From the IMG/VR virus record IMGVR_UViG_3300037258_000147, positions 32,001 to 96,000 of that record: DNA of 64,000 bases; one strand, given 5' to 3'. The notes under the pieces were generated by a model. That model was not told the origin of the DNA. It saw only the letters and a program-made list of their open reading frames with translations, and did no database searches. How positions within the stretch are numbered: the stretch's first letter is position 1; the number at the start of each line of letters is the position of its first letter. The position numbers and the translations under genes were made by a program. Origin of the DNA: a virus. Positions 1-64,000 of this stretch are shown piece by piece.

Positions 1-208
1 CAAGGGCAAATCATTTCTGTTTGCCTCCCTATGTCACCATAGGGGCCGGAGCACATCATAATCCACTTGGGATTCCTCGTCTATGCTCTCTACACATTTA
101 CCAACCTTGCGGTCGGATTTAGCTCGGTATTGTCTCAGGGAGAGTTCCACCGAATTAGCGAGGTTATTCAAGAATCATTGCTGATTCAGGCTGCTTTTCT
201 TGACGAAT
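1..208 (-). mobile_element. Group I intron 2 in major capsid gene (ORF-less, runs off window end)
   Basis: Minus strand has group I core-like elements (AATTCGGTGGAACTC, ATACCGAGCTAAA, TGTAGAGAGCATAGACG, GATGTGCTCCG, P9 CCCTATGGTGACATAGGG). Exon end CTGT pairs with GCAG, giving the U.G at the 5' splice site. The capsid frame hits a stop just inside the intron. Confidence 0.8.
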
Positions 209-976
209 ACAGTTTGTAGTTTTTGGAACCATCTTCTGGGTTTTTGCCCAGGAACACGGAGAAGATCGCGTCGTCTCCAAATATATAAGTGTTATAGTAC
301 GTGTTTCCACTTATTGTTACTGTCGGCGCAGTTGAAGTCTGCTTGAAGGTTACGCCCGCGAACGAAATAACATCATCGTTCTTAGGCAGTTCAAACAGCA
401 TGTTGTTCATTGACGGGTCACGCTTTAGGATATCCGTCAGACCGTTGTAAGAAGTATCGTTCAATACGTCTCTTACTACGTTCGGGTGAATGATCCCGCC
501 AAATTTTCCGTCAACCAATGGCCGAGCATTGACACTGACTAGGGATTGTGCCGCACTACGAATGTTATTCGCAGTTAGGTACGAGCCGTTTGCCAGTTGG
601 ATATTGACTAGCGTATCGACCGCGACAGCCGAGTCCGCCGTTAGTTGGACAAGGGTGTTGAGGGTGAGTGCTAGTCTGTAGTTTAGTTCGTTTGCCAGAT
701 TCTGTAGCAAACCCGGGTCGTCGATGGCAACGTCAAGAGCCAAATCTGAGGAGTTAATAAAGTCAGCGTACTGACCAATTGTAGCCACAATTTTGGTGCT
801 TGATTCTGAGATCGGCGATCCTACGGTACCTTCAGCCGCTTGGTTAATGTTGGCTGCTAGGAGCGAGTAGGTGTAGAACTGAATCTGGTTGCCCTGACGA
901 AGCGGCAACGGACGCTGCTTTGTCATGCTCAAAAACGGCGTCTGGGCTTTTAGGTTGGGGGTAGCTTCACGTTCAA
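209..976 (-). CDS. Major capsid protein, exon 2 (N4 gp56-like HK97-fold)
   Basis: GNQIQFYTY..L...EG motif and IIHPNVVRD motif; lies downstream of scaffold, portal and terminase. Confidence 0.85.
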
Positions 977-1938
977 CAATGTGTTTTAGCCGCCAACATC
1001 TCTGTTGGGGCGTTCTGCATATCACTATGCAGTTCAGACTGTGTCTTCAACTTTTTCAAAGCAATAAGCCTTAGATAGATTTCTTCTCTTTGTTCGGGGC
1101 AATGTTTTTTATGTCCCAATCTTATGTATTCCACAGCAGCTAAAGCCTCTTCTCTTTTCACTACAAGATACGGAAGAGTATTTAGAAAAAACTGTTCAAT
1201 ATGGAGTTTGTTAAAAAGACTCCAAGAATAACAATTTCTTTTTCCTTTTGATCTTACATCTCCGCCGTAGACTTCTTTGCAAGAGTCTAATATGGAACGA
1301 TCATTATTAGCTATGGTCAAAATCAGATGATAACAAATTACATTCCGACTGAGAGTTTTGTTCACTCGGATGCAACCTTCACCATCGAAGAAACCGGCAA
1401 TATAGGCTGGCTCTGCTTTAATATAATTGCTGTTCGTTTCAGTCGTTACGGACCCGTGTTGCTTTAGTTCTTTGAGTTGTTTAGCAACTCCGGTTTTCTG
1501 TTCCTCGGACAGACTGTCCTTGGTCTCGATAAACCGCATTAGAACTTCGGCTTGCTCCCTTTTATATTTCAAATAGGGCAGAATAGTTTTGAGGAAATCA
1601 ACAACGGTGGGAAAGGACTGGAGATACCAAATATACCAGTCTTCCCCTGCTTTGTTGTTTACATTTCTGGAAAAACTTCCTCCGAAATGTAAAACCAGCC
1701 ACTGCATTACCGCCCTTGATTTATTGCTTACATAAACCTTGGGTTCGTAGTAGGTTTTGATCCCTCGTTTGCGGGTGGCGATTCTTGCGCAGCCTTCTGC
1801 GTCAAAAAGCCCAGCCATATAACTCTTTGTTTTCTCTTTCACGGTTTCCTCGGTGTTTTCTGATGCTTTAATATTACCACACCTGATAATATTTGTCAAC
1901 CAGATTTTCGCCGATTTAGAACAGTTTTGATTCACCAA
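973..1938 (-). CDS. Intron-encoded double-motif LAGLIDADG homing endonuclease
   Basis: YMAGLFDAEG and YIAGFFDGEG motifs, each followed by a LPYLxxKrEqA segment; start codon uncertain. Confidence 0.9.
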   Translation of the reverse strand: MVNQNCSKSAKIWLTNIIRCGNIKASENTEETVKEKTKSYMAGLFDAEGCARIATRKRGIKTYYEPKVYVSNKSRAVMQWLVLHFGGSFSRNVNNKAGEDWYIWYLQSFPTVVDFLKTILPYLKYKREQAEVLMRFIETKDSLSEEQKTGVAKQLKELKQHGSVTTETNSNYIKAEPAYIAGFFDGEGCIRVNKTLSRNVICYHLILTIANNDRSILDSCKEVYGGDVRSKGKRNCYSWSLFNKLHIEQFFLNTLPYLVVKREEALAAVEYIRLGHKKHCPEQREEIYLRLIALKKLKTQSELHSDMQNAPTEMLAAKTHC

Positions 1939-1943
1939 GTTTT
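977..1943 (-). mobile_element. Group I intron 1 in major capsid gene
   Basis: P1 ATTCACT/GGTGAAT with U.G; terminal G at 977. Splicing gives in-frame ...AIH-F-EREATPNL. R element CCGTAACGACTGAAACG; S element AAGACACAGTCTGAAC; P9 CTGCATAGTGATATGCAG. Confidence 0.9.
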
Positions 1944-2007
1944 AGTGAATTGCAACTAAGTTAGGAAGCGCCCCGGACGTTACTATGGATGCAGGAGAGT
2001 AACTCAT
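1944..2007 (-). CDS. Major capsid protein, exon 1 (MSYSPASIVTSGALPNLVAIH)
   Basis: AAGGAG RBS upstream of ATG at 2007; 21 codons plus 1 nt ending at the intron P1. Confidence 0.85.
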
Positions 2008-2024
2008 GGTTACTCCTTTGTTGT

Positions 2025-3158
2025 TTAGTTAGAGCGCCGACCTTGCACTTTCTGTCTGCGAACGCCTTGATATAAAGCTTTTATCTGGGCATCGCTCAGA
2101 GAATCTAGGTCCTCGGCTGAGGGCGCGTTTTCGGTTGAGGGCGGTGCGACGGGTGTTACGTCCGACGACCTCAATCCTAACGCCGCTCTCGGGCGCGTCT
2201 CCGTTCGAACAATCCGTTCGTTCGTGGGGCGCGGCGCAGGTTCCGGTTCTGAAGACGGGACCGGCGGAGTTCTCGGGGGTTTGGGAAGTTTGACCAGCAA
2301 ATCATCGCTGCTCAAGTCTTCGAAAGCCTCCTCAATACTTTCTACTGTCCAATTACCAGTAGCAACTAAGCGGTCGAAGGTGGCGTTTTCTTCACCTTTC
2401 TTCACGATTTCACTTAGTTTAAACTTAGAAATCCATCTTACTATCGACTTGAAGTTTTCCCACTGGGGGTCTGGGTAGTAGTCTGGATTGTTTTCAATAA
2501 ATGATTTGGTAGCAGATTCCGCTTGCATTTGAGCTAAAGCATAGGTGCTTTTTTCTGCGGATTGCTGGGTCGTGCTAACCAGTTGTTGGAGAGTAAGTCC
2601 AGTTTTCTTTTGGAACCAGTTCTCCATGGCTAAGTCCGGATTATCTCCCAATTGGGTTTTAATCTCGAAAATTTCATCGGCTGACAGAACTCGATTTATC
2701 GGAAGCGGAACCGGCGGGGGGGTTGGTACCGTTTTTACTGGACTTCCTAGTTTAATCTGCTTGTTCTGTTCCCGAATCTTGTTGGTTGCGTTTATCTGGG
2801 CTTTTGCCAAGCTGGACAGCAATAACTCGTTTTTGGTCTTGCCCCAGTAAACCTGAGGATTTCCTCCAGCAGAACCAACTACTGTTAACTTCCACTGACC
2901 TTTTTCCTTTTCGAGAGTCGCGGTTCCGCCGTCAAACTCTACTGTCTCCGGGCTTTCATCTGGCGGAGGCGGCGGCGGTTCAGGATCGGAGGAAGGAGCT
3001 ACCGGCTGTCTGACAACCTCGGGTTCCAAAACTGGGTGGGGGTCTAAAGTCAGGTCCGGGTCTATTTCATCTAGTCTAGAGCTACTGAAATCTACGTGGG
3101 TAAAGGGGTCGGGATTACCGTTGGCGTCTAATAGCCATTGGTCTATTGTTGCTGGCAT
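2025..3158 (-). CDS. Putative capsid scaffolding protein
   Basis: 377 aa, Pro/Glu-rich, directly upstream of the capsid gene. Confidence 0.6.
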   Translation of the reverse strand: MPATIDQWLLDANGNPDPFTHVDFSSSRLDEIDPDLTLDPHPVLEPEVVRQPVAPSSDPEPPPPPPDESPETVEFDGGTATLEKEKGQWKLTVVGSAGGNPQVYWGKTKNELLLSSLAKAQINATNKIREQNKQIKLGSPVKTVPTPPPVPLPINRVLSADEIFEIKTQLGDNPDLAMENWFQKKTGLTLQQLVSTTQQSAEKSTYALAQMQAESATKSFIENNPDYYPDPQWENFKSIVRWISKFKLSEIVKKGEENATFDRLVATGNWTVESIEEAFEDLSSDDLLVKLPKPPRTPPVPSSEPEPAPRPTNERIVRTETRPRAALGLRSSDVTPVAPPSTENAPSAEDLDSLSDAQIKALYQGVRRQKVQGRRSN

Positions 3159-3311
3159 TTCGTTCTCCTACTCACAATCCGTGAGAGCGGGTTATTTTGT
3201 TCCTAGGTTTTATCCACAAAATGGACTAGTAGTTTTGATGTATTTGATAGCTTGGAATTGTTGTTATTACCGGTGGACTATAATAAGGGTCGAACCTTCA
3301 AAACATGCCAC

Positions 3312-3665
3312 TTATATACCCATCGCTTTCGCTACGTCTGTTGCTTCGCTTAGATTATAGAGATACCGCTGAAATTCTGGGCTTGGGTGTTCTACGAATT
3401 CGACGGCCTTTGGTAAATCTTCTTTGAACTTTCTTAGGAATTCATCTAGGGCGTGTACGGCTGCGTGCGCCCCAATTACCCCAGGGTCTCCGGGCGGTAG
3501 CCTGCGATAAGCTAAATCTATGTCATTGACGTACTGTTCTACGAATTCTACTAAATCTGGCCAAGCGGGAGATACAACAACCCCACGCATCTTGCGTCCG
3601 AATTCGTATAATTCAAAGTCCTGCTCACCTTGCTCTAAAGAAATTTCGTCTAGTTTAGTTGACAT
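3312..3665 (-). CDS. Hypothetical protein (head module)
   Basis: 117 aa ORF between portal and scaffold. Confidence 0.7.
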   Translation of the reverse strand: MSTKLDEISLEQGEQDFELYEFGRKMRGVVVSPAWPDLVEFVEQYVNDIDLAYRRLPPGDPGVIGAHAAVHALDEFLRKFKEDLPKAVEFVEHPSPEFQRYLYNLSEATDVAKAMGI

Positions 3666-3864
3666 TCAAACCCCCAAAGACGTGATCTAGATTAACTATG
3701 TTGGGGCCTTGCGGGGGTTTTGAAGGTGAAAAATTTCCGGGCTTCTTATTCAGGAACCGTCCAGTTTCGTTAAGTAACTTGGTAAGTTCTTCGTCGGACA
3801 GGTTGTCGTATTCCGTGCCGGGGATTGCGTTTGCTTTGGTGATGAAATTAGGCTGGTTAGACAT
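3655..3864 (-). CDS. Hypothetical protein
   Basis: 69 aa ORF with GGAG upstream, overlaps the next start. Confidence 0.55.
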   Translation of the reverse strand: MSNQPNFITKANAIPGTEYDNLSDEELTKLLNETGRFLNKKPGNFSPSKPPQGPNIVNLDHVFGGLNVN

Positions 3865-4088
3865 CTAGGCCGATCTCCCGTTTAGGTCGTCCCTAGTATC
3901 TACCCACGGATCGTATGCTCCATTTGAGGCTCTCTTTTTGCGCTGTTTAAACCAATTATTTATTCTACTGACTAGAATGTTAAATTTGAATTTCCACGTG
4001 TTGAACCACTTCTTCATTCTTTCACCTCTACCGTAATCCACGGTGACGGGTTATTTTGTCCACAAAACGGACGGTTTAGTTTTTTAGA

Positions 4089-6176
4089 TTAAACGAGAGA
4101 GCCGAACCCGCCAGAAGCGGACGGCGCTCCTGTCAAATCCTGCGGGGCTACTGATGCCTTGAAGCCCTCCCTCAAAACGTCTCTTGCCGCTCTCGCAACA
4201 TTTTCTGAGTCGGCTTGTTGTTCTTGTATCTGAGACCTTTGAGCCAACAGTTGCTGTTGTTGCTGGAACTTCTGTTCGTTTACTCCGCCTTGAGATTGCT
4301 GCTGCTGCCTTTGTTTATCTTCGTCCGTCATTGGTACAATAATGTCGTGGAAGTTTTTCATTTCAGCGGCTTCGAACCAGTTCCGGATAATCTCATCTAC
4401 ATTGACTTTCTTGCCTTCGATTGCTAGTTGTTCTACAATAGACGGCTGAGAAAGAAATTGAGTCAATTGGGGGAGGGCCTGAACCATAATCCGGCGAACC
4501 TGCATCTTGGACCCCGCCAGAATATCAAACTTTACTCTAGCGTTTAAGATGTCTAATAAGTCTCCAGGTTTACCTTCTTCATCTAAATACTCATGCTTTA
4601 GTTCGTCAGACATGACGTAGTTTAATTGGGACTCTGGCAACATAGCCCGATTCATTTCCTGAAATTCATATAGCATTGGAACTATAACTTGGTTCGCAAG
4701 TTTGTCCACGAAATCGGAAATCGGGTTGTAAGCACCTTGTAACAGTCCTTGAGCGCCCGCAGAACTTCTAGCTAGATTCGAGTGTCCGGACGACCCAGCT
4801 TGTCCCATAGAACTAATTGGGTTCGCGCCAGATACAGTTTCTACTCTGCCCTGGGACCAGCCTATTAAGGCTCCGGCCTCGGGGACTGGTGCTGGTCTGC
4901 CTAATGGCGCTAAGTCTCCTTGAGAGTCTACTTGAATAATTTTACCAGGACCGATGCGAATATTCTGGGTAGGAATACTCTTTCCACGGACCTGTACAAG
5001 CGGGGTATTTAAAGCAAGAGAAGCGTTGTCAATAATAAGATGGGTGATACCAGTTTGAAGTCTTTGCTCCGCCCCAATCGTGCGCCCGAGACCCAAAGAC
5101 CAGAAAGCTCCTGGGATGTCCCACCATCCGACAGAGAGAAACGGGATTTTCCCGTAAATATTTTTGTCGTTGTAGATTACAAGTTTTTTCTGTAAGGCTA
5201 TTATATAAGTGTTGTTATCCCAACGTTCTAAAACCTCTAGGGGTTTTTGTAACGGATCGGCGGTGGTTTCTTCCCAACGAGGTTCTGCCCGGGCTTCCCA
5301 TAAAGGATTCCTAGAGCCATCTTCAGACACGTTTGATTCTACAGGTTCCTGAGGCGGCAAGAATAATTTTAGTAAGTCGTCTTTGGAAGGAATTGTATAG
5401 CCGGGGCGGTCCCGGAGCTTGTCTAAATCCTCCCACGTCATGTACCGGCGGCGGATAACATATTTTGCCTTGCGGATATCAGGCACATTAAGGCCGGGGT
5501 CTACTAAGACCTCCCGCATGTTTACAATGTGCTCAAATATAGGCCGGTCTACTACTTCTTCAATTACTTCTTCTTCTAATTCCCCAGAAGACAGTCTGGT
5601 TGGGGGAGTGCCAGGAACTAAACTCGGAACTGTCGCAGTAGGAGTTTTACGCTTGATTATTTTCCGTTCTTTAGTAAACTTTTCCCAGCCCCATTGGAAT
5701 AACGCCGTGCCGAATAACAAGCAGTTTCTCGTCCCAAGGACCATTTCTGTCCGGAAATCTATATCGTCTAGTTGATAACCTAATAAAGCAGAAACAGCCC
5801 GGGCAGCCTGAGAACTAGTTCCTGGTCTTTCTTGGGTAACGAACGGAGGATTTTCATAAAACAATCCGGACATTACTTGCGGTACAATACCGTTTACTGA
5901 AGTAGCTACTGTGAAAAACGGGATACTAGCTGCTTCTGTGGTTGTTCCGGGCCAGCAGCGGGGGCTGTTCGGGCTTTCGTAAAGAAATCGACTCGCACTC
6001 CAGCTTAAAATCCAGGCTTTTGTGTTCTCGGCTTGCTCCGCTCTTTGAGCGTCCTGGACCACCAATTTCAAAGCAGGCGAGTCTTCTTCCCAATAGCCGA
6101 CGTGCATCCGAGAAATTGCCTCAGATGGCGTGATATCCATATTAGGGTTTATCTTCGGTTCAGGGAGTATTGACAT
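4089..6176 (-). CDS. Portal protein (podovirus-like)
   Basis: 695 aa with FGTALFQWGW, GKIPF and PGKII motifs and a Gln-rich C-terminal helix; near the terminase. Confidence 0.85.
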   Translation of the reverse strand: MSILPEPKINPNMDITPSEAISRMHVGYWEEDSPALKLVVQDAQRAEQAENTKAWILSWSASRFLYESPNSPRCWPGTTTEAASIPFFTVATSVNGIVPQVMSGLFYENPPFVTQERPGTSSQAARAVSALLGYQLDDIDFRTEMVLGTRNCLLFGTALFQWGWEKFTKERKIIKRKTPTATVPSLVPGTPPTRLSSGELEEEVIEEVVDRPIFEHIVNMREVLVDPGLNVPDIRKAKYVIRRRYMTWEDLDKLRDRPGYTIPSKDDLLKLFLPPQEPVESNVSEDGSRNPLWEARAEPRWEETTADPLQKPLEVLERWDNNTYIIALQKKLVIYNDKNIYGKIPFLSVGWWDIPGAFWSLGLGRTIGAEQRLQTGITHLIIDNASLALNTPLVQVRGKSIPTQNIRIGPGKIIQVDSQGDLAPLGRPAPVPEAGALIGWSQGRVETVSGANPISSMGQAGSSGHSNLARSSAGAQGLLQGAYNPISDFVDKLANQVIVPMLYEFQEMNRAMLPESQLNYVMSDELKHEYLDEEGKPGDLLDILNARVKFDILAGSKMQVRRIMVQALPQLTQFLSQPSIVEQLAIEGKKVNVDEIIRNWFEAAEMKNFHDIIVPMTDEDKQRQQQQSQGGVNEQKFQQQQQLLAQRSQIQEQQADSENVARAARDVLREGFKASVAPQDLTGAPSASGGFGSLV

Positions 6177-6321
6177 TTATCTTCCGTGTGGTACAATGGG
6201 TTCTCAGTCAATCAGACTTGGTGGCTTCGATTTCAGAACTTACCGATAAGGTTCTCGGGTATTGGTGCGCCCCACTCCCTTGTCACGGAGACATTCTGAA
6301 GAGATTATCCATAAAATGGAC

Positions 6322-6660
6322 TCAATAAGTCTGCATCATGGAGTTCGGCTCCATTTGACCTGTCTCGCAATTGATGCTTCCCTTGATCGAGAGTGCGGAC
6401 CCGCCGACTCCCTCACCTTTGTTCTTCATAACCGGAAAATCGGCTTTGCCCCAGACGGACGGGGTTTGGTCCCCGGAGTCTTGGGTGTGCATTGGACCTT
6501 CTTGGGACTCGGTTTGCTTGACTAGCTGTCCAGCGCCTGAGGATTCTCCGGCGGACCCTGAAGGACCGACTGCGGGGAAATCAGTTGCTTTTGCGTAACG
6601 AGGGGATTCTAGATTGCCCCCTAAAGAAATAAGACCGCCCATTTTTGATTCGGTGTTCAT
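6322..6660 (-). CDS. Hypothetical Gly/Ser-rich protein
   Basis: 112 aa with internal repeat KAtDFPav/KADFPV. Confidence 0.65.
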   Translation of the reverse strand: MNTESKMGGLISLGGNLESPRYAKATDFPAVGPSGSAGESSGAGQLVKQTESQEGPMHTQDSGDQTPSVWGKADFPVMKNKGEGVGGSALSIKGSINCETGQMEPNSMMQTY

Positions 6661-6664
6661 TTTG

Positions 6665-6991
6665 TTAACCTCTTGGAATTAGTGCGGGCGGTAATGCCCG
6701 ATTTTCGGATTGTGTCGGAGCAGACGTGCTCCACGGGGGAGTAAAACTTTGTCCATTTAATGGACTTGCTGCTGGTTTCCAACCATTTGGTTTATCTACT
6801 CTAACGTGCGGCTGGACAGTGATTCTGAATAATTCGTAAGTCCCGGTATTTTCGTTGTCAGAATTTTGTGGCATTTTGCTTACAAATCTCTGCCCGGTAG
6901 GAACGTTCCACGAACTTGGAGTCGAGGCATCGGCCCAATGATCGGACAAAACCTCTCCGTTGTCTTCTAGTATCTGTAGGTGGATTTTCAT
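6665..6991 (-). CDS. Hypothetical protein
   Basis: 108 aa, abuts the terminase stop. Confidence 0.65.
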   Translation of the reverse strand: MKIHLQILEDNGEVLSDHWADASTPSSWNVPTGQRFVSKMPQNSDNENTGTYELFRITVQPHVRVDKPNGWKPAASPLNGQSFTPPWSTSAPTQSENRALPPALIPRG

Positions 6992-9112
6992 TTATCCCCA
7001 CAACCCCGCTCCTAGAATATTCGGCATACCGCCGGGGCTGGCGCTTGGTAAGTCGGGTTCTGGTAAGAAATCTGTCATACTAGACATTAAAGGTGATGGA
7101 GAGTCCAAGGACTGAAACATGCCGTCATCTCCTAACAAAAACCTTGAAGGGGACATTTGTTGGTGTGGACTTATTACTCCGTCGTCGCCCATGAAATACG
7201 CTTGACCTAAATTCGGTCGGTAATTAGGGTCGTAGATGTCATACCAGCCTTGACGATCCACATTCGAAAACATTTCTGTTCTATTCTCTACGATGACCTG
7301 AGTTGCTTTGGGAGCATATCTATTAGGCATCTGAGAGATAACATCTGGTATATCGTCGTGGTGGTGACTAACGAGACATTTTTCCCACTCAGAATAAAAG
7401 GCTTCTAGCTGAGGGTCGTCGGGGGCCATGCAGGCGTTCAGAAATTTCAATCGGCCTTCAGCTATCCACGGGTGCATGGACCGCATACGGACACGTTTTG
7501 CGTCGACCTGATTGTCTGTGGGAACCCAATCAATATGGGAGCACACCTCGATTACGCGAGGATTCTGAGTTCTAAGCGCGGTAGAAATAATGGTGGGTTC
7601 GAGTAATTCGGAACCAGCCGCTTTTTCAATGCCGATAATCCACGGCTGTTCTTGTTCTGCTAGGTCTACGATGGCTTGGGCCAAGGCAGAGTGGTTGAAT
7701 CTGCCGCGAATAATTTTTCGGACGTATCCTACGGTTTTTCTGTTTCCGGTTTTAGTTCCGTCTGGTTTTAACTCGTCTTCTTCGGACCATATAATGGACG
7801 CGCCTGTGGAGTAGTCTCTGCCCTTTTTTTGGCTAAAAGCAAAGTCCCAGAACTGGCAGCAGGGACCTTGACGCGGTAGTCTTTGAAACGGGACAACCGA
7901 GCGAACCATAAAAGCTCGATTGAATTCTACGTCACTTGCCGCTTGAGGATTTTGATTAAGTTGACCTTCAGTTACTCTTTCGTTCTTAGTGAACTTACTC
8001 ATAAAGAAAGAGTAAGACATTAAGTTAGGAAGAAGAAGTATACATCCGTCTTCCCCGGCTTCGGAGTAGGTTACGGGGCGGCCTTCTCTGGCTAATTTCT
8101 CGGCAACTTCCTGCTTTATCTGACAACACTTGCCTATTAAGATGTCTACATTAAAGGTCTGGTTATGTAGAAATTGCCATCCCCGACCCTGACGAAGTAC
8201 CAAGACCTCGCCTTTGGTTTTGAACTTGTCGGTTAATTTTCCGTAGTGGTCTACCTCGTGATAACGGGTTCCGATAAACTGAATGTAGAACCCACCCCCT
8301 CCTGGAATCAAAAGGTTCTCGACCAAATCTAATTTTTCGGATACGCTAAGACATTGGGTCTCTGTCTCAGAGTTCTTATCCGAAACAGCATCATCTGCCT
8401 TTATAACTTCGTAATGCCAGCCCGATTTTGTCTTTCCCACTGACGAAGCAACAATCGTAGGTTCCTTACGTCCGGTTTTCTTTGACTTGTAGACTGGGGT
8501 TGTGTAGAGGTTCCCCTTTCTCATGTCTTTGGCTAGACTGCAATGTTCTGGAAAGAATAGATTCGAGAAACTCGGATCATCCTCCCGGATAGTAAACATG
8601 GCCTTGACTTCGCTCATAAAACCAACAGACAAGCTGGCTTCGGCGGTCAGGTATAGGATTCGGATGCTAGGGTATGCAATAACCCACTGGTAGGTGTCTA
8701 CGTGGTCCGAGAAACTTTTAGCTCCTCCACGCGGCCAAAGCAAGACTCTGGTTTTTACGGGACTAAGTTTCTCAATAGAGACAGCGGGGTCTTTCTTGAC
8801 ATATAGGTCCCAAATGGAGTCGTATTGCGGGTCTAAAAATATGTTTTTCTCTATCGGTAGAATTCCACCGTCAGAAGCCGGAATAGCGTCCCAGAGGAAA
8901 TAATGAGCTAACCACCGAATGTCGAATACGCAGCGCCTACGAACTTCTTTCCCCAAAGACGAGGTAGGTACAGTATCTGATCCTAATTTAGAAAGATTCA
9001 CTAAATCTTGTTTTATTTCCAGAAGAAAGGAGTATAGAATATCGTTTGGGATATTCTCTTTACTTCCATATTGATCCTGGAGTGAGTCGAATCTATCTCG
9101 ATTACCTGACAT
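6992..9112 (-). CDS. terL: Terminase large subunit
   Basis: Walker A PRGGAKS, Walker B IKADD, GTRY, nuclease WDFAFS...DYS, HDDIPD. Confidence 0.92.
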   Translation of the reverse strand: MSGNRDRFDSLQDQYGSKENIPNDILYSFLLEIKQDLVNLSKLGSDTVPTSSLGKEVRRRCVFDIRWLAHYFLWDAIPASDGGILPIEKNIFLDPQYDSIWDLYVKKDPAVSIEKLSPVKTRVLLWPRGGAKSFSDHVDTYQWVIAYPSIRILYLTAEASLSVGFMSEVKAMFTIREDDPSFSNLFFPEHCSLAKDMRKGNLYTTPVYKSKKTGRKEPTIVASSVGKTKSGWHYEVIKADDAVSDKNSETETQCLSVSEKLDLVENLLIPGGGGFYIQFIGTRYHEVDHYGKLTDKFKTKGEVLVLRQGRGWQFLHNQTFNVDILIGKCCQIKQEVAEKLAREGRPVTYSEAGEDGCILLLPNLMSYSFFMSKFTKNERVTEGQLNQNPQAASDVEFNRAFMVRSVVPFQRLPRQGPCCQFWDFAFSQKKGRDYSTGASIIWSEEDELKPDGTKTGNRKTVGYVRKIIRGRFNHSALAQAIVDLAEQEQPWIIGIEKAAGSELLEPTIISTALRTQNPRVIEVCSHIDWVPTDNQVDAKRVRMRSMHPWIAEGRLKFLNACMAPDDPQLEAFYSEWEKCLVSHHHDDIPDVISQMPNRYAPKATQVIVENRTEMFSNVDRQGWYDIYDPNYRPNLGQAYFMGDDGVISPHQQMSPSRFLLGDDGMFQSLDSPSPLMSSMTDFLPEPDLPSASPGGMPNILGAGLWG

Positions 9113-9122
9113 AAACCGTCCA

Positions 9123-9389
9123 TTAATTGGACAAATCGTCCTTGTCTTCCGGAGACCAGTATCGGCAACAGCCTTTTATCGGGTCTATAATCTTGAACCC
9201 GGTTTTCTTGTCCGAAGGAACTTGCTTGTCTTTTGCGACTATCTTCTGTCGGCAAAGATTTTTTCCTGTTAAATACTCGCAAGTTCCGCAGTGAATTCTG
9301 AGAGGGGTCTCGATATATTCAGATACACGAGTTCCTTCTCCGTGGGGTTCGGATTTACCCATCGCGGTTTTGGCTCTTGAGTCCGTCAT
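9123..9389 (-). CDS. Small Cys-rich protein
   Basis: CGTCEY...C...GCCRYW pattern, possible metal or Fe-S binding. Confidence 0.6.
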   Translation of the reverse strand: MTDSRAKTAMGKSEPHGEGTRVSEYIETPLRIHCGTCEYLTGKNLCRQKIVAKDKQVPSDKKTGFKIIDPIKGCCRYWSPEDKDDLSN

Positions 9390-9558
9390 TACTTTATTTT
9401 CTTTTCCAAAGCCAATCCGTGCATGTCAATTAGTGGAGATTCTTTTCCGTCTCCGTGAAAGCAGTGACCATACCCAGCCTCGGTAAGTTTATCGTAAATC
9501 TCGTAGTAGGTTTCTTCGGAGACTGGCAGAGTTACGTAGGTGTAAGTGGAGGTAAGCA

Positions 9559-9741
9559 TTACTTTTTTCGTTTCCGGGACTGGCCCGATTCGGACAGGGC
9601 GACTGCGATCGCCTGCTTGGGGTTTGTTACTTTCGGTCCTTTTTTAGAACCTGAATGTAGAGACCCGCTCTTAAACTCATCCATTACCGTTTTTACGGCA
9701 GCGCGTTTTCCAGATTTTGTAGTAGGCTTTTTGTCAGGCAT
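9559..9741 (-). CDS. DUF6496-like basic protein
   Basis: VMDEFKSGSLHSG...KVTNPKQAIAVALSE motif. Confidence 0.75.
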   Translation of the reverse strand: MPDKKPTTKSGKRAAVKTVMDEFKSGSLHSGSKKGPKVTNPKQAIAVALSESGQSRKRKK

Positions 9742-9911
9742 CTACCAACTCCTTAAGCAGTTGCTCACCATAAACAGCTTCGTTTTCTTTCTCGGATGCT
9801 ATTGCAAGATAGCCGTTTAGACGAGAGTTGTTCGCCGACATTCTATCTTGGCGAATCTTTCCAGTCAGGTAAAATCGAAACCGCTCGATAACGTCTGGTG
9901 TCATATTTCCT

Positions 9912-10631
9912 TTAAAATATCGCGGCGGAAATTTTAGCTCCCGCTGCTAGAAACGGATTAGCTATATTCCACGTTCTTACAAAAGGATTCTTACTAGGGT
10001 GCAAATAAGTATAGGTTGCTTTGGTTTCTACTTGATCTCCAGTTTGGAGCATATGCTCCCCAGTTCCGGATATGGCTACAAAGTTTTTGCTTAACGGGCC
10101 GAGGTTATCCACAAAATCCGAAACCGCTTGTTTCTTTAACAAAGTATTTACGTTTGTTCCAATTTCCGTGTACTGGCTGACCATCGGATTTACTCTACCT
10201 AGCATCCCGTGAAAATCATCAAAAATTGTTTCTTCTTGGGAGTCTAATACGGACAGGTTTTTGTCTTCGTGATTAGCAGCAATTTCTAACTGTCCGGCAG
10301 TTAATCTAAAAGTCCCTAGAGTTTTATTTACATCAGCCAAAGTTCCGCAAGGGCCGGGTACGCAATTCCGATTAATGGATTGTAATGTGGTGTTAATTCC
10401 AACTGAGGTGCCCCCAAGTTTTTCGGAAGCACTGGACAAGGACCGCGAGGTTTTGCTGACCGCTGTATCTAGGTTGTTTAAACTCTTGGTAGTCTGGACC
10501 AAAACCGTGGATGCTTGGTTCCCTAAATTCTTAATAGCCCGAGTCGTAGTCCATAAGAAATACGACCCGAATCCTAGAAATATAACTAGAGACAAGCAAC
10601 AAACGATTTTGGACCAGTACAGGAGTTTCAT
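9912..10631 (-). CDS. Membrane-anchored coiled-coil protein (possible lysis accessory)
   Basis: N-terminal TM helix followed by a long helical region. Confidence 0.6.
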   Translation of the reverse strand: MKLLYWSKIVCCLSLVIFLGFGSYFLWTTTRAIKNLGNQASTVLVQTTKSLNNLDTAVSKTSRSLSSASEKLGGTSVGINTTLQSINRNCVPGPCGTLADVNKTLGTFRLTAGQLEIAANHEDKNLSVLDSQEETIFDDFHGMLGRVNPMVSQYTEIGTNVNTLLKKQAVSDFVDNLGPLSKNFVAISGTGEHMLQTGDQVETKATYTYLHPSKNPFVRTWNIANPFLAAGAKISAAIF

Positions 10632-10640
10632 AGTTCCAAA

Positions 10641-11021
10641 CTACGAGATTTGTCCGGACAAGGCGTTCAGGAAGGATACGATTCCGTTGGCTCCTGCTTG
10701 AATCTGAGCAGCAGTTGGAGTAGGGAGTTTATTCTGCTGTGCATACGCAAGTGCGGTTGGGGTGACTGCGGCGATTACTGCGGCCAGTTTCTGAGTTCCC
10801 GTGCCGTTCTGTTGTGCGGCTCCAGCAGCCAAAGCTTCCGTCTTTAGGGACTCGGTGATATAGGTGTTAGCAAGATTTACAAGACCAGTGATTTCTGGGA
10901 ACGCAGTTTCTGCCACACTTTCTCCTGCGGTAATAAGGGCCTGCCCTTGCGGGCTGCCGACATACGCGAATACTTTCTTCACATCCGCGCCAATAGTTTC
11001 TAGTACGCTCTTAAAACTCAT
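10641..11021 (-). CDS. Hypothetical Ala-rich membrane-associated protein
   Basis: 126 aa, ATGA-coupled to the upstream gene. Confidence 0.65.
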   Translation of the reverse strand: MSFKSVLETIGADVKKVFAYVGSPQGQALITAGESVAETAFPEITGLVNLANTYITESLKTEALAAGAAQQNGTGTQKLAAVIAAVTPTALAYAQQNKLPTPTAAQIQAGANGIVSFLNALSGQIS

Positions 11022-11281
11022 TTTGTTGCTCCTTGGGGTTGGGCCGGGGGTACCGGCAAAATAGGATTTGAATTATTCCTCGATATTGGAAGTGCTGTTT
11101 GAACCGAATCCCGAATCCAAGTCCATAATTCCTGCGGGGACTTAGGAATGCTAGGAGGCATATTTTTGGCTATAGACAAGCCTCCCGCGATGGCTCCAGT
11201 TCCGTATGCCTCGGAATGTCGAGTGACATGGCCTCCAATAGTGGACCAGAAGTCGCAAAAGAATTTCCAAAAACAGTCCAT
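11018..11281 (-). CDS. Small putative membrane protein (holin-like candidate)
   Basis: 87 aa with hydrophobic segments. Confidence 0.5.
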   Translation of the reverse strand: MDCFWKFFCDFWSTIGGHVTRHSEAYGTGAIAGGLSIAKNMPPSIPKSPQELWTWIRDSVQTALPISRNNSNPILPVPPAQPQGATK

Positions 11282-11282
11282 T

Positions 11283-11564
11283 TTACATTCCTGCGGGAAG
11301 TGCTTGGGCTTGGGCAGGTTCTGGCGGAGCCGCTGCGGGTGCCGCGCCCTGATCTCCCATTGTTTGGTCTAGGTGATCGTGCAAACTGTTCATATCGGGG
11401 ACTACATGCTGCTCTGTTTCGGGCATACTGCCGTCTTCTTCGGGGGAGAAGTGGTGGTGAGCAATGAATCCTCCCGATTTTCCGCGATGAATTTCTAGGT
11501 GATGCGGCTTTTTGCCGGATTTACTTTTCGACTTTTTTCCGCCCATGGCAGACTTGGCTCTCAT
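11283..11564 (-). CDS. Hypothetical His-rich protein
   Basis: 93 aa with AAGGA RBS. Confidence 0.65.
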   Translation of the reverse strand: MRAKSAMGGKKSKSKSGKKPHHLEIHRGKSGGFIAHHHFSPEEDGSMPETEQHVVPDMNSLHDHLDQTMGDQGAAPAAAPPEPAQAQALPAGM

Positions 11565-11666
11565 ATTTTTTCCTTGTCCATTAAATGGACGATTAGATTG
11601 ATTTTGTTAATTAACTGTCGCGCTCGCGAAGGTCGCGCCTTGTGCGTTGCTCACGGTTCCCCAAAC

Positions 11667-13910
11667 TCACTGTCCGGCGAGGAGCAACTGCGGCGGCGTG
11701 CTGCCCGTGCCACTCGTGGAGTCATTCTCAAACACCTTTTCGTCAAACTGCCGCACATCCGGCCAGAGCATCGTTCCAGTACAAGAGCCCGGGTTTGAAG
11801 CAAGCGCATATTTGATCGTCGTCGTGGTCGAACCGGTCATAAACACTTCCGCTCCGGTAGCTGTCCCGGCTCCGCTGGTTGCGCAACTGCCTCCACTGAT
11901 CTGGAGCGGGCCGATAATGTCGTTCGCATTGCCGGGGAGCCCGGAAACAGTCAGAGTCTCCGTTCCGCTGGTCCAGCTTGAGCCCGTGATGGTGTAGGAG
12001 TTCTGGTAGCTCGTGTCTACCGGTAGATGGTAGTAGGCCAGGGCCGCAGGGTTGTCATAGGCGAATCCATTGACGTGAGGGCCGCTAGTCACGTCAGGTC
12101 CAGCGGCGGGGAAAGGATTCGTCGTCGAACCGGAGCAAGAAGTCGGGAAAGTCGCCCAGCTTGTGCAAACCTTCCACCACGAGAGGCCGGTCCCGCCGGA
12201 AGGATGGGCCGTAGCCGAGTTCATGAAGAACGATGCTGGAATGGTACCCGAACCTCCGCAGACCGCTGGTGTGGAGGGGACCGAGTTTTCAAACGGCACC
12301 GCGTTCCCGCTCAAAGTTACGGGGACCTCGCTCGACTGGCACCGCACCGCATTGTTGACCGTATCGTAGTTGGCCCAGCGCATCAGGCTTGTGGGCGTCA
12401 ACGTGTCGCCAGGACCATGATTCACGCGGAAGATTGCGCCGTCGGACGTGCCCTGATACACGGTGCATTGTTGCCCATTTGTATTGCCGAGCGCATTCGC
12501 AACGGCATTGTCGAAGCGGTGAAACGAGTCGAACGAAAGGCCGTCTCCGGTGATTCCTGCGCTATGGATAAACGGTGGATCGGTGCAGGAATCGTAGTTC
12601 CTAAAGAAAGTGTTCAGGTCGCCGGTGCCCCAGGTATCGTCGTCGTCGATCCAATTCATCTCGTTGCCTTCGTTGAGGAGGAAGGAAACGCCGGAATTGA
12701 AATTGTCATGCTGGTAGTCGGTGGACTGTACGTAGTTCGCCGTGACGTTCTGCGCGAAGTTGTACGCGATCACGTCTCCGGTCGATGCTCCGTGGCCCTC
12801 AAGAAACAGACCGTTTTCAGCCAGATTGTTGATGATGAGGCTGTCGGAATCGTTCCACAGCACCACTTGGAATCCATTGCCGGACATCGTGGCCGGGGCC
12901 GCACCGAAGAAATAGCTATTGGCCAGGAGATTGTTTTTTCCTGCGGTATTGTTCCCAACGATGAGTGCGGTGCCGTTACCGCCAACGAACCGCACGCCTT
13001 TAATCCAGGAAGCGTAGCCAACAAGCGCGGTAGTGGGGCTGACGATGGTCAGGTCTTCAAGTCCGCTGCCAAATCCGCTGGTGCCGCTCGACCAGTAGAG
13101 GACGGCGGTGTTGGACGTTGACCAGTTGGGAAGATAGATTCCTGGCGCGAAGCCGAGAGTGTACGAGCCCCCGCCGTTATTGGTGACGGAGGTTATGACC
13201 ACGACTTGCTTTTGTGAGGTCTGTTGGCCGCTCCCCGAACCGCTGCCGGAGATATTGCAGACACTCGACCCTCCGCAGACAAAGACCGCGCCGTTGTCCG
13301 TGATTGATCCTGTCGGGCAGGAATTGAAGCCGGAAGTGTTCTGCGCGCTTCCGCTGAATCCAGAGTCGCATTGGTTGAACCACGCCAGCGCGTGAACCAC
13401 CGGAGTTGCGCCGGAAGCACTGGTTACCGTGACTGAAGTGGCACCGGCGGATGGGCTGGCGTTCAACGTACCGCCTCCAATTGATCCATTGCCTCCAACG
13501 CTTAGAGTTCCACCGGATTGCGTCAGAATGGTGCTCATCGGACCTGACCCGCGCAGCGTTGTGTAAGCAGCGTTGACGCTGAAATTGGAGCTCATGGAGA
13601 ATGCCCCGGCGGCCAGCAGCAGGTACGATCCTGTCGGATTTGCGGAGGCGCAGGCCGATAGCGCAGTGGCAATCGTTGATGTCGAAGTCCCTGCCGCAAC
13701 CGGTACGGTGATTCCCGCCTGAGCGGAAGTACAGGCTGGACGTGTTGGCGGAGTCCAGGGGTTAGGCGGCATCTCACCGTCAGGCAGCGAAGCGGGGAGG
13801 CCCGCCGATCCCCAATCGATTGCGCGCGCGGGAGCGATGATGCCCGACCATGATTGTGCGGGAACAAGCGAACTAGAAAACAACAGGGCCAGAAGCACAA
13901 TCTTCTTCAT
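11667..13910 (-). CDS. Signal-peptide protein, probable right-handed beta-helix (pectate lyase-like)
   Basis: MKKIVLLALL signal peptide; RAIDW..AG, TTLRGSG, GLEDLTI and Asn-ladder motifs; GC-rich. Confidence 0.75.
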   Translation of the reverse strand: MKKIVLLALLFSSSLVPAQSWSGIIAPARAIDWGSAGLPASLPDGEMPPNPWTPPTRPACTSAQAGITVPVAAGTSTSTIATALSACASANPTGSYLLLAAGAFSMSSNFSVNAAYTTLRGSGPMSTILTQSGGTLSVGGNGSIGGGTLNASPSAGATSVTVTSASGATPVVHALAWFNQCDSGFSGSAQNTSGFNSCPTGSITDNGAVFVCGGSSVCNISGSGSGSGQQTSQKQVVVITSVTNNGGGSYTLGFAPGIYLPNWSTSNTAVLYWSSGTSGFGSGLEDLTIVSPTTALVGYASWIKGVRFVGGNGTALIVGNNTAGKNNLLANSYFFGAAPATMSGNGFQVVLWNDSDSLIINNLAENGLFLEGHGASTGDVIAYNFAQNVTANYVQSTDYQHDNFNSGVSFLLNEGNEMNWIDDDDTWGTGDLNTFFRNYDSCTDPPFIHSAGITGDGLSFDSFHRFDNAVANALGNTNGQQCTVYQGTSDGAIFRVNHGPGDTLTPTSLMRWANYDTVNNAVRCQSSEVPVTLSGNAVPFENSVPSTPAVCGGSGTIPASFFMNSATAHPSGGTGLSWWKVCTSWATFPTSCSGSTTNPFPAAGPDVTSGPHVNGFAYDNPAALAYYHLPVDTSYQNSYTITGSSWTSGTETLTVSGLPGNANDIIGPLQISGGSCATSGAGTATGAEVFMTGSTTTTIKYALASNPGSCTGTMLWPDVRQFDEKVFENDSTSGTGSTPPQLLLAGQ

Positions 13911-14650
13911 TTGAACCCCGCCGCTGTTCCGGCAAATGATTGGAAGCCTGCGCCGATTTGACCGGTAATCGAAGTCTGCGTGCTGCTGAATATGAAATCC
14001 TCACAACCAGAATCGGTAGCTGTAGTCAGGGTTGCTCCAGAGACTCCTCGCAATGTCGCTGATGATGCGCCTATCGTGCCTGCCGTCCATGCGGCCCCTG
14101 ATCCCGAAGCGCCTGCGCACACAATAACCAACTCCGCAGATGCGCCCGTGGAGAATGCTGGCGAGGTCCATTGCGAGGCTGCCGTGGCTTGGTAGCTTCC
14201 CGTTTGAACGTCGAAAGAGGGCGAGCCAGCGACGGTGTAGTGCAGCACGACCAGGCTTGAAAATGTTCCCGCGCCGGTCGCGCAACTAAAGGTTGTGCTG
14301 CCTGTTGAAGTCATCCTACTCCAGGCACCTTGCAACGTTCCCGGACCACCACCCGTAGCTTGCGGCGTTAACGTATTCCATGTAGAGGACGGCGAACTGG
14401 TGAAGGTGAAGGAAGCGACAGCCCCAAAGGTTCGACAATACTGATATACGAAGTCTCCGGCGGTAACAGAAAGGGCCGGGCTGGTTATGGTGCCTCCGCC
14501 CGCCACTTCATCCACAAAAGTGTAGTTGACAAAAGTGTAGGTCGCACCGCCGCCGCCAGTCGCTTGGGGGACGAACGGGAACGGCATCACCGGAGACTGT
14601 GCCGCGCACGATGCACAGAGGACGAGCAGAGCCAGCATCACTTTGCTCAT
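13907..14650 (-). CDS. Signal-peptide Ser/Thr/Ala-rich protein
   Basis: Likely start ATG 14650 (MSKVMLALLVLCASCAAQ), ATGA-coupled on both sides. Confidence 0.7.
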   Translation of the reverse strand: MSKVMLALLVLCASCAAQSPVMPFPFVPQATGGGGATYTFVNYTFVDEVAGGGTITSPALSVTAGDFVYQYCRTFGAVASFTFTSSPSSTWNTLTPQATGGGPGTLQGAWSRMTSTGSTTFSCATGAGTFSSLVVLHYTVAGSPSFDVQTGSYQATAASQWTSPAFSTGASAELVIVCAGASGSGAAWTAGTIGASSATLRGVSGATLTTATDSGCEDFIFSSTQTSITGQIGAGFQSFAGTAAGFK

Positions 14651-16980
14651 CGCACCACTCTCCAGTTGAGTGTCAAGGCTCCGGGCGTGATCGATGCGGA
14701 AGTAGAATTGCAGACTTTGAAATTGACGTTGCCAGAAGTCGGATACGGATAGATACTCAAGACCGCACCCGTAGATGACGCGCCGTAGCCCGTCACTGCC
14801 GTGGGGTCGCCGTTGAAGCCCACTGTGATGGTATCCGTGGTCGCCACGCCGGTTGCCGAGACCGTGACTACTGTTTCGCAAGCTCCAGAGGCTACCGCGC
14901 CGGTGTTCATGGCGGCTGTCCCGCTGGCTATCAGCACGCCGAACGCGCCCGCCGTTCCTGTGTTAACGGCAAGCGCCGTAGCAACGCCAGTGCCGAGACC
15001 CGTAACCGCGCTCAGCGGAGCCGCCGCAACTGTCGTGGCGCACGAACCTGCGGAAGTGGTCACGTTGCCGGTAAGTGCGGGCTGTTGCGCGCACGGCACT
15101 GTGCCGCTGTTGATCTGTGCACCGGAAATGCTCTTGTTGGTCAGCGTCTGCGTGTCGCTCGTGCCGACAATCGCTCCCGATGGTGCAGACTTCCCGGCGA
15201 GCGTGCTTGCATTGCCCCACGCCGCGTTAAAGTTGGTCCCGTCGGTCAGGATAGTGAAGCTGGCAGGACCGAGAACTGTTGAAGGTCCGTTGTACGTCAC
15301 CGTCCCGCTAGTGACGGTCAGTGTGCTGCCGCTGGTAACCTGAAAACTCATGATCCCGCCTGTGCACACAGCAGAAGGCAGCGTCACCGTCACGCTTGCG
15401 GTCACGTAGTAGGAGTTCCCCGCGCAGGATGCGGAGAACGAAGTCCCTTCCGTAGTCTGGTTTGTGTTCGCAGCAGCCGCGCCCATGTCGCCGAGAGCCT
15501 GCGTGGGCGTGCGGTACTGAATCAGGTGGAGCGTCGAAGTCGATTCGGCAAACTCCGGGGTTGTAGTTGTGCCAGAGCCGTCGCTGACATTGCCGCTGCC
15601 GCTGGCGTTTGCCAGTACGAACGCATCGGTCGCCAACTTGGTCGTGTTGTCGCCCACGGTTTGCGTAGTCGCCGCCGTGCCGTTCGGCAGCGCGGGTGTG
15701 CCGCTCAAGTTCGAGGCAGTCCCGCCCACGTTGCACGATGTGCAAGTTCCCGTAAGATTAGTAATAACTCCAGATGTTGGGGTTCCGAGCAACGGGCTAA
15801 CTAAAGTAGGCGAGGTTGCAAATACTGCCGCACCCGAACCGGTTTCATCAGTCAAGGCACTTGCTAAATTCGCGCTGGAAGGTGTTGCTAGGAAGGTAGC
15901 GACTCCAGTTCCTAATCCAGTAATTCCAGATACCGGAACACTAGTAGCTGCAATAGTTCCGCTTCCGGATACCCCAAGAGAAGCCCCAGTTCCAACCACC
16001 ATCGCAGCGGTAGTATTAGTGCTGCTGGTAAGAGCAGAGAAAGCCGAAGAACCAGAACCGCAAGACCCCCAAGTTGGAGTAGCAGCAGGACCTGCTGAAA
16101 GAAAACAATTCCCTAATGTTCCAGCAGAACCGGCTACCTCTAAAGGAGAAGTAGTTCCAGAAAGATTTATCCCAGCAGAATAAGTATTTAGTGCGCTGAA
16201 TGTCTGGGCAATTCCCAAGCCTGCTACTGTAGCACTAGTAGCCGGGAACGTCATTGTAGTAGCGTCTGTTCCGGCAAAAGTAAGGCTGTTACTTATAGTA
16301 AGGGTCTTGGAAGTAGTTCCGCCAGCAACCGAAAACCCTGTTGCGCGCGCAGTGAAAGTCAAACCATTTACGGTAGACGGAGTAATCGCCCCGAGGGTGA
16401 TAGTTAGATTAGGAGTCGTTCCTCCAGAAGAAGTACCAGACACTCCGTTTGCTGTGGCTACCCCAATTGCTGTTACTGTCCCGGTTCCCGGGGCTCCGCC
16501 GTCTGTCAACGTGCAAGTAGAACCAGATACTGTACAGGTAACGACGTGGCCGTTTGTCGGAACCGTAACGAAACCTAAAATTGTGTTTGAAGTAGTAGCA
16601 GCACTTCCCCAAATCGTATGGGCTGCGGAACCCCCGTTAGCTGTCTGAAGAGTTCCCGCACTTGTTCCGTCGATTCCTAAAACTGGGGTAAATGTTAATG
16701 CTGGGGTTGCTCCGGCCATAATCTGACCAACAGAACCTGCAAGGTCTAGCGTAGTCGCGCCCGCACTTCCCCCAACCGCAATAGTAGAATGGGGAGAAGT
16801 AATCGCATCTCCGCCGCCGCTGCTACTAAACGTAAAGGTCTGCCCCGATTGACTAACTCCCGTGCCGTTAAAGATATACGGGGGCGGAACTCCGTTGATC
16901 GTAGGAGATGGAGTCTGCGCACTCGTCCATTTTATGGACAAAAAAGCGAGCGCGATAAATAATAGATTTCTTGCTTTCAC
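14647..16980 (-). CDS. Signal-peptide, tail-fibre/adhesin-like Gly/Thr/Ser-rich protein
   Basis: 777 aa with fibre-like motifs (TDETGSGAAVFATSPTL, DNTTKLATDAFV, DTQTLTNK). Confidence 0.75.
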   Translation of the reverse strand: MKARNLLFIALAFLSIKWTSAQTPSPTINGVPPPYIFNGTGVSQSGQTFTFSSSGGGDAITSPHSTIAVGGSAGATTLDLAGSVGQIMAGATPALTFTPVLGIDGTSAGTLQTANGGSAAHTIWGSAATTSNTILGFVTVPTNGHVVTCTVSGSTCTLTDGGAPGTGTVTAIGVATANGVSGTSSGGTTPNLTITLGAITPSTVNGLTFTARATGFSVAGGTTSKTLTISNSLTFAGTDATTMTFPATSATVAGLGIAQTFSALNTYSAGINLSGTTSPLEVAGSAGTLGNCFLSAGPAATPTWGSCGSGSSAFSALTSSTNTTAAMVVGTGASLGVSGSGTIAATSVPVSGITGLGTGVATFLATPSSANLASALTDETGSGAAVFATSPTLVSPLLGTPTSGVITNLTGTCTSCNVGGTASNLSGTPALPNGTAATTQTVGDNTTKLATDAFVLANASGSGNVSDGSGTTTTPEFAESTSTLHLIQYRTPTQALGDMGAAAANTNQTTEGTSFSASCAGNSYYVTASVTVTLPSAVCTGGIMSFQVTSGSTLTVTSGTVTYNGPSTVLGPASFTILTDGTNFNAAWGNASTLAGKSAPSGAIVGTSDTQTLTNKSISGAQINSGTVPCAQQPALTGNVTTSAGSCATTVAAAPLSAVTGLGTGVATALAVNTGTAGAFGVLIASGTAAMNTGAVASGACETVVTVSATGVATTDTITVGFNGDPTAVTGYGASSTGAVLSIYPYPTSGNVNFKVCNSTSASITPGALTLNWRVVR

Positions 16981-16984
16981 TCAA

Positions 16985-17335
16985 TCACACTGTCCAGTAA
17001 AGATACAAAACGGTTCCAGTCGCAGTTAAACCTGTGACAGCGAAATCTCTCCAAGTAAAAGTTCCGAGCGGTTCTGTCGGTTCGTCCGAATATAAAATAG
17101 AGCGCGCGCCTACGGAGGCGGCCACGGGCAGCGGTGGGTACAAATTAATCGAATCGGATGGGGCCGTAATGGTTACAGTTCCAGCAGACGAGGCTCCGCC
17201 CGTCCCGACTACGAGAACTAATTTGTAGACACGAATTCCTGTGGTATACCCGGCATTTTTGACAGCCGTTATATTGCGCCATGACGTGGTATCAGTATCC
17301 AGAGTCATGGGCTGGTTCAAAGGTTGGTTAGCCAA
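16985..17335 (-). CDS. Hypothetical virion-type protein
   Basis: 116 aa beta-rich, GAGG RBS, TTG start. Confidence 0.65.
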   Translation of the reverse strand: MANQPLNQPMTLDTDTTSWRNITAVKNAGYTTGIRVYKLVLVVGTGGASSAGTVTITAPSDSINLYPPLPVAASVGARSILYSDEPTEPLGTFTWRDFAVTGLTATGTVLYLYWTV

Positions 17336-17344
17336 GGTTACCTC

Positions 17345-17554
17345 TTATAAATCAAAATGATGGCGGATAGCTTGCTTCAGTTTGGATATAACCGCCTGAA
17401 AGTGTACCTGAAGACGCGGCTCAGCCAAATCTCTGGCAACCAACAGATCGCCGAGCCAGTCTTTTAATTCTTGTTCTACGTCGGAGAGAATAAGGGTTCG
17501 GTCCCAAGCCCATAGACAGGCTAAAAGTGCTATGACTAAAAATACGAGCCACAT
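17345..17554 (-). CDS. Small membrane protein
   Basis: N-terminal TM helix, GGAGG RBS. Confidence 0.6.
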   Translation of the reverse strand: MWLVFLVIALLACLWAWDRTLILSDVEQELKDWLGDLLVARDLAEPRLQVHFQAVISKLKQAIRHHFDL

Positions 17555-17578
17555 ATTCCCTCCGACGGTTGGGTTTAA

Positions 17579-18232
17579 TTACAGACGGTTGATAACAAAT
17601 TCGGTCAATGTTAGGGAAGCCCCAATAGTAGTAGCCCAAGTAAACGTCGGGAAGAAGTTTAGGTCGGACGATCCTACGGAAGTAATGCTGGCAGTCGTAA
17701 TTGCTCCGGTTCTTGTTGCCCCGATGGAATAGAACACGGGAAGATTGGCCGAATTCAATTGCTGCGAAGCCGAATCCCAGATAAGCTGAGTCGTGAAACT
17801 GAAATTGGTGGAAACGGAGGTACTAACCGTAGTTGCCCCAGCCGAAGATACACCATTAATTCCAGTACCGCTTGGACCGTGAGTCAACAACTGAGCATAT
17901 GTTGAAGACGTAACTCCGCTGGTAAGAACCGCATTGGACGCCTGATACAGCTTAACGGTTAGTGTGCTGGTTCCCGCTGGTCCGGTTACTTTACCGGCAA
18001 TCTTAACTTCAAACGGGTGACCATCAAATTCTCCGCCCGCAATATCAGGAGAAACTCCCTGCCACAAGACTACGGGGTAGGTTGAAGTTCCTAGGGGGAG
18101 AGTAGGAGAAGGAAGTCCCGGGTAGTATCCGGAAGTGTTAGGAGCAAGCAGTGCTGTTTCTGTCAGTCCGGAGTATTGAGACAGCGGAACTGGGTAACTG
18201 TAAATGCCGACTACGGTGTCTTGGCGTGCCAT
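17579..18232 (-). CDS. Hypothetical Ser/Thr-rich virion-type protein
   Basis: Likely start ATG 18232 (MARQDTVVG) after AAGGA. Confidence 0.7.
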   Translation of the reverse strand: MARQDTVVGIYSYPVPLSQYSGLTETALLAPNTSGYYPGLPSPTLPLGTSTYPVVLWQGVSPDIAGGEFDGHPFEVKIAGKVTGPAGTSTLTVKLYQASNAVLTSGVTSSTYAQLLTHGPSGTGINGVSSAGATTVSTSVSTNFSFTTQLIWDSASQQLNSANLPVFYSIGATRTGAITTASITSVGSSDLNFFPTFTWATTIGASLTLTEFVINRL

Positions 18233-18395
18233 TTTTATTATCCTTTGTGGGGTTTTTGACCGACTTGAAGAAGGGGCTCGGCCTGCCCCACGGTGGTGCA
18301 AAACGCCCGCATACTGGGGGCTAATATTTTGTCCACAAAAATGGACAATGTTGTATTGCAAAACTCTAGTTTTAAGGGGGTTTTGTTATGGAAGA

Positions 18396-18470
18396 TGGAG
18401 CGAAGCAGGGGAATCCGACCCCTTTCTCTGGTTTGGAAGACCAGGGCAACAAGCAATATACCAGCTTCGC
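18396..18470 (-). tRNA. tRNA-Gly(TCC)
   Basis: Cloverleaf; anticodon arm CTGGT-CTTCCAA-ACCAG; CCA end. Confidence 0.85.
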
Positions 18471-18474
18471 AAAT

Positions 18475-18553
18475 TGGTCCCCGAAGGGTGAATTGAACAC
18501 CCGATCTTTCGATTATCGGTCGAATGCTTTAAGCCAACTAAGCTATTCGGGGA
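18475..18553 (-). tRNA. tRNA-Ile(GAT)
   Basis: TTCGA-CCGATAA-TCGAA; C33; CCA end. Confidence 0.85.
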
Positions 18554-18631
18554 TGGTACCAGAGACTGGATTCGAACCAGTGAAATTTTCTTTGTAGGAG
18601 AAACGGTTTAGACCACTCACACCACTCTGGC
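18554..18631 (-). tRNA. tRNA-Val(TAC)
   Basis: TTTCT-CCTACAA-AGAAA; C33; CCA end. Confidence 0.85.
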
Positions 18632-18636
18632 AAATA

Positions 18637-18712
18637 TGGTGCTCTCGGCTAGGCTCGAACTAGCATATCCATTTACGGTACTTACCTTCGGAGGGTAAGC
18701 CGATACGGGAGC
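18637..18712 (-). tRNA. D-armless tRNA-like RNA, anticodon CCG (Arg)
   Basis: Acceptor GCTCCCG/CGAGAGC, 5-nt linker, 7-bp anticodon stem, T arm GCTAG-TTCGAGC-CTAGC, ACCA end. Confidence 0.75.
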
Positions 18713-18813
18713 AAAATTTTTACAGCGGGCCAATGCAATCCAGAACTCGTCAGTTCTTCGTGCCCCTAAGTCGTTAGACATGGACCATTGAATTATGCGC
18801 CCCCGCTGTAACT

Positions 18814-18889
18814 TGGAACCGCTGGCCAGACTCGAACTGGCATCTCCTCTTACTCTGTCTCGTTTAGGAAACGAGTGAGATACAGCGGC
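18814..18889 (-). tRNA. D-armless tRNA-like RNA, anticodon CCT (Arg)
   Basis: Acceptor GCCGCTG/CAGCGGT, CTCGT-TTCCTAA-ACGAG, T arm GCCAG-TTCGAGT-CTGGC, TCCA end. Confidence 0.75.
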
Positions 18890-18893
18890 AAAA

Positions 18894-18969
18894 TGGAGGC
18901 CCCGGAGAGATTCAAACTCCCGACCAATCGGGTAGAAACCGATGACTCTGTTCACTGAGTTACGAGGCC
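18894..18969 (-). tRNA. tRNA-Arg(TCT)
   Basis: ATCGG-TTTCTAC-CCGAT; CCA end. Confidence 0.88.
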
Positions 18970-18973
18970 GAAA

Positions 18974-19486
18974 TTAATAAGTTCTAAGAAGTCTAATGAT
19001 TTGGGCAGAGTCGGCGAACTTTATCCATTCCCCTTCAGCTAGGTGAACATCAAATCTTTCTAGTAGCCCCTTTTCTGCGGAGCGTCTATCCAAACAAAAC
19101 TCGTAGTTCTTGATGTAAAAAGCCTTATGCGGATCGTAGGTTTGATACGAAGCAAGCCTATCCTCAGTGTCAACCGTCATTCCAATCTTCAAATAATCTG
19201 GCCATGTCGGGTTGGCAATGATGTAGACTTGGCCTTCTTTGCAATCTTTCGGCTTGCATCCTCTGGAGAATTTCAATTTTAGTAAATTTAAGCCGTGTAT
19301 CTTCCTAGCCAAATTATAATCAAATTTTTTATTTCCTCCGATGCTCAAAGTTCCGTAAACTTTAACAGACTCAGATATCATCTCTTCTGTTATATCAAAA
19401 GCAGAATATGGAGGTATTATACCGCGTTCGGACAGAATTTCTATCGTCTTTAGGCTTTTTTCACTAGGATTGCTCAAAGGACTCAT
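18974..19486 (-). CDS. T5orf172/GIY-YIG domain protein
   Basis: GQVYIIANPTWPDYLKIGMT...RLASYQT...E...GEW motif. Confidence 0.8.
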   Translation of the reverse strand: MSPLSNPSEKSLKTIEILSERGIIPPYSAFDITEEMISESVKVYGTLSIGGNKKFDYNLARKIHGLNLLKLKFSRGCKPKDCKEGQVYIIANPTWPDYLKIGMTVDTEDRLASYQTYDPHKAFYIKNYEFCLDRRSAEKGLLERFDVHLAEGEWIKFADSAQIIRLLRTY

Positions 19487-19515
19487 CCCTTTTCTAAAGT
19501 TAAACCAACTAGAAT

Positions 19516-19589
19516 TGGTACCTCGCTAGAGAATCGAACTCTATCCAACCGGGGTAAAAACCCGATATGCACCATCACACTCACGAGGC
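19516..19589 (-). tRNA. tRNA-Lys(TTT)
   Basis: TCGGG-TTTTTAC-CCCGG; CCA end. Confidence 0.85.
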
Positions 19590-19629
19590 GTCTTTTATCA
19601 CTCTCGGATTTTGGTGTCATAACTGCTTC

Positions 19630-19854
19630 TCAGCCAACTAGGTAGTCCGTGGTTTTTAATCCCTGTTCGATACGGAACGCTTCATTCCGTTTCCACGTCT
19701 TGCTTATCGACCAACCTAATAGCCTAATCAAACAATATTGAAATTTTGAACCGGAGAAAGCTGTACCATCGTTTGTCCCAAACAAAATTACATGGGCCGG
19801 ATCAGCCACAGACCCTCTCCAAAATATTCTTGCCTGCGTTGGTCCTGTGTACAT
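19630..19854 (-). CDS. Hypothetical protein
   Basis: 74 aa, AGGAG RBS. Confidence 0.55.
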   Translation of the reverse strand: MYTGPTQARIFWRGSVADPAHVILFGTNDGTAFSGSKFQYCLIRLLGWSISKTWKRNEAFRIEQGLKTTDYLVG

Positions 19855-19872
19855 TTTTAACTACTCCTAAAA

Positions 19873-19947
19873 TGGTGGGTTGCCAGATAATCGAAATCTG
19901 TTCTTCCGGGTAAGAACCGGATGCTTCGCCAGCAAAGCTTGCAACCC
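19873..19947 (-). tRNA. tRNA-Lys(CTT)
   Basis: TCCGG-TTCTTAC-CCGGA; CCA end. Confidence 0.85.
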
Positions 19948-19953
19948 GTTAAC

Positions 19954-20394
19954 TTACGGTATTGTGGTTACGGTAACAGTAACTGTTGTAGTAGTTCCAC
20001 TTGGGGTAGAAGGAACGCCTGGAGTTCCGGGGACTACTACGAAAGCTGGAGCAGAAGAACCGCTTACTGCCGATGCTTGTTGAGTTTGAACTACGTAACA
20101 ATAACTCGTTCCTGATGTTACGGATGAATCGACATATGCGGTTGCCTGCGGAGCAGAAACCCCAACTGAAGAATAAGACGACGCAGTTAGTGGGCAAGTT
20201 GTTCCGGTAACTGGGGTTTTAGAAACCAGAAAAGTACAAGGTGCCGAAGTGCTGCATCCGGACCAACCAGGGGAAGCAGCAGGAACTGTCCAACTCAAAT
20301 TAACCTGAAAAGAAGTCTGAGTTATCTGAGACTCGGCAGAACTTCCAAACACCAGCAGTCCAGCAAAAACCACAAACAGGAATATCTTCTTCAC
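19954..20394 (-). CDS. Secreted fibronectin type III-like protein
   Basis: Likely GTG start at 20394, signal peptide, VNLSWT...YVD..V..G..YCYVV. Confidence 0.7.
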   Translation of the reverse strand: MKKIFLFVVFAGLLVFGSSAESQITQTSFQVNLSWTVPAASPGWSGCSTSAPCTFLVSKTPVTGTTCPLTASSYSSVGVSAPQATAYVDSSVTSGTSYCYVVQTQQASAVSGSSAPAFVVVPGTPGVPSTPSGTTTTVTVTVTTIP

Positions 20395-20437
20395 GTGTTT
20401 TAGCCTTTCATGTCGTTCAAAATTCTTGAATATCGAA

Positions 20438-20529
20438 TGGTGGGCGACGAGGGAATCGAACCCGTCTGGCATCTCTCATCTAGAGACTACAGGGTTTATA
20501 AGGCCCCGCCCCGTCCTACGGCATCGCCC
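20438..20529 (-). tRNA. 8/4 allo-tRNA-like RNA, anticodon TAT
   Basis: 8-bp acceptor GGGCGATG/CGTCGCCC, D arm CCGT-AGG-ACGG, long variable arm, short T stem, ACCA end. Confidence 0.7.
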
Positions 20530-20550
20530 AAACTTGTCCATTTAATGGAC

Positions 20551-20621
20551 TGGTCCCGAAGCGTGGAATCAAACCACTCACCTGGTCTTATGAGAACCAG
20601 TGCTGAATCATCAGCCTCGGG
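20551..20621 (-). tRNA. Compact 8/4 tRNA, anticodon CAT
   Basis: CCCGAGGC/GCTTCGGG acceptor, 6-bp anticodon stem, GTGG/CCAC T stem, 71 nt. Confidence 0.7.
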
Positions 20622-20627
20622 TAAAAC

Positions 20628-20702
20628 ATGGCAGGAGATGAAGGATTTGAACCCTCGAATCCCGGGTTGGAGCCGGGCGGTTTCCGTTAAGCCTAATCTC
20701 CC
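20628..20702 (-). tRNA. tRNA-Trp(CCA)
   Basis: CCCGG-CTCCAAC-CCGGG; GCCA end. Confidence 0.88.
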
Positions 20703-21121
20703 AAAAGATACTCGGATGCATTTTTTAGTAGAGAAGGATCGTCCTTAAAATGACCAATCCCTAGATTGCAACTCCTGCACAACAATCCTCTTACTTTTCC
20801 CGTAAGATGATCGTGATCAACATGCAAAGGTTTGTCGTCTTTCTTACCACAAATCTTACAAATCCCATTCTGCTGCGAAAATAAGAATAGGTATTCCGCT
20901 CCCGTCATCCCATATCTATTTGCTATTTTATAGCTAGGATGTGCTTTGTTCCATTTGTTTGCTTTAGAAATATATTTTTCTATGTTTCTGAGATAATGTT
21001 CTCTACGATAGTCGGCCTGGCAATCTCGGCATTGTTTATGCCTTATCCCTCTCGCTTCATCTCTAAAAGCAAAATCTTGTTCTTCGTCTTTAGAAGTATG
21101 ACATTTAGAACAAATACTCAT
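20693..21121 (-). CDS. Endonuclease VII-like (His-Me) nuclease
   Basis: QNGICKICG...LHVDHDH.TGKVRGLLC..CN..IG motif; stop codon overlaps the tRNA-Trp 5' end. Confidence 0.88.
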   Translation of the reverse strand: MSICSKCHTSKDEEQDFAFRDEARGIRHKQCRDCQADYRREHYLRNIEKYISKANKWNKAHPSYKIANRYGMTGAEYLFLFSQQNGICKICGKKDDKPLHVDHDHLTGKVRGLLCRSCNLGIGHFKDDPSLLKNASEYLLGD

Positions 21122-21136
21122 TTTATTATCAAGAAG

Positions 21137-21213
21137 TGGTAGCCCTAGTAGGATTCGAACCTACACTATGACTCGTTCGTAGCGAGTATGACTTTCCAGT
21201 TGCCGATAGGGCC
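21137..21213 (-). tRNA. tRNA-Arg(ACG)
   Basis: ACTCG-CTACGAA-CGAGT; CCA end. Confidence 0.88.
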
Positions 21214-21221
21214 GTAAAACT

Positions 21222-21295
21222 TGGTCTCCGAGCGGGGATTCAAACCCCGGACGCCGCGCCCCAAACGCGGAATGTTTTCACTACACTACTCAGAG
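21222..21295 (-). tRNA. tRNA-Pro(TGG)
   Basis: CCGCG-TTTGGGG-CGCGG; C1-G72, A73. Confidence 0.88.
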
Positions 21296-21300
21296 ATAAA

Positions 21301-21379
21301 TGGTGCGGGTGGCAGGATTTCAACCTGCGATCTCCTGTTCCCGAAACAGGCGCGTTAAGGCAAACTTCGCTACACCCAC
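21301..21379 (-). tRNA. tRNA-Pro(CGG)
   Basis: CCTGT-TTCGGGA-ACAGG; CCA end. Confidence 0.85.
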
Positions 21380-21494
21380 TTAAACTTTTCGGCCACGATA
21401 AAACTCTGTTCCCCCGCTTCCGACTAGGTTCGAACCTTCTGGGCGTTGGGTGTCTTGTTTTATCTTCGCTCTTTCGAACTAGGCCAAAACTTTA

Positions 21495-21569
21495 TGGTGG
21501 ACTCGGGCGGACTTGAACCGCCATCGCGCAAGGCTTCAACATGCCGCTCTACATTGGAGCTACGAGTCC
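21495..21569 (-). tRNA. tRNA-Phe(GAA)
   Basis: GCATG-TTGAAGC-CTTGC; CCA end. Confidence 0.85.
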
Positions 21570-21750
21570 GAATTTTGATATACGACTTGAGGTCGCTGCG
21601 ACTCCCGTAGGGGCCACTCTTTCTTGTGGTGTCAGCCAAAGCAACCCGATAGACATCTGACAATGCCCGTCAAATTACTCCCGTATAAACTTGGTGGACC
21701 TGTTGTCATCCCTCCGCGCTTTCGCTACGCGGCCCTATGAGGGTTTACGA

Positions 21751-21826
21751 TGGTGGACCCGGAGGGATTGCAACCCTCAAAACTACATTGCAGGTGTAGT
21801 ATGATCGCATGTTTCATCACGGGCCC
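21751..21826 (-). tRNA. tRNA-Ala(TGC)
   Basis: G3.U70, A73; CTACA-CCTGCAA-TGTAG; C33. Confidence 0.85.
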
Positions 21827-22076
21827 GTTTAAATCCAGTATACATTCCATCTTTTGCTAGAAAATGTTCAAGATCGTGGCAATTAGGACACAAAATTTCC
21901 AAATTGGACGGATCATTATTTGCGTGACTACGATCCTTATGGTGAACCTTCAAAATTCCAACTTGTTCATCATATCCGCATCGATTGCATTTCGAGGGAT
22001 AGTTTCTTCTTGCAATTTCCCGATAAGTCCCCTCTGGGGGGGGGGGGGGCGACCACCGAAGCAAGATATCCACCAT
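21783..22076 (-). CDS. HNH endonuclease (N-terminus possibly degenerate)
   Basis: CNRCGY...LKVHHKD...NN..SNL..LCPNCH; 3' end reads into tRNA-Ala. Confidence 0.75.
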   Translation of the reverse strand: MVDILLRWSPPPPPEGTYREIARRNYPSKCNRCGYDEQVGILKVHHKDRSHANNDPSNLEILCPNCHDLEHFLAKDGMYTGFKRARDETCDHTTPAM

Positions 22077-22144
22077 CTGTAGAACTTCTACGCTACAGAA
22101 CGTTCGTCACTCCAGAGTTTAGCATCCTCTGACACTTTCAAAAA

Positions 22145-22377
22145 GTCCCGCTGGTCCTCACCAATACCCGAGTCGAACGGGAAAGCGGGTTTGTCGCAGC
22201 CTACCATTAGAAGACGGTCCAAAGACCGGAGAGATTCGAACTCTCATTTACGACCCACATCAAGCCAGACATCCTATCCACTAGACGACGCTCCGACTCG
22301 GGGACTGTTTACTCGTGTTTGCATCCACGTCAGTCCTTGCTCAGAACGGGATGATTCGAACATCCGTCCTCTGGCAC
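22145..22377 (-). ncRNA. Tandem circularly permuted tRNA-like modules (YrlA-like topology)
   Basis: Three TTCGA T-arms; two of them are followed by a loop-closed acceptor stem and a D arm. Confidence 0.7.
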
Positions 22378-22379
22378 CT

Positions 22380-22455
22380 TGGAGGGAAGGGAGCGAGTCG
22401 AACGCTCTAAAGACATGATCCACAATCATGCGCCGCACCGTTTGGCTTCCAACCC
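22380..22455 (-). tRNA. tRNA-His(GTG)
   Basis: CATGA-TTGTGGA-TCATG; CCA end. Confidence 0.8.
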
Positions 22456-22674
22456 AATTTTTGTTGTCCATTTTATGGACTAAATTTGAGGACCAGACCG
22501 TTGGACACCTCGTTGCTTATTGCGGTCGGCTTGATCTCTTTTATGCGGAAGCCGAGTGGTAATCTTCCGCAGAGCCAAACTCACGGTGTAAATTTGTCGG
22601 TGCTCTCCCTGGTGTCACACCACTGGTTAGGCAAAAGGTATTAGCTCTGCTACCGGGCAAGGTGTCGCCCATTA

Positions 22675-22745
22675 TGGAGCCGATGTACGGAGTTCAACCG
22701 TCAGGAACTCTTTACAGGAGAGTGCCGCTTGCGAAGCACATCGGC
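22675..22745 (-). tRNA. Compact 8/4 tRNA, anticodon TGT (Thr)
   Basis: Perfect 8-bp GCCGATGT/ACATCGGC, D arm GCTT-CGC-AAGC, T stem ACGG/CCGT, 71 nt. Confidence 0.75.
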
Positions 22746-22829
22746 TAACTTTTCGGTGGTATCTTCCCTCAAACCCTGATACTAGGTCCCTCATCTGAGT
22801 CCTTGCAGACCCCAGCACCGATGAAATTC

Positions 22830-22988
22830 GAGTGATGACGAATCGGACTTGATACCGATTCCTACTTTCGCGGTTGCGCCGCTACCATGCCACTAGGGAA
22901 TCTCTTAATGTACACTCAGTTCTACCCCGGTAGGAGAAGCCCTAACACCTTCAAAGCTGCACGTCCATCCGTGCGGATCGTCATCACC
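22830..22988 (-). ncRNA. Large tRNA-shaped RNA with expanded anticodon domain
   Basis: GTGATGACG/CGTCATCAC stem, D arm GCAC-GGATGGAC-GTGC, T-like arm ATCGG-TATCAAGT-CCGAT; starts just downstream of a promoter. Confidence 0.6.
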
Positions 22989-22994
22989 AAATAC

Positions 22995-23023
22995 ATTGTC
23001 TCACAACTCTAAAAACTTGTCAA
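22995..23023 (-). promoter_or_regulatory. Sigma70-type promoter inside the tRNA array
   Basis: TTGACA-17 nt-GACAAT. Confidence 0.6.
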
Positions 23024-23035
23024 CCTAAATTTTGT

Positions 23036-23344
23036 CTAAATCGTATCGTTTTGTTCTAAAGACTCTAACAGCCACAAATCTACAGACAGTTGGGTCCGAT
23101 CTTCTTGGTACCCGATCTCCTGTCCATTTTCTGGAAGCAGTTTTTCCGCCAAGATTAGAGTTGGTTCTATTAAAGAATCTAACCAAGGGTAGTCTGTTCT
23201 GGCCCGATCAAGTTCGGCCATATCCGCTAAAATCAGATTGCCGCTGTCCATTTGTGAAAATATATCAGGAAGAGGCGGCGCTGGTTTTTGCGCTTTGTGG
23301 TGATGGAAGCCGAGGATCACATATAACAAACCTACTGAAATCAT
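23036..23344 (-). CDS. Hypothetical protein
   Basis: Likely ATG 23344 after AAGGA; hydrophobic N-terminus. Confidence 0.5.
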   Translation of the reverse strand: MISVGLLYVILGFHHHKAQKPAPPLPDIFSQMDSGNLILADMAELDRARTDYPWLDSLIEPTLILAEKLLPENGQEIGYQEDRTQLSVDLWLLESLEQNDTI

Positions 23345-23362
23345 AGCTTCCTTTTCAAAGAG

Positions 23363-23434
23363 AGGTCGAAGTCGGAACTGCCCCGACACCGTATCCATAC
23401 CAGGGATACATTCTTCTAGTTAAACTATTCGACC
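23363..23434 (-). tRNA. tRNA-Thr(GGT), divergent T loop, no encoded CCA
   Basis: TATCC-CTGGTAT-GGATA; acceptor GGTCGAA/TTCGACC. Confidence 0.7.
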
Positions 23435-23438
23435 AAAT

Positions 23439-23514
23439 TGGAGCACCTGACCGGAGTCGAACCGGTGACTTCCTCTTTACGGGAGAGGCGCTGTGCCGTC
23501 TGAGCCACAGGTGC
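23439..23514 (-). tRNA. tRNA-Thr(CGT)
   Basis: CCTCT-CCCGTAA-AGAGG; C33; CCA end. Confidence 0.88.
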
Positions 23515-23727
23515 AGTAAGGTATCATAAAAGTGACCTTAAGTAGGTTAAGGTGTCATATATGACACCTTAGTCCATTATATGGACTGAAATTTATGCCA
23601 ACTCGGTGGACGAAAGTTCGAGGGGGGTGTCTAATCGTCTACCTCTGGTCGCGACTAGTTCTAGGCCGCTGGCTGGAGCTTCTTCGCCTTATCACAGACC
23701 CTTATCCGCAAAAAGGTTGAATAGAAA

Positions 23728-23802
23728 TGGAGCGGGCGACGGGTCTTGCCCCCGCAACCTTTGCATTGGCAACGCAATGTTCTGCAATTGAACTACGCCC
23801 GC
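23728..23802 (-). tRNA. tRNA-Gly(GCC)
   Basis: TTGCG-TTGCCAA-TGCAA; CCA end. Confidence 0.85.
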
Positions 23803-23806
23803 GAAA

Positions 23807-23882
23807 TGGCAGGGAGTACAGGAATCGAACCTGTCTGGGTGGGTCCAAAGGCCACCGCCTGAAACCAATCGGCCAACTCCCT
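23807..23882 (-). tRNA. tRNA-Gln(TTG)
   Basis: GTGGC-CTTTGGA-CCCAC; GCCA end. Confidence 0.85.
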
Positions 23883-23890
23883 GTAAAACT

Positions 23891-23964
23891 TGGCACCCCG
23901 TCGTGGATTCGAACCACGATACTCTGCTTCAGAAACAGAAGTCCTGCCGTTGAACGAACGGGGT
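23891..23964 (-). tRNA. tRNA-Gln(CTG)
   Basis: TCTGT-TTCTGAA-GCAGA; GCCA end. Confidence 0.88.
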
Positions 23965-23969
23965 AAATT

Positions 23970-24044
23970 TGGCTCCTCCCCTCCGACTCGAACGGAGACC
24001 TTTTTGGTTAACTGCCAAAAGCAATGCCATTATGCTAGAGAGGA
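23970..24044 (-). tRNA. tRNA-Asn(GTT)
   Basis: TTTGG-CAGTTAA-CCAAA; A33; GCCA end. Confidence 0.85.
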
Positions 24045-24050
24045 ATAAAA

Positions 24051-24569
24051 TCAAAAAGTGCGAAGAGTTCTGATGATTTCCAGGGAATTAGAATGCTTAA
24101 TCCATTCTCCCTCTTCGAGGTGAAAACCAAAATCATCCAACAACTTCTTTTCTGCTTCTCTTCTATCAAGAACGAATTCGTAATTCTTGATGTAAAAAGC
24201 CTTGAAAGGATCATACGTCTGATACGAATCCAGTCTCGCTTCCGAATCTACAGACATGCCTATCTTGATGTGATCCGGCCAGGCTGGGTTACCGATCAAG
24301 TAGATTTGTCCTTCTTTACAATCCTTCGGTTTGGCTCCTCGATGAAACTTCAATCTTAAGAGTTCTAGGCCCGCTAATTTTCTGGCGTACCTATATTGGA
24401 ATTTTCCATTACTTTTCGGGGCAAGACTACCATAGATTCGGATGTACTCGGAAAGCATTTCTTCTGTAATATCGAAGGTTGTGTACGGAGGGACAATATC
24501 TGCATCCGAGAGAAGTCTTACAGTTTCTGCAATTCTTTCTGTTCTTCCTATTTCTTTAGGGTTGCTCAA
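24051..24569 (-). CDS. T5orf172/GIY-YIG domain protein (paralog of 18974..19486)
   Basis: GQIYLIGNPAWPDHIKIGMS motif; near-colinear with its paralog. Confidence 0.8.
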   Translation of the reverse strand: MSNPKEIGRTERIAETVRLLSDADIVPPYTTFDITEEMLSEYIRIYGSLAPKSNGKFQYRYARKLAGLELLRLKFHRGAKPKDCKEGQIYLIGNPAWPDHIKIGMSVDSEARLDSYQTYDPFKAFYIKNYEFVLDRREAEKKLLDDFGFHLEEGEWIKHSNSLEIIRTLRTF

Positions 24570-24592
24570 CGGCTCTCCCCTTTTGAATTTTA

Positions 24593-24669
24593 TGGTAGGG
24601 ATGGTGAGGCTCTAACTCACTAGGACGTGGGTGAAGGCCACGGCACTCGAACACTTTGTATTCATCCCC
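24593..24669 (-). tRNA. tRNA-Glu(TTC)
   Basis: CGTGG-CCTTCAC-CCACG; C33; divergent D and T loops. Confidence 0.75.
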
Positions 24670-24822
24670 ATAAATTTGTGCGACTTACTCGGTGATCGAG
24701 TCGAACGATCCCCCGCTACTTTTGCATTCACGGGTGACAACCAGGGTTCCGTCCTCAGCATCAGATTTGCTGTCTTCCGCCTTGTAGTCCTAATGGACAG
24801 CCGCACAAACTATTTTAAAACT

Positions 24823-25503
24823 TTAAAACGCTACATCACTCCAGGTCAGTTGAATATTTTTGTACAAAGTATTCAATCCTCCAGGTACTAAAGTTTCTGT
24901 TTGCAACTGAATAGCCGCGACTGAAGACCAGTTTGAGGTTTGACTAGGTAGTTCTTGCAAATTACTCGGGACTGAAAATTCTGTGGCTCCCCAAGTAGTA
25001 GACAGCATACTGAACTTGTTGTTCGGTACGTCTATGAAATATCTGAAACTTATTGGCGTCCAAGTGTCAGGAGCCAGAGTTGGTTTAAACCCAGTGTCTA
25101 TCCAGCCCGGAGGGGATGTGTCGATCTGCCAGCTTCCGGTAGACAAATTCAACTGTGAACTAAAGTTGAAGACATTAGGAATCTGTGTACTTGCGTTGGG
25201 GGCTGATTGCGAAACTACTTTTACGTCAATCTCCAGCCGTCCCAAAACAGGAAGATCAAAAGACGAAACGTAAACTTGTAAATCCAATCCCAGATATGGT
25301 AAAAAAATTCCGGGGATACTAGGGACCGGGCGCTTATTGGTTACTAACGCCCCACCAAAAGCTGAGGTACTTACGTTGGTTACCTTCAGAGCCCCAGACG
25401 GAAGTAACGTCGGGATAAAAGCTGAAGAAGGAATAGGATTTACGCTTGCTCCGGTTTGTACTACCCACGTGCCTTTTTCCAGTCCATCATCAATTACCCG
25501 CAT
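24823..25503 (-). CDS. Hypothetical beta-rich protein
   Basis: 226 aa, AGGAG RBS. Confidence 0.7.
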   Translation of the reverse strand: MRVIDDGLEKGTWVVQTGASVNPIPSSAFIPTLLPSGALKVTNVSTSAFGGALVTNKRPVPSIPGIFLPYLGLDLQVYVSSFDLPVLGRLEIDVKVVSQSAPNASTQIPNVFNFSSQLNLSTGSWQIDTSPPGWIDTGFKPTLAPDTWTPISFRYFIDVPNNKFSMLSTTWGATEFSVPSNLQELPSQTSNWSSVAAIQLQTETLVPGGLNTLYKNIQLTWSDVAF

Positions 25504-25514
25504 TAGTCTCCTAT

Positions 25515-25589
25515 TGGTAGCCTACCAGAGAATCAAACTCTGTTCTCGATCTTGAGAAAATCGCATCCTAATCAGTAGAAGAGTAGGCC
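25515..25589 (-). tRNA. tRNA-Glu(CTC)
   Basis: CGATT-TTCTCAA-GATCG; CCA end. Confidence 0.85.
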
Positions 25590-25635
25590 GTTTTATATTC
25601 CACGCCAACGAATTACTGTCATGGTTACTCCTAAA

Positions 25636-25710
25636 TGGCGGGACCGACGAGAATCAAACTCGCATCTTTCTCCTCGACAGGGAGACATCTTATCATTAGA
25701 CTACGGTCCC
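25636..25710 (-). tRNA. tRNA-Asp(GTC)
   Basis: TCTCC-CTGTCGA-GGAGA; GCCA end. Confidence 0.88.
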
Positions 25711-25713
25711 AAT

Positions 25714-25791
25714 TGGTTGCGGCTCTCGGGAGTTGAACCCGGTATCCCAAGGGTATGAGTCTTGGATGGTCATCCGTTCCACTCAGCCGCA
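25714..25791 (-). tRNA. tRNA-Met(CAT), initiator-like acceptor stem
   Basis: TGCGGCT/AGCCGCA-ACCA; CAAGA-CTCATAC-CCTTG. Confidence 0.78.
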
Positions 25792-26406
25792 TCAAAATTT
25801 AAAAATTCCTGCATCATATTCCCAATGATGATTTGGACACAAGGGTAGGAGGTTATCAATATCATTGATCTCTCTTATCAAAGTGTCAGTAGAAAAAGAG
25901 GAAACTGATCTAATATGAGCAACGTCAACGTGATTCGAATACCCGCAAACACAGCATTTCTTCTCTTTACCCCCGTCTAGGTATGTCTGTCTGGCATGTC
26001 GTTGAATCGAACTTCTAGCAGATTGATACCCGCCTCTTCGACCAAACAACTCGCCTTTCGTCCACCCCGAAAGTTTCCCAGTTCTAGTTTTCTTTAAGCC
26101 TCGAACTTTCTTGCACTCTTCAGAACAAGTAAACTTTCTTTTAGGAACAGGAGCCCCACAGACCCGACATCTACGAGAAATATTCTTGTTTCGTTTCCTT
26201 TTCTTAGGAAATTTTGCATTGTTAAAACTCGCAGAACAAGTTCTGTTACAGAACTTCTTTTGTCGAATTTCAGATACTTTCCTTTTTGGATCAATAGTAA
26301 TCATTGACAAACAATGCTTACAAAAATTAGGGTTTGCTAAGTACCTTTCCTCCGCTCTCTGCCTTTGCAGTAAAGCGGAGACTATCGAACCACTTGATTT
26401 TGCCAT
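25792..26406 (-). CDS. HNH endonuclease
   Basis: Zn-finger CxxC repeats; DVAHI...N.IDNL..LCPNHHWEYD. Confidence 0.85.
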   Translation of the reverse strand: MAKSSGSIVSALLQRQRAEERYLANPNFCKHCLSMITIDPKRKVSEIRQKKFCNRTCSASFNNAKFPKKRKRNKNISRRCRVCGAPVPKRKFTCSEECKKVRGLKKTRTGKLSGWTKGELFGRRGGYQSARSSIQRHARQTYLDGGKEKKCCVCGYSNHVDVAHIRSVSSFSTDTLIREINDIDNLLPLCPNHHWEYDAGIFKF

Positions 26407-26485
26407 ACCTAAACGTAAGTTTCCTTTCTCGTATGTTTTATCATACCACAGAAGTCCAGATAATGGAAATCTTTTCTGTGAAAAA

Positions 26486-26572
26486 TGGTGGGTTGTGTAG
26501 GGCTTTAACCTACCATGCTCGAAGGAGCGCCACTTTTACAGAGTGGGAGCCGTACGCCCGGCAATACAACCC
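26486..26572 (-). tRNA. tRNA-Tyr(GTA)
   Basis: CCACT-CTGTAAA-AGTGG; variable arm present. Confidence 0.85.
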
Positions 26573-26577
26573 AAAAA

Positions 26578-26662
26578 TGGAGGAGAGCAGCCGAATCGAA
26601 CGGCCATCCCGAAGGAGCCCCGGTTTTCAAGACCGGATGTATCACCATCAACAGTGCTCTCC
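26578..26662 (-). tRNA. tRNA-Ser(TGA)
   Basis: CCGGT-CTTGAAA-ACCGG; variable arm; can fold as 7/5 or 8/4. Confidence 0.85.
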
Positions 26663-26745
26663 GAATATAACATGACAAGTTATAAAAAGTCAAGGTCCTA
26701 TATATGGGTCGTTAATCCACTATACGACCTATATATGAACCAAAA

Positions 26746-26833
26746 TGGCGGAAGATGAAGTAATCGAAACCTTGTCCATTTAATGGACAGCATCGGGTTC
26801 GAGCCGATTTGACCGCCTTGGTCGCCATCTTCC
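26746..26833 (-). tRNA. tRNA-Ser(CGA), 8/4-type
   Basis: GGAAGATG/CATCTTCC acceptor; ATCGG-CTCGAAC-CCGAT; variable arm is the GTCC-N7-GGAC palindrome. Confidence 0.8.
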
Positions 26834-26869
26834 GTTAACTTGGCCATGTTAATTATCATGGCCGTGATA

Positions 26870-26957
26870 TGGCGGATGGGACAGGACTCGAACCTGCACA
26901 TGCTTTCACATGAGCCGACTTTCCAAGCCGGTGCGATACCGTTCCGCTCACCCATCC
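26870..26957 (-). tRNA. tRNA-Ser(GGA)
   Basis: CCGGC-TTGGAAA-GTCGG; variable arm. Confidence 0.88.
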
Positions 26958-26979
26958 AATTTTTACTGTACAGCAAATA

Positions 26980-27072
26980 TGGCGGAGAGTGAGGGCTTCG
27001 ATCCCCCGTGTCCAAATAATGGACAGCCTCTGTTTAGCAAACAGGCACAATACCGGGCTCTGTCAACTCTCC
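26980..27072 (-). tRNA. tRNA-Ser(GCT)
   Basis: CTGT-TTGCTAA-ACAG; variable arm is the GTCC-N7-GGAC palindrome. Confidence 0.85.
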
Positions 27073-27078
27073 AAAAAT

Positions 27079-27258
27079 TTAAACTTTCATTCTCCGGTAG
27101 TCTGTCCAAGCTTCTTTTCTTGTACTTCCTATTCCCAGAACTTGTTCCCAACGATCACGGCCTCCTATGGAATAGGGTTTGGGAGGCAAAAAACCACCAA
27201 AGCATACTACGAATCCACTGTTGTCTTCTAAACTACGGCAATAAACTTTGTCAGACAT
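27079..27258 (-). CDS. Hypothetical protein
   Basis: ATG 27258 after GGAG; 59 aa. Confidence 0.5.
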   Translation of the reverse strand: MSDKVYCRSLEDNSGFVVCFGGFLPPKPYSIGGRDRWEQVLGIGSTRKEAWTDYRRMKV

Positions 27259-27490
27259 TGTTTCTCCAGCTTGGTGCGGCTTCGAGCCGTCAGCGCCAAC
27301 GGTTGACTCTCCGTAAAACTTTCTTAGTCTAGACTTTGAGTCTAGCAATCTGGACCTTTCGCCGCCGGTCGCCCAGTGGGGGTTTAGCGCCCAGATAACG
27401 CCCCTATCTCGTAACCGTGATTGGCCGCTCCACAATCCTTCGGACTCGGTTATTTGATAATCTATGTGTCAAACACAGTGCTAAGAAACT

Positions 27491-27566
27491 TGGTCCCCGC
27501 GCCCAGATTCGAACTGGGAAAATTACTGGGTTTGAGCCAGTCGCTCTGCCGTTTCGCTACGCGGGG
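27491..27566 (-). tRNA. tRNA-Leu(CAA), short variable loop
   Basis: ACTGG-CTCAAAC-CCAGT; C1-G72, A73. Confidence 0.85.
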
Positions 27567-27572
27567 GTGATA

Positions 27573-27658
27573 TGGTGGGCACGGCGAGACTCGAACTCGC
27601 AATCGGTTTTACCCTTCCGGTTTCTAAGACCGGCGCTTTGCCATTTTGCTACGCGCCC
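27573..27658 (-). tRNA. tRNA-Leu(TAG)
   Basis: CCGGT-CTTAGAA-ACCGG; variable arm. Confidence 0.88.
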
Positions 27659-27666
27659 GTAAAATA

Positions 27667-27742
27667 TGGAGGTCCAGATCGGACTCGAACCGACGATTAA
27701 GAGTTTTGCAGACTCTCGCATTTGCCGCTTTGCTACTGGACC
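27667..27742 (-). tRNA. tRNA-Cys(GCA)
   Basis: AGAGT-CTGCAAA-ACTCT; U73. Confidence 0.9.
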
Positions 27743-27743
27743 A

Positions 27744-27818
27744 TGGTGCGATAGGAGGGACTCGAACCCTCAGACGCTGGGTTTTAAATCCAGATGATTT
27801 GCCATTCTCTACTATCGC
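27744..27818 (-). tRNA. tRNA-Leu(TAA), short variable loop
   Basis: CTGGA-TTTAAAA-CCCAG; ACCA end. Confidence 0.85.
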
Positions 27819-27842
27819 GTGTCCATTATTTGGACTAAATTT

Positions 27843-28068
27843 AACGTCAAACGTCGGAAAAGAAAACCGACAGGACAATATTCGAAGTCCGATAAGCGAA
27901 GTCCAAAGTGCAGAAATGCTCCATACTTCCCGCGTCAATATGCAGTCGATTCTAAGAATCTAATATTAGCGGGCGTCACAAAGCGTCAATGCTGGCGGAG
28001 TGTTAACTCCAAGCGATCCTATTTTTTAGGTAGGGTCAGCCGGTTGTCCTTCTCTTCGGTTTGACGGG
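27843..28068 (-). ncRNA. Structured, repeat-bearing RNA downstream of 28091..28660
   Basis: Closing stems CGTCAAAC/GTTTGACG and GGACAA/TTGTCC enclose recurring short pyrimidine-rich units. Confidence 0.55.
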
Positions 28069-28090
28069 GATGGCCGAGGCCGTCCCAAGC

Positions 28091-28660
28091 TTAGATGAGA
28101 TCGTATTTCTTGAGGACAGTTTCTTCCTCTTCAGATAGTTCGATCTCATGTCTGATGTTCAAATCAAGTAGCTTGTCGCTTAGACTTTGCTTGCGCTTGC
28201 GGAGATCAGACACTTCCTTAAGATACGTCGGAATCCATCCTTGCGGAATAGCCCCCGTTGTGAAAGAGTTGGACCGAGGGGAATAGGAATTAACCGGTTG
28301 TTCCTTCTTCAGATCGGCGTGTGCTTCGAATAGCACGTTCTCGTCCGGAGCGAAAGACGAGACGGAAGCAAGAGGCTTCAAAACTGCGGCCAGTTTGTCA
28401 ATATGGGCGACTTCGGAAAGAATCGCCGATACCCCCGCTTCGTGGCTCTCGTTCGAAACCTTCTGCCGGATCGAGTACAATACCGCTAGCAAATATCGGG
28501 TCTTATCCAAAGCCGCTTGGAAAATACTCGCCGCGTGGATAATTGCCAGCTTGGGATCATCGTACTTCCCAATCGATACTTGGGTCGAAATCGAAGTTGA
28601 CCCGATGCTCTCGTTGATCAACAATTGAAGTGCATTTGCTTTTCTCAGCGTTAGTTTCAT
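28091..28660 (-). CDS. Coiled-coil hypothetical protein (MKLTLRKANALQ...)
   Basis: 189 aa helical protein, GGAG RBS. Confidence 0.8.
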   Translation of the reverse strand: MKLTLRKANALQLLINESIGSTSISTQVSIGKYDDPKLAIIHAASIFQAALDKTRYLLAVLYSIRQKVSNESHEAGVSAILSEVAHIDKLAAVLKPLASVSSFAPDENVLFEAHADLKKEQPVNSYSPRSNSFTTGAIPQGWIPTYLKEVSDLRKRKQSLSDKLLDLNIRHEIELSEEEETVLKKYDLI

Positions 28661-28693
28661 GACATTCTCCAGCTTTCGCTCGGGGTTTTAAAA

Positions 28694-28811
28694 TTTAGTG
28701 GTTGGTCAGGCGACTCCGTCTGATGTCGTTTCGGGGAATCCACTCGACTGGCTCGAACAGGTAACTGACCTCGTCCCTTGAGTTTCATACATCCGCGCTG
28801 CAACCACTAAA
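28694..28811 (-). ncRNA. Promoter-proximal structured RNA with T-loop
   Basis: 11-bp terminal stem TTTAGTGGTTG/CAACCACTAAA; CTG-TTCGAGC-CAG; TGTGGTATAAT just upstream. Confidence 0.55.
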
Positions 28812-28844
28812 GACATTATACCACAGATTTTTGTTTTGTGCGGA

Positions 28845-29387
28845 TCAGCAGAAAAGATATTTTTTCCACCGTTGGTCCTCATCAAGTCCCACAAGTCTTA
28901 ATAACATACGCGACGTGTGGATCGTTAGCCTACCTGGGATATGCAGCAACGGCATGTCTGCTTCTTCGGGGGTTCGATCCCCTTTCTTCAAATTACAAAA
29001 TTTGCAGGCAGACGCTAGGTTATCCCAAAAAAATCCGCCGCCGCGAGACTCCGGAAGAATGTGATCTAGCGTCAAAACCACTTTGGTGGGTTTACCATTT
29101 ATGATTTTGATGGACCCCTCCTTTGCCCCGCAATACAAACACAAGTAGTGATCTCGTGCATATATGTTTGGCCGAGTCAAGAGCGAAATCCGAATAGGAA
29201 TTTTTTTATAATTCCGGAGCCTGATAACGCAGGGCAAGGGGATTCCGGGGTAGACTTCAACTCCGTAGTCTTCTTCTGCTACTGCCGCTCCTTTAACCAA
29301 TAGCTTTAAAGCGTTCTTGGCCCGAGTGATTGAAACGGGCTCAAAACTCGCGTTCAAAACTAAAACAGCTTTATTAACCAGTGACAA
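28845..29387 (-). CDS. HNH endonuclease (McrA-like family)
   Basis: VLVLNASFEP...RDHYLCLYCG...LTLDHILP.SRGG...W.NL..AC..CN..KG. Confidence 0.88.
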   Translation of the reverse strand: MSLVNKAVLVLNASFEPVSITRAKNALKLLVKGAAVAEEDYGVEVYPGIPLPCVIRLRNYKKIPIRISLLTRPNIYARDHYLCLYCGAKEGSIKIINGKPTKVVLTLDHILPESRGGGFFWDNLASACKFCNLKKGDRTPEEADMPLLHIPGRLTIHTSRMLLRLVGLDEDQRWKKYLFC

Positions 29388-29412
29388 TTGGTTTCCTTCT
29401 TAAACTGAAACC

Positions 29413-29440
29413 ATTATACCACAGAATTCCGAAATGTCAA
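29413..29440 (-). promoter_or_regulatory. Sigma70 promoter
   Basis: TTGACA-16 nt-TATAAT with TGTGG extended -10. Confidence 0.75.
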
Positions 29441-29656
29441 AATCATTCCATCATGGAACTAAAGAACCCAGTCTTTGTCCATTTTATGGACTAAACTTTG
29501 TGAATGAGAAGCCCGTTCTCTACTCGTTCTGCTACTAACTTATACGAGCGAAAGGTACAGTAGACTTTATCTAATCCAGTGTGTTCAAGGAGTCCAACCA
29601 TACTCTGAAAGTTTCAAGTTTAATAGGACGTGGTTTTCTTTCAAGTTTTTTAGCCA

Positions 29657-29884
29657 TTACGCCTCCAAAAAATATCCGCGCCTCAGCAACTCCCCGTACG
29701 CAAGTTGTCTAATGGCTTTGTCTGCTAGGTTAACATCATCTTGGTCGTTGCTTATCAACAATTTAAGGAGAATAACGTCGGAAGGTTCTTTGCACCGGAG
29801 AGCGGCTCGAACTTCGTCAGTCTTTCGAATTACCTTTTTGTGTCCAGCGACAAAGATTTTTCTTCTGTCGAATTTCATTACCAA
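29657..29884 (-). CDS. Hypothetical protein
   Basis: ORF coupled to the upstream gene. Confidence 0.55.
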   Translation of the reverse strand: MVMKFDRRKIFVAGHKKVIRKTDEVRAALRCKEPSDVILLKLLISNDQDDVNLADKAIRQLAYGELLRRGYFLEA

Positions 29885-30228
29885 ATAGTCCTAAAAGCTC
29901 CGACTATAGCCAGACGCTTCATTTCTTTTTGCCACAAAAATCCGTGACCCGCGAAAACTCGGGTTGATTTTCCTTGCACTCTTAAATGTAGATGACACAT
30001 CTCATGAAGCAGGGACTGGAGGGCACGACATTCGGCTCCCAATTTCTTCATCATAGGGTTTAAACAAATCTCTGTATCTTCCAGAGTATGAGTCCAAACT
30101 AAGAGTTGCGCGGCTCTTTTATGAGTAGTTTTGGAACTCCAGATTACAGCGGCATCTACAGGTAATTTATTCCCAAAGTACCTTTTGTTGAAAATATCGT
30201 ACTGCAACTTCAACCAACGATTAGTCAT
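29878..30228 (-). CDS. SprT-like Zn metalloprotease
   Basis: FNKRYF...LLHEMCH...HG..W..EM. Confidence 0.8.
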   Translation of the reverse strand: MTNRWLKLQYDIFNKRYFGNKLPVDAAVIWSSKTTHKRAAQLLVWTHTLEDTEICLNPMMKKLGAECRALQSLLHEMCHLHLRVQGKSTRVFAGHGFLWQKEMKRLAIVGAFRTIW

Positions 30229-30539
30229 TGGGTAAGATACTCAACTAAACTTGGATTCTCTTGCAAGACCTGAAGCAGGACCGGGGCCGTTGCAGTCACA
30301 AAATTTTCTTCATCAAACACATTACCAGGGACTTCTGAAATATCTCCGCAGGCGTGTAACAATTCGTGAACTAATATTTCCTGCGCTTTAGACCGTTTGA
30401 GTCTTTGAATTATCCATATTTCCAGGGAATTAGAATCTACGTGCCCGTTGTCATTTGGCATCGTACCTGCGGGCTTCCTTAAAATCGAGTAGGTGTGTGG
30501 ACCTACTTTAACTGAAGCGGGCATGGGTTTGGGCTTCAT
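30225..30539 (-). CDS. HExxH metallopeptidase-like protein
   Basis: ILVHELLHA...EE..V...L.QVL..NP. Confidence 0.72.
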   Translation of the reverse strand: MKPKPMPASVKVGPHTYSILRKPAGTMPNDNGHVDSNSLEIWIIQRLKRSKAQEILVHELLHACGDISEVPGNVFDEENFVTATAPVLLQVLQENPSLVEYLTQ

Positions 30540-30618
30540 TGTCCGTCCAGAAAATGGAATTCTTTTTAAAGGCCAGAGAATTACTCGGCCCCGCACAGAT
30601 TTGTTTATTTTGTCAAAC

Positions 30619-31170
30619 TCAAACCACGAACACGTCTTTATGCGCGTTATAAGTCTGGATTACGGACAAGCTTCTTTTGGGATCAGTAGACCATCTGCTA
30701 GTATTAAACTGCCAGGAACCTGAGGGGAACGTCACTACCGGGTGGGATATAGTATCATTTAGGGTCCCCTGCTTAACCCAAGACGCCGAAACCAAACGGA
30801 CAAAATCTTCGCCGGTAGTAGCTTCAAGAGCTTCTGAATAATAATTAGGCAGAGATTTTAAAACTCTGATCCGGGCAGAAAAGCAGTCCGCGTAAGATTC
30901 GAAGACCGGCCACTTCGCCGAGACCATTACTGAGACGCCGTGTAAAACCTCTCTGGTCTGGATTTCGTCTACTTGCCCAGTCCACCAGCCTGGTTGCTTT
31001 AAACCGAACACGTCTTTGTCCCTATAGGCCAACCCAGACTGTCCATTAACGGAGGAGTATGACGCAGATTCCAGAAAGGCTTCTGCCGCAGCGTATCCAG
31101 GAAACGGGTGGTCAGAAGTCTTGGCTTCTGAAACCATCAGGCGCGCGAATTCTAGTTCTGGTTCAGTCAT
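30619..31170 (-). CDS. Glucosaminidase/muramidase (FlgJ-like), probable endolysin
   Basis: AEAFLES...FGLK...TRE.....F.SY.D...WSTDP. Confidence 0.75.
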   Translation of the reverse strand: MTEPELEFARLMVSEAKTSDHPFPGYAAAEAFLESASYSSVNGQSGLAYRDKDVFGLKQPGWWTGQVDEIQTREVLHGVSVMVSAKWPVFESYADCFSARIRVLKSLPNYYSEALEATTGEDFVRLVSASWVKQGTLNDTISHPVVTFPSGSWQFNTSRWSTDPKRSLSVIQTYNAHKDVFVV

Positions 31171-31261
31171 ACAAAATCCGAACAACTCATGTAGTAATTA
31201 CAAACCGGACAGACTAGCTTGCATTTGAATTCGGTTAACGTACTGGAACAGTTGGGGCAAA

Positions 31262-31603
31262 TCAGGCAACATGCTCTAATTCTATTTTTTCTATTTTTAG
31301 ATTCTCGGGGGCCATCATCCGGTCTACCAGTTCGTCTATGTTCTTCCACCTCCCCAAACGCTTCAGGGACTCTAATCTGTGCCATGCTTTGAAAGTAGGA
31401 GACTCTACACATTTAAGAAAAGCCGCTTCCTTGTTCTTGCGTTGATCTCGACCGTCTCTGTGCTCGGCCCGGGCTCCGGATTCGGGATGGATACATCGGA
31501 CTCCGTTCTGCTTGGCGTTTCGGTGCTGACCGCCGTTACCTCCAGTGCAGAAGGTCTGAAACTCGAAGTTTTTTGCGGTCAAAGAAAATAATAGAGTTTT
31601 CAT
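31262..31603 (-). CDS. Peptide chain release factor-like (RF-1 GGQ domain) peptidyl-tRNA hydrolase
   Basis: GGNGGQHRN....VRCIHPESG......R.Q..NK..AF. Confidence 0.88.
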   Translation of the reverse strand: MKTLLFSLTAKNFEFQTFCTGGNGGQHRNAKQNGVRCIHPESGARAEHRDGRDQRKNKEAAFLKCVESPTFKAWHRLESLKRLGRWKNIDELVDRMMAPENLKIEKIELEHVA

Positions 31604-31604
31604 T

Positions 31605-31870
31605 TTCAGGTTCTTGTGTTAACTACTTAAATAACATTTGAATTCATTGTTATTTATTTAATTACTAATTTTTATTTTAAGTTGTTTGTTATCAGCGAGT
31701 CGATGATTAGGGGTTATTTAAATTTGGTGTTTACTATTTAAATAACATTGTTGTATTTCTGATTGGGGATTTCAAAAGTGTTTTCCCGAGTTTTTGGAGA
31801 CTTTTTAAACTTTTTTGTTTATAACAAAGAAGTTAGGATGTGTTTATCAATTAGTTACTAGGGTCCACTG
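31605..31870. other. AT-rich non-coding region with IHF-like sites (possible pac/ori)
   Basis: Very AT-rich; TATCAATTAGTTA at 31845-31857 matches the IHF consensus WATCAANNNNTTR. Confidence 0.45.
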
Positions 31871-32187
31871 AGATGAAAGAGAGGTTGCTAGGTCACTGGT
31901 AGCCGCTCGGCACTCCTCAAGGGGGTTAGGCCGCCCGTACCTGGCTTCTCAATCTAGGGTCCCCTAAGTCTTTTGTACTGAGCAACTTAAAACCTTGTCG
32001 AGTGTACTACTAGACATACTCTCTGTCTATACCTCGACCTAGTTCCGTCACACTTTCGTCTCAATCGTGCGTATATCATTGATATAAAAGGCCGATTGAT
32101 AACGAACGTTGTAGATGGCCGATTGGGCCGTCTGTCCGATACCCTAGTTGCTCTAGGCTATTCTGTAGAAAATATAGTCATGTAACC

Positions 32188-32388
32188 CTATCCCCGCGTC
32201 CCCAGGACATTAGGTCTATCCCCTGCTACCGTCTTAATGCGTGCTAATCGCGGTTTACGGTAGGCTTTAACCCGTTTGATGGCGGACAGTTGACGTGTAG
32301 CGTCTAGTATCTGCTCTGTTGAGGACGTCATATCCTCTATTATCCTAATCAGAGCTAGTTCCATTCTTTGGGTTAGGGTTTTAGGCAT
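32188..32388 (-). CDS. Small basic helical protein (first leftward gene)
   Basis: 66 aa from ATG 32388; function unknown. Confidence 0.45.
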   Translation of the reverse strand: MPKTLTQRMELALIRIIEDMTSSTEQILDATRQLSAIKRVKAYRKPRLARIKTVAGDRPNVLGTRG

Positions 32389-32592
32389 TATGGGCGCTAT
32401 AGGGTGCGTGCGGTAACGGGCTGGTAGAGCCATTGCGGTTCGGCGCGGGAGTGGTCCCTGAATGTACGATAGTACGCGCGATTGCCAGCCCGAGCTTAAG
32501 GTTGTCATATACTTATACGGTAATAGCGCGCGGATTTTTCACTATTCCGGTAGTTTTCCACAAACTATTTTCAAACTATTTTCAGAATTCGC

Positions 32593-32621
32593 TTGACACG
32601 TGGCTTGGACTAGCCTATATT
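32593..32621 (+). promoter_or_regulatory. Early sigma70 promoter
   Basis: TTGACA-17 nt-TATATT at the strand switch. Confidence 0.7.
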
Positions 32622-32646
32622 CGCTCTTGTCAGGCGCAGTTATGGC

Positions 32647-35600
32647 TTGCAGGGAATAGGAGTAAGAAGGGCACAAGCAAAGTCTTTCGACCCGTACGAT
32701 TACGCGGTCGAGTTGGGAGCAACGGAATTCCGTGGGGGAATCAATTGGACTTGGGTAACCTTCACGGAAGAGGATACACGGCAGAAATTCGATGCCGAAT
32801 GCAGGCGGAATGGTTATCGGGTCCGGGATTACGGCGAGTGTAAGACGCAATACCATCATTATCAAGACTAGGATGAAACCGGCCTAGTGCCGTAACGCGC
32901 CTATGTCCAGTCTCCAGTCTGGAATGAGAGAAAGCGGAGAGCGGAGGAAAACATGAAATTAGTAATCGAGATCGACTTTGGCAATGACGCTATGCAGCGG
33001 TATTCACAAGCGCGCGCCGTTATCCAAGACGCGGTAGGCACGTCCGGGTACCGCGCGAAACCGCATATAGGCGATTCCGGATCATTGCGGGACGTGAACG
33101 GGAATCGGGTAGGATTCTGGGAAGTAGAGGAAAACTAACATGCAGCGCTTTGAATATGTGATATGGGGTTTGCCGAAAGATTCGACAGACCCGATTGACG
33201 AAAAGGTGCTATACACTCAAGCTAAGAATGAGGCGGATATTGAACGGGTTAAAGAGCGTGCGGCGCAGATACGGCTGGCACTCCTTTCGTATCCAGATTC
33301 TGGATTTGAAAGATATTCCCGATTTTTCAGACCCAAAGCTCATTAGCTAACGGAGGAAAACATGCAAGCAACTTACCACGATATGACTCCGGCCATCGGG
33401 CAGAAGGTAGTGGTCCGATTTGAAGAGATCGGTGTTAGCTGCCAAGTAGTCAATGTCAAGTCATCCTACGGTCGTATCCGGTTACTCGTTTCCCCGGAGC
33501 TTGGAAATGGGGAGCAATGGGTGGAATTATCCCGGGTCAGGCCACGATCTAACGAAACGGCTATTGTAGCCCGCTAACCCGTCCATTTTGTGGACAAAAT
33601 CGAGGAAACAAAGGAGTTACGGAGATGAACGGAATGAATCCAAAGGAAATGGGGTATTCGGATGCGGCAAACTCTGTCGCACCGAATTCCAATCAAGCCC
33701 TGTTTAACCGTCAAGAGTATATCGACGGGTACGCACAAGGCAGTATAGATAGAGATGCCGACAATTCCATTCTGTACGAGGTAATCATTGGAAACATCGG
33801 CACAGTGTACAGCGGAAAGGATGGGTTTGAGGCATTCAAGCGGTTTCAAATCTATTCAGGACAATCTAAGGGTAATTATGGGCGTGCAACGGGCGAAGAC
33901 GTTACGCTCATGAAAAATGGGGAAATACGCAAGGAATTTATCGGATCAACGTCACGCGAACAGACGGAGGATTAACCGGGCCTTGCCCGTAACGCACCAT
34001 TGCCCGATTCCAAGCTCGGGATGAGAAAGACGGAGGACGGAGGAAATATGGATTACTTGGACACTAATCGAGTAGTGAAGCGGGTCATCTCGGAGGTGGG
34101 AGGAACAATCGCCACTAACGGGATACAGGAATTGTCGCGCGAGGAGCGTGGCGGAATCAGCACGTTTGGGTACGTCCGCACATGCCTCTATGCCACGGCA
34201 TACAACGCGGTTAGGGCAATGCCTGGGTTTGATATGTCCTATAACGAGTTTTGCATGGCGGTCGATCAGGAAACGAAATTAAGTCTGAGTTTTTATCCGG
34301 CAAACGCTAGACGATAACATGAAATCTCCCCTATTAGCAATCTCAGCTTTTATCCTTGCGCGCATATTGTTTGTTTTGATGACGCGTAAACGTAAACTCT
34401 AAACCTTGTCCAGAAAATGGACGGCGCGCGCCGGAGAAACCTTGACACTCTCAGTAGACTCTCTAGCATTTATTGGAATCCTTACCTGTTTGGGATTCTT
34501 GGCGGCCATCGGCTTGGGTAAGCTGTATGGCTGGATTTTTAACTAGTCCAGAAAAGCGAGTAACCATGCCTAAGCTCCTACGCGGCGTCTTCTACGCTCT
34601 AACCTTCGAGCTATCGGCAGCCGGTTTCCTGTATGCTGTCTACCGGTTTTTCCTAAGTCTGAATTAGTCCGAAAAATGGACTGATTCCTAACAAGAGAAT
34701 GTCTCACGGCGCAATGAAAGGACCATCAAATGATAGCACGTAATAGGTTTATGGCTGCATCGAAAGAACAAGCACTAGAGCGGATGGAATATCAGTCTGT
34801 AATGTGCTTGGACCAAGTAGCAGCGGTAAACGAATGGCCGTGGATATACACAAACGCGCAGGTACTCGCCGAAGCTTGTGCGCATTGGGCTTTTGCGGCA
34901 TATCCCGAATTGCGAGTGAATGACGATTTTTGGCAAAATTAATTCACCTTACGGCGAAAGAGAGAGAGACTGTATGCGTCTGACAATTCAAGTTTTTCAA
35001 AATGGGGAAGCGGTCGGGGAATATGTAGCCAATTTTCCGAAGGAAACAGAGACGGAAGCCGTTGACTTGTTTCTGCAACATGCACGCATCGATCTACGGT
35101 ATCGCTTTCTAGGGGAATACGGATTCGTCCAACCGTCGGAAAAGTATTATCTGGTGCTGGCATGAAACCACCGAAGAAATGCAATTGCTACGTCCACGCA
35201 ACGGCAGATTACACTAAGCATTCGCGGGATGCGGTTTTAATCCGTAGGGTTCGACGCGCTGGGCTAGAGCAAGCAAGAAAGTGCCGAATCAGAGCACAAA
35301 GCGAGAGTGACCAGAAAGAGAAAAACTATTTGGAAACCGTTGCTATCTGTGCCGAATGGGAGGCTTGGGTCTGCTTAGTTCATCTCCGAGACATCAAGGC
35401 AAACCGGGCATACGAGAAAAGTTAGTCCATTTAATGGAAAACCTGGAGTTTTATGGGTCATTCCGCGCGCAGCATATTGCCTGACCGCCACCGGGCGTTA
35501 ACCCGGTACACTACCGCAGAGGCAATCAGCCTCATGGAGACGGACATGACATACACGCTGATCATGATCAACGAGCAGGGCGCATCGGAAGAAACCCGCT

Positions 35601-35722
35601 ACCTTATCAGCAAGGCTGATGTGCGCCGCCAAATTCGCACATGGGACGCCAAAGGCATGACAGCCCGCGTTTACACGAGCGATGGTGAGTGCGTATATGA
35701 CGGCTCAGCGCTCTCGTTTTAA
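32647..35722 (+). CDS. Cluster of ~10 small early hypothetical genes (32647-32871, 32953-33138, 33140-33346, 33362-33577, 33625-33975, 34048-34317, 34730-34942, 34974-35165, 35162-35425, 35546-35722)
   Basis: Short ORFs, most with GGAG(G) RBS; typical host-takeover region layout. Confidence 0.65.
32890..32944 (+). ncRNA. Twister ribozyme (type P1)
   Basis: CCG-UAA-CGC-GC-CUAUG-UCCAG-UCUC-CA-GU-CUGGA...GCG-GA-GAG-CGG matches P1/P2/P4/T1/T2. Confidence 0.78.
33987..34040 (+). ncRNA. Twister ribozyme (possibly degenerate)
   Basis: CCG-UAA-CGC-AC-CAUUG-CCCGA-UUCC-AA-GC-UCGGG...GACG-GA-GGA-CGG; mismatches in P2 and T2. Confidence 0.6.
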
Positions 35723-35981
35723 CCTTCGCCGCGCGGTATCCACCGTAAGCGGAGCGTCCGCCGTGGTAGGCGGGGCCGGTAAATTTAGTCCATTTTTCGG
35801 ACAAAACTCGTTGACAAGTCTATTTACCCATGATAGGGTGTAACCAAACGAAAAGGGGAAACCATGTTCCTGCTTCTAGTTGTACTGTTAACCTTCGGCG
35901 GTATGCACGGGCCGGTAACTCACCCGAAAACCCCGCCGCTTACCTTTCGCTGGAAATAGACCGTTGCCGGATCGTAACCGG

Positions 35982-36041
35982 CTCTCAATGCAGCCGCCTT
36001 ACGGCGAGAGTCACAAGCCTCTATAAATGCAGAGTGGGGAG
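35982..36041 (+). ncRNA. Twister ribozyme with P3
   Basis: CUCUC-AA-UGCA-GC-CGCCuuacGGCG-AGAG-UCAC-AA-GC-CUCU-AUAAA-UGCA-GA-GUG-GGGAG. Confidence 0.82.
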
Positions 36042-36046
36042 GAAAT

Positions 36047-36460
36047 ATGGAAACGGAGAAGGATTTTCAAACGGAAGCTAACGAGGCAGGCGAAAGGTTT
36101 GTTGAGGCGGCCCGTGTGCTGCTCGAAACGCTACGCAAGGCTGAAGAAAAAGAGGACGAAGAGGTCCAAGACGATATTACCCAAGAAATTGAGGAGTATC
36201 CGCTTTCTGTCTTGGTACGGTCTGGATGGTACGTTCCCGGCCAAAACACCGAAGACAACAAGCCAGAAGAATACGAGATTTTGCTTGGGACGGGCGGCCC
36301 AGCTTCTCGGATCGTGGGCCGGTTGGATGAATATCTACAGCCCGGGACAGCAACCTTCGAATACCAAGACTGGTTCAAGCCTTGGACGGCGGCGAAATTG
36401 AGCGGGGAGCAGAAAGGCATATTGCTTGAGTTCGCCTCTCATTTCTGGTTCGGCGAGTAA
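36047..36460 (+). CDS. Acidic phage early protein
   Basis: EEYEILLGTGGPASRI...YQDW motif; GGAGG RBS. Confidence 0.75.
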   Translation: METEKDFQTEANEAGERFVEAARVLLETLRKAEEKEDEEVQDDITQEIEEYPLSVLVRSGWYVPGQNTEDNKPEEYEILLGTGGPASRIVGRLDEYLQPGTATFEYQDWFKPWTAAKLSGEQKGILLEFASHFWFGE

Positions 36461-36495
36461 CCCAACTTTGTCCACAAAATGGACGGAAAAGAGGA

Positions 36496-37179
36496 ATGAA
36501 AATGGATATCAAGAATCTAGAGGATGTGGTTATTTACACATCCGCACTGCTCACAATCAAAGACGCTCTAGTAGAGGCTGTGTTAAAACGCGCGAACCTG
36601 TGCGGCGCGAACCTGTACGGCGCGAACCTGTGCGACGCGAACCTGTGCGACGCGAACCTGTGCGGCGCGAACCTGTACGGCGCGAACCTGTACGGCGCGA
36701 ACCTGTGCGGCGCGAACCTGTACGGCGCGAACCTGTACGGCGCGAACCTGTGCGGCGCGGACCTGCGCGGCGCGAACCTGCGCGGCGCGAACCTGTACGG
36801 CGCGGACCTGTACGGCGCGTACCTGAGCGGGACTAAAAATTCAGACATTGCTTTATCTCGGATTCAATTCATCCCGGAAACGGGAAGTTTTGAAGCGTGG
36901 AAGAAATGCGCGGACGGGGTTATTGTGAAGCTGCTCATCCCCGAAGATGCGGAACGTTCCCACGGAGCAGAACGGAAGTGCAGAGCCTCCAAAATTGTCG
37001 TATTGGATGTATTCGGAGCGGACTACGGCGTATCTGGCGGTGAATATGGAAAGATTGAATACCGCAAAGGGCAAACGGTGGAGCCAAAAAACGGATGGAA
37101 CGAGGACCGTTGGACAGTCTGCGGGGCTGGTATCCATTTCTTTCTCACTCGGGCGGAGGCCGAAAACTACGAGTTTTGA
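36496..37179 (+). CDS. Pentapeptide-repeat protein with DUF5758-like C-terminal domain
   Basis: ~16 A(N/D)LxG repeats; KCRASK...CGAGIHFFLTR.EA. Confidence 0.88.
   Translation: MKMDIKNLEDVVIYTSALLTIKDALVEAVLKRANLCGANLYGANLCDANLCDANLCGANLYGANLYGANLCGANLYGANLYGANLCGADLRGANLRGANLYGADLYGAYLSGTKNSDIALSRIQFIPETGSFEAWKKCADGVIVKLLIPEDAERSHGAERKCRASKIVVLDVFGADYGVSGGEYGKIEYRKGQTVEPKNGWNEDRWTVCGAGIHFFLTRAEAENYEF
36589..36829 (+). repeat. 15-bp tandem repeat (GCGAACCTGTRCGGC)n
   Basis: Directly visible, about 16 units. Confidence 0.95.
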
Positions 37180-37201
37180 TCTACCCCGCTGCGGCGGGTA
37201 T

Positions 37202-37274
37202 GCTCCCAATAACCAGCGTCCGGCCTAGAACGTCACGCGGGGGCGGGCAACACTAACGTTAGTGGCTAATGGTT
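37202..37274 (+). ncRNA. HDV-like ribozyme
   Basis: P1 GCUCCC/GGGGGC, P2 AACCA/UGGUU, P3 GCG/CGC, L3 UCC pairing with P1.1 GG, P4 CACUAAC/GUUAGUG, J4/2 CUAA. Confidence 0.7.
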
Positions 37275-37285
37275 CGAGGTGAGGA

Positions 37286-39469
37286 ATGAAACTCGTTTCA
37301 AACGCAACTACAATCGCAGAGTTCCGCGCAGATGTTCTCCAATACATCGAACTTCGCGCCGAGCAAAACCGAGCGGCTGAAAGGTCGGTCACCGGAAAGA
37401 ACATCAAGAAGATGTATATTCATGCCGCGTCTGAGATTCAGTCTATCGCCGATGATCTGCGCTATATGGACTCTGGGAATAAGGTAGCGTAATGCGTATT
37501 TTCCGGTCTCCAATATCCCGGATCAGTTGGAGGAGCGGGAATTTTCTTACATCCCAGGCGCGATCCTTGTCTGAGGTAATCAAGGGTCCGGCTAGACACC
37601 TTACGGCAAAGCCGGATTTTGTCTGCGCTGCCTGTACAAAGAATATGCACTACGCATGTGTTAGTAAAAGGTGCGAGTGCGGAAAGAAGCATTTATGACC
37701 CAAAATTTTTCCTTGACAGACCAACTAGGGTTGGCTATAATCATTGTAGCAATTTTGGAGTTGTGGTTTTTGTGGTAACTGGAATCTGTCCGAAAAATGG
37801 ACAAAAGAGGGGTTATGGAAATCAAAACCAGCACACTAGGGCCGTCTTGGGACGACTTTGAAACCGCAAGAATGAAAAGGGAAGACGAAAACGTAGCGCG
37901 GCGGGTAGCAGACTACCAGCGGCGCGGCGGATGGTTCGACCAAACCGAAGAGGAATTGTGATAGTCCCTCTGCAATACTGCTGTGACGCGCCCGGATGTA
38001 CGCAGGTTCGGACGGATACGAACCGATGGTGGGTCGTCTACACGGGATACCCCAGCCATATCGGAGTGTATACGTGGGATCACGCCGAGGCGGATCACAA
38101 ACTGGACAGCACGGACTCCCGCCACTTCTGCGGCCAAACTCACGCTCTGCAATTCGTATCATCTGAGATGGGGGTAAAATGAAACTCTCCTTCGAGGATT
38201 TTGTCTACTACTCGGAATGGCTTGAGATAGTTCGGATGGGGAATTTTGTCGGCGAGTATGAATTACGAAAAATTATTCTCAAGAAAATCCGAGAATTCAG
38301 ACGAGGCCGCCCACTTTTTGCCGGACCCTACGGGGATAAATCCGCGTGGGCTGGAATGGTCCGCAATTGGTACAAGGCATATGTGGAGGAAGCATGAAAC
38401 ACACGGAGATATTTTATTCTCTCTGCGAGGCCCACACTATTCTGTGTCTAGCCTGCGATAGGGCCGGAAACGCGGCGGATGTTTGGTGGATTCCCTTTTT
38501 CGGGCGGAACCGCTGGCGAGCCTACCGCACTGCACTCCATGCTATGGAGTACCTGCAAAAACAGGTAGGCGAAGAATACTCGCTGGCTGTTGAGGAGCTT
38601 TGCCAATGACCAATCTTTCAACCAGAAAGTCAAAGTGTATTGTCCAGTTTTCGGACACGATTCGGGAGCGGGGCCGGTTACGTGAAGTCATTATGGAGTT
38701 CTCACCCTACGGTATTAAAGTCCGACTCAAGGGCATGAGAAGTTCATACGATATTTCCCCGGCCTCTATCTACAACTCTGCTGTGCTTAAGTTTGTGGCA
38801 GCACAAAAATCTGAGAAGAAGGCCAAGAAAGCGGGGAGGAAATGAGGCAAGTGCGAAATAAATTATGGCTGCATAGTGGCTACCGGATCGGAGAAAACGG
38901 ATTCATATTTAACCGTCCAGCCTGTCGGTTGTGTAAATTGTTCGACGCCCGAGTTTGCGAAAATAAGTATTGCGTTTTTTGCTTTGTCGGACTCTTGGAG
39001 ATTCGGGGGATATGGGGATCGAGACGACGGCGGACTACGGGGGCTATCGTGCGCAGGACTCGAAAGATTTACAGGAACTCAGTTAGTCCGAAAAATGGAC
39101 AACCTGAATGACCAATCAGCTAGGCGATCTAACAGCCCGACAAGAAGCCTTACGGCATCTACGTTCCAGATGGATGAAATTATTCTTGACTAAGCCCTGG
39201 ACTTCGGATAACGTAAGGGAGAGAGCTTTGATTTGTGAGAAGATTGTTAAGTGGGGTGCAAAGTGAAAACCTACGAAGTAAAAGTACCGATTGCCGGACA
39301 CGCTTATGTTTATGTCGAGGCTGACTCGGAAGAAGAGGCTATCACAACGGCTGTGAGTGCGGCTGAGTTGCAGGATTTAGGCGGCTGGGAAGCCCTGCGG
39401 AAATTCAACATGGGCAACGTCTGTTACTGCCCGCAACCTTGGGAAGCAGAAGCTGCGGAAATGGAATAA
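37286..39469 (+). CDS. Cluster of small hypothetical genes (37286-37492, 37492-37698, 37958-38182, 38179-38397, 38394-38609, 38606-38845, 39263-39469)
   Basis: Translationally coupled short ORFs. Confidence 0.6.
37713..37741 (+). promoter_or_regulatory. Consensus sigma70 promoter
   Basis: TTGACA-17 nt-TATAAT. Confidence 0.8.
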
Positions 39470-39471
39470 CC

Positions 39472-40545
39472 GTGACTACCAAGCGCCGAGCAACATACCA
39501 ATATGACGGAACCGTAGGCGGGAAACGTCTACGGTTTTCGCTCGGAACTACTGACTCAAAATCTGCCGCGAAGTTAGAGCAGCGGATTGGGTTTGCTATC
39601 GCAGAAGGCCCGAAACCCGAAGTCTGGGAGAGCCTGAAACCTTCATTACCTCTAAGGAGCTATCAAGTCTTGACCTCAGTTATCGGCCTTACGGCGTTAC
39701 CAAATCTACGTGAATTTGAAGACACTTGGGAAAAACATTTAGACACGAGAAGGCGGCTTGGAGAAATTACCGAGTCTACTTACGACCTTTACGCTAAAGC
39801 GTCCAGGGATTTCTTCGCCCGAATGATCGAACTGAATGTCGGGAAAATGGACGAACTTACTCCAAGCGCCGTAGACGAGTATCTGGTTTGGAGACTTGAA
39901 AGCATAAAGGCAAAGGGAGGGTCTGGCCGAGGAGTAGTTACCATATCCAAGATACTTGTCCAGATTTTTGAATTGGGTATTAGGGACGGGCTGCTCAAAA
40001 CGTCGCCACTTAAGCACAAGTATAGACCAGACACAGACCCGAAAGCTCCTGATCCGTTTACCGATTCCGAAGTCCAGAAAATGGAAAATTCAGCGGATGG
40101 AATTGACCGGCTTGCTTTTCTTTTGTTGAAATGGACAGGACTAAGAAAGTCGGACGCGAGTTCGGTTACTTGGTCGGCCATAAACTGGGAGAAAGAAACT
40201 CTGACGTGGGAAACTAAAAAGCGCCATAAACAAGTCATAGTACCTTTACATGCCTCGTTAATGGCCGAGTTGAAAAAATATCGGGACGATTCAGATGTCC
40301 AAATTTTACCAATGGCCCAGAACCGGCTGTATCAACTCGTAGTAAATCTCGGAAAGAAATCTGGGGTCGAAAACTGTCACCCTCACAGATTTCGGGCATG
40401 GTTTGTATGTCGTTTGCTGGCTAAAGGTGCGAGTTTATTTGACGTGTCCAAAATGATCGGAGACTCCCACCAGGTTGTGGAAAAATATTATTCTGCTATT
40501 ACCGATGGACAACAAGAACGGGTCCGTGGTATACTAGCGGCGTAG
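39472..40545 (+). CDS. int: Tyrosine recombinase/integrase
   Basis: TGLRKSD, K, HPHRFR, GDS...Y catalytic set; N-terminal arm-binding-like segment. Confidence 0.88.
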   Translation: MTTKRRATYQYDGTVGGKRLRFSLGTTDSKSAAKLEQRIGFAIAEGPKPEVWESLKPSLPLRSYQVLTSVIGLTALPNLREFEDTWEKHLDTRRRLGEITESTYDLYAKASRDFFARMIELNVGKMDELTPSAVDEYLVWRLESIKAKGGSGRGVVTISKILVQIFELGIRDGLLKTSPLKHKYRPDTDPKAPDPFTDSEVQKMENSADGIDRLAFLLLKWTGLRKSDASSVTWSAINWEKETLTWETKKRHKQVIVPLHASLMAELKKYRDDSDVQILPMAQNRLYQLVVNLGKKSGVENCHPHRFRAWFVCRLLAKGASLFDVSKMIGDSHQVVEKYYSAITDGQQERVRGILAA

Positions 40546-40736
40546 GGCGGATTTAGTCCACAAAATGGCCCGGAGGAAAGCATTGGTACGCTTCGGTCGG
40601 CGGAACCTCAGTTACTCGGCACGGAGAGTCCAAGTGGAGCAGCAAAGCCATGGCGGAACTCAATGCCGAAAAATGGGCACAAGAAAACTGTGTGATAATC
40701 GAGCCCTCCATTTAATGGACTCAAGAAAGGACTGAA

Positions 40737-41274
40737 ATGGTAACTTGGATCAAAGACGCAAACGGCAATAAATGTTCTGTCGAGCATTGGGGGTCGGAAG
40801 AGGCGGCGCAGAAGGCGCTGGACTCCCTCCAGGACTGCAAAAACTGTATTAACTGCTCCTACTGCTCCGGCTGCTCCGGCTGCTCCGGCTGCTCCGGCTG
40901 CTCCGGCTGCTCCGATATCGCCTTTGAGCGATTCTTTATCGCTCAAAGGCGATCCGGAATCGAAGTGGGCCGGACCGCCTGCGGTGCCAAAAATAGAGAA
41001 CATCCACAAGAAAATCTACGAGGCCGCTTCGATTCCGCCAAAAGCTTTAGATATGGGCAACTGGCATGCCTGCGGAACCACTCATTGTCGCGGCGGATGG
41101 GCGGTGCATCTGGCCGGTGATGCTGGATACGCCTTGGAGCAGTTTCATGGGACGTTGCTGGCCGCGCAACTCATCTACCGCGAGAGTGGCTGCCCCATCA
41201 GCCCATGCCGGTTCTTCGACAGCAACGCCGACGCCTTAGCCGACATGAAGCGGCTGGCCGAACAGGATTCATAG
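40737..41274 (+). pseudogene. (CSx)n repeat protein, frameshifted at a 16-bp inverted repeat
   Basis: N-terminal CSG repeats in one frame, C-terminal GTTHCRGGW domain in the +1 frame. Confidence 0.6.
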
Positions 41275-41291
41275 TGCAAGAAAGGACTGCA

Positions 41292-43032
41292 ATGACAAAG
41301 TACCAGGAGATCGCAGCGCAAGCGTGCACATGTTTGAAGGAAGGCAGCGCGCGTTGCAAGTTTCCGCATCCATGCCGCCGCTGCGGTGAGTATCATCCGG
41401 GCGTCTCCTGCTATTGGCACGCTCATGGAAAGACGGCGGAAGATAAACCGGCTGCTGGGCGCGTGTTCCAGCGCTCAGGTGGATCGCTGGGATGCGATGA
41501 GTGCTGCAACGGAGACCGCTGTGATGATCGAACACACAAAGATCGGGATAATTGCCCATTTTGCTTGGGAAGCGGTGAGCCGAGGGGAGAACATGCTGAG
41601 TGCAAAGTACCGGAAGATCGCAGATGAAGCGTATGAGGACGACGCAAGGTTCGATCTTTACGCCGCCTGCGAAGCCGTAGGCGCGGCCATGCTGGCGGAC
41701 GCGACGGAGCCGGGAGCGCCGATGAGCGAGGCGGACACGGAGTCGGTGAGCTACGCTCTTGCGCAGATGGAGCGGTGCTACACCTTCCTGCCTTCTCACG
41801 GCAGCATTGGCGAGGAAGGTAAGGACAATTACGCATGGGGAATGCGCCGCTTAAAGGAAATCCTCGCCAAGCGCAGGCAGCCACCCGCGCAGGGGGATGC
41901 GCCACCGGAGCGCGGGCTGGTATCGCTGGATGCAGTGGAGAAGGCCATACGGGATCAGGGCAACACTTCTGGCGGCTGGAATGCATTTATCGCTGGCGTC
42001 CGCGCGCGCCTCGCCCCGCCTGCGAAGAAGACGGCGGAGGAACGGGTGACCATACGCGGACGGTCACCGCGCTCGCGTGTGTCGGAATACTGGGAAGTCC
42101 TCCTTGACGGCGCGCCTGTGTACAGGTTCGACCAGCGCGAGTGCGCAGAAATCTACCGCGCTGGCCTGATCGCCAAGTTGGAGAAGGAGGCGGGCAAAGA
42201 TGAAGGTCAGTGGGATCGAAGTCAATTTCGCAAGGCCGGTTGAATTGACAGACAACCAGCGGCGCTCCATCCACGCTGTAGTAGGAGAAGCCGCGCGCAA
42301 GACTGAAACATTTGAGTTCGTTCATTGGGCTGCGGGAACTGGCTGCAAGCCCAATTGGTCAAAAACCGATTGCGCCATTTTGGGTATGACGCTGACAGCA
42401 GATTCTCCCGAGAGGGGAGAGCCCGCATGGGATGATTCTGTGTTCTACATCGAAACCGCAACGCGAGAGCGCTACGCTTCAGAACCGTTTAAGCCGTACG
42501 CGAGAGCAAAGACCAATGCGGATAGATTCTGCGAACTGTTAGAGACCATCGATCAGCGTTGCACATCTGTCGATGGTCCTGTGACGCCGACGCTTACAGA
42601 AGCCACAGCAGATGAATTACGCAAACTGTATTTGTTTGCCGACAGGATCAGGAAGGAGGGGCAGCAGTGAGTATCACGTCTGAAATAAGAGGCCGTACGG
42701 TTACGGCGGCGGAGGCGCGTGAATCTGTGCGACGCCTTGTCAACTCCCACTTCCATAACCCAGACAGCGCGCGCGTTAGCATCCCAGCAGATGTGCGCGA
42801 CGATGATCTGATTGCGTCTGACTACGTGGAAGAATCTGCGGCCCTGTCCGAGTCCCACAGAGAACTCAGGGAGGCCGCGAAAAAAGCTGAAAGGTGCCTC
42901 ACCGAGTTGTACCCATCGGACCCGACAGCGGTTGAACACGAAGCTGAATACTACGCCGTGAACAAAGTATTGAACGAATTACGCGCTGCTCTCTCGCGTG
43001 CATCTCTGGCTCTGGCACTGGAGGTTGACTAG
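41292..43032 (+). CDS. GC-rich cassette of four hypothetical genes (41292-41627, ~41593-42243, 42200-42670, 42667-43032)
   Basis: Overlapping ORFs with higher GC content. Confidence 0.6.
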
Positions 43033-43181
43033 GTTTGTCCATAAAATGGACGGTTTGCTGTGTCAACAACCTAGTTCACACGACTAAACAGCAAGTCCAT
43101 TTTCCGACTTTTTTGGGCAACCTTGGGCGGCCTTGGTTCATCTTACTAACTAACCTCCCCCGAGGAGGAGAAGGAGATGAC

Positions 43182-43841
43182 ATGAGGACTAAACAGATTT
43201 CAGATGCTCCCCCCGAAATGTTCCAAGGGTGGGAAAAGTTGGAACCCAACGAGCAAACCAAGATTACGGTCGAAACCCATGCTCTCGAAAAGGCGGCTAA
43301 CACTCTCGAAATGTCCAATTTGGAAATCGGAGAGCATCTGGACAACATCAGTCTGGTCTTAGCCCCCAAACGCCAGTTCAACAAGTGGCTGCTGTGGTGG
43401 CTGGACAGCCGGAAGAGGGCCAAGAGCCGGTCATGGGCCTATCAAGCTCTGGCCGAGTATCAGGCTATTAAAAACCATATCCCCAAACCAGTTCTTGAGG
43501 TAGCCAAGGAGCGGGGAGTCAAATTAAGCCCCTTGGTGTTGGCCCAAAACCCTCCGCCCAAGACCCAGGACAAGGGGAAGATTCTGGAGTATGTCAACAA
43601 CCTGAAGCCCTCACGAGTCGAAATTGCCAAGTCCCCAGAGACCTTGTTAAAGGAGTGCGTGAACTTTGTTGGCACCAGATGGGCGCAACTGCCCAACAAC
43701 CACAAAACCAGAACAGCCTTTATGAGATCGCTGCTGGGAATGCTTCTGGGCAAATTTGGGGTGGCGTCTGAGCAGAGTTTTGCTCCAATGGCGATCCCGG
43801 ACAACTTCAAGGTACAGAGGGGGCGTCCCAAAGCAGCATGA
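43182..43841 (+). CDS. DUF3102-like helical protein (possible DNA-binding)
   Basis: LEIGEHL...F.KWL...SRSWAYQ; ATG 43182 after AGGAG. Confidence 0.6.
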   Translation: MRTKQISDAPPEMFQGWEKLEPNEQTKITVETHALEKAANTLEMSNLEIGEHLDNISLVLAPKRQFNKWLLWWLDSRKRAKSRSWAYQALAEYQAIKNHIPKPVLEVAKERGVKLSPLVLAQNPPPKTQDKGKILEYVNNLKPSRVEIAKSPETLLKECVNFVGTRWAQLPNNHKTRTAFMRSLLGMLLGKFGVASEQSFAPMAIPDNFKVQRGRPKAA

Positions 43842-44040
43842 GCACTTTGCTTATCAGCTTCCGAGACGGTAATCGGTTTTTGTCTTGTGAATCCTGCGGA
43901 GGGGCTGGAACAAAAACAAATGCAAGGTGTCCTGACTGCGGGCTGAGGTTCCTCAGGATTCGAGTCAAAAACGAAGACGGAAAAATTATCCACCATGAGG
44001 GGTCTGAGAAATCGGACCCCCTTATTTTTTAATTATTGTG

Positions 44041-44067
44041 TTGACAAAACCAAAATCATGCTATAAT
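44041..44067 (+). promoter_or_regulatory. Promoter for a stand-alone ncRNA
   Basis: TTGACA-15 nt-TATAAT with extended TG. Confidence 0.6.
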
Positions 44068-44072
44068 AAACG

Positions 44073-44217
44073 TGGTTGCGATGGCGTGTTCAACACGCAC
44101 CTATTCTCGGTGGTAGCCGAATCGTATGTCGGGTAGGAACGAGGGTAGCGACGGGGTTCGATTCCCCTAGTAGAGCGCGGGCGGCTCACGCTGCTGCGGG
44201 TCTGGTGCTCGCAACCA
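44073..44217 (+). ncRNA. Structured RNA with T arm and ACCA-ending terminal stem
   Basis: TGGTTGCGA/TCGCAACCA; GGGG-TTCGATT-CCCC; several hairpins. Confidence 0.6.
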
Positions 44218-44467
44218 AAATTTTTAGTCCGTTTTCTGGACAAAACATGGTATAATGCGCTCATGGAACCTGACCAAACACAACTTGCCTGTATCGAGGA
44301 ATATGCCCAGAAAACCGGACGCGGCGCTGCCGACTGTTTATTCGAAGCTATTGACGACTGGATTAAAGTAGTCGCCCTTACTGTTTCTCAACCAGAGAAG
44401 TTCAATGTAATACAATTTCCGTTGCAGGTAAGCGTGAATTAGTCCATAAAATGGACGGAGAGGTGCG

Positions 44468-44710
44468 ATGAAAATCACGGTAACTCAGACGCACATTAAG
44501 AACGCCAAGAGGATGAATTTAGGCAAATGCCCTATCGCTCTGGCGTTGCATAATTACGGGTGGAAGAAGCCTTTGGTACGCTACAATACGGTCTCGGAAG
44601 GTCCCTGCGGACTACCCCACCGTCTGCCCCCCAGAGCATCCGCTTTCATCTGCCGTTTTGACCGAGGCAAGCCTGTTAAGCCTTTTACTTTCGAACTGGA
44701 CACTGACTAA
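44468..44710 (+). CDS. Small paralog family member 1 (CP(I/V)ALAL...FD.G..V.PF.FE)
   Basis: Motif shared with three other ORFs in the window. Confidence 0.75.
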   Translation: MKITVTQTHIKNAKRMNLGKCPIALALHNYGWKKPLVRYNTVSEGPCGLPHRLPPRASAFICRFDRGKPVKPFTFELDTD

Positions 44711-45420
44711 TGACCCAAGACGAACTATTCGTATCCTTGTTTTGTGACCAACTATCTAATATAGCCAAGGGTATAAGACAAATGAGAAGTTGGTATGTTT
44801 TTTCGGACAAACGTCTGGGGGGTTTGGAAGATATTTTCAGGAAAGACGCGGCGGATTTTTCCGAGTACCAGAAAATGTTTCAAGTTTAGGAGGATTTTAT
44901 GACCAAACGATATTCCGCAGGGGCTATAGCGGACTATTATGATTACACAAACCTCGAATCTTCAGAAGACGGCAAGTTTGTCCTTTTTTCGGACTACGAA
45001 ATCCTTCTGACGGCAATTCGTGAGGCCCTTATTGCCATTAGAGAAGGATACACCTATAATGCCCAAGCCCAATTGGAATGTGGGCTGAAAAATGTAGGGG
45101 AGAAAATATGACCCAAATGTCCAAACAAGAGTATCATGATACCTGTTTCCAGCAGACCAAACCAGAGCCTGAGGTAGACACAAGTGTGCCCTTGTGGGTG
45201 TGGTTTATTGGTCTTGGCTTAGTAGCTCTGGTCTGGATGATTTTTTCTCAAGGAGTTCACTAATGCACAAAACTTTCTGGACGTTACTCCACGATCCGGC
45301 TCATCGGGAATTTGAAATTTTCCTGATGGTAGTATTTGGCGGAGTAGTAGGCGCGGCTTTGTGGCCTTGGATTAAGAAACACTGGGGCCATCATGTTTCT
45401 AGGGATAAAAAGGAGGGGGT

Positions 45421-45660
45421 ATGAAGGTTGTAGTTACTCGGCAGCATATTTTGGATGGAAAGAAAGTCCGCACCCGGGCGTGTCCAGTCGCCTTGGCTCT
45501 CAGAGACTCTGGATGGAAAGAACCGGTTGTGGGGGTTTCTATTTGCTGGGAGGACGGAGTGGGGAAGCCTTTTGTTCTTCCTCTAAAAGTGCAGAGTTTT
45601 ACAAACAGATTTGACAACGGACTTCCAGTCGAACCTTTTGAATTCGAGTTGTCCGATTAA
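45421..45660 (+). CDS. Small paralog family member 2
   Basis: CPVALAL...RFDNGLPVEPFEFEL. Confidence 0.75.
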   Translation: MKVVVTRQHILDGKKVRTRACPVALALRDSGWKEPVVGVSICWEDGVGKPFVLPLKVQSFTNRFDNGLPVEPFEFELSD

Positions 45661-47849
45661 TGGACAAAGTGTGGTTGGACTACGAAAGCCGAAGTACGGT
45701 TTCTCTAGAAGAAAAAGGATTGGATAATTACGTCAAGGGGCCTACTCAGGTCCTGCTTGCGGCCTACGCCTTTAATGACTTGGCTCCTAAGCTGTGGCAA
45801 CCACACCTTAGCCCAGAGATGCCTAAGGACCTGAAAGACGCCCTACTCGACCCCTTCATGCAAGTCTGGAGTTGGAACACGAGTTTCGAACGACAGGTAA
45901 CCAAGCACGTTTTAGGCATTGACAAGCCGATTGAAGAATGGCGGGACCCGATGTGCAATGCTCGGTATCTGGGACTTCCTGGATATCTGGAAGACGCCGG
46001 AAAAATCCTCGGGCTCAAAGACTCCCAAGCCAAAATCAAAGATGGTAGCCGACTAATAAAGTTGTTTTGCGAGCCTGTTGATTCGGGTGGCCGAGAAACT
46101 CTGTTTGGAATCTCAGAGCCGACATTCAATAGCTGGCACACCCACCCAAAGGATTGGGAATTGTTCTGTAAGTATTGCAAACAAGATGTGGTTGCGGAAA
46201 GAGTGCTTGCCCAAAAAATGTCGAAGTTTCCTCTTCCTCAGGAGGAACTAGAGACTTGGTTCTTGGATCAGCATATTAATGCACGGGGATGGCCGGTAGA
46301 TTTACCCACGGTCGAAGGTGCTCGGAAAATTGTCGAATTAGAATTGAAACCCTTAGTAGCCCGTCTGAAAGAACTAAGTGGATTGGACAATGTAAATTCT
46401 AGAAACCAAATCCTGGAATGGGTTTCGGAGCGCGGATACGTCTTCTCAAGTCTTGGTAAAGATTTTGTTGCGCGCGCGCTTGCTGGGGAATGTAATCTAA
46501 CCCCAGAGTGCCGAGAGGTTCTCGAAATCCGAGGACAAACCGCAAAATCTAGTGTGTCTAAGTACACAGCTTTAGCCGATATGACCTCCTCAGACGCTAG
46601 GATACGTCACCAGTACACCTATTACGGGGCACATACAGGCCGATGGGCCGCGCACGGCGTAAACATGGGTAATTTGTTTAAGCCGACAAAAGAAGTTGAA
46701 AATAAACTGGGCTTGGCCGTTAATCTTGTCCGAAAAATGGACTTTGAGGCAATACGAAAAGAATTTAGCAAGCCTATGGAAGTCGCTGCTTCGGTCCAGC
46801 GGTCGGCCTTTCGAGCCCCTGAGGGTTTTAAATTCGTGTGGGCGGACCTCGCGGGCATCGAAAACCGGGGGCTAATGTATCTCTCTCATTGCGAGGCCCT
46901 AAAGAAGGTCTACGAAGGAAAATTTACCTACTACGGACCCGACTGTCCAGAAAAAGAAATATTAAACGGACAAGAGTTCGCGCTAGACCCGTACCTAATG
47001 TTTGCTGTTCGCATGTTTAATATGAGCTACCGCGATTTATGGATAGAGTGGAAAATCAAGGGGGACAAGACCAAGAGAGATTTGTGCAAAGCTCCTGTAC
47101 TGGGCGGAGGATACGCTCTCGGAGCCGGAGAAGAAGAGATAGATAAAAAAACTGGACTACCATACTGGACCGGTTTGATGGGCTACGGAAGAAAAATGGG
47201 AATCGAAATCCCCCACGACTTAGCCGAGCAATCTATCAAGGTTCTCCGCGAAGAATGGAACGAAGTTGTCTGGCTCTGGAAAGACATGGAAAAAGCCTTC
47301 GCATTTGCTGTCCGGCATCCTGGTCATTTAACCGGGGTTGGGTTGCCTCATACCAAGCGAGAGGAGGAATATTTCGAGGAAAAGGGCCGGAAAATTTATG
47401 AGCCGATAATCTCGTTTCTGTGTCATGGTGCCAAAATCCTTGAAATGATTCTGCCGTCTGGACGGTCTTTATTTTACTTTGACCCCCGAGTAGCGTTTGA
47501 AGAAAAAGAATGGAAGGGAAGAAAATACCAGCAAGACACGCTGTACTACAAATCCAAGGACCCGAAGACCAAACAATGGGTGGAAATGGATACGTTTGGG
47601 GGCCACTTGGTTGAAAATGGGGATCAGGCTATATGCCGAGATGTGCTGGTCCATGGGATGAAAAAAGCGGATAAAATGGGATTTGAAATATGCGGGTCTA
47701 CATATGACGAGGTGATTACCTTAGTTCCTTTAAACAGTCCTCTTGGGGTAAAAGAACTTTGCGAGTGCCTTACCGACCCGCCTCTGTTTTGTGGACTAGA
47801 TTTGCCGTTAGCCGCCGAAGGAATTGAGGATTTCATCTACCATAAATAA
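45660..47849 (+). CDS. DNA polymerase, family A
   Basis: Exonuclease DYE and YCKQDV; HTGRW; motif A DLAGIE; motif B R..K...LG.GY; motif C TYDE. Confidence 0.9.
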   Translation: MDKVWLDYESRSTVSLEEKGLDNYVKGPTQVLLAAYAFNDLAPKLWQPHLSPEMPKDLKDALLDPFMQVWSWNTSFERQVTKHVLGIDKPIEEWRDPMCNARYLGLPGYLEDAGKILGLKDSQAKIKDGSRLIKLFCEPVDSGGRETLFGISEPTFNSWHTHPKDWELFCKYCKQDVVAERVLAQKMSKFPLPQEELETWFLDQHINARGWPVDLPTVEGARKIVELELKPLVARLKELSGLDNVNSRNQILEWVSERGYVFSSLGKDFVARALAGECNLTPECREVLEIRGQTAKSSVSKYTALADMTSSDARIRHQYTYYGAHTGRWAAHGVNMGNLFKPTKEVENKLGLAVNLVRKMDFEAIRKEFSKPMEVAASVQRSAFRAPEGFKFVWADLAGIENRGLMYLSHCEALKKVYEGKFTYYGPDCPEKEILNGQEFALDPYLMFAVRMFNMSYRDLWIEWKIKGDKTKRDLCKAPVLGGGYALGAGEEEIDKKTGLPYWTGLMGYGRKMGIEIPHDLAEQSIKVLREEWNEVVWLWKDMEKAFAFAVRHPGHLTGVGLPHTKREEEYFEEKGRKIYEPIISFLCHGAKILEMILPSGRSLFYFDPRVAFEEKEWKGRKYQQDTLYYKSKDPKTKQWVEMDTFGGHLVENGDQAICRDVLVHGMKKADKMGFEICGSTYDEVITLVPLNSPLGVKELCECLTDPPLFCGLDLPLAAEGIEDFIYHK

Positions 47850-47907
47850 TCCAGATCGCGGATTGACAACTCGAAACATGTGGTATAATGCGAACAAAGG
47901 AGAAAAA

Positions 47908-48870
47908 GTGGAACATATCCCTTTCCCCGAAATTCATCAATTTCGGAACACGATTAGAACTGTGCGAGAACGAGCAGAATGCGACGGAGTTCCTCTTCCA
48001 ATCATTACTTTTGTGGGATCGGTGAAATTGCACGGAACTAACGCTTCGATTGTGTTTCCCGAATCGGGAGGGTACTATTGTCAGTCTCGCTCTCACGTAA
48101 TCACACCAGGACAAGACAACGCTGGATTTGCTCGTTGGGTCGAAAACAACAAAGAATTGTTCGAGCGTCTAGAGAAGTCCGGAGTGATTCTATATGGAGA
48201 GTGGTGCGGGCAAGGAATTCAAAAGGGCGTGGCCATATCACATATGCCGAAGAAATTCATCGTGTTTTCTGTCCGAAAACTGGACAATTTGTCTTGGTTT
48301 TCCAAACTGGGGGTCTGCGTCCTGCTGGAAGGGTTACTTTGTATCTATGATTATCCAAATTGGACCTTGGATATTGACTTTTCTCGTTCCGAGGACTCTC
48401 AGAATCGCTTGGTAGAATTGACCACTGCTGTCGAAACCGAGTGCCCTGTAGGAAAGGCTTTCGGGGTTTCTGGAGTAGGAGAAGGCGTAGTTTGGTGGCC
48501 TGAATCTCATCCGACATTCAACACCGAGGGGTTGGCCTTCAAGGTAAAGGGAGAAAAACATTCCGAATCCAAAGTAAAGAGTCTAGCTTCCGTGGATGTG
48601 GAAAAATTGGAAACCGTCAAGGAATTGGTAAACACAATCATAACCGATCACCGTTTGGAAAAGAAACTAGATTCTCTCCAAGAGCGAGGCATTTCTTTTG
48701 ACATCAAAAATACTGGGCAGTTTCTAAAGCTGATAGGGGCCGACGTTTGGAAGGAAGAATCTGACACCATTCTGGCCTCTGGATTCAAAGAAAGCGAGAT
48801 CATGGGAGCCGTCCAGAAACGGGCGAAACAGTGGTGGATGGAGCAACTAGCGAATGTGGCCGTGGTCTAA
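47908..48870 (+). CDS. RNA ligase (Rnl2-like)
   Basis: KLHGTN, YGEWCG.GIQ, GEGVVW, FKVK; GTG start after AAGGAG. Confidence 0.82.
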   Translation: MEHIPFPEIHQFRNTIRTVRERAECDGVPLPIITFVGSVKLHGTNASIVFPESGGYYCQSRSHVITPGQDNAGFARWVENNKELFERLEKSGVILYGEWCGQGIQKGVAISHMPKKFIVFSVRKLDNLSWFSKLGVCVLLEGLLCIYDYPNWTLDIDFSRSEDSQNRLVELTTAVETECPVGKAFGVSGVGEGVVWWPESHPTFNTEGLAFKVKGEKHSESKVKSLASVDVEKLETVKELVNTIITDHRLEKKLDSLQERGISFDIKNTGQFLKLIGADVWKEESDTILASGFKESEIMGAVQKRAKQWWMEQLANVAVV

Positions 48871-49049
48871 AATCCAGAAACTCGAAAAAGATATCGAGGT
48901 ACTATGCCAGACTCAGAATAATCTGGTGGATTATATCGACCGGTTAACCGGAATTCGGCATGTTGTTATGGGCCGAACTTTGTACAAGATATCTCATGGC
49001 GGCTTGTTTGAAGTCAAATTTAAACACAAGTTCAGAATTAGGAGCGAAC

Positions 49050-49304
49050 ATGGCGGCGAAGAAACTGAAAATTCGAGTATTGGCTAGACACATCGAACAC
49101 GGGAAAAGAGGCAGCGAAAGTTGCCCCATTGCGTTAGCCTTACGGGAAAACGGGTTTAAAAGAGCTTGGGTATCTTCCGACTCTTGGTCCAAAACGAGCA
49201 ACGGTCAGGAACGATCTTTACCCAAAGAAGCGCACAAGTTTATCAACGGATATGACTCTGGCAAGAAGGTCTTGCCCTTCACCTTCGAAATTGACCCCAA
49301 TTAG
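49050..49304 (+). CDS. Small paralog family member 3
   Basis: CPIALAL...YDSGKKVLPFTFEI. Confidence 0.72.
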   Translation: MAAKKLKIRVLARHIEHGKRGSESCPIALALRENGFKRAWVSSDSWSKTSNGQERSLPKEAHKFINGYDSGKKVLPFTFEIDPN

Positions 49305-49312
49305 GAGAAAAA

Positions 49313-49696
49313 ATGGACTATACAATGAACCGGCTGGCGAATTGCACAAACCGGTACCAAGGAAAGTATAAGCGGGTTTTGTGCGTGTGCTCCGCCGGGC
49401 TTTTGCGGTCGCCTACTATGGCTTGGGTCTTGTCTCAAGAACCATACAACTTTAATACTAGGGCCGCTGGATTATCCAAAGAATTCGCCCTGATTCCAGT
49501 AGATCAAGTCCTGTTGACGTGGGCAGATGAAATCGTGTGTGCGTCTCCGGACCAAGCAGAAAAAATCCGGGAAATGATGGAGGAGGACCGGCCTATTGTG
49601 GTTTTGAATATCGAAGACAACTACCGGTATCGGGACCCGAATTTGGTAGAGGCTATCAAAGCGGCGTACCCAGACCCTAACGAATTGTCCAGTTAA
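49313..49696 (+). CDS. Low-molecular-weight protein tyrosine phosphatase-like
   Basis: VLCVCSAGLLRSPT P-loop; WAD; IEDNY.Y.DP.L. Confidence 0.82.
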   Translation: MDYTMNRLANCTNRYQGKYKRVLCVCSAGLLRSPTMAWVLSQEPYNFNTRAAGLSKEFALIPVDQVLLTWADEIVCASPDQAEKIREMMEEDRPIVVLNIEDNYRYRDPNLVEAIKAAYPDPNELSS

Positions 49697-49711
49697 TGGA
49701 CCAGGAGGAGC

Positions 49712-50417
49712 ATGTCAGACCCCAGAGAAGTAGCCGCCGAAATTATCGACTTGATTTTCCACCAACCGCACGTTGACGCAGACACCCCGCTTGAAGAAGT
49801 CCATTTATTGGAATCAGTAGCCGATATTTTGGAAGAAGCGTTTGGGGAAGTAGAATCCGATCTTAACGAGGCTTTAGCAGACGAACGGGTGACAGAACTC
49901 GAACGTGAGACAGACCTTCTGCGGGACGATGCAGATAAATTAAGGGAAGAACTTGAGGAAGCAAACAGAAAGCTGGAAATCTTGGTATGACTAAAAACGA
50001 ATATAGAATTTACGGAGCCGTCTGTACCATATTCTGCCTGATATTTGCTTGTTTTTCAGACACTAGTGACGTGGCTGCCGGGGTGTCTATAGCAATTGGA
50101 ATTCTTGGAATCTTGTCATGGGGGCGGTACATGTGGCTGGATTATACGGACAACGAACCGCCGGGACCTTTGGGGATGGCATGACAGACTCAGAACTTAT
50201 TTTAAAACAGCAGAAAACCATAGACAAGCTCGAACGTAAACTAGCTCGGTTGGAAAAACGTTTGATGGCTAAACAGAAATACGAAACCGCGCTACTGATT
50301 AATACCGGGGCTACTCCGAGATATGTAGCAGAAATTCATGAGAAGGATCGGGTTGCTTTGTCCGATGAGGAGAGAGAAAAATGTCTGGATTTAAAGCGAA
50401 AACTATCAAAACGATAA
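49712..50417 (+). CDS. Three small hypothetical genes (49712-49990, 49987-50184, 50181-50417)
   Basis: ATGA-coupled ORFs. Confidence 0.6.
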
Positions 50418-51322
50418 TTTCTAAAAAGATTAACAAGTGGATCGAAACTATTGAGGACGAATCTCTGCGCGAAAAGGTGCGAGAGAACGTCATCGTAACA
50501 GGAGGTAGCATTGTTTCCATGCTTCTCGGAGAGCCGGTCAATGATTTCGATGTGTATTTCCGAGATCACGATACTACCTCGGCTATAGCAAATTACTACG
50601 TGGACCGCTTCCCCGATAAGAAAGGTAATACCGATTTTAAATTGGTGGTGACCGACGACGGAGAAAGAGTCAAGGTTCACGCGAAGTCCGCAGGAGTTGT
50701 CAGCGAAACTACTCCCGCAGGGGAGTACAGATATTTTGAGGGATTCCCCGACTCGCAGGGGTCCGATTATGTTGCCAAAGTCTTGGATAACCCCGAGGAA
50801 ATCGAAGACACGCATGAAGACACGCAAATCGAGGTCTCCAAAAACCCCCTGGAGGGGAAATTTCGACCTGTCTTTTTGAGCAGCAACGCCATTACTCTAA
50901 GCGATAAAATTCAAATCGTTTTGAGATTCTACGGAGAACCGGACAAGATTCACGAGAATTACGATTTTGTCCACTGTACGTCTTATTGGCAAAGTTGGGA
51001 TGGGAAATTGGTCTTGCGCCCAGAGGCTCTGGAAAGTTGCTTGTCCAAAGAACTAAAGTACGTGGGAAGCAAGTATCCTATCTGCTCGGTAGTCCGACTG
51101 CGAAAATTTATTTCTCGCGGATGGAGAATAAACGCGGGACAGATTCTGAAAATGTGCTTGCAAATCAGCGAACTAGACCTTACTGATGTGTCTGTTTTGG
51201 AAGATCAATTGACTGGGGTGGATACAGCGTATTTCTTACAGGTAATAGACCGACTTAAGGAAAAGGACCCGGAGAAAGTCAATACTGCGTATTTGGTTGA
51301 AATTTTAGATCGGATGTTTTAA
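50381..51322 (+). CDS. Pol beta-superfamily nucleotidyltransferase
   Basis: VTGGSIVS....PVNDFDVYF; NAITLS..IQIV; YDFVH. Confidence 0.75.
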   Translation: MSGFKAKTIKTIISKKINKWIETIEDESLREKVRENVIVTGGSIVSMLLGEPVNDFDVYFRDHDTTSAIANYYVDRFPDKKGNTDFKLVVTDDGERVKVHAKSAGVVSETTPAGEYRYFEGFPDSQGSDYVAKVLDNPEEIEDTHEDTQIEVSKNPLEGKFRPVFLSSNAITLSDKIQIVLRFYGEPDKIHENYDFVHCTSYWQSWDGKLVLRPEALESCLSKELKYVGSKYPICSVVRLRKFISRGWRINAGQILKMCLQISELDLTDVSVLEDQLTGVDTAYFLQVIDRLKEKDPEKVNTAYLVEILDRMF

Positions 51323-51503
51323 GGAGGTATATGAACATAATCGAAGCCGCAAAATTGTTGAAGAAAGGCGAACTCCTGATGCGTGAATTGGGGTTCGTTG
51401 CTACGATTGGCTGGGATGGAATGCTCGTAAACGTAGAATCCGGCGAAGAGCCTTTCGGGTTCTTCATAGAGGAACTTTTGTCCGAAAAATGGACGGTGGT
51501 TCA

Positions 51504-52436
51504 ATGAGTAACCTCGCCCTAGAACTCCGGCCTCAAAAACTCGAAGACGTGTTGGGAAATGAAAACACCAAAAAAGCCATCAAGTCTTTCATAGAGAAAG
51601 ATAATCTCCCGAACGTGTTTCTGTTTTCGGGACCTCCTGGTACTGGAAAAACTACGTTAGCCGAGATTGTTGCTAAATCCACGGGAGGAGATGAGTCCTC
51701 GATTCATAAGATTAACGGGTCCGTCCGAAACAAGGTAGAAGACGCCAGAGAAATTTCGGAGATGGCTAATAGTAGTCCATTAAATGGACGACGACGTGTG
51801 TTCATTATCGACGAATTTCATCGATGGACTGACAGCGCACAGGACGCCATTAAAGACACCATGGAAAAAACTCCGTGTTTGTGGCTTCTGACTACGGACC
51901 AGCCCGAAAAAATTTCTTCTGCCGTCTTGTCTAGAGCTTCTGCGGCTACTTTTAAGCTGAAATCTCTGAATCGTGGAGAAATCTCCAAATTGATTCTATC
52001 AGCCGCCCCCAGTCTCGCCTCTGGTACTGGAGTTGGAATAGGAGACTTTCTGGACAGCAAGGGCGTGACCTCTCCCCGAGAAATCCTAGGCGTCCTAGAC
52101 CAGGTGCTTGCTGGGGTGCCTATTGAAGAGGCTATCCATGGGGCCGAACACGAGCCTTTATACAAAGACATTGGCGGGGCTGTATTAAGAGGCGATTGGG
52201 CTAAGACCTCCTCTCTCTTATCTCAAGTAAAAACTGCTGATTCCCGTGGCATGATTTCGGTAGTGTCCGCGTTTTTACGATCTGAGATTTTAAAAAATCC
52301 TATTGGGGGAAGAGCAGATGCTCTAGCTACGTGCTTAGTTGGGGTTGATTCTTTAGGATTTGCGGATGGTACGGCTTATGGGGCTGTTACTGGACTTTTG
52401 TATAAAACATGCAAGGCTCTTGGAGGGGCGAAATGA
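51504..52436 (+). CDS. Clamp-loader AAA+ ATPase (DnaX gamma/tau-like)
   Basis: LRPQKLEDVLG; GPPGTGKTT; IIDEFH; SR. Confidence 0.85.
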   Translation: MSNLALELRPQKLEDVLGNENTKKAIKSFIEKDNLPNVFLFSGPPGTGKTTLAEIVAKSTGGDESSIHKINGSVRNKVEDAREISEMANSSPLNGRRRVFIIDEFHRWTDSAQDAIKDTMEKTPCLWLLTTDQPEKISSAVLSRASAATFKLKSLNRGEISKLILSAAPSLASGTGVGIGDFLDSKGVTSPREILGVLDQVLAGVPIEEAIHGAEHEPLYKDIGGAVLRGDWAKTSSLLSQVKTADSRGMISVVSAFLRSEILKNPIGGRADALATCLVGVDSLGFADGTAYGAVTGLLYKTCKALGGAK

Positions 52437-52986
52437 GTAATTTCGTAGAAGTAGAACAAGCCGACTATAAGGCTTTTGTAAACGCAGACCACGTAGCCCT
52501 GATTACTCCGACCAAATTAATCGGAGAAACTGGACTGATTTTGATTAACGGAGTTAGCCTGCAAATTAAAGGCACGATGCACGAATTCCTGGAAAAATCC
52601 AAAGGAAATACGGGCCGATTCTTGGAATTGTGATATAATGAGTTTGATGCTGGACATTAGTTACTGGTCGCAGCAGGGACGGCGTACCGTGCTTAGAGGC
52701 ACAACCCGGGAATCCGGATCAGGAGGTACGCCGCTATTTTGTCCATAAAATGGACTAGGAGAAAAATGCTGATTTTAATCGTACTCTCCAGTATTTTCTG
52801 GGTTGTCTCCGGAATCTGGGGATTTATCTATTGGTGGACGCCCGAATATGATCTTAGGCTGAAAGACCTCGAATTGTTTTTGGTATCCGGCCTCCTCGGA
52901 CCATTTTCTTGGTGGGCTGGATATGATATTCACGGAAAACATAAACACGAACCCGCAGTATTAATTAAAAAAGAGAGTGAAGTAAA

Positions 52987-54285
52987 ATGAAATTTACTGA
53001 AGAAGAACTGAAAGCGTTTCGCGCAGAATATGCTAAGGGCGCTACAGACAGCCAGTTTTCGTTGTTCATTGCTGAGTGCGAGGCTAGGAATCTACGACCT
53101 GGACCTCATCTCGTATTTCAATTGAGAAACGCCAAGGAATGGGATGCTACTGTCGGAGCCAAGGTTTTTGTAAAGAAACCTTATTGGATTACTACCGTGT
53201 CGGCCCTGCGGCTAATTGCCCAAAGAACTGGCGAATACCTCGGGCAGGGTCCGGGGGAGTTTATTTATCTGGACAAGGACGGGAATCCGTCGGTCACCTC
53301 AGAAATTCCTCTGCCCGACCCAGAAGACAAACGGTATCCCAGAGTTCCGTGGGTAGTCCGGACCAAGGTTTACCGTAAAGGTTTTGCCGAACCAATGATT
53401 GGATTGGCTAGATTCGACGCCTATGCCGGTACCATGACCGTAAACAACGAAACCGTGTTGACTGACATGTGGTCTAAGCGTGGACCAGAGCAACTGCAAA
53501 AATGTTCGGAGGCGCTTGCCCTGCGCAAAGCCTTTAGCGAGGAATTAGGATCGCTTTATCTGGCCGAGGAAATTAAAGACGAGGAGACTAATCTGACTCC
53601 CTCCGAAGTAACCCCGGCTAGTTCAATTCCTCTCCCTCCCCCAGCGCCAGCAGTCAACCAAGTTCCCGCAGTTGGTACCGAAACCCCAAGACCGAACGAA
53701 CCCGTAAAAGTCGAATATCACACTGATAAAGTTCCGGCGACTTTGCCCGAACATAGTGGAACTAGTTTGGTTGTTGCGGCGGACTCGGCAGCGACTCAAA
53801 TTCCGGCGGTTTCCGAGTCAAAACCAAGTTCGACAAAAGAGAAAAAGAAACCAGGGCGCAAGCCGAAAGATAAAGAAAGTCCGGAAAATGGACAAGACCC
53901 CGCGCTTATGGTAACTGACGCGGATTTTGAGCCGAGTACTTCCCCGGCACCGGTTTTTGATTCGTCTGCTAACCAGAAAGAGGCTAAGGAATTCGTAGAA
54001 GCAGTATCGTCATTTACTGCGGACGATGCTGTCTCCCGAGGCTTACCAGTTCCAGAAGACCCGTTACCCGATGAAATTCAGAAAAAGGATTTCGCTAATC
54101 GAGCAAGACAGTATGCTAAGGAGGCTGGAGTTGACAGTTCAATTCTAGGGGCGTATGCTCTTAAGTTGTCCGACAAAACTTCTTCGAAATACATGACTGT
54201 TGGGAATTGGAATCTAGTGTTTTCCAACCTCGAAAAGTCCAAGACCGAAGGAAATCTCAAGGAACTTCTGAAAGGCGGCGCATGA
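52987..54285 (+). CDS. RecT/Bet-family single-strand annealing protein
   Basis: F...C....L.P; R.IAQRTGEY.G; W.KRG..QL.KCSEALALRKAF. Confidence 0.85.
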   Translation: MKFTEEELKAFRAEYAKGATDSQFSLFIAECEARNLRPGPHLVFQLRNAKEWDATVGAKVFVKKPYWITTVSALRLIAQRTGEYLGQGPGEFIYLDKDGNPSVTSEIPLPDPEDKRYPRVPWVVRTKVYRKGFAEPMIGLARFDAYAGTMTVNNETVLTDMWSKRGPEQLQKCSEALALRKAFSEELGSLYLAEEIKDEETNLTPSEVTPASSIPLPPPAPAVNQVPAVGTETPRPNEPVKVEYHTDKVPATLPEHSGTSLVVAADSAATQIPAVSESKPSSTKEKKKPGRKPKDKESPENGQDPALMVTDADFEPSTSPAPVFDSSANQKEAKEFVEAVSSFTADDAVSRGLPVPEDPLPDEIQKKDFANRARQYAKEAGVDSSILGAYALKLSDKTSSKYMTVGNWNLVFSNLEKSKTEGNLKELLKGGA

Positions 54286-54502
54286 ACCACTTTGAAGTCT
54301 ATCTGAAATCTACCAGCACTCCGGTTCCGGTAGAAGCCGAAAACTACTTTTGTGAAAAAGACAGCCAGACAGTGTTCTATACCGGCGGTGACGAAGTAGC
54401 CCGATTTGGATCGGAAAATGTACGAAATATCGAGAGGCTAGTTCCTCTTGTCTACCCGAAAACTTAAATTTAATTTGTCCATAAAATGGACGGGAGAATT
54501 GA

Positions 54503-55063
54503 ATGCCAATTTACTATGTAAAATCAGCCACTTATTCCGGCGACCAAGGTCCTCAGTCCCGGGTCATTGCAATCGAAGCGGATTATTACGTTACCTCAGA
54601 ACACGGTGACTACGAATTTATCAAGCGTGGCGTAGGTTCTCAAGACAACCGAACCGTGGCCACAGTCCAAGGTCGAGATGTATTTGCGGTATTTGAAGAA
54701 GGCGCGCGTCGAAGCGAGTTTTTGGAAGACCTTGCTGTAGAAGACGTTGAAGACTCCGACGACGTTTGTCTAGATTGTAGATTTTCAGAACTTCTAGAGT
54801 CCGAGGAGTTCTTTGATGCGGTTTGCAAAGCATATGACGTTATCCAACAAGCCGACGCAGAGTCCGAGGAGCTTCCTACTATCCACAAGCGTAAGTATCG
54901 GGGCGACGAATATTGGGGCTTTCTAAACGACGACGGGAATTTTGTCCCTTTTTTCAGCAGGTTGGACGCCGAAGACGGGTGGAAAGTCCGTCCGGAGTTA
55001 AAGACCCGTTGGTCTACCCTTCCCATCCACGAAACCGAACTTGTTAAGGAGACCGTCCAGTGA
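54503..55063 (+). CDS. Hypothetical acidic protein
   Basis: 186 aa, GGAG RBS. Confidence 0.7.
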   Translation: MPIYYVKSATYSGDQGPQSRVIAIEADYYVTSEHGDYEFIKRGVGSQDNRTVATVQGRDVFAVFEEGARRSEFLEDLAVEDVEDSDDVCLDCRFSELLESEEFFDAVCKAYDVIQQADAESEELPTIHKRKYRGDEYWGFLNDDGNFVPFFSRLDAEDGWKVRPELKTRWSTLPIHETELVKETVQ

Positions 55064-55503
55064 GCGGATATTGCAATGTGACAGTAGTAGGGGGTCTGGG
55101 CAAGGACCCTGAGGTCCGGGCCACGCCCAACGGTAAAAAAGTAGCTAATTTTTCAGTAGCTGTGGACCAAGGATTTGGAGACAATAAGAAAACCGAATGG
55201 GTTAACGTAGTAGTTTTTGACAAACTCGCTGAACTTGCTGAGAAGTATCTCAAAAAGGGTAAGCAAGTAGCCTTGTCCGGGACCCTCCGAACCACTTCCT
55301 GGGACGACAAGCAATCTGGACAGAAGCGGTACAAAACCGAGGTTGTGGCCAGGGACTTGACTTTTATGGACACTCGTTCCGGCTCGACTGAAAACCGGGC
55401 GTCAGCCGCGCCTCCAGCCCGCCAACAAACCGCTCCCCCGGTCAGGGGTGCCCAAGACCCGTTCGCGGATACAGAAATCTCGGATGACGATATACCCTTT
55501 TAG
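55060..55503 (+). CDS. ssb: Single-stranded DNA-binding protein
   Basis: OB fold GKDPEVR...TEW; C-terminal DDDIPF. Confidence 0.95.
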   Translation: MSGYCNVTVVGGLGKDPEVRATPNGKKVANFSVAVDQGFGDNKKTEWVNVVVFDKLAELAEKYLKKGKQVALSGTLRTTSWDDKQSGQKRYKTEVVARDLTFMDTRSGSTENRASAAPPARQQTAPPVRGAQDPFADTEISDDDIPF

Positions 55504-55505
55504 CC

Positions 55506-55751
55506 ATGAAAATCCAAGTTATTGAAAAACATATTACCGACGGCAAGCGGGGGTCGTGTACGCACGATCCTGTTGCCTTGTCCCTATTAGATGCCGGATT
55601 CCAAAAACCCTGGGTCAGCCCCGGATACCTTGCCTGGAGGTTTGAAAACAAAGATTACTTTCAGGCTATACCAGAAAACGTGCTAGAATTTATGAAACAA
55701 TTTGATAACGGGCAGTTGGTATACCCGTTCGATTTTGAGGTGGATGGATGA
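55506..55751 (+). CDS. Small paralog family member 4
   Basis: DPVALSL...QFDNGQLVYPFDFEV. Confidence 0.72.
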   Translation: MKIQVIEKHITDGKRGSCTHDPVALSLLDAGFQKPWVSPGYLAWRFENKDYFQAIPENVLEFMKQFDNGQLVYPFDFEVDG

Positions 55752-56077
55752 AACTTCTATGTAAAATATTCGGGTGCTGCCTGGAAGAAAACGGTCCTGC
55801 GTGCCGCCGATGCGGTGTTTGGCTATACGATTGGAGATTCGTTGACCGAGAAATGTCGTGGCTAGGTCCTTGGTATTCTACTACTTGGTGGGTTTCTTGC
55901 AATCGAAATTGGATTTCTCACGCTTGCGGAAACACAGACTGCGGGAAGAGATTATTTTTCACTTCAAAAGCGTGTTGCTCAGATAAATGTTATGATAGTT
56001 GGATACCATTCTGATTAGCCGATCCCAATAACCACAGCTGTGGCTGAAATTCAAGAAGAATTGGTTAAAAAATCCAC

Positions 56078-57106
56078 ATGGTAAAAGCTAACAAAAAGAT
56101 ACCCTCAAAACCAATATCCCTGAATGACGAGCAACAGGCCGTGGTGTCGGCCCGATCCGGGGTTTTCCAAGTCCAGGCAGGCCCGGGAAGTGGAAAGACT
56201 TTTGCTTGTACCCAGCGTATGGCCGGAATCCTGAAAGAAGGGGTTTCGCCAGACGATTTACTTTCTTTGTCCTTTACCTCAACCGGGGCGAAAAACCTAA
56301 AGACTAAAATCGAGGAAATTACCGGGGCCTTGTCCATTAATCGGACAGCCGGTACAATGACTTTTCACGGAATGGGGTTGAGATTTGCCCAAGAAGAAAG
56401 AGATGCGTTTAATTTTAAGGTTGCTGAATTCCCTCTTGCTACGGAGCCCGTGGCGTGCAAGCTGTCTGCCGAGGCCGCAAGACGATATGAAATTGATCCC
56501 CGCCTACTCCGGTCCCAGACAAGCCTATATAAGCGGAACCGGATTTCTCCTGCTGAGGCTGTCAAGAGAAGTGAGGCTTCACTCAAACCCCAGGAACTGA
56601 AACTCGCTTTAGCCTATAAGAACTACGACGCCAAAATGAAGGAAAACGGGGTTTTGGATTTCGACTCTCTAATGTACGAAATGGTGGAACTTCTAGAGAA
56701 ACCAGATGTCCGGAAAAGATGGCAGTATAAATACGTAATTTGCGACGAGGCCCAAGACTGTTGTATTACGGACTGGCAGTTACTGAAGCTCATTACTGAG
56801 AAACACGGAAACTTAATGTGCGTAGGGGACCCCGGCCAGTCGGTTTTCGGATTTCGAGGAGCTTCCCCAGACTTGTTTTTGAATATGGAAAAAATGTTCC
56901 CCGCAGTTCGGAAATTGTTTTTGGCCGCGAACTACCGAAGCACCCCAGAGTTAGTGTCTTTCTTGAAAGAAATCGGACCAGTTCCTGAGTTGGCTGAAAA
57001 ATTTCATACGTTAAACAGTTCAGGACCTGCGCCCGAAATAAAAGGTTTTGGAAACCAACAAGACGAAATAAACTGGATAGTTGGCAAGATCAAGGAGTCC
57101 ATTTAA
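56078..57106 (+). CDS. UvrD/PcrA helicase, N-terminal half
   Basis: AGPGSGKT, TFH, DEAQD, VGDPGQSVFGFRGA, NYRS. Confidence 0.9.
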   Translation: MVKANKKIPSKPISLNDEQQAVVSARSGVFQVQAGPGSGKTFACTQRMAGILKEGVSPDDLLSLSFTSTGAKNLKTKIEEITGALSINRTAGTMTFHGMGLRFAQEERDAFNFKVAEFPLATEPVACKLSAEAARRYEIDPRLLRSQTSLYKRNRISPAEAVKRSEASLKPQELKLALAYKNYDAKMKENGVLDFDSLMYEMVELLEKPDVRKRWQYKYVICDEAQDCCITDWQLLKLITEKHGNLMCVGDPGQSVFGFRGASPDLFLNMEKMFPAVRKLFLAANYRSTPELVSFLKEIGPVPELAEKFHTLNSSGPAPEIKGFGNQQDEINWIVGKIKESI

Positions 57107-57921
57107 TGGACAAGTCTGTCGCTATTTTAAACCGAACAAATCGGGGACTCCGGCCCTTTGAAGACGCTTTGTCCGAGGCTGGAGTGAAATACTACCTCGT
57201 AGGCCGAAGTGGTTTCTGGAGCCAGCCTGAGATTCGGGCAGTCGTTTCAATCCTGGGCTGTGTTTTGTACCCGGCAGACCACTATCTCATGGGGGCTGTT
57301 TCCTCTCCGTTCTGGCCAACAAAATTTCTGCCAAAAACGAAAATTTTATCCAGACTAAAAGAAATTAGAGGAGAGCAACCTAAGGAATCTGCAATATCTC
57401 ACTGGCAGATGCTTACCACAAGACCGGAATCGGTAGTAGAATCGAAAAACCTAGGGGCACTTCGAGAGTTTACTCAGTTCGTACACTCGCTCTCCCGATA
57501 CCGGGATTTAAGAGCAGTAGACGGACTAAAGTCTGTTATGGCGACTCTAAAAGTCGGGGATTATTTTTCTGAAATAGAGGAAACCCCAGACTCAAGTCCT
57601 CTCGACAATCTCCAGGAACTCTTAAGGTTGTCCGAAAAATGGACAAATATCCGGGAGTTTATGGATTACACTAGGCGAGCTTCGGCGGCTAGTAAGGGTC
57701 GTAAAGGAGTGGCTTTAAGTACGATCCACGGATTCAAAGGCATGGAGTCTGATATTGTGTTCCTGGTAGGGTGTCAGGAAGGCCAAATGCCTCACTCTAA
57801 ATCAACGGACTTACCTGAAGAAAGAAATCTGTTTTTCGTCGGGTGCTCTCGCCCGAAACAGGGACTTTACATTACTTACACTGGGGTCCCTTCACAATTT
57901 TTGAAAAAGGAACCCTCATGA
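57106..57921 (+). CDS. UvrD/PcrA helicase, C-terminal half
   Basis: VAILNRTN; LSTIHGFKGME; EERNLFFVGCSR. Confidence 0.9.
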   Translation: MDKSVAILNRTNRGLRPFEDALSEAGVKYYLVGRSGFWSQPEIRAVVSILGCVLYPADHYLMGAVSSPFWPTKFLPKTKILSRLKEIRGEQPKESAISHWQMLTTRPESVVESKNLGALREFTQFVHSLSRYRDLRAVDGLKSVMATLKVGDYFSEIEETPDSSPLDNLQELLRLSEKWTNIREFMDYTRRASAASKGRKGVALSTIHGFKGMESDIVFLVGCQEGQMPHSKSTDLPEERNLFFVGCSRPKQGLYITYTGVPSQFLKKEPS

Positions 57922-60043
57922 CCAAAAATCTCGCAGATACCACCCCCGAAATTCACAAACGTTGGTTTGCGGGCAAGAAATTGATTGATGTCGTCGGCTT
58001 CGAGCCGTACATCCGCTATGTGTTCGAGGGCGGCGGATATTTCGAGCAATACCGGCGTCTCGGCGAATTAAACTGGGTCAAGGTTGAAAACGGACTGCCT
58101 CCTAATAGCCCCGTAGGTCCAGAAACCGATCTGGTTCTTGTCCACACGAATCGAGAGTATCTTCCCAATATCACTACTGCTTCGGGAGAATACACAGAAG
58201 ATGGATTTCAGTGGACCTTAGATAATAAAAGGGTCCTTGAGCCAGTATGGGGAGGACGCGACCCCCTTAAAGTAACCGAGTGGGCCGCTATTAGCTTACC
58301 AATAAATCATGAAGGAAAGGTTTCCGAATGCACAAAAAACACATAACTTATGATCTGACTTGTGATCGATGCGAGCACCCTGTAGATCGTTTGAGTCAGT
58401 TGTATCTTAAGACTCCGCTGGTCGTTCGGGAGCACGGCTACGAAAATTCTCGGGATGAGACTATCTCTGAACTTTGTGACGACTGCTGGGATACATTGAT
58501 GGCGTTCTTGGGTAAAGAAACTAATTGGTGGAGAAAACTTTTCCATTTTCAAAAGAAGGAGATACCATGTCCCTGATGTCTCGTTTATCTGAAATAATGC
58601 CCAAGAAATCAGAATCTCTGTTTGCTGGTAAACTACGTATTAAACAATATCCTATTCGACACTCTGCGGATGCCTTTCTAGGTTGGCTTGGGGACGACTT
58701 ACCAAAAACCAGAGAAGAAGTACACGCGAGTCTTTGGGTATTTGGAGAAATGCTTTGCGGAGATATGGAAAAACAGGTCAACCATTCCATGAAACTGGTT
58801 GAGGACGTTATATCCAAGCATGTAAACCCAATATATGTAATAAAGAAGGAGAAAAATGAAACCAGTATCACCAGTTATTAAGGGTTTTGAGGAACATGAA
58901 TTTCTCTTAGCCAAAGACCAAAAACAATACCTCCCAATCCCAACTTTGGTTGCCGAGGGAGATGAAAAGAGTTTCATAAGTCGCTGGGAATTTACTCCAG
59001 AGGAAAAGGAGTTGATAGCAGCGGGAGGAACTCTGCTCTACCACCAACTTACTTTTGGAAACGATTTTCAGCCGATTTGTTTTGAAATCGTCGGTCCTAA
59101 GGAGAAGTTATGACTTGGTGGAATAAAGTGGCATTAAAAGAACCAGAAATACTTGGGTACAGCAGGCTTGGGGAGATGATTCCTTGCTCCAATCCCGAAA
59201 ATGTTGTACTGATTCCCGTAGCCCCACCTCCCGATCTATCCACCAAACCCGAAGATAAAATCGGGTATTGTTTTGGATATGTCTGTCCAAAAAAGCATGT
59301 CAACGAGACTTTTGACAGCATTACTATAGATGGATACAAGGAACGCAGAGCTTGTCAGACGTGCGGGGGTGTTGCGAAACCGGCTGTGGTGAAGAGGATT
59401 AGCGAAGCTCGGTGGGTAAATCACGACCGATCCTCTTCTTATGGTCTCAAACCAGACCCCGATTGGAGGTGGAGGCATGAAGTTTTCGCAGGTAGGTTCT
59501 CCGACGCGAATTGGATGATTCAGTGGACCCGACGTGAATTCTTACATTATCTGGACTCTCCAAGGTCCGCTAGGAAGAAGAAATGAAGCAAAAGCAAAAG
59601 ACCGAAGTTCTTCAGGAAATCAAGCACCCAATTACCGGTAGGGAGCCTTTTCTAGCATTCAACCAGCCTAAATTGATTATAAATATTCACGATTATTCCG
59701 GGCGGTCTCATAATTTCTTGGACGGATGGTGTGCCTCGTTTCACCCTTTCCGGAGAGGAGATACTCTAAAGTTCCAACTATGCCGAGAATATCAGGTCGA
59801 ACTAACTTGGTGGGAGCAATTGTTGGCTTGGTTTAGAGAGGTAAAATGAACGCTATCGGCGTCCCTTTGAGCTCTCCAAACTGGTGGAAGAATTGTGTAG
59901 ACCAAGACGGAAACCCTGTCCACATCCTTACCATGAAAGATTTGGAGGAGATGATTCCTAAAGAGATTATAGACAGGCTGGCTGCGGAACTCGGCAAAAG
60001 ACTGAATGAGACGATAACTAAGATAGGGAGAAATATGCTATGA
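57918..60043 (+). CDS. Cluster of hypothetical genes (57918-58346, 58328-58576, 58567-58881, 58856-59113, 59110-59586, 59583-59849, 59846-60043)
   Basis: Coupled ORFs on the plus strand. Confidence 0.6.
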
Positions 60044-61203
60044 GTTTGTACACTAGTGCTTCGGGGAGGGCCGTCAATCACGCTTCAAGTTCCAGTTTGG
60101 ATACCTACAGGCTGTGCCGACGGAAATTCAAGCTGTCCCGCATCGATGGCTGGCGGCAGAAATCCAGGAAAGCTAGTCTAGAAATTGGCAAGTGCCTTGA
60201 GACCGCTTTACAGTATTATTACGAAAATGGCTGTAAGCCTGATGATTTTTCGGACGAGTGGAAACGCTTGTGGCTGAAATTCGAGTCGATTGAACTCGTC
60301 TATACAGACCAGGAACAAGACTGGAAAACCGTTTACCAGTTAGGTACCGAGTGGGCGAAATTATTCCACGTAATCCGCGATACTCTGCCCATCCGAAATC
60401 CTAAGTGGCAACTCCAGTTTTTGAAGGAACTGTGGCCGGGTGACTTGAATCTTGGCGGCATCAACTTCATGGGATATGTGGATATCCTTTCGATTTTAGC
60501 AGACGGGACTCGGTTAATTATCGATGTAAAAACTGCGAAGTCTAGTTTACCCATAACCTCGGGAATGATGGCCCTTGACGGGCAGCTTCGTAAATACGCT
60601 TGGCTTTCCGGAATCCGAGAAGTCGGGTTTTTGAACTTCGTTAAGTGCGACCCAAATTCTTTCCGTAAAGGAGTTGGGGTAACACTACTAGAAGATACTA
60701 GAGACTGGAAAGCCGGTCAGGTTCTGGTAGTCGCTAAATATTCGGCGGCAAAAGAAGATTCTGCGGAGTTATTTTACTTAGGTACCGAAGAAACCGTCCA
60801 TAAAATGGACGAAGAACTTGACGCGATTTCTGGAAAAGGGGCTAAAGAAAAAACAGAGGCTGTTTTCTCCGGATATCTGGCAGACGGGAGACTTTGCGTA
60901 ATAACAAGATCGGCGCTCACCAAAGTTAAAATCCAGTTTGTTCGTGGTACAATACCCGAAGAAGACCTGCCCGAAATTGGCCAGCAACTAGGTACAGATA
61001 CCTATGCTATATTTCAGGCGCAGAAAACCGGATATCCGGCAGATGGGGGAGTAAGATTTCCAAACGCGATCTGTGGATGGTGTGAGATGCGTGGAATTTG
61101 CCTAAAGGACAACAGGCTGCGGGACGAACTTCTCGTCCAAATAGGCCCCAAAGTTGAAGAGGATGACTGGCTAAAGGAACTGGAAACAGAGGAGACGGAA
61201 TGA
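60040..61203 (+). CDS. PD-(D/E)XK nuclease (RecB/Cas4-like, Fe-S cysteines)
   Basis: SSSLDTYRLCRRK; GYVD...IIDVKT; QLRKY; CGWCEMRGIC. Confidence 0.85.
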   Translation: MSLYTSASGRAVNHASSSSLDTYRLCRRKFKLSRIDGWRQKSRKASLEIGKCLETALQYYYENGCKPDDFSDEWKRLWLKFESIELVYTDQEQDWKTVYQLGTEWAKLFHVIRDTLPIRNPKWQLQFLKELWPGDLNLGGINFMGYVDILSILADGTRLIIDVKTAKSSLPITSGMMALDGQLRKYAWLSGIREVGFLNFVKCDPNSFRKGVGVTLLEDTRDWKAGQVLVVAKYSAAKEDSAELFYLGTEETVHKMDEELDAISGKGAKEKTEAVFSGYLADGRLCVITRSALTKVKIQFVRGTIPEEDLPEIGQQLGTDTYAIFQAQKTGYPADGGVRFPNAICGWCEMRGICLKDNRLRDELLVQIGPKVEEDDWLKELETEETE

Positions 61204-62117
61204 TCGACAAACCCTATGACGAATACTCGGGCAAGGTCATAAAAAACCTGCTGACTTGGCAACAGGTCGGTTACATAAACAGAAAAGTTGTGTTCTCAGA
61301 ATCCTGTGTTGGCAATTTGTCCGTCCGAGAGCTTCGTGGTTTGCTCGCCGACGCTTGGTTAGCCGGACTCGCGTACAGCTTGAATCTGATTGAAGGGGAG
61401 ATGTGATGTTCACTCGGCTTAAAAGAGTTTGGAAGGTCCTGCGCGGGAAGGAATATGGCTATCCCCCGTCAGAAGTCATCTACGTGAAATCCGGAAAAGC
61501 AGAAAATCAGTTTGTCCAGCTTCTCGCTTGGCGGGATACAGTTCTCGCTCTGGATGCGCAGGGTAAGATTTGGGAACTTCGAGAGCAGGCAGGATATCCC
61601 TATGGATTTGTAAACCAACTTGTTCAGGAAAGTCCGAGGAGCTACTGATGAAAGAAGAATACAAAGCATCTTGGAATGAAGAAATTACTGACTGCTGTGA
61701 GGTTAGTCCTCAGTACGGAGGAGGATATCCGGAATATTACAAGAAGTGTCCACAATGTGGGGACGGCTCTCTATTTTGGCCCACAAAAACCCATTACGTC
61801 TATCATCCTAGCAGCTACGAGAAGAATTTGGAAGATAGGATCAAAAGTTTGGAGCAAGAGGCATGAGTCTATCCAGACGTGGTTTCTTTGGTATGCTGGC
61901 TGGTCTGGCGGCTTGTCCATTATTCGGACTAAAAAGCCTATACGCTGGTCCTATTCCCGGGCATAATTACGTCTTCCACTATAAGAATTTTATCTGCGAC
62001 GACGTAGTCTCCCCCAAAAATAGTATTGACCCCAAAAATTACGATGACTACTGCCGAGTATTTACGTGGAAACATGAACCCGGAATTCTTTGGTGGTCTA
62101 AGGAGAGTCATGACTAA
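61200..62117 (+). CDS. Four small hypothetical genes (61200-61406, 61403-61648, 61648-61866, 61863-62117)
   Basis: Coupled ORFs; the last has an SRRGFFG Tat-like N-terminus. Confidence 0.55.
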
Positions 62118-62742
62118 ACTCGTACTAATTTCTGACACCCACGGTAAGCACAGACAGTTTGATGTTCCAGACGGAGATATTTTGATCCACGCCGGGGATA
62201 TTATGACCTCTGGCTGGGACGTATCGGAAGTCATAGATTTCGATGTCTGGTTAGGGTCTCTACCCCATCCGTTTAAAATCGTAATCGCTGGTAACCACGA
62301 CTGGATTTTCGAGAAGTATTACGCTACTAGACAGCATATCACCAACGCTTTGTACCTAGAAGATTCTGGCATCGAAATGATGGGTCTGAAATTTTGGGGA
62401 TCGCCAGTCCAGCCGGAATTCAATAATTGGGCCTTCAACCGAAAACGCGGCGAAGATATTCAGAAACACTGGGACAAAATCCCGGACGACACGGACGTTT
62501 TAATCACCCACGGACCTCCTAGTGGGATTTTAGACTGGACCAAACCTGGACGGGAAAGTTTAGGCTGCCGAAATCTACGTAAAACTATAGATCAAATCAA
62601 ACCAAAACTTCACGTGTTCGGGCATATTCATGGGGGTTACGGGGTGAGTAGAGTAGAAGATACCACTTTTGTAAACGCCTCTTTGCTAGACGAAGCCTAT
62701 AGACCTGCTAATGAACCGGTTGTCGTGGAGTTGTCCGATTAA
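62110..62742 (+). CDS. Calcineurin-like metallophosphoesterase
   Basis: ISDTH, HAGD, IAGNHD, THGPP, FGHIH. Confidence 0.9.
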   Translation: MTKLVLISDTHGKHRQFDVPDGDILIHAGDIMTSGWDVSEVIDFDVWLGSLPHPFKIVIAGNHDWIFEKYYATRQHITNALYLEDSGIEMMGLKFWGSPVQPEFNNWAFNRKRGEDIQKHWDKIPDDTDVLITHGPPSGILDWTKPGRESLGCRNLRKTIDQIKPKLHVFGHIHGGYGVSRVEDTTFVNASLLDEAYRPANEPVVVELSD

Positions 62743-63242
62743 TGGAATTATATAGGGAAGCAGTAGTCAGTGACGACCAGAAATACCGCTATACTCTTTA
62801 CCGGGAATGGCGGGAGGATATTTTCGACCCGCTGAAAATTCTGAACTTCGTCATGTTGAATCCTTCCAAGGCAGACGGGCTGGTAGACGACCCGACTATC
62901 CGAAAATGTATTGGTTACGCAAAAATCGGCGATTTCAACGCAATTCGCGTAGTTAATTTATTCGCTCTGCGCTCTACTGACCCTAAACAGTTACAATACG
63001 AGTACGTTAACGGAGGTGATACAATAGGCCCGTTGAACGATTCCTATGTCCGAGAACTGCCTTCGGAAGAAACTGTTTGTGTGGCTTGGGGTTCTACCTT
63101 CCAAAACAAACCTTGGGTCCAAAACAGAATTGCTAAAACTTTCCAGTTTCTAAACAGGAAACTATACTGTCTCAAAAAGACCAAAGACGGCCATCCGTGC
63201 CATCCAGTGATGCTCGGATACGGACCTTTAATCGAATTTTAG
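62742..63242 (+). CDS. DUF1643 family protein
   Basis: YRYTL.REW; FVMLNPSKAD..DDPTIR; NLFALRSTDP; AWG; HP. Confidence 0.85.
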   Translation: MELYREAVVSDDQKYRYTLYREWREDIFDPLKILNFVMLNPSKADGLVDDPTIRKCIGYAKIGDFNAIRVVNLFALRSTDPKQLQYEYVNGGDTIGPLNDSYVRELPSEETVCVAWGSTFQNKPWVQNRIAKTFQFLNRKLYCLKKTKDGHPCHPVMLGYGPLIEF

Positions 63243-63264
63243 TCCGAAAAATGGACGGAAACAC

Positions 63265-63831
63265 ATGAGCTTATCAAAGAAAACCAGATTCGAAATATTC
63301 AAGAGAGATGGGTTCACTTGCCAGTATTGCGGGCAGCGGCCTCCTGAAGTCGTGCTTGAAGTAGACCATATTCACCCCTCTTCCAAGGGTGGTTCTGACG
63401 ACGAAATCAACCTCATAACTTCTTGTTTCGACTGCAATCGTGGGAAATCTGATAAGAAGATTGGGGACATCCATCCACGCCCGGACGCAGACATAAGGTA
63501 TCTTGAGACTCAGCAGGAAATCGGAGAAGCAAAGAGATATCTCACATCCCAAGAACAACTTGCCGTAGTCCAAAAACAGATTAAAGAGCGCCTCAAGGAT
63601 TTGTGGACTGAGTATTTGACCCCAACCTACGCACCTTCAGATAAACAGTTCGGGGCTTGGTTAGCGTGGCATAGTCCAGAAGACTTAGACTTTGCAATTC
63701 GTAGGGCTTCAGGAAAATACCAAAGCGGGTCCCTTCAAAGAGGAAACGAAAAGTACTCCTGCGAAAGCTGTATCCGATATGTCAGCGGCATCATGAAGAG
63801 CGTAGCACAAGAACGAGAAGCCAATGGATGA
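63265..63831 (+). CDS. HNH endonuclease domain protein
   Basis: RFEIFKRDGFTCQYCG...LEVDHIHP.SKGG.D...NL.TSC.DCNRGKS. Confidence 0.9.
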   Translation: MSLSKKTRFEIFKRDGFTCQYCGQRPPEVVLEVDHIHPSSKGGSDDEINLITSCFDCNRGKSDKKIGDIHPRPDADIRYLETQQEIGEAKRYLTSQEQLAVVQKQIKERLKDLWTEYLTPTYAPSDKQFGAWLAWHSPEDLDFAIRRASGKYQSGSLQRGNEKYSCESCIRYVSGIMKSVAQEREANG

Positions 63832-64000
63832 AGAAAAAACGCCGTATAAAAACCCACTGGCTGGTCTTGACTTGCGAGGAGTCCAAGCTCTCTTGAAAGA
63901 GCGGCTCTCTGTATTGGCGCATGGGTACAAATTACCCTACATGCAGTGGTATGAAGACGATTTCAAGAGTTCGGAGGGCGTCGAGGAGATGGCCCCGCTG
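63824..64000 (+). CDS. YdaU/DUF1376-like replication protein (partial)
   Basis: ...KLPYMQWYEDDF...M motif; truncated by the window end. Confidence 0.55.
   Translation, partial: MDEEKTPYKNPLAGLDLRGVQALLKERLSVLAHGYKLPYMQWYEDDFKSSEGVEEMAPL

Follow-up and report, generated by a model that had tools for sequence, protein, structure and literature searches.

Cluster O mycobacteriophages carry a dispersed 17-bp dyad, TGTTCGG-NNN-CCGAACA, which is present in 34 copies in Corndog; it has an A/T-rich center, lies in short intergenic gaps, at gene 5' ends and within genes, occupies similar positions in relatives and shows only a slight orientation preference (PMC4351075). The repeat is missing from host genomes, and a dimeric protein is thought to bind it, its function not being known (PMC4351075). 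The stoperators of Cluster A phages, the targets of the L5 gp71-type repressor, are more than 20 copies of a 13- to 15-bp word, about 1 per 1.7 to 2 kb, that favor short intergenic spaces and whose orientation tracks the direction of transcription. They are fully asymmetric, their protein is a monomer with two DNA-binding domains, and reversal abolishes function; the phages themselves are proven to be temperate, with a known repressor (PMC9283540).

The word studied here, GTCC-N7-GGAC in an uncultured phage, is like the Cluster O repeat a short A/T-centered palindrome found in more than 30 copies, both between and within genes and at positions shared by relatives. Unlike that repeat, it has shorter arms (4 to 6 bp) and a longer spacer (7 bp) that is polar and lineage-specific, a clear co-orientation with transcription, and conservation at deeper divergence, where proteins are 40 to 70% identical. 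The sequence of the word is different and the phages and hosts are unrelated: for the DNA polymerase, the best hit to a characterized phage reaches only 33% identity and does not come from a mycobacteriophage.

Abundance and Spread of the Word

In the whole 104,680-bp record of the ~105-kb phage (G000), we found 60 exact sites, about 1 per 1.7 kb, against 3 matches to a reversed control pattern. The window, the whole 64-kb stretch analyzed here, contains 39 of these (Table 1), whereas 100 dinucleotide-preserving shuffles averaged 0.98 and never exceeded 3. The array is confirmed and is stronger than an earlier note had claimed: all of the 36 perfect starts that it listed are correct, three sites (38642, 44980, and 61915) had escaped it, and its eight one-mismatch copies (those in Table 1 other than 7785 and 49799) are real. 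With at most one mismatch, the tighter pattern GTCC-R-W5-Y-GGAC gave 45 matches in the window versus 0.29 expected. One-mismatch copies number 21 genome-wide against 1.45 expected, the mismatch usually affecting one of the outermost positions, 1 or 15.

Two relatives, G001 (DNA polymerase 62% identical) and G002 (49% identical), contain 56 and 53 sites, respectively, whereas the control pattern has 1 to 7 matches per genome in the three phages. Dozens of further IMG/VR contigs carry the word at densities of 0.3 to 1.5 per kb. The dense word is lineage-specific, as is also supported by a distant 61-kb phage with a dense word of its own, GGAAGTNACTTCC, in 51 copies. Sites are present in every gene module, the tRNA array included, and are spaced more evenly than chance (CV 0.74 to 0.81 versus 0.97 for random placement), with a shortest gap of at least 149 bp; islands of atypical G+C content (12 to 16 kb and 40 to 44 kb of the window) have none.

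Table 1. Copies of the word and a candidate binding protein in the window
Feature	Position	Strand	Context
Exact site, GTCCACAAAACGGAC	4058..4072	+	Intergenic, portal gene stop 16 nt before; core against local minus-strand transcription
Exact site, core ATTTAAT near-symmetric	6751..6765	.	Within 108-aa ORF; one-mismatch site at G001 homologous codon
Exact site, gene junction	9118..9132	-	Large terminase start (9112, minus strand) 5 nt downstream
Exact site	11576..11590	.	Start codon 11 nt downstream; abuts 5' side of ribosome-binding site
Exact site	16925..16939	-	5' end of 777-aa ORF
Exact site, intergenic	20536..20550	.	tRNA region
Exact site	22466..22480	-	tRNA-His (22380-22455, minus strand) 10 nt downstream
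Exact site	23572..23586	-	tRNA genes on both sides
Exact site	26774..26788	.	Between tRNA-Ser(TGA) and tRNA-Ser(GGA); no overlapping tRNA by ARAGORN
Exact site	27010..27024	+	Within tRNA-Ser(GCT), variable-arm region; offset 48 from tRNA 5' end
Exact site	27821..27835	-	tRNA-Leu(TAA) 2 nt downstream
Exact site	29477..29491	-	36 nt upstream of -35 of perfect minus-strand TTGACA-16-TATAAT promoter-like site
Exact site, core reversed	33581..33595	-	Early ORF 29 nt downstream
Exact site	34408..34422	+	TTGACA (34442) 19 nt downstream
Exact site	34667..34681	+	First G of site completes TAG stop of upstream ORF
Exact site, core reversed	35788..35802	-	TTGACA -35-like hexamer 8 nt downstream
Exact site	36470..36484	+	Pentapeptide-repeat protein gene start 11-17 nt downstream
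Exact site	37788..37802	+	~47 nt downstream of perfect TTGACA-17-TATAAT; then ribosome-binding site and ATG
Exact site, new	38642..38656	-	Within conserved 79-aa basic protein gene
Exact site	39086..39100	+	Close to end of 89-aa ORF
Exact site	43037..43051	+	Stop codon 4 nt before
Exact site, core reversed	44227..44241	-	Abuts extended -10-like TGgTATAAT
Exact site, junction	44442..44456	+	Overlaps TAG stop; then ribosome-binding site; ATG 11 nt downstream
Exact site, new	44980..44994	-	Within 70-aa ORF; TTGCCA-17-TATAAT 37 nt downstream; site at G002 homologous codon
Exact site, gene junction	45651..45665	+	TAA closes upstream ORF; ATG (45660) opens DNA polymerase
Exact site	46728..46742	+	Within DNA polymerase, codes VRKMD; exact site at same codon in G001
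Exact site	48271..48285	+	Within RNA ligase
Exact site, junction	49687..49701	+	Stop of upstream ORF inside site; ATG 10 nt downstream
Exact site	51480..51494	+	Likely clamp-loader start 9 nt downstream; likewise in G001 (8983) and G002 (81343)
Exact site	51775..51789	.	Within clamp loader; exact sites at homologous codon in G001 and G002
Exact site, junction	52741..52755	+	ATG 10 nt downstream
Exact site	53879..53893	+	Within RecT; exact sites at homologous codon in G001 and G002
Exact site	54477..54491	+	186-aa ORF start 11 nt downstream
Exact site, core reversed	56332..56346	-	Within UvrD-like helicase gene
Exact site, stop/start junction (TAATG)	57097..57111	.	Joins two helicase-related ORFs
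Exact site	57630..57644	+	Within helicase C-terminal ORF
Exact site	60796..60810	+	Within exonuclease; homologous codon exact in G001, one mismatch in G002
Exact site, core reversed, new	61915..61929	-	Within small ORF; site at G001 homologous codon
Exact site, junction	63242..63256	+	Overlaps TAG; HNH gene ATG 8 nt downstream
One-mismatch copies	3212..62747	.	Starts 3212, 6307, 7785, 30545, 35425, 40072, 40556, 40706, 49799, 62733
Weak candidate binder	38606..38842	+	79-aa basic protein, pI ~10.5; 62-72% identical in relatives

Selection and Conservation of Position

Synonymous-codon shuffles, which leave every protein sequence unchanged, gave 4.3 sites (maximum 10) in the conserved coding sequence of G000, where 28 are observed, and the enrichment holds under this codon-preserving control. 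Across the three genomes, 28, 20, and 28 coding sites compare with about 3 to 4 in shuffles, an excess of 5- to 7-fold, and intragenic sites are found in all three reading frames. Although the proteins are only 40 to 70% identical, sites are kept at homologous codons, with exact copies in the genes of the clamp, clamp loader, RecT, exonuclease, polymerase, and giant tail protein; in these, the arms are retained and the core is altered between genomes. The earlier note's gene contexts (DNA polymerase, RNA ligase, clamp loader, RecT, helicase, nuclease, and gene junctions) and its siting of copies beside ribosome-binding sites and promoters proved right, and the expected conservation of position in diverged relatives was found.

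Orthologous gene starts also retain a site. That at 11576 has counterparts at G001 36422 and G002 4357 with opposite core orientations, and upstream of another orthologous gene the site is forward in G000 (20422) and reversed in G001 (72328). At one further orthologous place, the three sites (G000 15143, G001 78399, and G002 37326) are all reversed. Reversed copies thus obey the same constraints as forward ones, as would be expected of a single duplex object, and this fits less comfortably with an RNA loop or a promoter.

Symmetric Arms, Polar Core, and Orientation

The arms GTCC and GGAC, together with Y at -2 and R at +2, are two-fold symmetric. The 7-nt core between them is polar and genome-specific, reading GAATAAT, AGATAAT, GATTAAT, or RWAAAAT; an identical core occurs in 22 of the 56 sites of G001, and GATTAAT dominates in G005. 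The spacer, described earlier as A/T-rich and of fixed length, is indeed A/T-rich but is a specific, polar word rather than merely that.

The core is co-oriented with transcription at 111 of 156 scorable sites and reversed at 45 (~70% and 29%, or ~2.5:1). This bias is real: background k-mers fail to account for it, and from codon usage the words that prevail in G001 and G002 would have a forward-to-reversed ratio of only 0.8 to 1.4. Transcription and replication directions are inseparable in these genomes; replication probably runs the same direction as transcription. No more than 40 nt before a start codon, we found 21 of the 60 sites in G000 (6.3 expected) and 64 of 169 overall, typically ending 8 to 17 nt away and directly 5' of the Shine–Dalgarno sequence. 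The three- to fourfold enrichment just upstream of start codons may reflect only where noncoding room exists.

The earlier comparison with stoperators is apt in density, gene-boundary preference, and orientation bias (PMC9283540), and the 60 copies in 104.7 kb are similarly dispersed and gap-favoring. The word is unlike stoperators in its palindromic arms, its many intragenic copies, and its orientation, which in stoperators follows transcription with hardly an exception, whereas the 29% of reversed copies here are conserved.

Discussion

Rather than arising by chance, as an artefact of coding, or as a hairpin of structure alone, the site looks like a protein docking word. Quite possibly, it is a docking site on duplex DNA where a sequence-specific phage protein serves a directional process in a stoperator-like manner, a putative role that we favor tentatively. 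A phage-encoded protein would contact, in a two-fold symmetric manner, the inverted arms (Y-H-GTCC ... GGAC-D-R), which lie one helical turn from each other, and would also read, or be tuned by, the polar 7-bp core (R-R-W-T-A-A-T), which may have co-evolved within each phage lineage. Some 50 to 60 copies per ~100-kb genome would be retained wherever the sequence tolerates them: in gaps between a stop and the next ribosome-binding site, at fixed codons in genes, and between or within tRNA genes. We infer that a protein binds the word, that its target is DNA rather than RNA and, as the core runs along transcription in ~70% of cases and probably along replication likewise, that the protein, once bound, acts on directional machinery. 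RNA polymerase, moving along two divergent gene arms of ~50 kb each, would most likely meet the sites as polar checkpoints or roadblocks, giving temporal control or silencing in the fashion of stoperators. The dimeric binder proposed earlier agrees with symmetric arms and flanks lacking covariation, with the selection, and with the even spread; a plain homodimer sits poorly with the ~2.5:1 co-orientation, and a symmetric dimer alone leaves the asymmetric core unexplained. Against this reading stand the predicted folding of the RNA form, the many copies abutting Shine–Dalgarno sequences, and the inseparable directions of transcription and replication.

The same docking array could have an architectural or identity role, in compaction or organization of the DNA, self-DNA marking (e.g., as a shield against a nuclease of phage or host), or counter-silencing, although we consider this somewhat unlikely; compaction and self-marking were also listed in the earlier note, beside silencing and partition. 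Known DNA-organizing arrays (matS/MatP, SBS/SlmA, NBS/Noc, and parS/ParB) consist of 12- to 16-bp palindromes in tens of copies, read by dimers, tolerated in genes, and confined to chromosome domains, with no polar core known. The earlier note's analogy with parS and matS is a looser one; density here is ~100 times greater than in such arrays, the sites are not confined to a domain, and the core is polar; ParB-, MatP-, SlmA-, or Noc-like proteins were not detected among the proteins scanned. An architectural role would suit the coverage of all modules, with one site even within a tRNA gene, the even spacing, and the location of most sites away from promoters. It would also suit the siteless islands, which are expected if the word builds up only in long-resident DNA, and a transcriptional role was judged unlikely by the Cluster O authors too (PMC4351075). 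A purely architectural dimer, however, would leave both the polar core and the ~2.5:1 alignment of that core with transcription without a cause, and the excess upstream of starts also speaks against it, unless this only mirrors noncoding room.

Alternatively, the word could act as an RNA hairpin in long polycistronic transcripts, where a phage RNA-binding protein would affect translation, mRNA stability, or antitermination; we regard this as unlikely. The boxB hairpin of the lambda and P22 nut sites, read by N protein, is present in one or two copies per genome and has a stem that covaries from phage to phage. Our 15-nt element resembles boxB in its possible 5-bp stem and A-rich pentaloop (predicted) and in its co-orientation with transcription, and the hairpin, with a stem of 4 to 5 bp and an A-rich loop of five to seven nucleotides, would be of boxB size. 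The RNA form is predicted to fold at -3.4 to -5.5 kcal/mol, with a stem probability of ~0.75 in context. A stem with a specific loop would explain symmetric arms around an asymmetric center, the A-rich core would be in the mRNA for most copies, and the sites directly 5' of Shine–Dalgarno sequences are suitably placed. The element differs from boxB in its 60 copies, its reversed copies, which would form a different loop but are equally conserved, and its lack of covariation. The stem is invariant across lineages, and among 542 unique family sites we found no base-pair covariation beside the arms: positions 5/11 are G/T in 278, A/T in 222, and G/C in only 8, and Y at -2 and R at +2 are independent (181 Watson–Crick pairs versus 197 expected). 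Compensatory change, as expected of a structured RNA, was thus not seen. One-mismatch copies show no G–U signature, G1>A (n = 13) outnumbering the RNA-tolerated C15>T (n = 7) at the outer positions. Copies conserved within coding regions and the one within a tRNA-Ser gene also argue against a hairpin, and an Rfam search gave nothing but tRNAs at gathering score.

A promoter specific to the phage, or a sigma-dependent pause site, is an improbable identity for the forward word; its -10-like core nATAAT, followed by GG, would then be read by host sigma-70 or the phage's small sigma factor. The cores AATAAT, GATAAT, and TAAAAT do resemble TATAAT, being -10-like in G000, G001, and G002, and the phage's own promoters have the sequence TGTGGTATAATG. 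The orientation of the word matches that of the genes, before whose starts it is enriched, and a conserved 172-aa protein containing sigma regions 2 and 4 adjoins the clamp genes, an arrangement likened to T4 late transcription. However, a reversed copy replaces a forward one upstream of the same gene, reversed copies are conserved, and in G005 the dominant core, GATTAAT, lacks the A at -11 that is critical. The word comes without a -35-like element, the phage already has canonical host-type promoters, and the palindromic arms would be left without a role.

A selfish or recombinational repeat, either a transposase-spread REP/MITE-like element or core sites of a tyrosine recombinase, is very improbable. 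In its favor are the identical cores within a genome, the tyrosine recombinase encoded in all three genomes, and the layout of inverted arms flanking a polar spacer of 7 bp, which resembles recombinase core sites. However, the copies are orthologous in position between genomes with diverged proteins, and are therefore ancient and fixed, not products of recent transposition. They fit into existing codons and add no length, where a REP/MITE-like element would be nonorthologous, extragenic, and length-adding. Their arms span only 4 to 6 bp, compared with 9 to 13 bp for known recombinase arms, and an active recombination site in fifty direct copies would cause the genome to be deleted.

If a protein docked on duplex DNA in a stoperator-like manner, silencing would imply lysogeny. 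The tyrosine recombinase is consistent with this; neither Pfam nor PHROGs revealed a repressor-like protein, a terminase search of 185,579 species genomes found no prophage relative, and lysogeny is, unlike in Cluster A phages, putative. Pfam detected no DNA-binding domains among the conserved phage proteins besides the sigma-like factor. The binder suggested earlier, the DUF3102-like protein at 43182..43841, has no Pfam match, and two relatives in which the word is retained lack an orthologue, which makes it a poor candidate. The conserved 79-aa basic protein is a weak lead rather than a finding; its predicted fold combines four strands with a long helix (pLDDT 74) and matches PC4/PUR-like structures only weakly (Z <= 3.9).

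Enrichment and spread of the word

The word GTCC-N7-GGAC occurs 39 times in the window, compared with 0.98 copies expected and a maximum of 3 in dinucleotide-preserving shuffles, and 60 times in the whole record, compared with 3 for a reversed control pattern. The enrichment of a window-wide palindromic site claimed in an earlier note on this DNA is thus confirmed: all 36 start positions listed there were correct and the eight one-mismatch copies that it named were all real, with three further copies having been missed (see the table). The note had also proposed a codon-preserving control and a comparison with relatives, and both bore it out. Conserved coding sequence of three genomes contained 28 (in this phage, G000), 20, and 28 sites, whereas synonymous-codon shuffles preserving every protein sequence gave 4.3, 3.2, and 4.0, respectively. 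Together, the two types of shuffle rule out chance or composition as the source of the word. The intragenic sites are found in all three frames and encode differing peptides (e.g., VRIMD, SPNNGQ, and LSEKWT), which rules out a coding artefact.

Two relatives found through the DNA polymerase, G001 (110 kb, polymerase identity 62%) and G002 (93 kb, 49%), carry 56 and 53 copies, and exact-word scans revealed dozens more IMG/VR contigs with the word at 0.3–1.5 copies per kb. Five of those records, partial genomes of the same phage kind, hold 23–40 copies each. The exact word of G000 gave only single matches in other viral contigs, and its relatives carry cores other than its own. The word is a hallmark of a clade. 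Across 185,579 species genomes, one exact word gave only single chance matches among the matches listed, which excludes a host regulon or host motif to that extent. A search of a literature library with the four commonest words found no paper containing any of them.

Anatomy and conserved positions

When its own asymmetry is used to orient it, the site reads Y-H-GTCC-[core]-GGAC-D-R. Two-fold symmetry holds for the arms and for the preferences in the outer flanks, but the core is polar, its most constant part being the 3' WAAT that abuts GGAC. The dominant core is RWAAAAT in G000 (with some fully symmetric ATTWAAT), GAATAAT in G001 and G003, AGATAAT in G002, GGATAAT or AGATAAT in G004, and GATTAAT in G005, with G003, G004, and G005 denoting further relatives with the word. 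One-mismatch copies numbered 52 in three genomes, compared with about 5 expected. Most of their deviations fall at positions 1 and 15, the outer ones, which leaves TCC/GGA as the hard core of the arms.

Using pairwise protein alignments, we mapped homologous codons between proteins that are only 40–70% identical and found exact sites at such codons in the clamp, clamp loader, RecT, exonuclease, polymerase, a 230-aa protein, and the giant tail protein. At these positions, the arms stay and the core changes. Sites are shared at orthologous gene starts as well; the clamp loader, for one, has a site upstream of it in each of the three genomes.

Placement, spacing, and orientation

Each genome has 21 or 22 sites (21, 21, and 22) no more than 40 nt upstream of a predicted start, compared with 5–7 expected; these typically end 8–17 nt before the start codon, just 5' of the Shine–Dalgarno sequence, and some sites provide the TAA stop and ATG start of adjoining genes. 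Others take arbitrary relative positions inside genes or fall between tRNAs, and one is located in the variable-arm region of tRNA-Ser(GCT). The gaps between sites are more even than random (CV 0.74–0.81 vs. 0.97, P = 0.014–0.085 per genome), none being under 149 bp. The longest gaps coincide with two G+C islands (see the table) that contain no sites. For several of the island genes, an orthologue is missing from one relative or from both, suggesting that the islands are recently acquired DNA.

Scored against the gene arms, 111 sites run forward (A-rich core on the coding strand) and 45 run in reverse, with 13 being ambiguous. Sites outside genes show more of this bias (62:19) than those inside (49:26). 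Strand composition is ruled out as the cause of the bias, as coding strands contain ATAAT and ATTAT in balanced numbers. For the words that dominate in G001 and G002, a codon-frequency model predicted forward-to-reversed ratios of 0.8–1.4, too low for codon usage to be the cause in the relatives (2.6 observed inside G001 genes); for the two commonest G000 words the model gave 1.0 and 3.8, and codon usage may contribute there. The TAA and ATG that a site itself supplies at junctions cover only about 20 of the 62 forward intergenic sites. Reversed sites show the same arms and flanks as forward ones, the reversed state is kept at some orthologous codons, and at some gene starts a reversed site takes the place of a forward one, as before the gene whose site has opposite orientations in G000 and G001.

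DNA duplex, RNA hairpin, or promoter

An RNA hairpin is a possible functional form, as RNA of the site could fold (−3.4 to −5.5 kcal/mol, stem probability about 0.75 in context), but in 542 unique family sites no pairing extends past the four invariant arm pairs. Positions 5/11 of these sites are G/T in 278 cases, A/T in 222, and G/C in only 8; the pyrimidine at −2 and the purine at +2 are independent (181 Watson–Crick pairs vs. 197 expected), and −1/+1 are most often A/A. An extended hairpin was rejected: neither positions 5/11 and 6/10 nor the flanks from ±1 to ±5 showed covariation. At the gathering score, Rfam matched only tRNAs in the whole window and gave no match for twister ribozymes in window 32890–36041. 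A copy lies 6–7 nt from the hairpin of a convergent-arm intrinsic terminator in all three genomes; it has no power to separate DNA from RNA because it is still transcribed as part of one arm. Half-site preferences that are independent, arms that do not vary across lineages, and reversed copies that are functional fit what a protein on duplex DNA predicts, and a structure-defined RNA element would not predict them.

It is also possible that the word is a promoter, given that the cores resemble −10 hexamers and that a sigma-like protein is encoded beside the clamp genes. However, reversed copies are conserved, no −35-like partner accompanies the word, the G005 core GATTAAT is without the key A, and the genome already has ordinary host-type promoters. 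Two perfect TTGACA–TATAAT sites are present in the window (see the table) and TGTGGTATAATG has ten intergenic copies in G001, so that host RNA polymerase probably acts on canonical promoters. In intergenic DNA, we found no second over-represented late-promoter motif, only host-type TTGACA and TGTGGTATAAT words. As several early-region sites are located 8–37 nt upstream of host-type promoters, they may be in some regulatory contact with transcription initiation. The 172-aa sigma-like protein resembles sigma-70 regions 2 and 4, with both matches falling slightly short of the Pfam cut-offs; it is kept in all three genomes, and its clustering with the sliding clamp recalls T4 late transcription.

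Search for a binder

About 100 proteins were scanned against Pfam and PHROGs, revealing no helix-turn-helix, ribbon-helix-helix, or ParB-type protein. The DUF3102-like protein that the earlier note had put forward as binder was set aside, as it has no Pfam match and no orthologue in G001 or G002. Three phrog_19191 paralogues of ~80 aa in the replication arm were modeled with high confidence (AlphaFold, pLDDT 96.6); Foldseek gave no PDB match and the Atlas neighbours were all hypothetical viral proteins, and with no structural match pointing to function these too were rejected. A 79-aa basic protein, 62–72% identical in the relatives and among the better-conserved small proteins, has a predicted fold of four strands and a long helix with weak PC4/PUR-like similarity (Z ≤ 3.9), which makes it a lead only as a candidate binder. 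Other conserved proteins of unknown function follow the clamp (230 aa) and the sigma-like gene (140 aa) or lie in the replication arm (186, 127, and 99 aa).

Genome context

The source record is 104,680 bp long, with an estimated completeness of 97%, and its polymerase is only 33% identical to those of the closest characterised phages. Two long gene arms diverge. Encoded on the minus-strand arm are 28 tRNAs and, as structural proteins, the large terminase, portal, and major head protein. Small early genes are on the plus-strand arm, along with genes for a tyrosine recombinase, two DNA methyltransferases, the small sigma-like protein described above, and a full replication set, with a family-A DNA polymerase, RNA ligase, clamp loader, RecT, SSB, UvrD-like helicase, exonuclease, primase-helicase, and sliding clamp. 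Where the arms diverge, the GC skew switches sign, so transcription and replication are probably co-directional in both arms. No prophage relatives were found via the large terminase in 185,579 species genomes.

The endonuclease VII-type domain occurs in three separate genes and HNH genes number at least two, which is unusually many for small nucleases. The N-terminal domain of dATP/dGTP diphosphohydrolases (PF18909, E = 3.6e-9) is matched by one protein, whose neighbour weakly resembles a nucleoside 2-deoxyribosyltransferase; the pair hints at nucleotide-pool remodelling or a modified base. One early gene codes for a pentapeptide-repeat protein with a fused DUF5758. Within this protein class, the Qnr/MfpA type mimics DNA and acts on gyrase.

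Coordinates of sites, genes, and regions mentioned in the text
Feature	Window	Genome or other record	Remark
Additional perfect copies	38642, 44980, 61915
Terminator copy, G000		genome 6262	one outer mismatch
Terminator copy, G001		G001 88147	one outer mismatch
Terminator copy, G002		G002 46276
Gene-start site, G000		G000 20422	forward
Same gene start, G001		G001 72328	reversed
Promoter-like site	37713-37741 (+)		16-17 nt spacer
Promoter-like site	29440-29413 (-)		16-17 nt spacer
DUF3102-like protein	43182..43838
phrog_19191 paralogue	45421-45657
phrog_19191 paralogue	48960-49301
phrog_19191 paralogue	55506-55748
79-aa basic protein	38606-38842
Sigma-like protein		L005:251-766 (genome 251-769)
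Sliding clamp		genome 102590-103648
Endonuclease VII-type gene	20696-21121
Endonuclease VII-type gene		genome 1755-2240
Endonuclease VII-type gene		genome 5603-6073
HNH gene	976-1938
HNH gene	63265-63828
PF18909 protein		L005:5074-5379 (genome 5074-5382)
2-Deoxyribosyltransferase-like protein		L005:4682-5074 (genome 4682-5077)	adjoins PF18909 protein
Pentapeptide-repeat protein	36502-37176
G+C island	12000-16000		G+C 0.59 (~0.47 elsewhere)
G+C island	40000-44000		G+C 0.54 (~0.47 elsewhere)

Discussion

A protein-binding array, as the earlier note proposed, is the best-supported reading of the word; its binder and role we infer. Dense single-word arrays have been known in phages for a decade as the Cluster O repeats, and for longer as stoperators, and to our knowledge nobody knows their role, stoperators excepted. 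The Cluster O repeat of mycobacteriophages is a 17-bp dyad with 34 copies and function unknown (PMC4351075), and the stoperators of Cluster A phages are another close published parallel (PMC9283540). In contrast to known arrays, the word here has arms that are symmetric around a core that is polar and lineage-specific, and it is kept at fixed codons across deep divergence.

A distant phage, G008 (loci L420–L423; complete record of 61,386 bp, 61% GC, polymerase 32% identical to that of G000), has a dense palindrome of its own, GGAAGTNACTTCC, with 51 copies of GGAA-N5-TTCC compared with 0 for a control pattern, many of the copies lying in coding sequence. Dense lineage-specific words thus recur among these uncultured phages. 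Among detectable proteins, G008 and G000 share just the DNA polymerase and a DUF1643 protein, so the shared-gene approach gave no lead to a common binder.

In a more specific reading, which we regard as improbable, the word would be a checkpoint, composite and polar, and its copies would form a re-loading array that serves processive antitermination or phage-DNA self-recognition. A symmetric, clamp-like grip on the arms would place a phage factor over the −10-like core, and forward-moving transcribing (or replicating) machinery would be paused and modified about every 1.7 kb by an array running through genes and tRNAs alike. The core would evolve separately in each lineage, and distant phages, such as G008, would evolve whole words of their own.

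The clade is an unusually strong study case, with dozens of genomes, invariant arms, a polar core co-evolving per lineage, copies at fixed codons across deep divergence, and a measurable orientation bias. It offers handles on the binder, through co-variation, and on polarity, in vitro. If the word is simply a repressor array, stoperator logic reaches well beyond actinobacteriophages; if large lytic phages generally use such an array to mark or control operons of 50 kb, a new layer of phage gene regulation would be added.

What the first reader, a model, noticed from the sequence alone, without database searches (positions are those of the whole stretch)
18637..18889. Two D-armless Arg-anticodon tRNA-like RNAs sharing a rearranged fold
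Seen: both are 76 nt with an acceptor stem, canonical T arm and CCA, but only 5-7 nt separate the acceptor from the anticodon arm (CCG and CCT). In both, the linker (TATC / ATCTC) pairs with the segment just before the T arm (GATA / GAGAT), and a D-loop-like GG (AAATGG / AGAGG) lies 3' of the anticodon arm, as if the anticodon arm were nested inside the D arm. The two sequences differ but keep the same pairing. Known: bacterial ArgRS uses D-loop A20 as an identity element, and D-armless tRNAs are mainly mitochondrial. Inference: either a new tRNA topology serving the rare CGG/AGG codons, or anticodon decoys.
Basis: partly seen in the sequence, partly recalled or inferred. Interest (0 to 1): 0.82.

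Follow-up and report, generated by a model that had tools for sequence, protein, structure and literature searches.

The report
Rewired non-cloverleaf phage arginine tRNAs
Two genes in this soil phage's tRNA cluster are very probably working arginine tRNAs (for codons AGG and CGG) that keep every standard tRNA part but join the D-arm pieces in a different order, so that the anticodon arm sits inside the D-stem; I found this design in no paper.

Summary
The two 76-nt RNAs are real: A at 18814-18889(-) with anticodon CCU, and B at 18637-18712(-) with anticodon CCG. ARAGORN and Rfam's tRNA model both miss them. They belong to a family: I found 23 distinct members in 12 viral tRNA arrays, plus unannotated copies in two cultured phages (Brevundimonas phage Kikimora and Xanthomonas phage XacN1).

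The conserved, covarying helix pairs positions 11-14 with 34-37 and encloses the anticodon hairpin. It is followed by an intact arginine-type D-loop (U-A-R-n-n-G-G-A-n-A-U) that runs straight into the T-arm. In effect, canonical positions 10-48 are circularly permuted.

All tertiary-contact nucleotides and the ArgRS determinant (A after GG, C35, G/U36) are kept. In every array, rewired and ordinary Arg tRNAs carry non-overlapping anticodons. This phage has ordinary UCU and ACG plus rewired CCU and CCG, and no other tRNAs. It uses CGG and AGG often.

Most likely they are functional decoder tRNAs (about 0.7). Expression and charging are untested. This scan has already noted the same class on other genomes, and my derivation agrees with those notes. 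I found no description in the literature.

The parts
18814..18889 (-). Element A: rewired tRNA-Arg(CCU), 76 nt, CCA encoded
   Evidence: Sequence. CM R1 scores 86.4 bits. Not called by ARAGORN or Rfam.
18883..18889 (-). A: acceptor stem 5' strand GCCGCUG. It pairs with 18818-18824 (CAGCGGU, G1.U72). The discriminator is U at 18817 and CCA is at 18814-18816.
   Evidence: All 7 acceptor pairs show compensatory changes in the family.
18876..18879 (-). A: 5' strand of the D-like stem (CUCA, positions 11-14). C11, U12 and C13 pair with G37, A36 and G35.
18859..18875 (-). A: anticodon stem-loop CUCGU-UUCCUAA-ACGAG. The anticodon CCU is at 18866-18868.
   Evidence: All 5 pairs covary.
18853..18856 (-). 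A: 3' strand of the D-like stem (AGAG, positions 34-37), after a 2-nt bulge at 18857-18858.
18842..18852 (-). A: relocated D-loop UAAGAGGAGAU (equivalent to A14 A15 n n G18 G19 A20 n A21 U48). It runs directly into the T stem.
   Evidence: Compare the ArgRS identity set in PMC9976931.
18825..18841 (-). A: T arm GCCAG-UUCGAGU-CUGGC
18637..18712 (-). Element B: rewired tRNA-Arg(CCG), 76 nt, CCA encoded, with a C5.A68 mismatch in the acceptor stem
   Evidence: Sequence. CM R1 scores 84.1 bits. Not called by ARAGORN or Rfam.
18699..18702 (-). B: 5' strand of the D-like stem (CGGC, positions 11-14). C11, G12 and G13 pair with G37, C36 and C35. C14 can pair with G32, which extends the anticodon stem to 6 bp.
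18682..18698 (-). B: anticodon stem-loop UUACC-CUCCGAA-GGUAA. The anticodon CCG is at 18689-18691.
18676..18679 (-). B: 3' strand of the D-like stem (ACCG, positions 34-37)
18665..18675 (-). B: relocated D-loop UAAAUGGAUAU
18648..18664 (-). B: T arm GCUAG-UUCGAGC-CUAGC. The acceptor 3' strand is at 18641-18647, the discriminator A at 18640 and CCA at 18637-18639.
18713..18813 (-). 101-nt spacer between A and B. It is closed by a 10-bp stem (UUACAGCGGG/CCCGCUGUAA). It is not part of the tRNAs and its function is unknown.
   Evidence: Fold z-score is -3.2. No Rfam hit. No tRNA by ARAGORN except a poor fold at a relaxed threshold. No exact homolog in viral contigs. In the syntenic array L003 the two rewired tRNAs are only 5 nt apart.
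18894..18969 (-). Ordinary cloverleaf tRNA-Arg(UCU), immediately upstream of A (4-nt spacer)
21137..21213 (-). Ordinary cloverleaf tRNA-Arg(ACG). Together with UCU, A and B it completes a non-redundant set of four Arg anticodons.

Best explanation
A and B are genes for functional elongator arginine tRNAs, tRNA-Arg(CCU) reading AGG and tRNA-Arg(CCG) reading CGG. Their core is rewired.

Architecture:
- After U8-A9-N10 the chain enters a 3-4 bp helix (positions 11-14) that continues directly into the anticodon stem-loop.
- It leaves the anticodon stem through a 2-3 nt bulge and completes the helix (positions 34-37).
- It then forms an ordinary arginine-type D-loop (U-A14-R15-n-n-G18-G19-A20-n-A21) and a Y48-like base, and runs straight into the T arm.
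- In effect, canonical positions 10-48 are circularly permuted: [D 5' strand + D-loop][D 3' strand + anticodon arm + variable] becomes [D 3'-like strand + anticodon arm][D 5'-like strand + D-loop].

Inferred consequences:
- The D-like helix stacked on the anticodon stem gives a helix about 10 layers long, as the D/anticodon stack does in the normal L-shape.
- The relocated D-loop can still make the U8-A14, R15-Y48, G18-psi55 and G19-C56 contacts.
- The molecule would then present the usual surfaces to RNase P, ArgRS (A20, C35, G/U36), EF-Tu (7/5 acceptor branch) and the ribosome.
- The genes would be co-transcribed with the minus-strand tRNA array and cut out like their neighbours.

Shown here: the sequence anatomy, family conservation, covariation and anticodon complementarity. 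Inferred: the L-shaped fold, processing, arginylation and decoding.
For: 1. Family. A loop-and-motif pattern found 12 copies in 11 viral contigs. CM R1 then found 23 distinct members in 12 arrays: Arg CCU 9, CCG 4, UCU 6, ACG 3, and Ile UAU 1. Members of the 76-nt class are only 49-75% identical to each other apart from one 92% pair (A vs B 58%), yet every helix is kept.

2. Covariation.
- 96.8% of cells are paired, 18 of 21 pairs have double changes, and 0 of 500 shuffles reach the observed values.
- On 23 sequences all four pairs of the D-like helix have double changes: 13-41 is GC 15, CG 4, AU 2, UA 2; 14-40 is GC 14, CG 3, AU 2, UA 1.
- RNAalifold finds the same helix unaided.

3. Tertiary and identity nucleotides.
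- U8 and A9 are invariant although they were not imposed by the first pattern.
- A follows GG in 21 of 22 Arg members. Among the 8 Arg members not selected by a pattern that fixed GGA, 7 have it.
- The single Ile(UAU) member has GGU, which matches U20 in the bacterial Ile identity set.
- R15/N48 is A/U in 19, G/C in 3 and G/G in 1 (one row corrected by eye).

4. Anticodon complementarity. In none of the 12 arrays does a rewired Arg tRNA duplicate the anticodon of an ordinary one. In this 97%-complete genome the only Arg tRNAs are ordinary UCU and ACG plus rewired CCU and CCG, and there is no tRNA outside the array.

5. Demand. CGG occurs 8.7 per 1000 codons and AGG 5.9 per 1000 in 82 long ORFs.

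6. Gene-like context. Spacers to flanking tRNAs are 4-5 nt, and CCA is encoded as in the neighbours.

7. Cultured phages. Unannotated rewired Arg(ACG) copies occur in Brevundimonas phage Kikimora and Xanthomonas phage XacN1. In Kikimora it is the only Arg tRNA that ARAGORN or R1 finds in the 60 kb around the array. XacN1 has one ordinary UCU besides it.
Against: - There is no expression, processing, modification or charging data.
- No 3D model could be computed.
- B has a C5.A68 mismatch in its acceptor stem, which is unique in the family.
- In A the D-like helix is only 3 bp. A could therefore sample other folds.
- Several conserved D-loop columns in the 76-nt class were fixed by my search patterns, so their invariance is partly circular. 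Independent support comes only from the 9 CM-found members.
- The loci are partial contigs, so the complementarity count is complete only for this genome.
- A's discriminator is U, not the A/G that is strongest for E. coli ArgRS.
Confidence: 0.72

Rival explanations
1. These are working Arg tRNAs whose rewiring was selected as counter-defence. The changed D-arm/anticodon-arm connectivity keeps the ArgRS, EF-Tu and ribosome surfaces but escapes host tRNA-targeting nucleases. The phage can then still read Arg codons when host tRNA-Arg is cut. This refines the best explanation and does not exclude it.
For: - Phage tRNAs are documented to evade tRNA-targeting defences through sequence changes (PMC10264068, PMC11555353, found).
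- The same array carries other departures from tRNA norms: C33 instead of U33 in tRNA-Ile(GAU) and tRNA-Val(UAC) (alignments), and further candidates seen only in ARAGORN's mitochondrial mode.
- The phage encodes an RNA ligase.
- Rewiring is confined to Arg and Ile among roughly 250 tRNAs in the arrays examined.
Against: - No Arg-specific nuclease is known for the unknown host.
- Only 2 of this phage's 4 Arg tRNAs are rewired, and A and B keep an ordinary U33 anticodon loop, which is the usual cleavage target.
- The restriction to Arg and Ile can also be explained by descent. UCU to UAU is one substitution, as is each step among the Arg anticodons.
Confidence: 0.25
2. These are non-translating tRNA mimics. 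They would act as decoys or sponges for anticodon nucleases, modification enzymes or other tRNA-binding host factors, or as regulatory tRNA-like RNAs. They would not be charged or would not be used by the ribosome.
For: - The non-cloverleaf core might not be accepted by all parts of the translation machinery.
- No charging data exist.
Against: - A decoy for anticodon-loop enzymes would not need a conserved 7/5 acceptor branch, encoded CCA, canonical T-loop, an A20-type D-loop, or U8/A14/R15-Y48.
- It would also not be expected to fill exactly the Arg anticodons that the array's ordinary tRNAs lack.
Confidence: 0.1
3. The fold is the one the first reader drew: the linker (positions 8/9-13) pairs with the segment just before the T arm (44-48), and a 12-nt D-loop-like bulge lies between the anticodon stem and that helix.
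For: The complementary letters are present in A (AUCUC/GAGAU) and B (UAUC/GAUA). In A the fold's energy is close to that of the family fold, and the MFE uses it.
Against: - Across the family these helices are 53% and 65% paired, with no compensatory change. Most members have UACCGG, which cannot pair with the conserved GGAGAU.
Confidence: 0.04
4. These are decayed tRNA pseudogenes or a chance resemblance.
For: Standard finders do not call them. B has an acceptor mismatch.
Against: - There are 23 diverged members with all helices maintained by compensatory change.
- Segment lengths are identical.
- The strict 21-base-specified pattern gave only one chance match, with no CM support, in 185,579 prokaryote genomes, against 14 loci in viral contigs.
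Confidence: 0.01

Closest known systems
Canonical class I bacterial and phage tRNA-Arg (Rfam RF00005), for example the neighbouring tRNA-Arg(UCU) at window 18894-18969 and E. coli tRNA-Arg
   Same: - 7-bp acceptor stem, 5-bp T stem and T-loop GTTCRA.
- 7-nt anticodon loop with U33 and A37.
- D-loop motif A14-R15-n-n-G18-G19-A20-n-A21.
- U8 and A9, encoded CCA, a 76-nt length, and a position inside a tRNA operon.
   Different: - There is no D hairpin between position 9 and the anticodon arm.
- One D-stem strand precedes the anticodon hairpin and the other follows it, with the D-loop after it and only about 1 nt before the T stem.
- The usual 4-5 nt variable loop is reduced to a 2-3 nt bulge.
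- RF00005 gives no hit even at E<=10, and ARAGORN gives none.
Metazoan mitochondrial D-armless tRNAs (mammalian mt-tRNA-Ser(AGY), nematode mt-tRNAs; reviewed in PMC4394434 and PMC9976931)
   Same: No D hairpin lies between the acceptor and anticodon stems, and the anticodon helix is extended.
   Different: Those tRNAs are shortened (roughly 55-65 nt), have lost the G18G19/T-loop elbow nucleotides, and work with a specialised mitochondrial machinery. Here every D-arm part is retained but relocated, the length is a normal 76 nt, and the setting is bacterial translation.
Circularly permuted tRNA genes of the red alga Cyanidioschyzon merolae (Soma et al. 2007; from my own knowledge, not read here)
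   Same: The logic of circular permutation of tRNA parts.
   Different: In that case the whole gene is permuted (3' half before 5' half) and processing through a circular intermediate restores an ordinary cloverleaf. Here the termini are normal and only the internal block 10-48 is permuted, so the mature RNA itself would be non-cloverleaf.
allo-tRNAs and other 8/4 or 9/3 tRNAs of bacteria and phages (Mukai et al., PMC5389517)
   Same: They are natural non-standard tRNA architectures found in bacteria and phages and overlooked by standard finders. UAU and Arg anticodons are frequent among them.
   Different: allo-tRNAs alter the acceptor/T branch (8/4, 9/3) and keep the cloverleaf order with a long variable arm. 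A and B keep 7/5 and change the strand order of the core.
Phage tRNAs with anticodon-loop changes that evade host tRNA nucleases (PMC10264068)
   Same: They are phage-array tRNAs that depart from host tRNA norms, possibly under selection by defence systems.
   Different: Those are point changes in the anticodon loop of ordinary cloverleaves. Here the loop is ordinary and the core topology differs.

Membership tests
tRNA (Rfam RF00005 / cloverleaf elongator tRNA) | Score at or above the RF00005 gathering threshold (29 bits), or a call by a standard tRNA finder | tested here: not met
   No RF00005 match over 18637-18889 at gathering threshold or at E<=10. ARAGORN in bacterial mode gives nothing. 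Its mitochondrial mode gives only a 45-nt fragment of B.
tRNA (Rfam RF00005 / cloverleaf elongator tRNA) | Cloverleaf order: a D hairpin between position 9 and the anticodon arm | tested here: not met
   Only 7 nt lie between the acceptor and anticodon stems. The covarying helix 11-14/34-37 encloses the anticodon hairpin.
tRNA (functional definition) | 12-bp acceptor/T branch (7+5), T-loop T54-T55-C56-R57-A58, and a 3' NCCA | tested here: met
   In the 23-member alignment G53 and C61 are invariant, the T-loop begins TTC in all, R57 is G in 22 and A in 1, and A58 is in all. CCA is encoded in 17 of the 23.
tRNA (functional definition) | 7-nt anticodon loop with U33 and a purine at 37, on a 5-bp stem | tested here: met
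   UUCCUAA in A and CUCCGAA in B. All 5 stem pairs covary.
tRNA (functional definition) | Core tertiary nucleotides U8, A14, R15-Y48, G18, G19, A21 | tested here: inconclusive
   All are present in the expected order in the relocated D-loop. R15/N48 is A/U in 19, G/C in 3 and G/G in 1. Their spatial contacts could not be modelled, and some columns were fixed by the search pattern.
tRNA (functional definition) | Processed, aminoacylated and used by the ribosome | not testable with these tools
   This needs an experiment.
Bacterial tRNA-Arg identity (ArgRS) | A20 in the D-loop, C35, G36 or U36, and A/G73 (PMC9976931) | tested here: inconclusive
   C35 with U36 (A) or G36 (B) is met. An A directly follows GG in A, B and 21 of 22 Arg members, whereas the Ile member has U; equating it with position 20 is an inference. 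The discriminator is A in B and U in A.
Mitochondrial-type D-armless tRNA | D arm replaced by a short loop, elbow nucleotides (G18G19) lost, overall length shortened | tested here: not met
   A GG-containing D-loop and both D-stem strands are present, and the length is 76 nt.
allo-tRNA (8/4 or 9/3) | 8- or 9-bp acceptor stem with a 4- or 3-bp T stem, and a long variable arm | tested here: not met
   The configuration is 7/5 and the post-anticodon segment forms no hairpin.
Permuted tRNA gene (C. merolae type) | The 3' half is encoded upstream of the 5' half, and the mature RNA is a normal cloverleaf | tested here: not met
   The acceptor 5' strand is at the 5' end and CCA is at the 3' end of each gene. 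Only the internal block is reordered.

The most novel reading that the evidence does not exclude
The rewired core is a counter-defence design. By permuting positions 10-48 the phage tRNA keeps the ArgRS, EF-Tu and ribosome interfaces but is no longer a substrate for host nucleases or modifying toxins that recognise the D-arm/anticodon-arm geometry of tRNA-Arg (and tRNA-Ile). If so, bacterial translation naturally runs on non-cloverleaf tRNAs during infection, and the cloverleaf is not a requirement of the bacterial ribosome.
Probability: 0.25. Interest if true: 0.92.

Novelty: new variant of a known kind. Interest (0 to 1): 0.8.

Why it matters
- Every tRNA known to serve bacterial translation is a cloverleaf, and gene finders, Rfam and textbooks build on that. 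A conserved family of phage tRNAs with an internally permuted core would show that the L-shape can be reached by another strand path and still be accepted by RNase P, ArgRS, EF-Tu and the ribosome.
- It would mean that phage tRNA inventories, and codon-usage or anti-defence analyses built on them, systematically miss Arg (and some Ile) tRNAs. In Kikimora the array appears to lack Arg altogether unless the rewired gene is counted.
- It gives tRNA engineers a natural alternative scaffold that may be orthogonal to some tRNA-binding enzymes.
- It gives a testable link to tRNA-targeting defence systems.
- Two cultured phages carry members of the family, which makes the question directly testable.

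Tried and rejected
- Megablast and blastn of the region against 50,697 phage records found no match to A or B. Only the ordinary tRNA-Arg(UCU) matched.
- The search for related loci with the downstream 260-aa ORF gave one contig that is cut just before the array.
- Sequencing runs: no RNA holder is listed. The only full holder is a soil metagenome that may be the source of this DNA.
- The genome-contig scan with the 76-nt general pattern gave one hit, in Sporosarcina, with no CM or ARAGORN support, so it is a chance match. The pattern is strict, so this does not exclude looser relatives in bacteria.
- The nearest cultured relative by large terminase is Tunturiibacter phage Tunturi_3 (26% identity). 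It has no R1 hit. The host of this phage remains unknown.
- Gordonia phage OneUp, Rhodococcus phage Weasels2 and Sphingobium phage Lacusarx have no R1 hit.
- A pattern for rewired Ile(UAU) found only identical copies of one gene plus one doubtful hit. The A20 versus U20 contrast therefore rests on a single Ile sequence here.
- In-silico un-permutation test: I moved the block 'D 5'-like strand + D-loop' back in front of the other strand.
  - ARAGORN then called 19 of 23 sequences, and 16 of 16 in the 76/77-nt class, as tRNA-Arg or tRNA-Ile. It called 0 of 23 originals.
  - ARAGORN also accepted 64% of constructs with a shuffled block, and a construct with shifted boundaries. At -ps105 the counts were 15/16 un-permuted, 131/320 shuffled and 3/16 reversed.
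  - The test therefore has weak discriminating power and I give it little weight.
- The 101-nt spacer has no Rfam hit, no homolog and only a poor ARAGORN fold at a relaxed threshold.
- The genome search 'relatives' is not available for a virus record.
- The overlapping 112-aa ORF at 18617-18955 has no Pfam or PHROG hit, and I do not regard it as a gene.
- Seven full-text literature searches found no description of this topology.
Full report
**Setting**

The window is bases 32001-96000 of a 104,680-bp IMG/VR virus record, 97% complete by CheckV and 47.7% G+C. A soil metagenome holds the sequence. The minus strand between 18.4 and 27.8 kb carries a tRNA array. ARAGORN tRNAs there and Rfam at gathering score. 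Homing-endonuclease-like genes are interspersed: T5orf172 at 18974-19486, endonuclease VII at 20693-21121 and HNH at 25792-26406. No tRNA lies outside the array. By large terminase the nearest cultured phage is Tunturiibacter phage Tunturi_3 at 26% identity, so the host is unknown.

**The observation**

Two 76-nt sequences lie on the minus strand between the ordinary tRNA-Arg(UCU) (18894-18969) and a tRNA-Val(UAC) (18554-18631):
- A: 18814-18889.
- B: 18637-18712.

A 101-nt spacer separates them. Both have the same segment lengths:

| Segment | Length (nt) |
|---|---|
| Acceptor 5' strand | 7 |
| Linker | 7 |
| Anticodon stem 5' strand | 5 |
| Anticodon loop | 7 |
| Anticodon stem 3' strand | 5 |
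| Post-anticodon segment | 17 |
| T stem 5' strand | 5 |
| T loop | 7 |
| T stem 3' strand | 5 |
| Acceptor 3' strand | 7 |
| Discriminator | 1 |
| CCA | 3 |

The loops UUCCUAA and CUCCGAA give U33, A37 and anticodons CCU and CCG. The T arms are canonical. Spacers to the neighbouring tRNAs are 4-5 nt, and CCA is encoded as in the neighbours. ARAGORN in bacterial mode does not find them. Rfam's tRNA model does not find them even at E<=10.

**A family, and a different helix**

I scanned viral contigs with a pattern that fixes only loop and single-stranded letters: the anticodon loop YTCCKAA, then GTAA-NN-GGA-N-AT, then GTTCRA at fixed spacing, about 21 specified bases. It returned 11 loci with 12 copies, all inside tRNA arrays.

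In most copies the linker reads UACCGG, which cannot pair with the conserved GGAGAU in front of the T arm.
- Positions 9-13 with 44-48 (as in A): 53% paired, no compensatory change.
- Positions 8-11 with 44-47 (as in B): 65% paired, no compensatory change.

Instead, positions 11-14 pair with 34-37: CGGC/GCCG, CCC/GGG, CUGC/GCAG, CGUU/GACG, CAG/CUG, and in this window CUC/GAG (A) and CGG/CCG (B).
- Pair 12-36 is GC 9, UA 2, CG 1. Pair 13-35 is GC 9, CG 2, UA 1.
- The whole structure is 96.8% paired, with 18 of 21 pairs showing double changes.
- No shuffle out of 500 reaches the observed values, and sliding the partners by 1-3 columns drops pairing to 35-46%.
- RNAalifold, given only the alignment, predicts the same helix.
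In A the two are about equal.

**More members**

A covariance model built from the 12 sequences (R1) found further members that the pattern could not find:
- Arg(UCU) and Arg(CCU) of 76-77 nt.
- An 80-83-nt class with Arg(ACG) and Arg(UCU).
- One Ile(UAU).

That makes 23 distinct sequences in 12 arrays. On this larger alignment, which is fitted to the model and therefore leans towards it, all four D-like pairs have double changes. Identities within the 76-nt class are 49-75% apart from one 92% pair, and A and B share 58%. The family is therefore old and under structural selection. Only A and B are of this type in the present genome.

**What the rearrangement is**

The segment after the 3' strand of the new helix reads U-A-R-n-n-G-G-A-n-A-U. 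That is the D-loop of a bacterial tRNA-Arg (A14, R15, 16, 17, G18, G19, A20, 20a, A21) followed by a Y48-like base, and then the T stem begins.

The chain order is:
1. U8-A9-N10.
2. A strand equivalent to 22-25.
3. The anticodon hairpin.
4. A 2-3-nt bulge.
5. A strand equivalent to 10-13.
6. The D-loop.
7. One nucleotide.
8. The T arm.

This is a circular permutation of canonical positions 10-48. It could arise by tandem duplication of the core followed by two deletions (inference).

Geometrically, the 3-4 bp helix stacked on the 5-6 bp anticodon stem reproduces the D/anticodon stack of about 10 layers. The D-loop leaves the helix at the elbow-proximal end, as it does in a normal tRNA. The bulge sits where the 26-44 hinge is. 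All of this is inference, because I could not compute a 3D model.

**Signs of function**

*Identity and tertiary nucleotides.* According to PMC9976931, bacterial ArgRS relies on A20, C35, U/G36 and A/G73.
- An A follows GG in 21 of 22 Arg members, including 7 of the 8 Arg members not selected by a pattern that fixed it.
- The one Ile(UAU) member has GGU, in line with U20 of the bacterial Ile identity set.
- The R15/N48 combination is A/U in 19, G/C in 3 and G/G in 1. The three G/C cases are all Arg(UCU) of the long class and may be a single event (one row corrected by eye).
- U8 and A9 are invariant.

*Anticodon sets are complementary.*

| Array | Ordinary Arg anticodons | Rewired Arg anticodons |
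|---|---|---|
| This genome | UCU, ACG | CCU, CCG |
| L003 | UCU, ACG | CCU, CCG |
| L002 | CCG, ACG, UCU | CCU |
| L004 | UCU, CCU, ACG | CCG |
| L010 | ACG, UCU, CCU | CCG |
| L007 | CCG | ACG, UCU, CCU |
| L014 | ACG, CCG | UCU, CCU |
| L009 | ACG | CCU, UCU |

. There is no duplication in any array. If the anticodons were drawn at random, the chance of no overlap in nine of these arrays would be about 7e-6. That figure is my own arithmetic. It is only a rough guide, because the arrays are related and most loci are partial.

*Codon demand.* This phage uses CGG for 19% and AGG for 13% of its Arg codons. An ACG (inosine) tRNA does not read CGG (established wobble rules).

**Cultured phages**

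R1 also hits two cultured phages at places that their GenBank records leave unannotated:
- Brevundimonas phage vB_BpoS-Kikimora, ON529857.1 224110-224192, 51.8 bits, anticodon ACG.
- Xanthomonas phage XacN1, AP018399.1 47790-47869, and again in the terminal repeat, 44.8 bits, anticodon ACG.

In Kikimora, ARAGORN finds 24 tRNAs in the array and none for Arg in 60 kb. The rewired gene lies 30 nt from tRNA-Asn. XacN1 has only an ordinary Arg(UCU) besides it. These phages offer an experimental system.

**Limits**

- There is no evidence on expression or charging.
- B carries a C.A mismatch in the acceptor stem.
- Part of the D-loop conservation in the 76-nt class was imposed by my patterns.
- A strict scan of 185,579 prokaryote genomes found only one chance match. 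This geometry looks phage-borne, but looser relatives in bacteria are not excluded.
- An in-silico un-permutation made ARAGORN of 23 sequences as tRNA-Arg or tRNA-Ile, against 0 of 23 originals. Shuffled-block controls were also often accepted, so I give this test little weight.

**Comparison with what is known**

- These RNAs work like class I tRNA-Arg but fail the cloverleaf and RF00005 membership tests.
- They are not mitochondrial-type D-armless tRNAs, because all D-arm parts are kept.
- They are not allo-tRNAs, because the acceptor/T branch is 7/5.
- They are not permuted genes of the red-alga type, because the termini are normal.
- Seven full-text searches found no paper describing this topology.
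- Earlier notes of this scan describe the same class on other genomes. I reached the same model from the sequences before reading them.

**Verdict**

A and B are real, conserved and very probably functional arginine tRNAs with a rewired, non-cloverleaf core. They are a new structural variant of a known kind of molecule, of high interest, and await biochemical proof.

Noticed in passing
window 18713-18813 (-): A 101-nt spacer between A and B folds into a closed structure with a 10-bp terminal stem (z -3.2). It has no CCA, no Rfam hit, and no homolog in the loci or viral contigs. In the syntenic array L003 the two rewired tRNAs are 5 nt apart, so this is an insertion. It may be a stable tRNA-cluster RNA of unknown function.
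   Followed up: partly
window 18475-18631 (-): tRNA-Ile(GAU) and the next tRNA have C33 instead of the near-universal U33 (loops CCGAUAA and CCUACAA). ARAGORN labels the second one Cys(aca), but the Rfam alignment gives Val(UAC).
   Followed up: partly
window 20551-20621, 22676-22746, 24593-24669, 25515-25589, 25714-25791, 26764-26834 (-): Further tRNA candidates (Met/CAU x2, Thr/UGU, Glu/UUC, Glu/CUC, Ser/CGA) are seen only in ARAGORN's mitochondrial mode. One of them (25718-25790) scores 26.4 bits with RF00005, below threshold. The array seems rich in non-standard tRNAs.
   Followed up: no
window 18974-19486, 20693-21121, 25792-26406 (-): Homing-endonuclease-like genes (T5orf172/GIY-YIG-like, endonuclease VII, HNH) lie between the tRNA genes, one of them directly upstream of the Arg(UCU)-A-B group.
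   Followed up: partly
window 47824-48870 (+): An RNA ligase gene (PF09414, phrog_548) lies next to the DNA polymerase. I looked for no polynucleotide kinase partner beyond the neighbouring ORFs. It may be relevant to tRNA repair.
   Followed up: partly
window 39439-40545 (+): A tyrosine integrase-like gene (phrog_1) in a 105-kb phage with about 30 tRNAs suggests a temperate lifestyle.
   Followed up: no
L002:2468-2557, L003:1298-1390, L004:5451-5539: Related arrays carry 89-93-nt tRNAs with a UAU anticodon and a long variable arm, reminiscent of allo-tRNA(UAU).
   Followed up: no
L004:6503-6806, L040:1201-1621; L008:2089-2160, L040:47-205: Some arrays that hold rewired tRNAs also encode a tmRNA and amber-suppressor-type tRNAs (anticodon CUA).
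   Followed up: no
L007:2799-2889, L011:7176-7265: ARAGORN does report the 82-83-nt rewired Arg(UCU) genes, but as 90-91-nt tRNAs that start 8 nt upstream and are folded as if they had a long variable arm. Some family members may therefore be annotated with wrong ends in public records.
   Followed up: partly

What the first reader, a model, noticed from the sequence alone, without database searches (positions are those of the whole stretch)
20438..20529. Allo-tRNA-like gene with UAU anticodon and long variable arm
Seen: 8-bp acceptor, CCGT-AGG-ACGG D arm, extended anticodon stem, TCTCT/AGAGA variable arm, A73. Known: 8/4 allo-tRNAs with UAU anticodons can carry non-cognate amino acid identity, and most bacteria read AUA with lysidine-modified CAU rather than UAU. 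Inference: it may provide TilS-independent AUA decoding or deliberately mistranslate AUA as Ser or Leu.
Basis: partly seen in the sequence, partly recalled or inferred. Interest (0 to 1): 0.7.

Follow-up and report, generated by a model that had tools for sequence, protein, structure and literature searches.

The report
Phage AUA tRNA with extra arm
This is a real phage transfer-RNA gene built to read the rare isoleucine codon AUA; it has an ordinary 7/5 frame, not the exotic 8/4 shape first suggested, but it carries an extra hairpin tipped with G-A-U whose job is unknown.

Summary
The stems, UAU anticodon, A73 and encoded CCA are all at window 20438-20529 (minus strand). Default ARAGORN and Rfam's tRNA model miss the gene. 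It lies in a cluster of about 30 tRNA genes in a 105-kb soil phage.

It belongs to a conserved family: 25 distinct sequences from phage contigs, metagenomes and Acidobacteriota genomes. 24 of 27 base pairs show compensatory change. A model built without this copy scores it 79.8 bits.

The family fold is a 7-bp acceptor plus a 5-bp T stem (here with one bulged C), a mini D arm, and an extra arm whose loop always shows G-A-U or G-A-C. The 8th acceptor pair is possible in only 8 of 24 distinct sequences and never replaces the 49-65 pair. So this is not an 8/4 allo-tRNA.

ATA codons in the phage's proteins align with Ile/Val in relatives exactly as ATT and ATC do. At 16 conserved columns the consensus is never Leu or Ser. 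Ser/Leu mistranslation is not supported.

The phage has no TilS and no IleRS. It uses ATA 3-8 times more often than acidobacterial contigs do.

Best reading: a lysidine-independent Ile decoder of AUA, supplied by the phage. The role of the GAU-tipped arm is inferred only; it may be an isoleucyl-tRNA synthetase handle. My searches found no paper describing this design.

The parts
20438..20529 (-). Whole tRNA gene, 92 nt including the encoded CCA; the extra-arm tRNA(UAU)
   Evidence: Leave-one-out covariance model R3 scores it 79.8 bits, E 3.7e-18. ARAGORN -ps80 calls tRNA-Ile(tat) at the same ends.
20523..20529 (-). Acceptor stem, 5' strand (positions 1-7). It pairs with 20442-20448.
   Evidence: The 7 acceptor pairs are paired in 99.4% of cells across 25 distinct family sequences, and 5 of 7 show double-sided change.
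20522..20522 (-). G8, the only nucleotide between the acceptor and D stems.
   Evidence: An 8-65 pair is possible in only 8 of 24 distinct relatives, and 49-65 also pairs in 7 of those 8; the window copy is the eighth and reaches that pair only through its bulged C. Energies are -35.1 (8/3) against -34.2 (7/5 with bulge) kcal/mol.
20511..20521 (-). Mini D arm: 4-bp stem with a 3-nt loop AGG
   Evidence: All 4 D-stem pairs covary and 100% of cells are paired. Relatives have 3-5-nt loops, mostly containing GG.
20489..20509 (-). Anticodon arm. The stem includes an extra C-G pair at the 26-44 position and a C.A mismatch next to the loop. The loop is CUUAUAA.
   Evidence: 5 of 5 modelled pairs covary. 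The innermost pair varies across the family (C.A, U-A, G-C, A.A, C.U). U33, U34, A35, U36 and A37 are invariant in 25 of 25 rows.
20498..20500 (-). Anticodon UAU
   Evidence: Read directly from the sequence. Invariant in all 25 distinct family rows.
20471..20487 (-). Extra (variable-region) arm: 6-bp stem with loop AGAUG. The G-A-U tip is at 20478-20480.
   Evidence: All 6 stem pairs covary. In the loop, G is 25/25, A is 25/25, and the third base is U in 22 and C in 3. GAU or GAC is also seen in 4 further acidobacterial copies.
20467..20470 (-). 4-nt linker between the extra arm and the T stem
   Evidence: Relatives have 4-5 nt here, mostly ending in CGG. This is longer than the 3' flank I recall for Ser/Leu/Tyr variable arms (recalled, not tested).
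20449..20466 (-). T arm: 5-bp stem with one bulged C (20464) and loop UUCGAUU
   Evidence: The same bulge position is seen in L151, L117 and L121 (C) and in L188 (U). Other members have perfect 5-bp stems.
20438..20441 (-). Discriminator A73 and the encoded CCA
   Evidence: N73 is A in 22 and C in 3 of 25 rows. CCA is encoded in 24 of 25.
20551..20621 (-). Neighbouring unusual tRNA(CAU), conserved directly upstream of the UAU gene in relatives
   Evidence: Read by eye and folded. Homologues lie upstream of the UAU gene in L117, L119, L120, L121 and L151. ARAGORN did not call it even when relaxed, and Rfam gave nothing at E<=1.

Best explanation
This is a functional phage tRNA gene of a conserved, apparently undescribed 'extra-arm tRNA(UAU)' family.

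The fold has a standard 12-bp acceptor/T branch (7 + 5, here with one bulged C), a very small D arm, a normal anticodon loop with UAU, and an additional hairpin between the anticodon arm and the T arm whose loop always shows G-A-U or G-A-C.

Its likely working is as follows. It is transcribed with the phage's tRNA array of about 30 genes. A host enzyme charges it with isoleucine, most likely IleRS. It then reads AUA directly through U34, without the lysidine that a CAU-type tRNA-Ile2 needs from TilS. This supplies a codon that the phage uses several times more often than its probable acidobacterial hosts.

Shown here: the gene, the fold, the family, and the fact that AUA behaves as an Ile codon. 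Inferred: charging with Ile, any wobble modification, and the role of the extra arm. One suggestion for the arm is that it serves as a handle for IleRS, because ordinary bacterial IleRS reads a UAU anticodon poorly.
For: A real, selected RNA: 25 distinct family sequences, 96.9% of cells paired, 24 of 27 pairs with double-sided change, covariation score 0.607 against 0.166 in shuffles (0 of 500 reach it) and 0.102 or less when slid. RNAalifold predicts the same five-arm, 7-bp-acceptor fold on its own. The leave-one-out model gives 79.8 bits.

Decoder features are invariant: U33, UAU and A37 in 25/25 rows, A38 in 24/25, CCA in 24/25, A73 in 22/25.

The gene always lies among tRNA genes on the same strand. 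It is syntenic (Pro-Arg-Trp-CAU-UAU-Lys) in related phages and in an acidobacterial MAG contig. Portal relatives with big tRNA arrays have it, 2 of 2 records that are at least 90% complete.

AUA behaves as Ile. 59 aligned ATA codons (879 cells) give I .37, V .16, L .12, like ATT and ATC. Conserved columns give I 11, V 3, M 1, T 1, L 0, S 0.

Demand: ATA is 12.5 per 1000 codons and 24% of Ile codons in the phage, against 1.5-3.9 per 1000 in three acidobacterial contigs.

The phage has no PF01171 (TilS-type) gene and no PF00133 (class Ia synthetase) gene, so it depends on host enzymes.

E. coli IleRS charges tRNA-Ile2(UAU) poorly and M. mobile IleRS needed a special Arg (abstract of PMC3575796). 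This gives a reason for an added identity element.
Against: There is no expression or charging evidence. Only the source DNA run was found.

Fold energy alone is not significant (z -0.98).

This copy has a C.A mismatch beside the anticodon loop, a bulged T stem and a 3-nt D loop, and could be a weak tRNA.

The codon test shows what AUA means in the lineage, not which tRNA delivers it. Host tRNA-Ile2(k2C) could do all the decoding, and most compared relatives probably carry the same tRNA.

The E. coli minor IleRS determinants (C4-G69, U12-A23, C29-G41, D-loop G16/D20/D21; passages of PMC9976931) are not conserved in the family.

3 of 25 rows (and 1 of 4 further copies) show GAC, the valine anticodon, at the arm tip. 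The arm stem also varies from 4 to 6 bp. Both weaken a strict 'Ile anticodon mimic' reading.

Acidobacterial genomes that carry the family also have TilS, 5 of 5. The tRNA is therefore an addition to the lysidine route, not a replacement.
Confidence: 0.6

Rival explanations
1. It is an allo-tRNA-like 8/4 missense tRNA. Its long arm is taken by SerRS or LeuRS, so it inserts Ser or Leu at AUA.
For: The arm is long and the anticodon is one that SerRS and LeuRS ignore. A73 fits Leu identity in E. coli (recalled). The MFE of this copy has an 8-bp acceptor. The weak Rfam hit is to tRNA-Sec. Allo-tRNA(UAU) is the commonest allo group (PMC5389517, section 14 and passages). Nematode V-arm tRNA-Ile(UAU) is leucylated in vitro (abstracts in the listing).
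Against: The family is 7/5: the 8-65 pair is possible in 8 of 24 sequences, and 49-65 also pairs in 7 of those 8 (the window copy only through its bulge). The D stem has 4 bp, not the long tRNA-Sec-like stem. N73 is A or C, not G or U. The 3' flank of the arm is 4-5 nt. ATA columns show L 0 and S 0 of 16 conserved positions and the same profile as ATT/ATC. The sequence type is not in the supplement table of Mukai et al..
Confidence: 0.05
2. It is a tRNA-shaped RNA that is not used for decoding. It could be a decoy or sponge for a host tRNA-targeting defence nuclease or toxin, or a regulatory or mobile-element RNA, as Mukai et al. proposed for allo-tRNA(UAU).
For: The odd core (3-4-nt D loop, frequent mismatch next to the anticodon loop, non-canonical T loops in some chromosomal copies) might be a poor ribosome substrate. 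Six allo-tRNA(UAU) species recoded to CUA were inactive in E. coli (PMC5389517 section 16). The invariant GAY tip suggests a protein partner.
Against: It sits in register inside tRNA arrays, with an encoded CCA, a 12-bp acceptor/T branch and a perfect anticodon loop. It occurs where a phage with high ATA use would need such a decoder. It has no toxin-antitoxin or transposon neighbours here: the neighbours are tRNAs and homing endonucleases.
Confidence: 0.15
3. It is a decaying or non-functional copy, a tRNA pseudogene in a fast-evolving array.
For: Default ARAGORN and Rfam tRNA miss it. It has a C.A mismatch, a bulge and a minimal D loop. A clearly degenerate paralogue exists in one acidobacterial contig (L153:2160-2253).
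Against: The same 'defects' are shared with L151, whose acceptor, D and extra-arm stems differ by fully compensated changes. All family invariants are intact in this copy. It scores 79.8 bits in the leave-one-out test.
Confidence: 0.05
4. It decodes AUA but is charged with another hydrophobic amino acid (Val, or Met through a different route), because the arm tip GAY or A35/A73 attracts ValRS.
For: GAC tips occur. Val, Ile and Met identities share A73 and A35 (PMC9976931 passages). 3 of 16 conserved ATA columns are Val.
Against: ATT and ATC show the same share of Val columns (2 of 24 and 2 of 16). 22 of 25 tips are GAU.
Confidence: 0.05

Closest known systems
TilS-independent bacterial tRNA-Ile2(UAU), e.g. 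Mycoplasma mobile (Taniguchi et al. 2013, PMC3575796; abstract read)
   Same: The anticodon is UAU in a CUUAUAA-type loop, read without lysidine, with A73. The presumed job, reading AUA as Ile, is the same.
   Different: The known examples are ordinary class I tRNAs, and their IleRS is adapted (Arg865) to read U34. This family adds a conserved GAY-tipped hairpin and a mini D arm. It also coexists with TilS in the bacteria that carry it.
tRNA-Ile(TAT) of horizontally transferred tRNA gene clusters in Mycobacterium mucogenicum (Behra et al. 2019, PMC6582537; passages and one supplement searched)
   Same: It is array-borne and lies next to HNH endonuclease genes. It coexists with TilS and is accompanied by Leu tRNAs with short variable loops. 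Its expression was shown there.
   Different: Their Ile_TAT alignment spans 76 columns, inferred from the drawing coordinates in the supplement. It therefore has no extra arm. The paper does not discuss structure.
allo-tRNA(UAU) group (Mukai et al. 2017, PMC5389517; sections 13, 14, 16 and the supplement table searched)
   Same: It has a UAU anticodon, a long extra arm, five stems, a short link between the acceptor and D stems and a D tetraloop in many members. It is found in Acidobacteria and soil metagenomes, and standard tools miss it.
   Different: Allo-tRNAs have 8/4 or 9/3 branches, a long D stem, G73 or U73, and a V arm abutting the T stem. This family is 7/5, with a 4-bp D stem, A73, a 4-5-nt 3' linker and an invariant GAY tip. 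It lies in tRNA arrays, not beside toxin-antitoxin genes or transposons.
Nematode V-arm tRNA-Ile(UAU) (nev-tRNA; Hamashima et al. 2012, PMC3333845; abstract in a search listing only)
   Same: It has the class II shape combined with a UAU anticodon.
   Different: Those are eukaryotic, Leu-tRNA-derived and leucylated in vitro. Here AUA columns show no Leu signal.

Membership tests
allo-tRNA (Mukai et al. 2017) | 12-bp acceptor branch split 8/4 or 9/3 | tested here: not met
   The window copy can form 8 bp, but only 3 T-stem bp then remain. Across the family the 8-65 pair is possible in 8 of 24 sequences, while 49-65 pairs in 22 of 25 as aligned, plus 3 with the bulge. RNAalifold gives a 7-bp acceptor.
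allo-tRNA (Mukai et al. 2017) | tRNA-Sec-like D arm: long stem with a tetraloop | tested here: not met
   The D stem has 4 bp in all 25 rows. The loop is 3 nt here and 3-5 nt in relatives.
allo-tRNA (Mukai et al. 2017) | Long V arm and lengthened anticodon stem | tested here: met
   The extra arm has 4-6 bp. An additional C-G pair at the 26-44 position is present in 23 of 25 rows.
allo-tRNA (Mukai et al. 2017) | Discriminator G73 or U73 (Ser-type) in most members | tested here: not met
   N73 is A in 22 rows and C in 3 of 25.
Bacterial-type tRNA-Ile reading AUA with UAU | Anticodon loop with U33, U34 A35 U36, A37, A38 | tested here: met
   The loop is CUUAUAA at 20496-20502. These positions are invariant or nearly so in 25 rows.
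Bacterial-type tRNA-Ile reading AUA with UAU | AUA is used as an isoleucine codon in the genome that carries it | tested here: met
   The ATA profile equals the ATT/ATC profile. Conserved columns give I 11, V 3, M 1, T 1, L 0, S 0.
Bacterial-type tRNA-Ile reading AUA with UAU | Aminoacylation by IleRS | not testable with these tools
   No assay was possible. The E. coli minor determinants are not conserved.
Bacterial-type tRNA-Ile reading AUA with UAU | Class I shape (4-5-nt variable loop) | tested here: not met
   There is a 17-nt hairpin plus linkers in the variable region.
Class II tRNA-Ser / tRNA-Leu | The codon read by the tRNA is used for Ser or Leu | tested here: not met
   0 of 16 conserved ATA columns are L or S. 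True Leu codons give L in 7-31 of 10-32 columns.
tRNA-Sec (Rfam RF01852) | Score over the gathering threshold; UCA anticodon | tested here: not met
   The score is 24.1 bits against 47. The anticodon is UAU.
Extra-arm GAY-tipped tRNA(UAU) family (defined here; also noted by earlier agents of this scan) | 7/5 branch, one linker nucleotide, 4-bp D stem, UAU loop, a hairpin with an N-G-A-Y-N tip followed by a 4-5-nt linker, and CCA encoded | tested here: met
   The window copy has all of these features.

The most novel reading that the evidence does not exclude
It is a 'two-headed' tRNA. The extra arm is the same size as an anticodon arm, and on its 3' side it is joined to the T stem as an anticodon arm would be (a 4-5-nt linker, like a class I variable loop). 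It may show the ordinary isoleucine anticodon G-A-U to the host IleRS, which reads U34 poorly, while the true anticodon arm (UAU) is what the ribosome sees. Amino-acid identity and codon reading would then be carried by two separate hairpins. That would let phages and mobile tRNA arrays deliver an AUA decoder that needs neither TilS nor an adapted synthetase.
Probability: 0.22. Interest if true: 0.9.

Novelty: new variant of a known kind. Interest (0 to 1): 0.6.

Why it matters
AUA is the one sense codon that most bacteria can read only after a dedicated, essential base modification (lysidine). A widely spread, mobile tRNA design that bypasses that step would matter in three ways.

- It would explain how AUA-rich phages translate in AUA-poor hosts.
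- It would show a new structural class of elongator tRNA: five arms, a minimal D arm and a conserved sequence-specific tip.
- If the tip is a synthetase handle, it would give a natural precedent for separating tRNA identity from the anticodon, which is useful for engineering orthogonal tRNAs.

There is also a practical point. Default ARAGORN and Rfam's tRNA model miss these genes in many phage contigs, so phage tRNA inventories undercount AUA decoders.

Tried and rejected
blastn of the region against INPHARED phages gave no match.

Fold energy as evidence was rejected: z is only -0.98.

Scaffold with any anticodon (pattern with NNN): 81 loci. By eye, the extra-arm scaffold appeared only with TAT. 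The other tRNA-like hits (CTA, TCT, AAA) were ordinary short tRNAs and the rest were coding or unrelated DNA. This was a by-eye reading, not a model search.

Sequencing runs: only one DNA run, the probable source soil metagenome, and no RNA holder listed.

The search of earlier findings by place and by sequence gave nothing.

Pairing of GAY with another conserved segment (T loop, D loop or linkers), read by eye on the alignment, showed no consistent complement.

Presence or absence against TilS: the family was found in 5 of 151 genomes of one acidobacterial class. Only 27 first-look candidates per genome were scored, so sensitivity is unknown. All 5 have TilS, so the idea that it replaces TilS in hosts was rejected.

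Literature searches found no paper on a GAU-tipped extra arm in tRNA-Ile(UAU). The figure supplements of Mukai et al. (S5, S6) are pictures and could not be read. bioRxiv supplements are closed.

One search failed on a term-syntax slip and was corrected.

Full report
**What is there**

The window is bases 32001-96000 of a 104,680-bp IMG/VR virus record estimated 97% complete. The only sequencing run that holds it is a soil metagenome.

On the minus strand between about 18.4 and 27.8 kb lies a tRNA array. Default ARAGORN genes there. The array is interspersed with homing-endonuclease genes of the T5orf172, HNH and Endo VII types.

- a 5' end that can pair 8 bp with the 3' end
- a CCGU/ACGG stem with a 3-nt loop
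- the loop CUUAUAA, with the anticodon UAU at 20498-20500
- a 6-bp hairpin with loop AGAUG
- A73 and an encoded CCA

RNAfold gives this five-arm cloverleaf as the MFE (-35.1 kcal/mol), but 27 of 200 shuffles fold as well. Default ARAGORN does not call it. It appears only at -ps80, among 53 calls that include clear false positives. Rfam's tRNA model gives nothing at E<=1. The only match is tRNA-Sec at 24.1 bits against a gathering score of 47. Taken alone, the locus would be a doubtful tRNA.

**Homologues settle that it is real**

The 17-base core of the anticodon arm occurs in 10 IMG/VR loci. Eight of these are full-length look-alikes with different acceptor, D, extra-arm and T stems. All eight lie among tRNA genes except one short contig where ARAGORN called no tRNA, and default ARAGORN calls none of the eight.

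Two of them (L004/L008) are syntenic with the window: Phe, Pro, Pro, Arg, Trp, CAU, UAU, Lys, Lys, then Ile(GAU) and Gly.

A covariance model built from these found more divergent members. They came from the whole records of phages related by their portal protein, with strong matches in 9 of 21 records and in 2 of 2 records that are at least 90% complete. The three larger relatives without a match have only 0-2 tRNA genes in all, whereas the two complete relatives have 27 and 19 tRNA hits.

The same 17-mer in the metagenome collection gave 47 loci, of which 21 hold family members. In GTDB genomes it gave 9 loci, of which 3 hold members, all from Acidobacteriota MAGs.

Together this makes 36 matches and 25 distinct sequences. 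On them:
- 96.9% of cells are paired.
- 24 of 27 pairs show change on both sides.
- The covariation score is 0.607, against 0.166 in shuffles (0 of 500 reach it) and 0.102 or less with partners slid.

That alignment was fitted to the model, which favours the structure. However, RNAalifold predicts the same arms on its own. A model built from 23 relatives without the window copy hits 20438-20529 at 79.8 bits, while ordinary tRNAs of the window score 28.3 bits or less.

**7/5, not 8/4**

With an 8-bp acceptor, the window copy keeps only three T-stem pairs plus a C.U mismatch. The alternative is a 7-bp acceptor and a 5-bp T stem, GA(C)GGG/CCCUC, with one bulged C. In this copy the two are nearly isoenergetic: -34.2 against -35.1 kcal/mol. 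The energy therefore does not decide.

The family does decide:
- Position 8 is A in most members, and an 8-65 pair is possible in only 8 of 24 distinct sequences. In 7 of those 8 the 49-65 pair can form as well; the window copy is the eighth, where 49-65 forms only through the bulged C.
- The 49-65 pair is kept in 22 of 25 rows as aligned. The other three are the bulged copies.
- Members with no bulge have perfect 5-bp T stems. The bulge recurs at the same place in L151, L117 and L121 (C) and in L188 (U).

The branch is therefore the canonical 12 bp that EF-Tu needs, according to the introduction of PMC5389517.

The other allo-tRNA marks are also missing. The D stem has 4 bp, not the long tRNA-Sec-like stem. 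N73 is A in 22 rows and C in 3, not G or U. The extra arm is followed by a 4-5-nt linker instead of abutting the T stem.

Motifs of this anticodon arm match only two entries in the supplement table of Mukai et al., and both belong to a different GGAGGGCG-type scaffold.

**What AUA means in this phage**

I aligned 26 crude ORFs around the portal gene against the 33 related loci by tblastn. For each query codon I recorded the residue in relatives of 90% identity or less.

| Query codon | Residues aligned in relatives |
|---|---|
| ATA (59 codons, 879 cells) | I .37, V .16, L .12, ATA .07 |
| ATT | I .42, V .18, L .13 |
| ATC | I .53, V .17, L .12 |
| Six Leu codons | L .58-.65 |
| Ser codons | S .35-.42 |

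I then took columns where at least 6 relatives agree at 80% or more, leaving out their own ATA codons. ATA sits on I 11, V 3, M 1, T 1, with L 0 and S 0, out of 16 columns. CTA sits on L in 22 of 23.

AUA therefore evolves as an isoleucine codon, and a programmed Ser or Leu reading is not supported. There is one limit. The test shows the meaning of the codon, not which tRNA serves it, and most relatives probably carry the same tRNA.

**Why a phage would carry it**

ATA makes up 12.5 per 1000 codons and 24% of Ile codons in 104 crude ORFs of the phage. In three acidobacterial contigs that hold family members it is 1.5-3.9 per 1000 (crude ORFs, and the host link is inferred, not shown).

The phage has no TilS-type PP-loop gene and no class Ia synthetase. 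It must therefore rely on host enzymes. A UAU tRNA needs no lysidine.

The family is not a host substitute for TilS. It was found in 5 of 151 genomes of one acidobacterial class, with low and unknown sensitivity because only 27 candidates were scored per genome. All 5 have TilS over the curated cut-off.

In three of those genomes the gene lies in dense arrays of 21-22 tRNA genes, where default ARAGORN does call it tRNA-Ile(tat). One Granulicella-MAG contig carries an array syntenic with the phage's. Two other copies sit in ordinary chromosomal surroundings and have non-canonical T and D loops.

This matches the published picture of horizontally transferred tRNA clusters. In Mycobacterium mucogenicum such clusters hold an expressed tRNA-Ile(TAT), HNH genes and short-armed Leu tRNAs, and they coexist with TilS (PMC6582537, passages). 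That tRNA appears to be 76 columns long, so it has no extra arm (inferred from drawing coordinates).

**The extra arm**

Its stem covaries at all six modelled pairs, and its length varies from 4 to 6 bp. The loop keeps G in 25 of 25 rows, A in 25 of 25, and U in 22 or C in 3. Four further acidobacterial copies show GAU three times and GAC once.

Read as seven nucleotides the tip is Y-N-G-A-Y-N-R. This is like the anticodon loop of tRNA-Ile(GAU), except that position 33 is A, C or G, not U.

E. coli IleRS charges a UAU tRNA-Ile poorly, and M. mobile needed a changed IleRS residue (abstract of PMC3575796). The anticodon is a strong IleRS determinant (PMC9976931 passages). This suggests, but does not show, that the arm offers IleRS a G-A-U.

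Its size and its 4-5-nt link to the T stem would allow it to take the place of the anticodon arm. The GAC tips (a valine anticodon), the variable stem length and the non-conserved position 37 count against a strict mimic. I noticed the invariant GAU before reading the earlier notes of this scan, which describe the same design in other genomes. Those notes are unchecked AI notes and are not independent evidence.

**Literature**

Searches for allo-tRNA, UAU with variable arm and phage, UAU with IleRS and variable arm, tRNAIle with long variable arm, AUA codon and bacteriophage, V-arm with UAU and phage and tRNA gene arrays with UAU returned no description of this design.

Of the papers cited, I read these parts:
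- Mukai et al. 2017: abstract, sections 14 and 16, passages, and the supplement table by motif search
- Taniguchi et al. 2013: abstract
- Giege and Eriani 2023 (PMC9976931): passages
- Behra et al. 2019: passages and one supplement search
- Krahn et al. 2020 (PMC7609411): passages
- the nematode nev-tRNA papers: abstracts in a search listing only

**Verdict**

This is a genuine tRNA gene and a member of a conserved, mostly phage- and array-borne family of five-arm tRNA(UAU). It is most likely an isoleucine-accepting, lysidine-independent AUA decoder. It is not an 8/4 allo-tRNA and not a Ser/Leu missense tRNA. The function of its GAY-tipped arm is open, and that is the interesting part.

Noticed in passing
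window 20551-20621 (-): An unannotated tRNA(CAU) lies directly upstream of the UAU gene. ARAGORN misses it even when relaxed, and Rfam gives nothing at E<=1. It is conserved at this place in relatives. The window and L120 copies both allow a true 8/4 fold (C8-G65, 4-bp T stem; a 7/5 reading leaves an A.G mismatch), while the L117, L119 and L121 copies are plain 7/5. Whether it is Met or Ile2 (lysidine) is unknown.
   Followed up: partly
window 18554-18631 (-) and 18475-18552 (-): The gene ARAGORN names tRNA-Cys(aca) sits where the syntenic relative has tRNA-Val(UAC). With a 5-bp stem its loop reads CCUACAA, that is anticodon UAC with C at position 33. The phage's tRNA-Ile(GAU) loop, CCGAUAA, also has C33 instead of the near-universal U33.
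   Followed up: partly
window 27491-27566 (-) and 27744-27818 (-): The tRNAs with Leu anticodons CAA and UAA are only 75-76 nt and have no long variable arm. Short 'Leu' tRNAs also occur in the acidobacterial array (L201) and are reported for mycobacterial tRNA clusters (PMC6582537).
   Followed up: no
window 24593-24669, 25515-25589, 25718-25790, 22675-22745, 26746-26833 (-): Further minus-strand tRNA-like genes appear only at relaxed ARAGORN settings or as sub-threshold Rfam hits: Glu UUC, Glu CUC, Met CAU, Thr UGU and Ser CGA. The array probably holds more than the 28 genes called by default.
   Followed up: no
window 19954-20472 (-): The ORF listed as overlapping the tRNA's 3' end most likely starts at an in-frame GTG at 20394, which opens a signal-peptide-like MKKIFLF... 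sequence. If so there is no real overlap. It has no Pfam family.
   Followed up: partly
window 31265-31603 (-), 47824-48867 (+): The phage encodes a small RF-1-domain protein (ArfB/peptidyl-tRNA-hydrolase-like) and an RNA ligase. Both may be linked to tRNA or ribosome rescue during infection.
   Followed up: no
L147:1477-1570, L153:1448-1541, L153:2160-2253 (Acidobacteriota MAG contigs): Chromosomal family members have a non-canonical T loop (GGCAGCA) and D loop (CAGCC), which may pair with each other. One contig also holds a degenerate paralogue with a CAU anticodon on the same extra-arm scaffold.
   Followed up: partly
L201 (Granulicella sp. MAG contig, 21 kb, GC 61.8%): This contig carries a tRNA array whose gene order matches the phage's cluster, although only two phage ORFs (HNH endonucleases) have relatives on it. 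The array appears to move as a unit between phages and bacterial genomes.
   Followed up: partly
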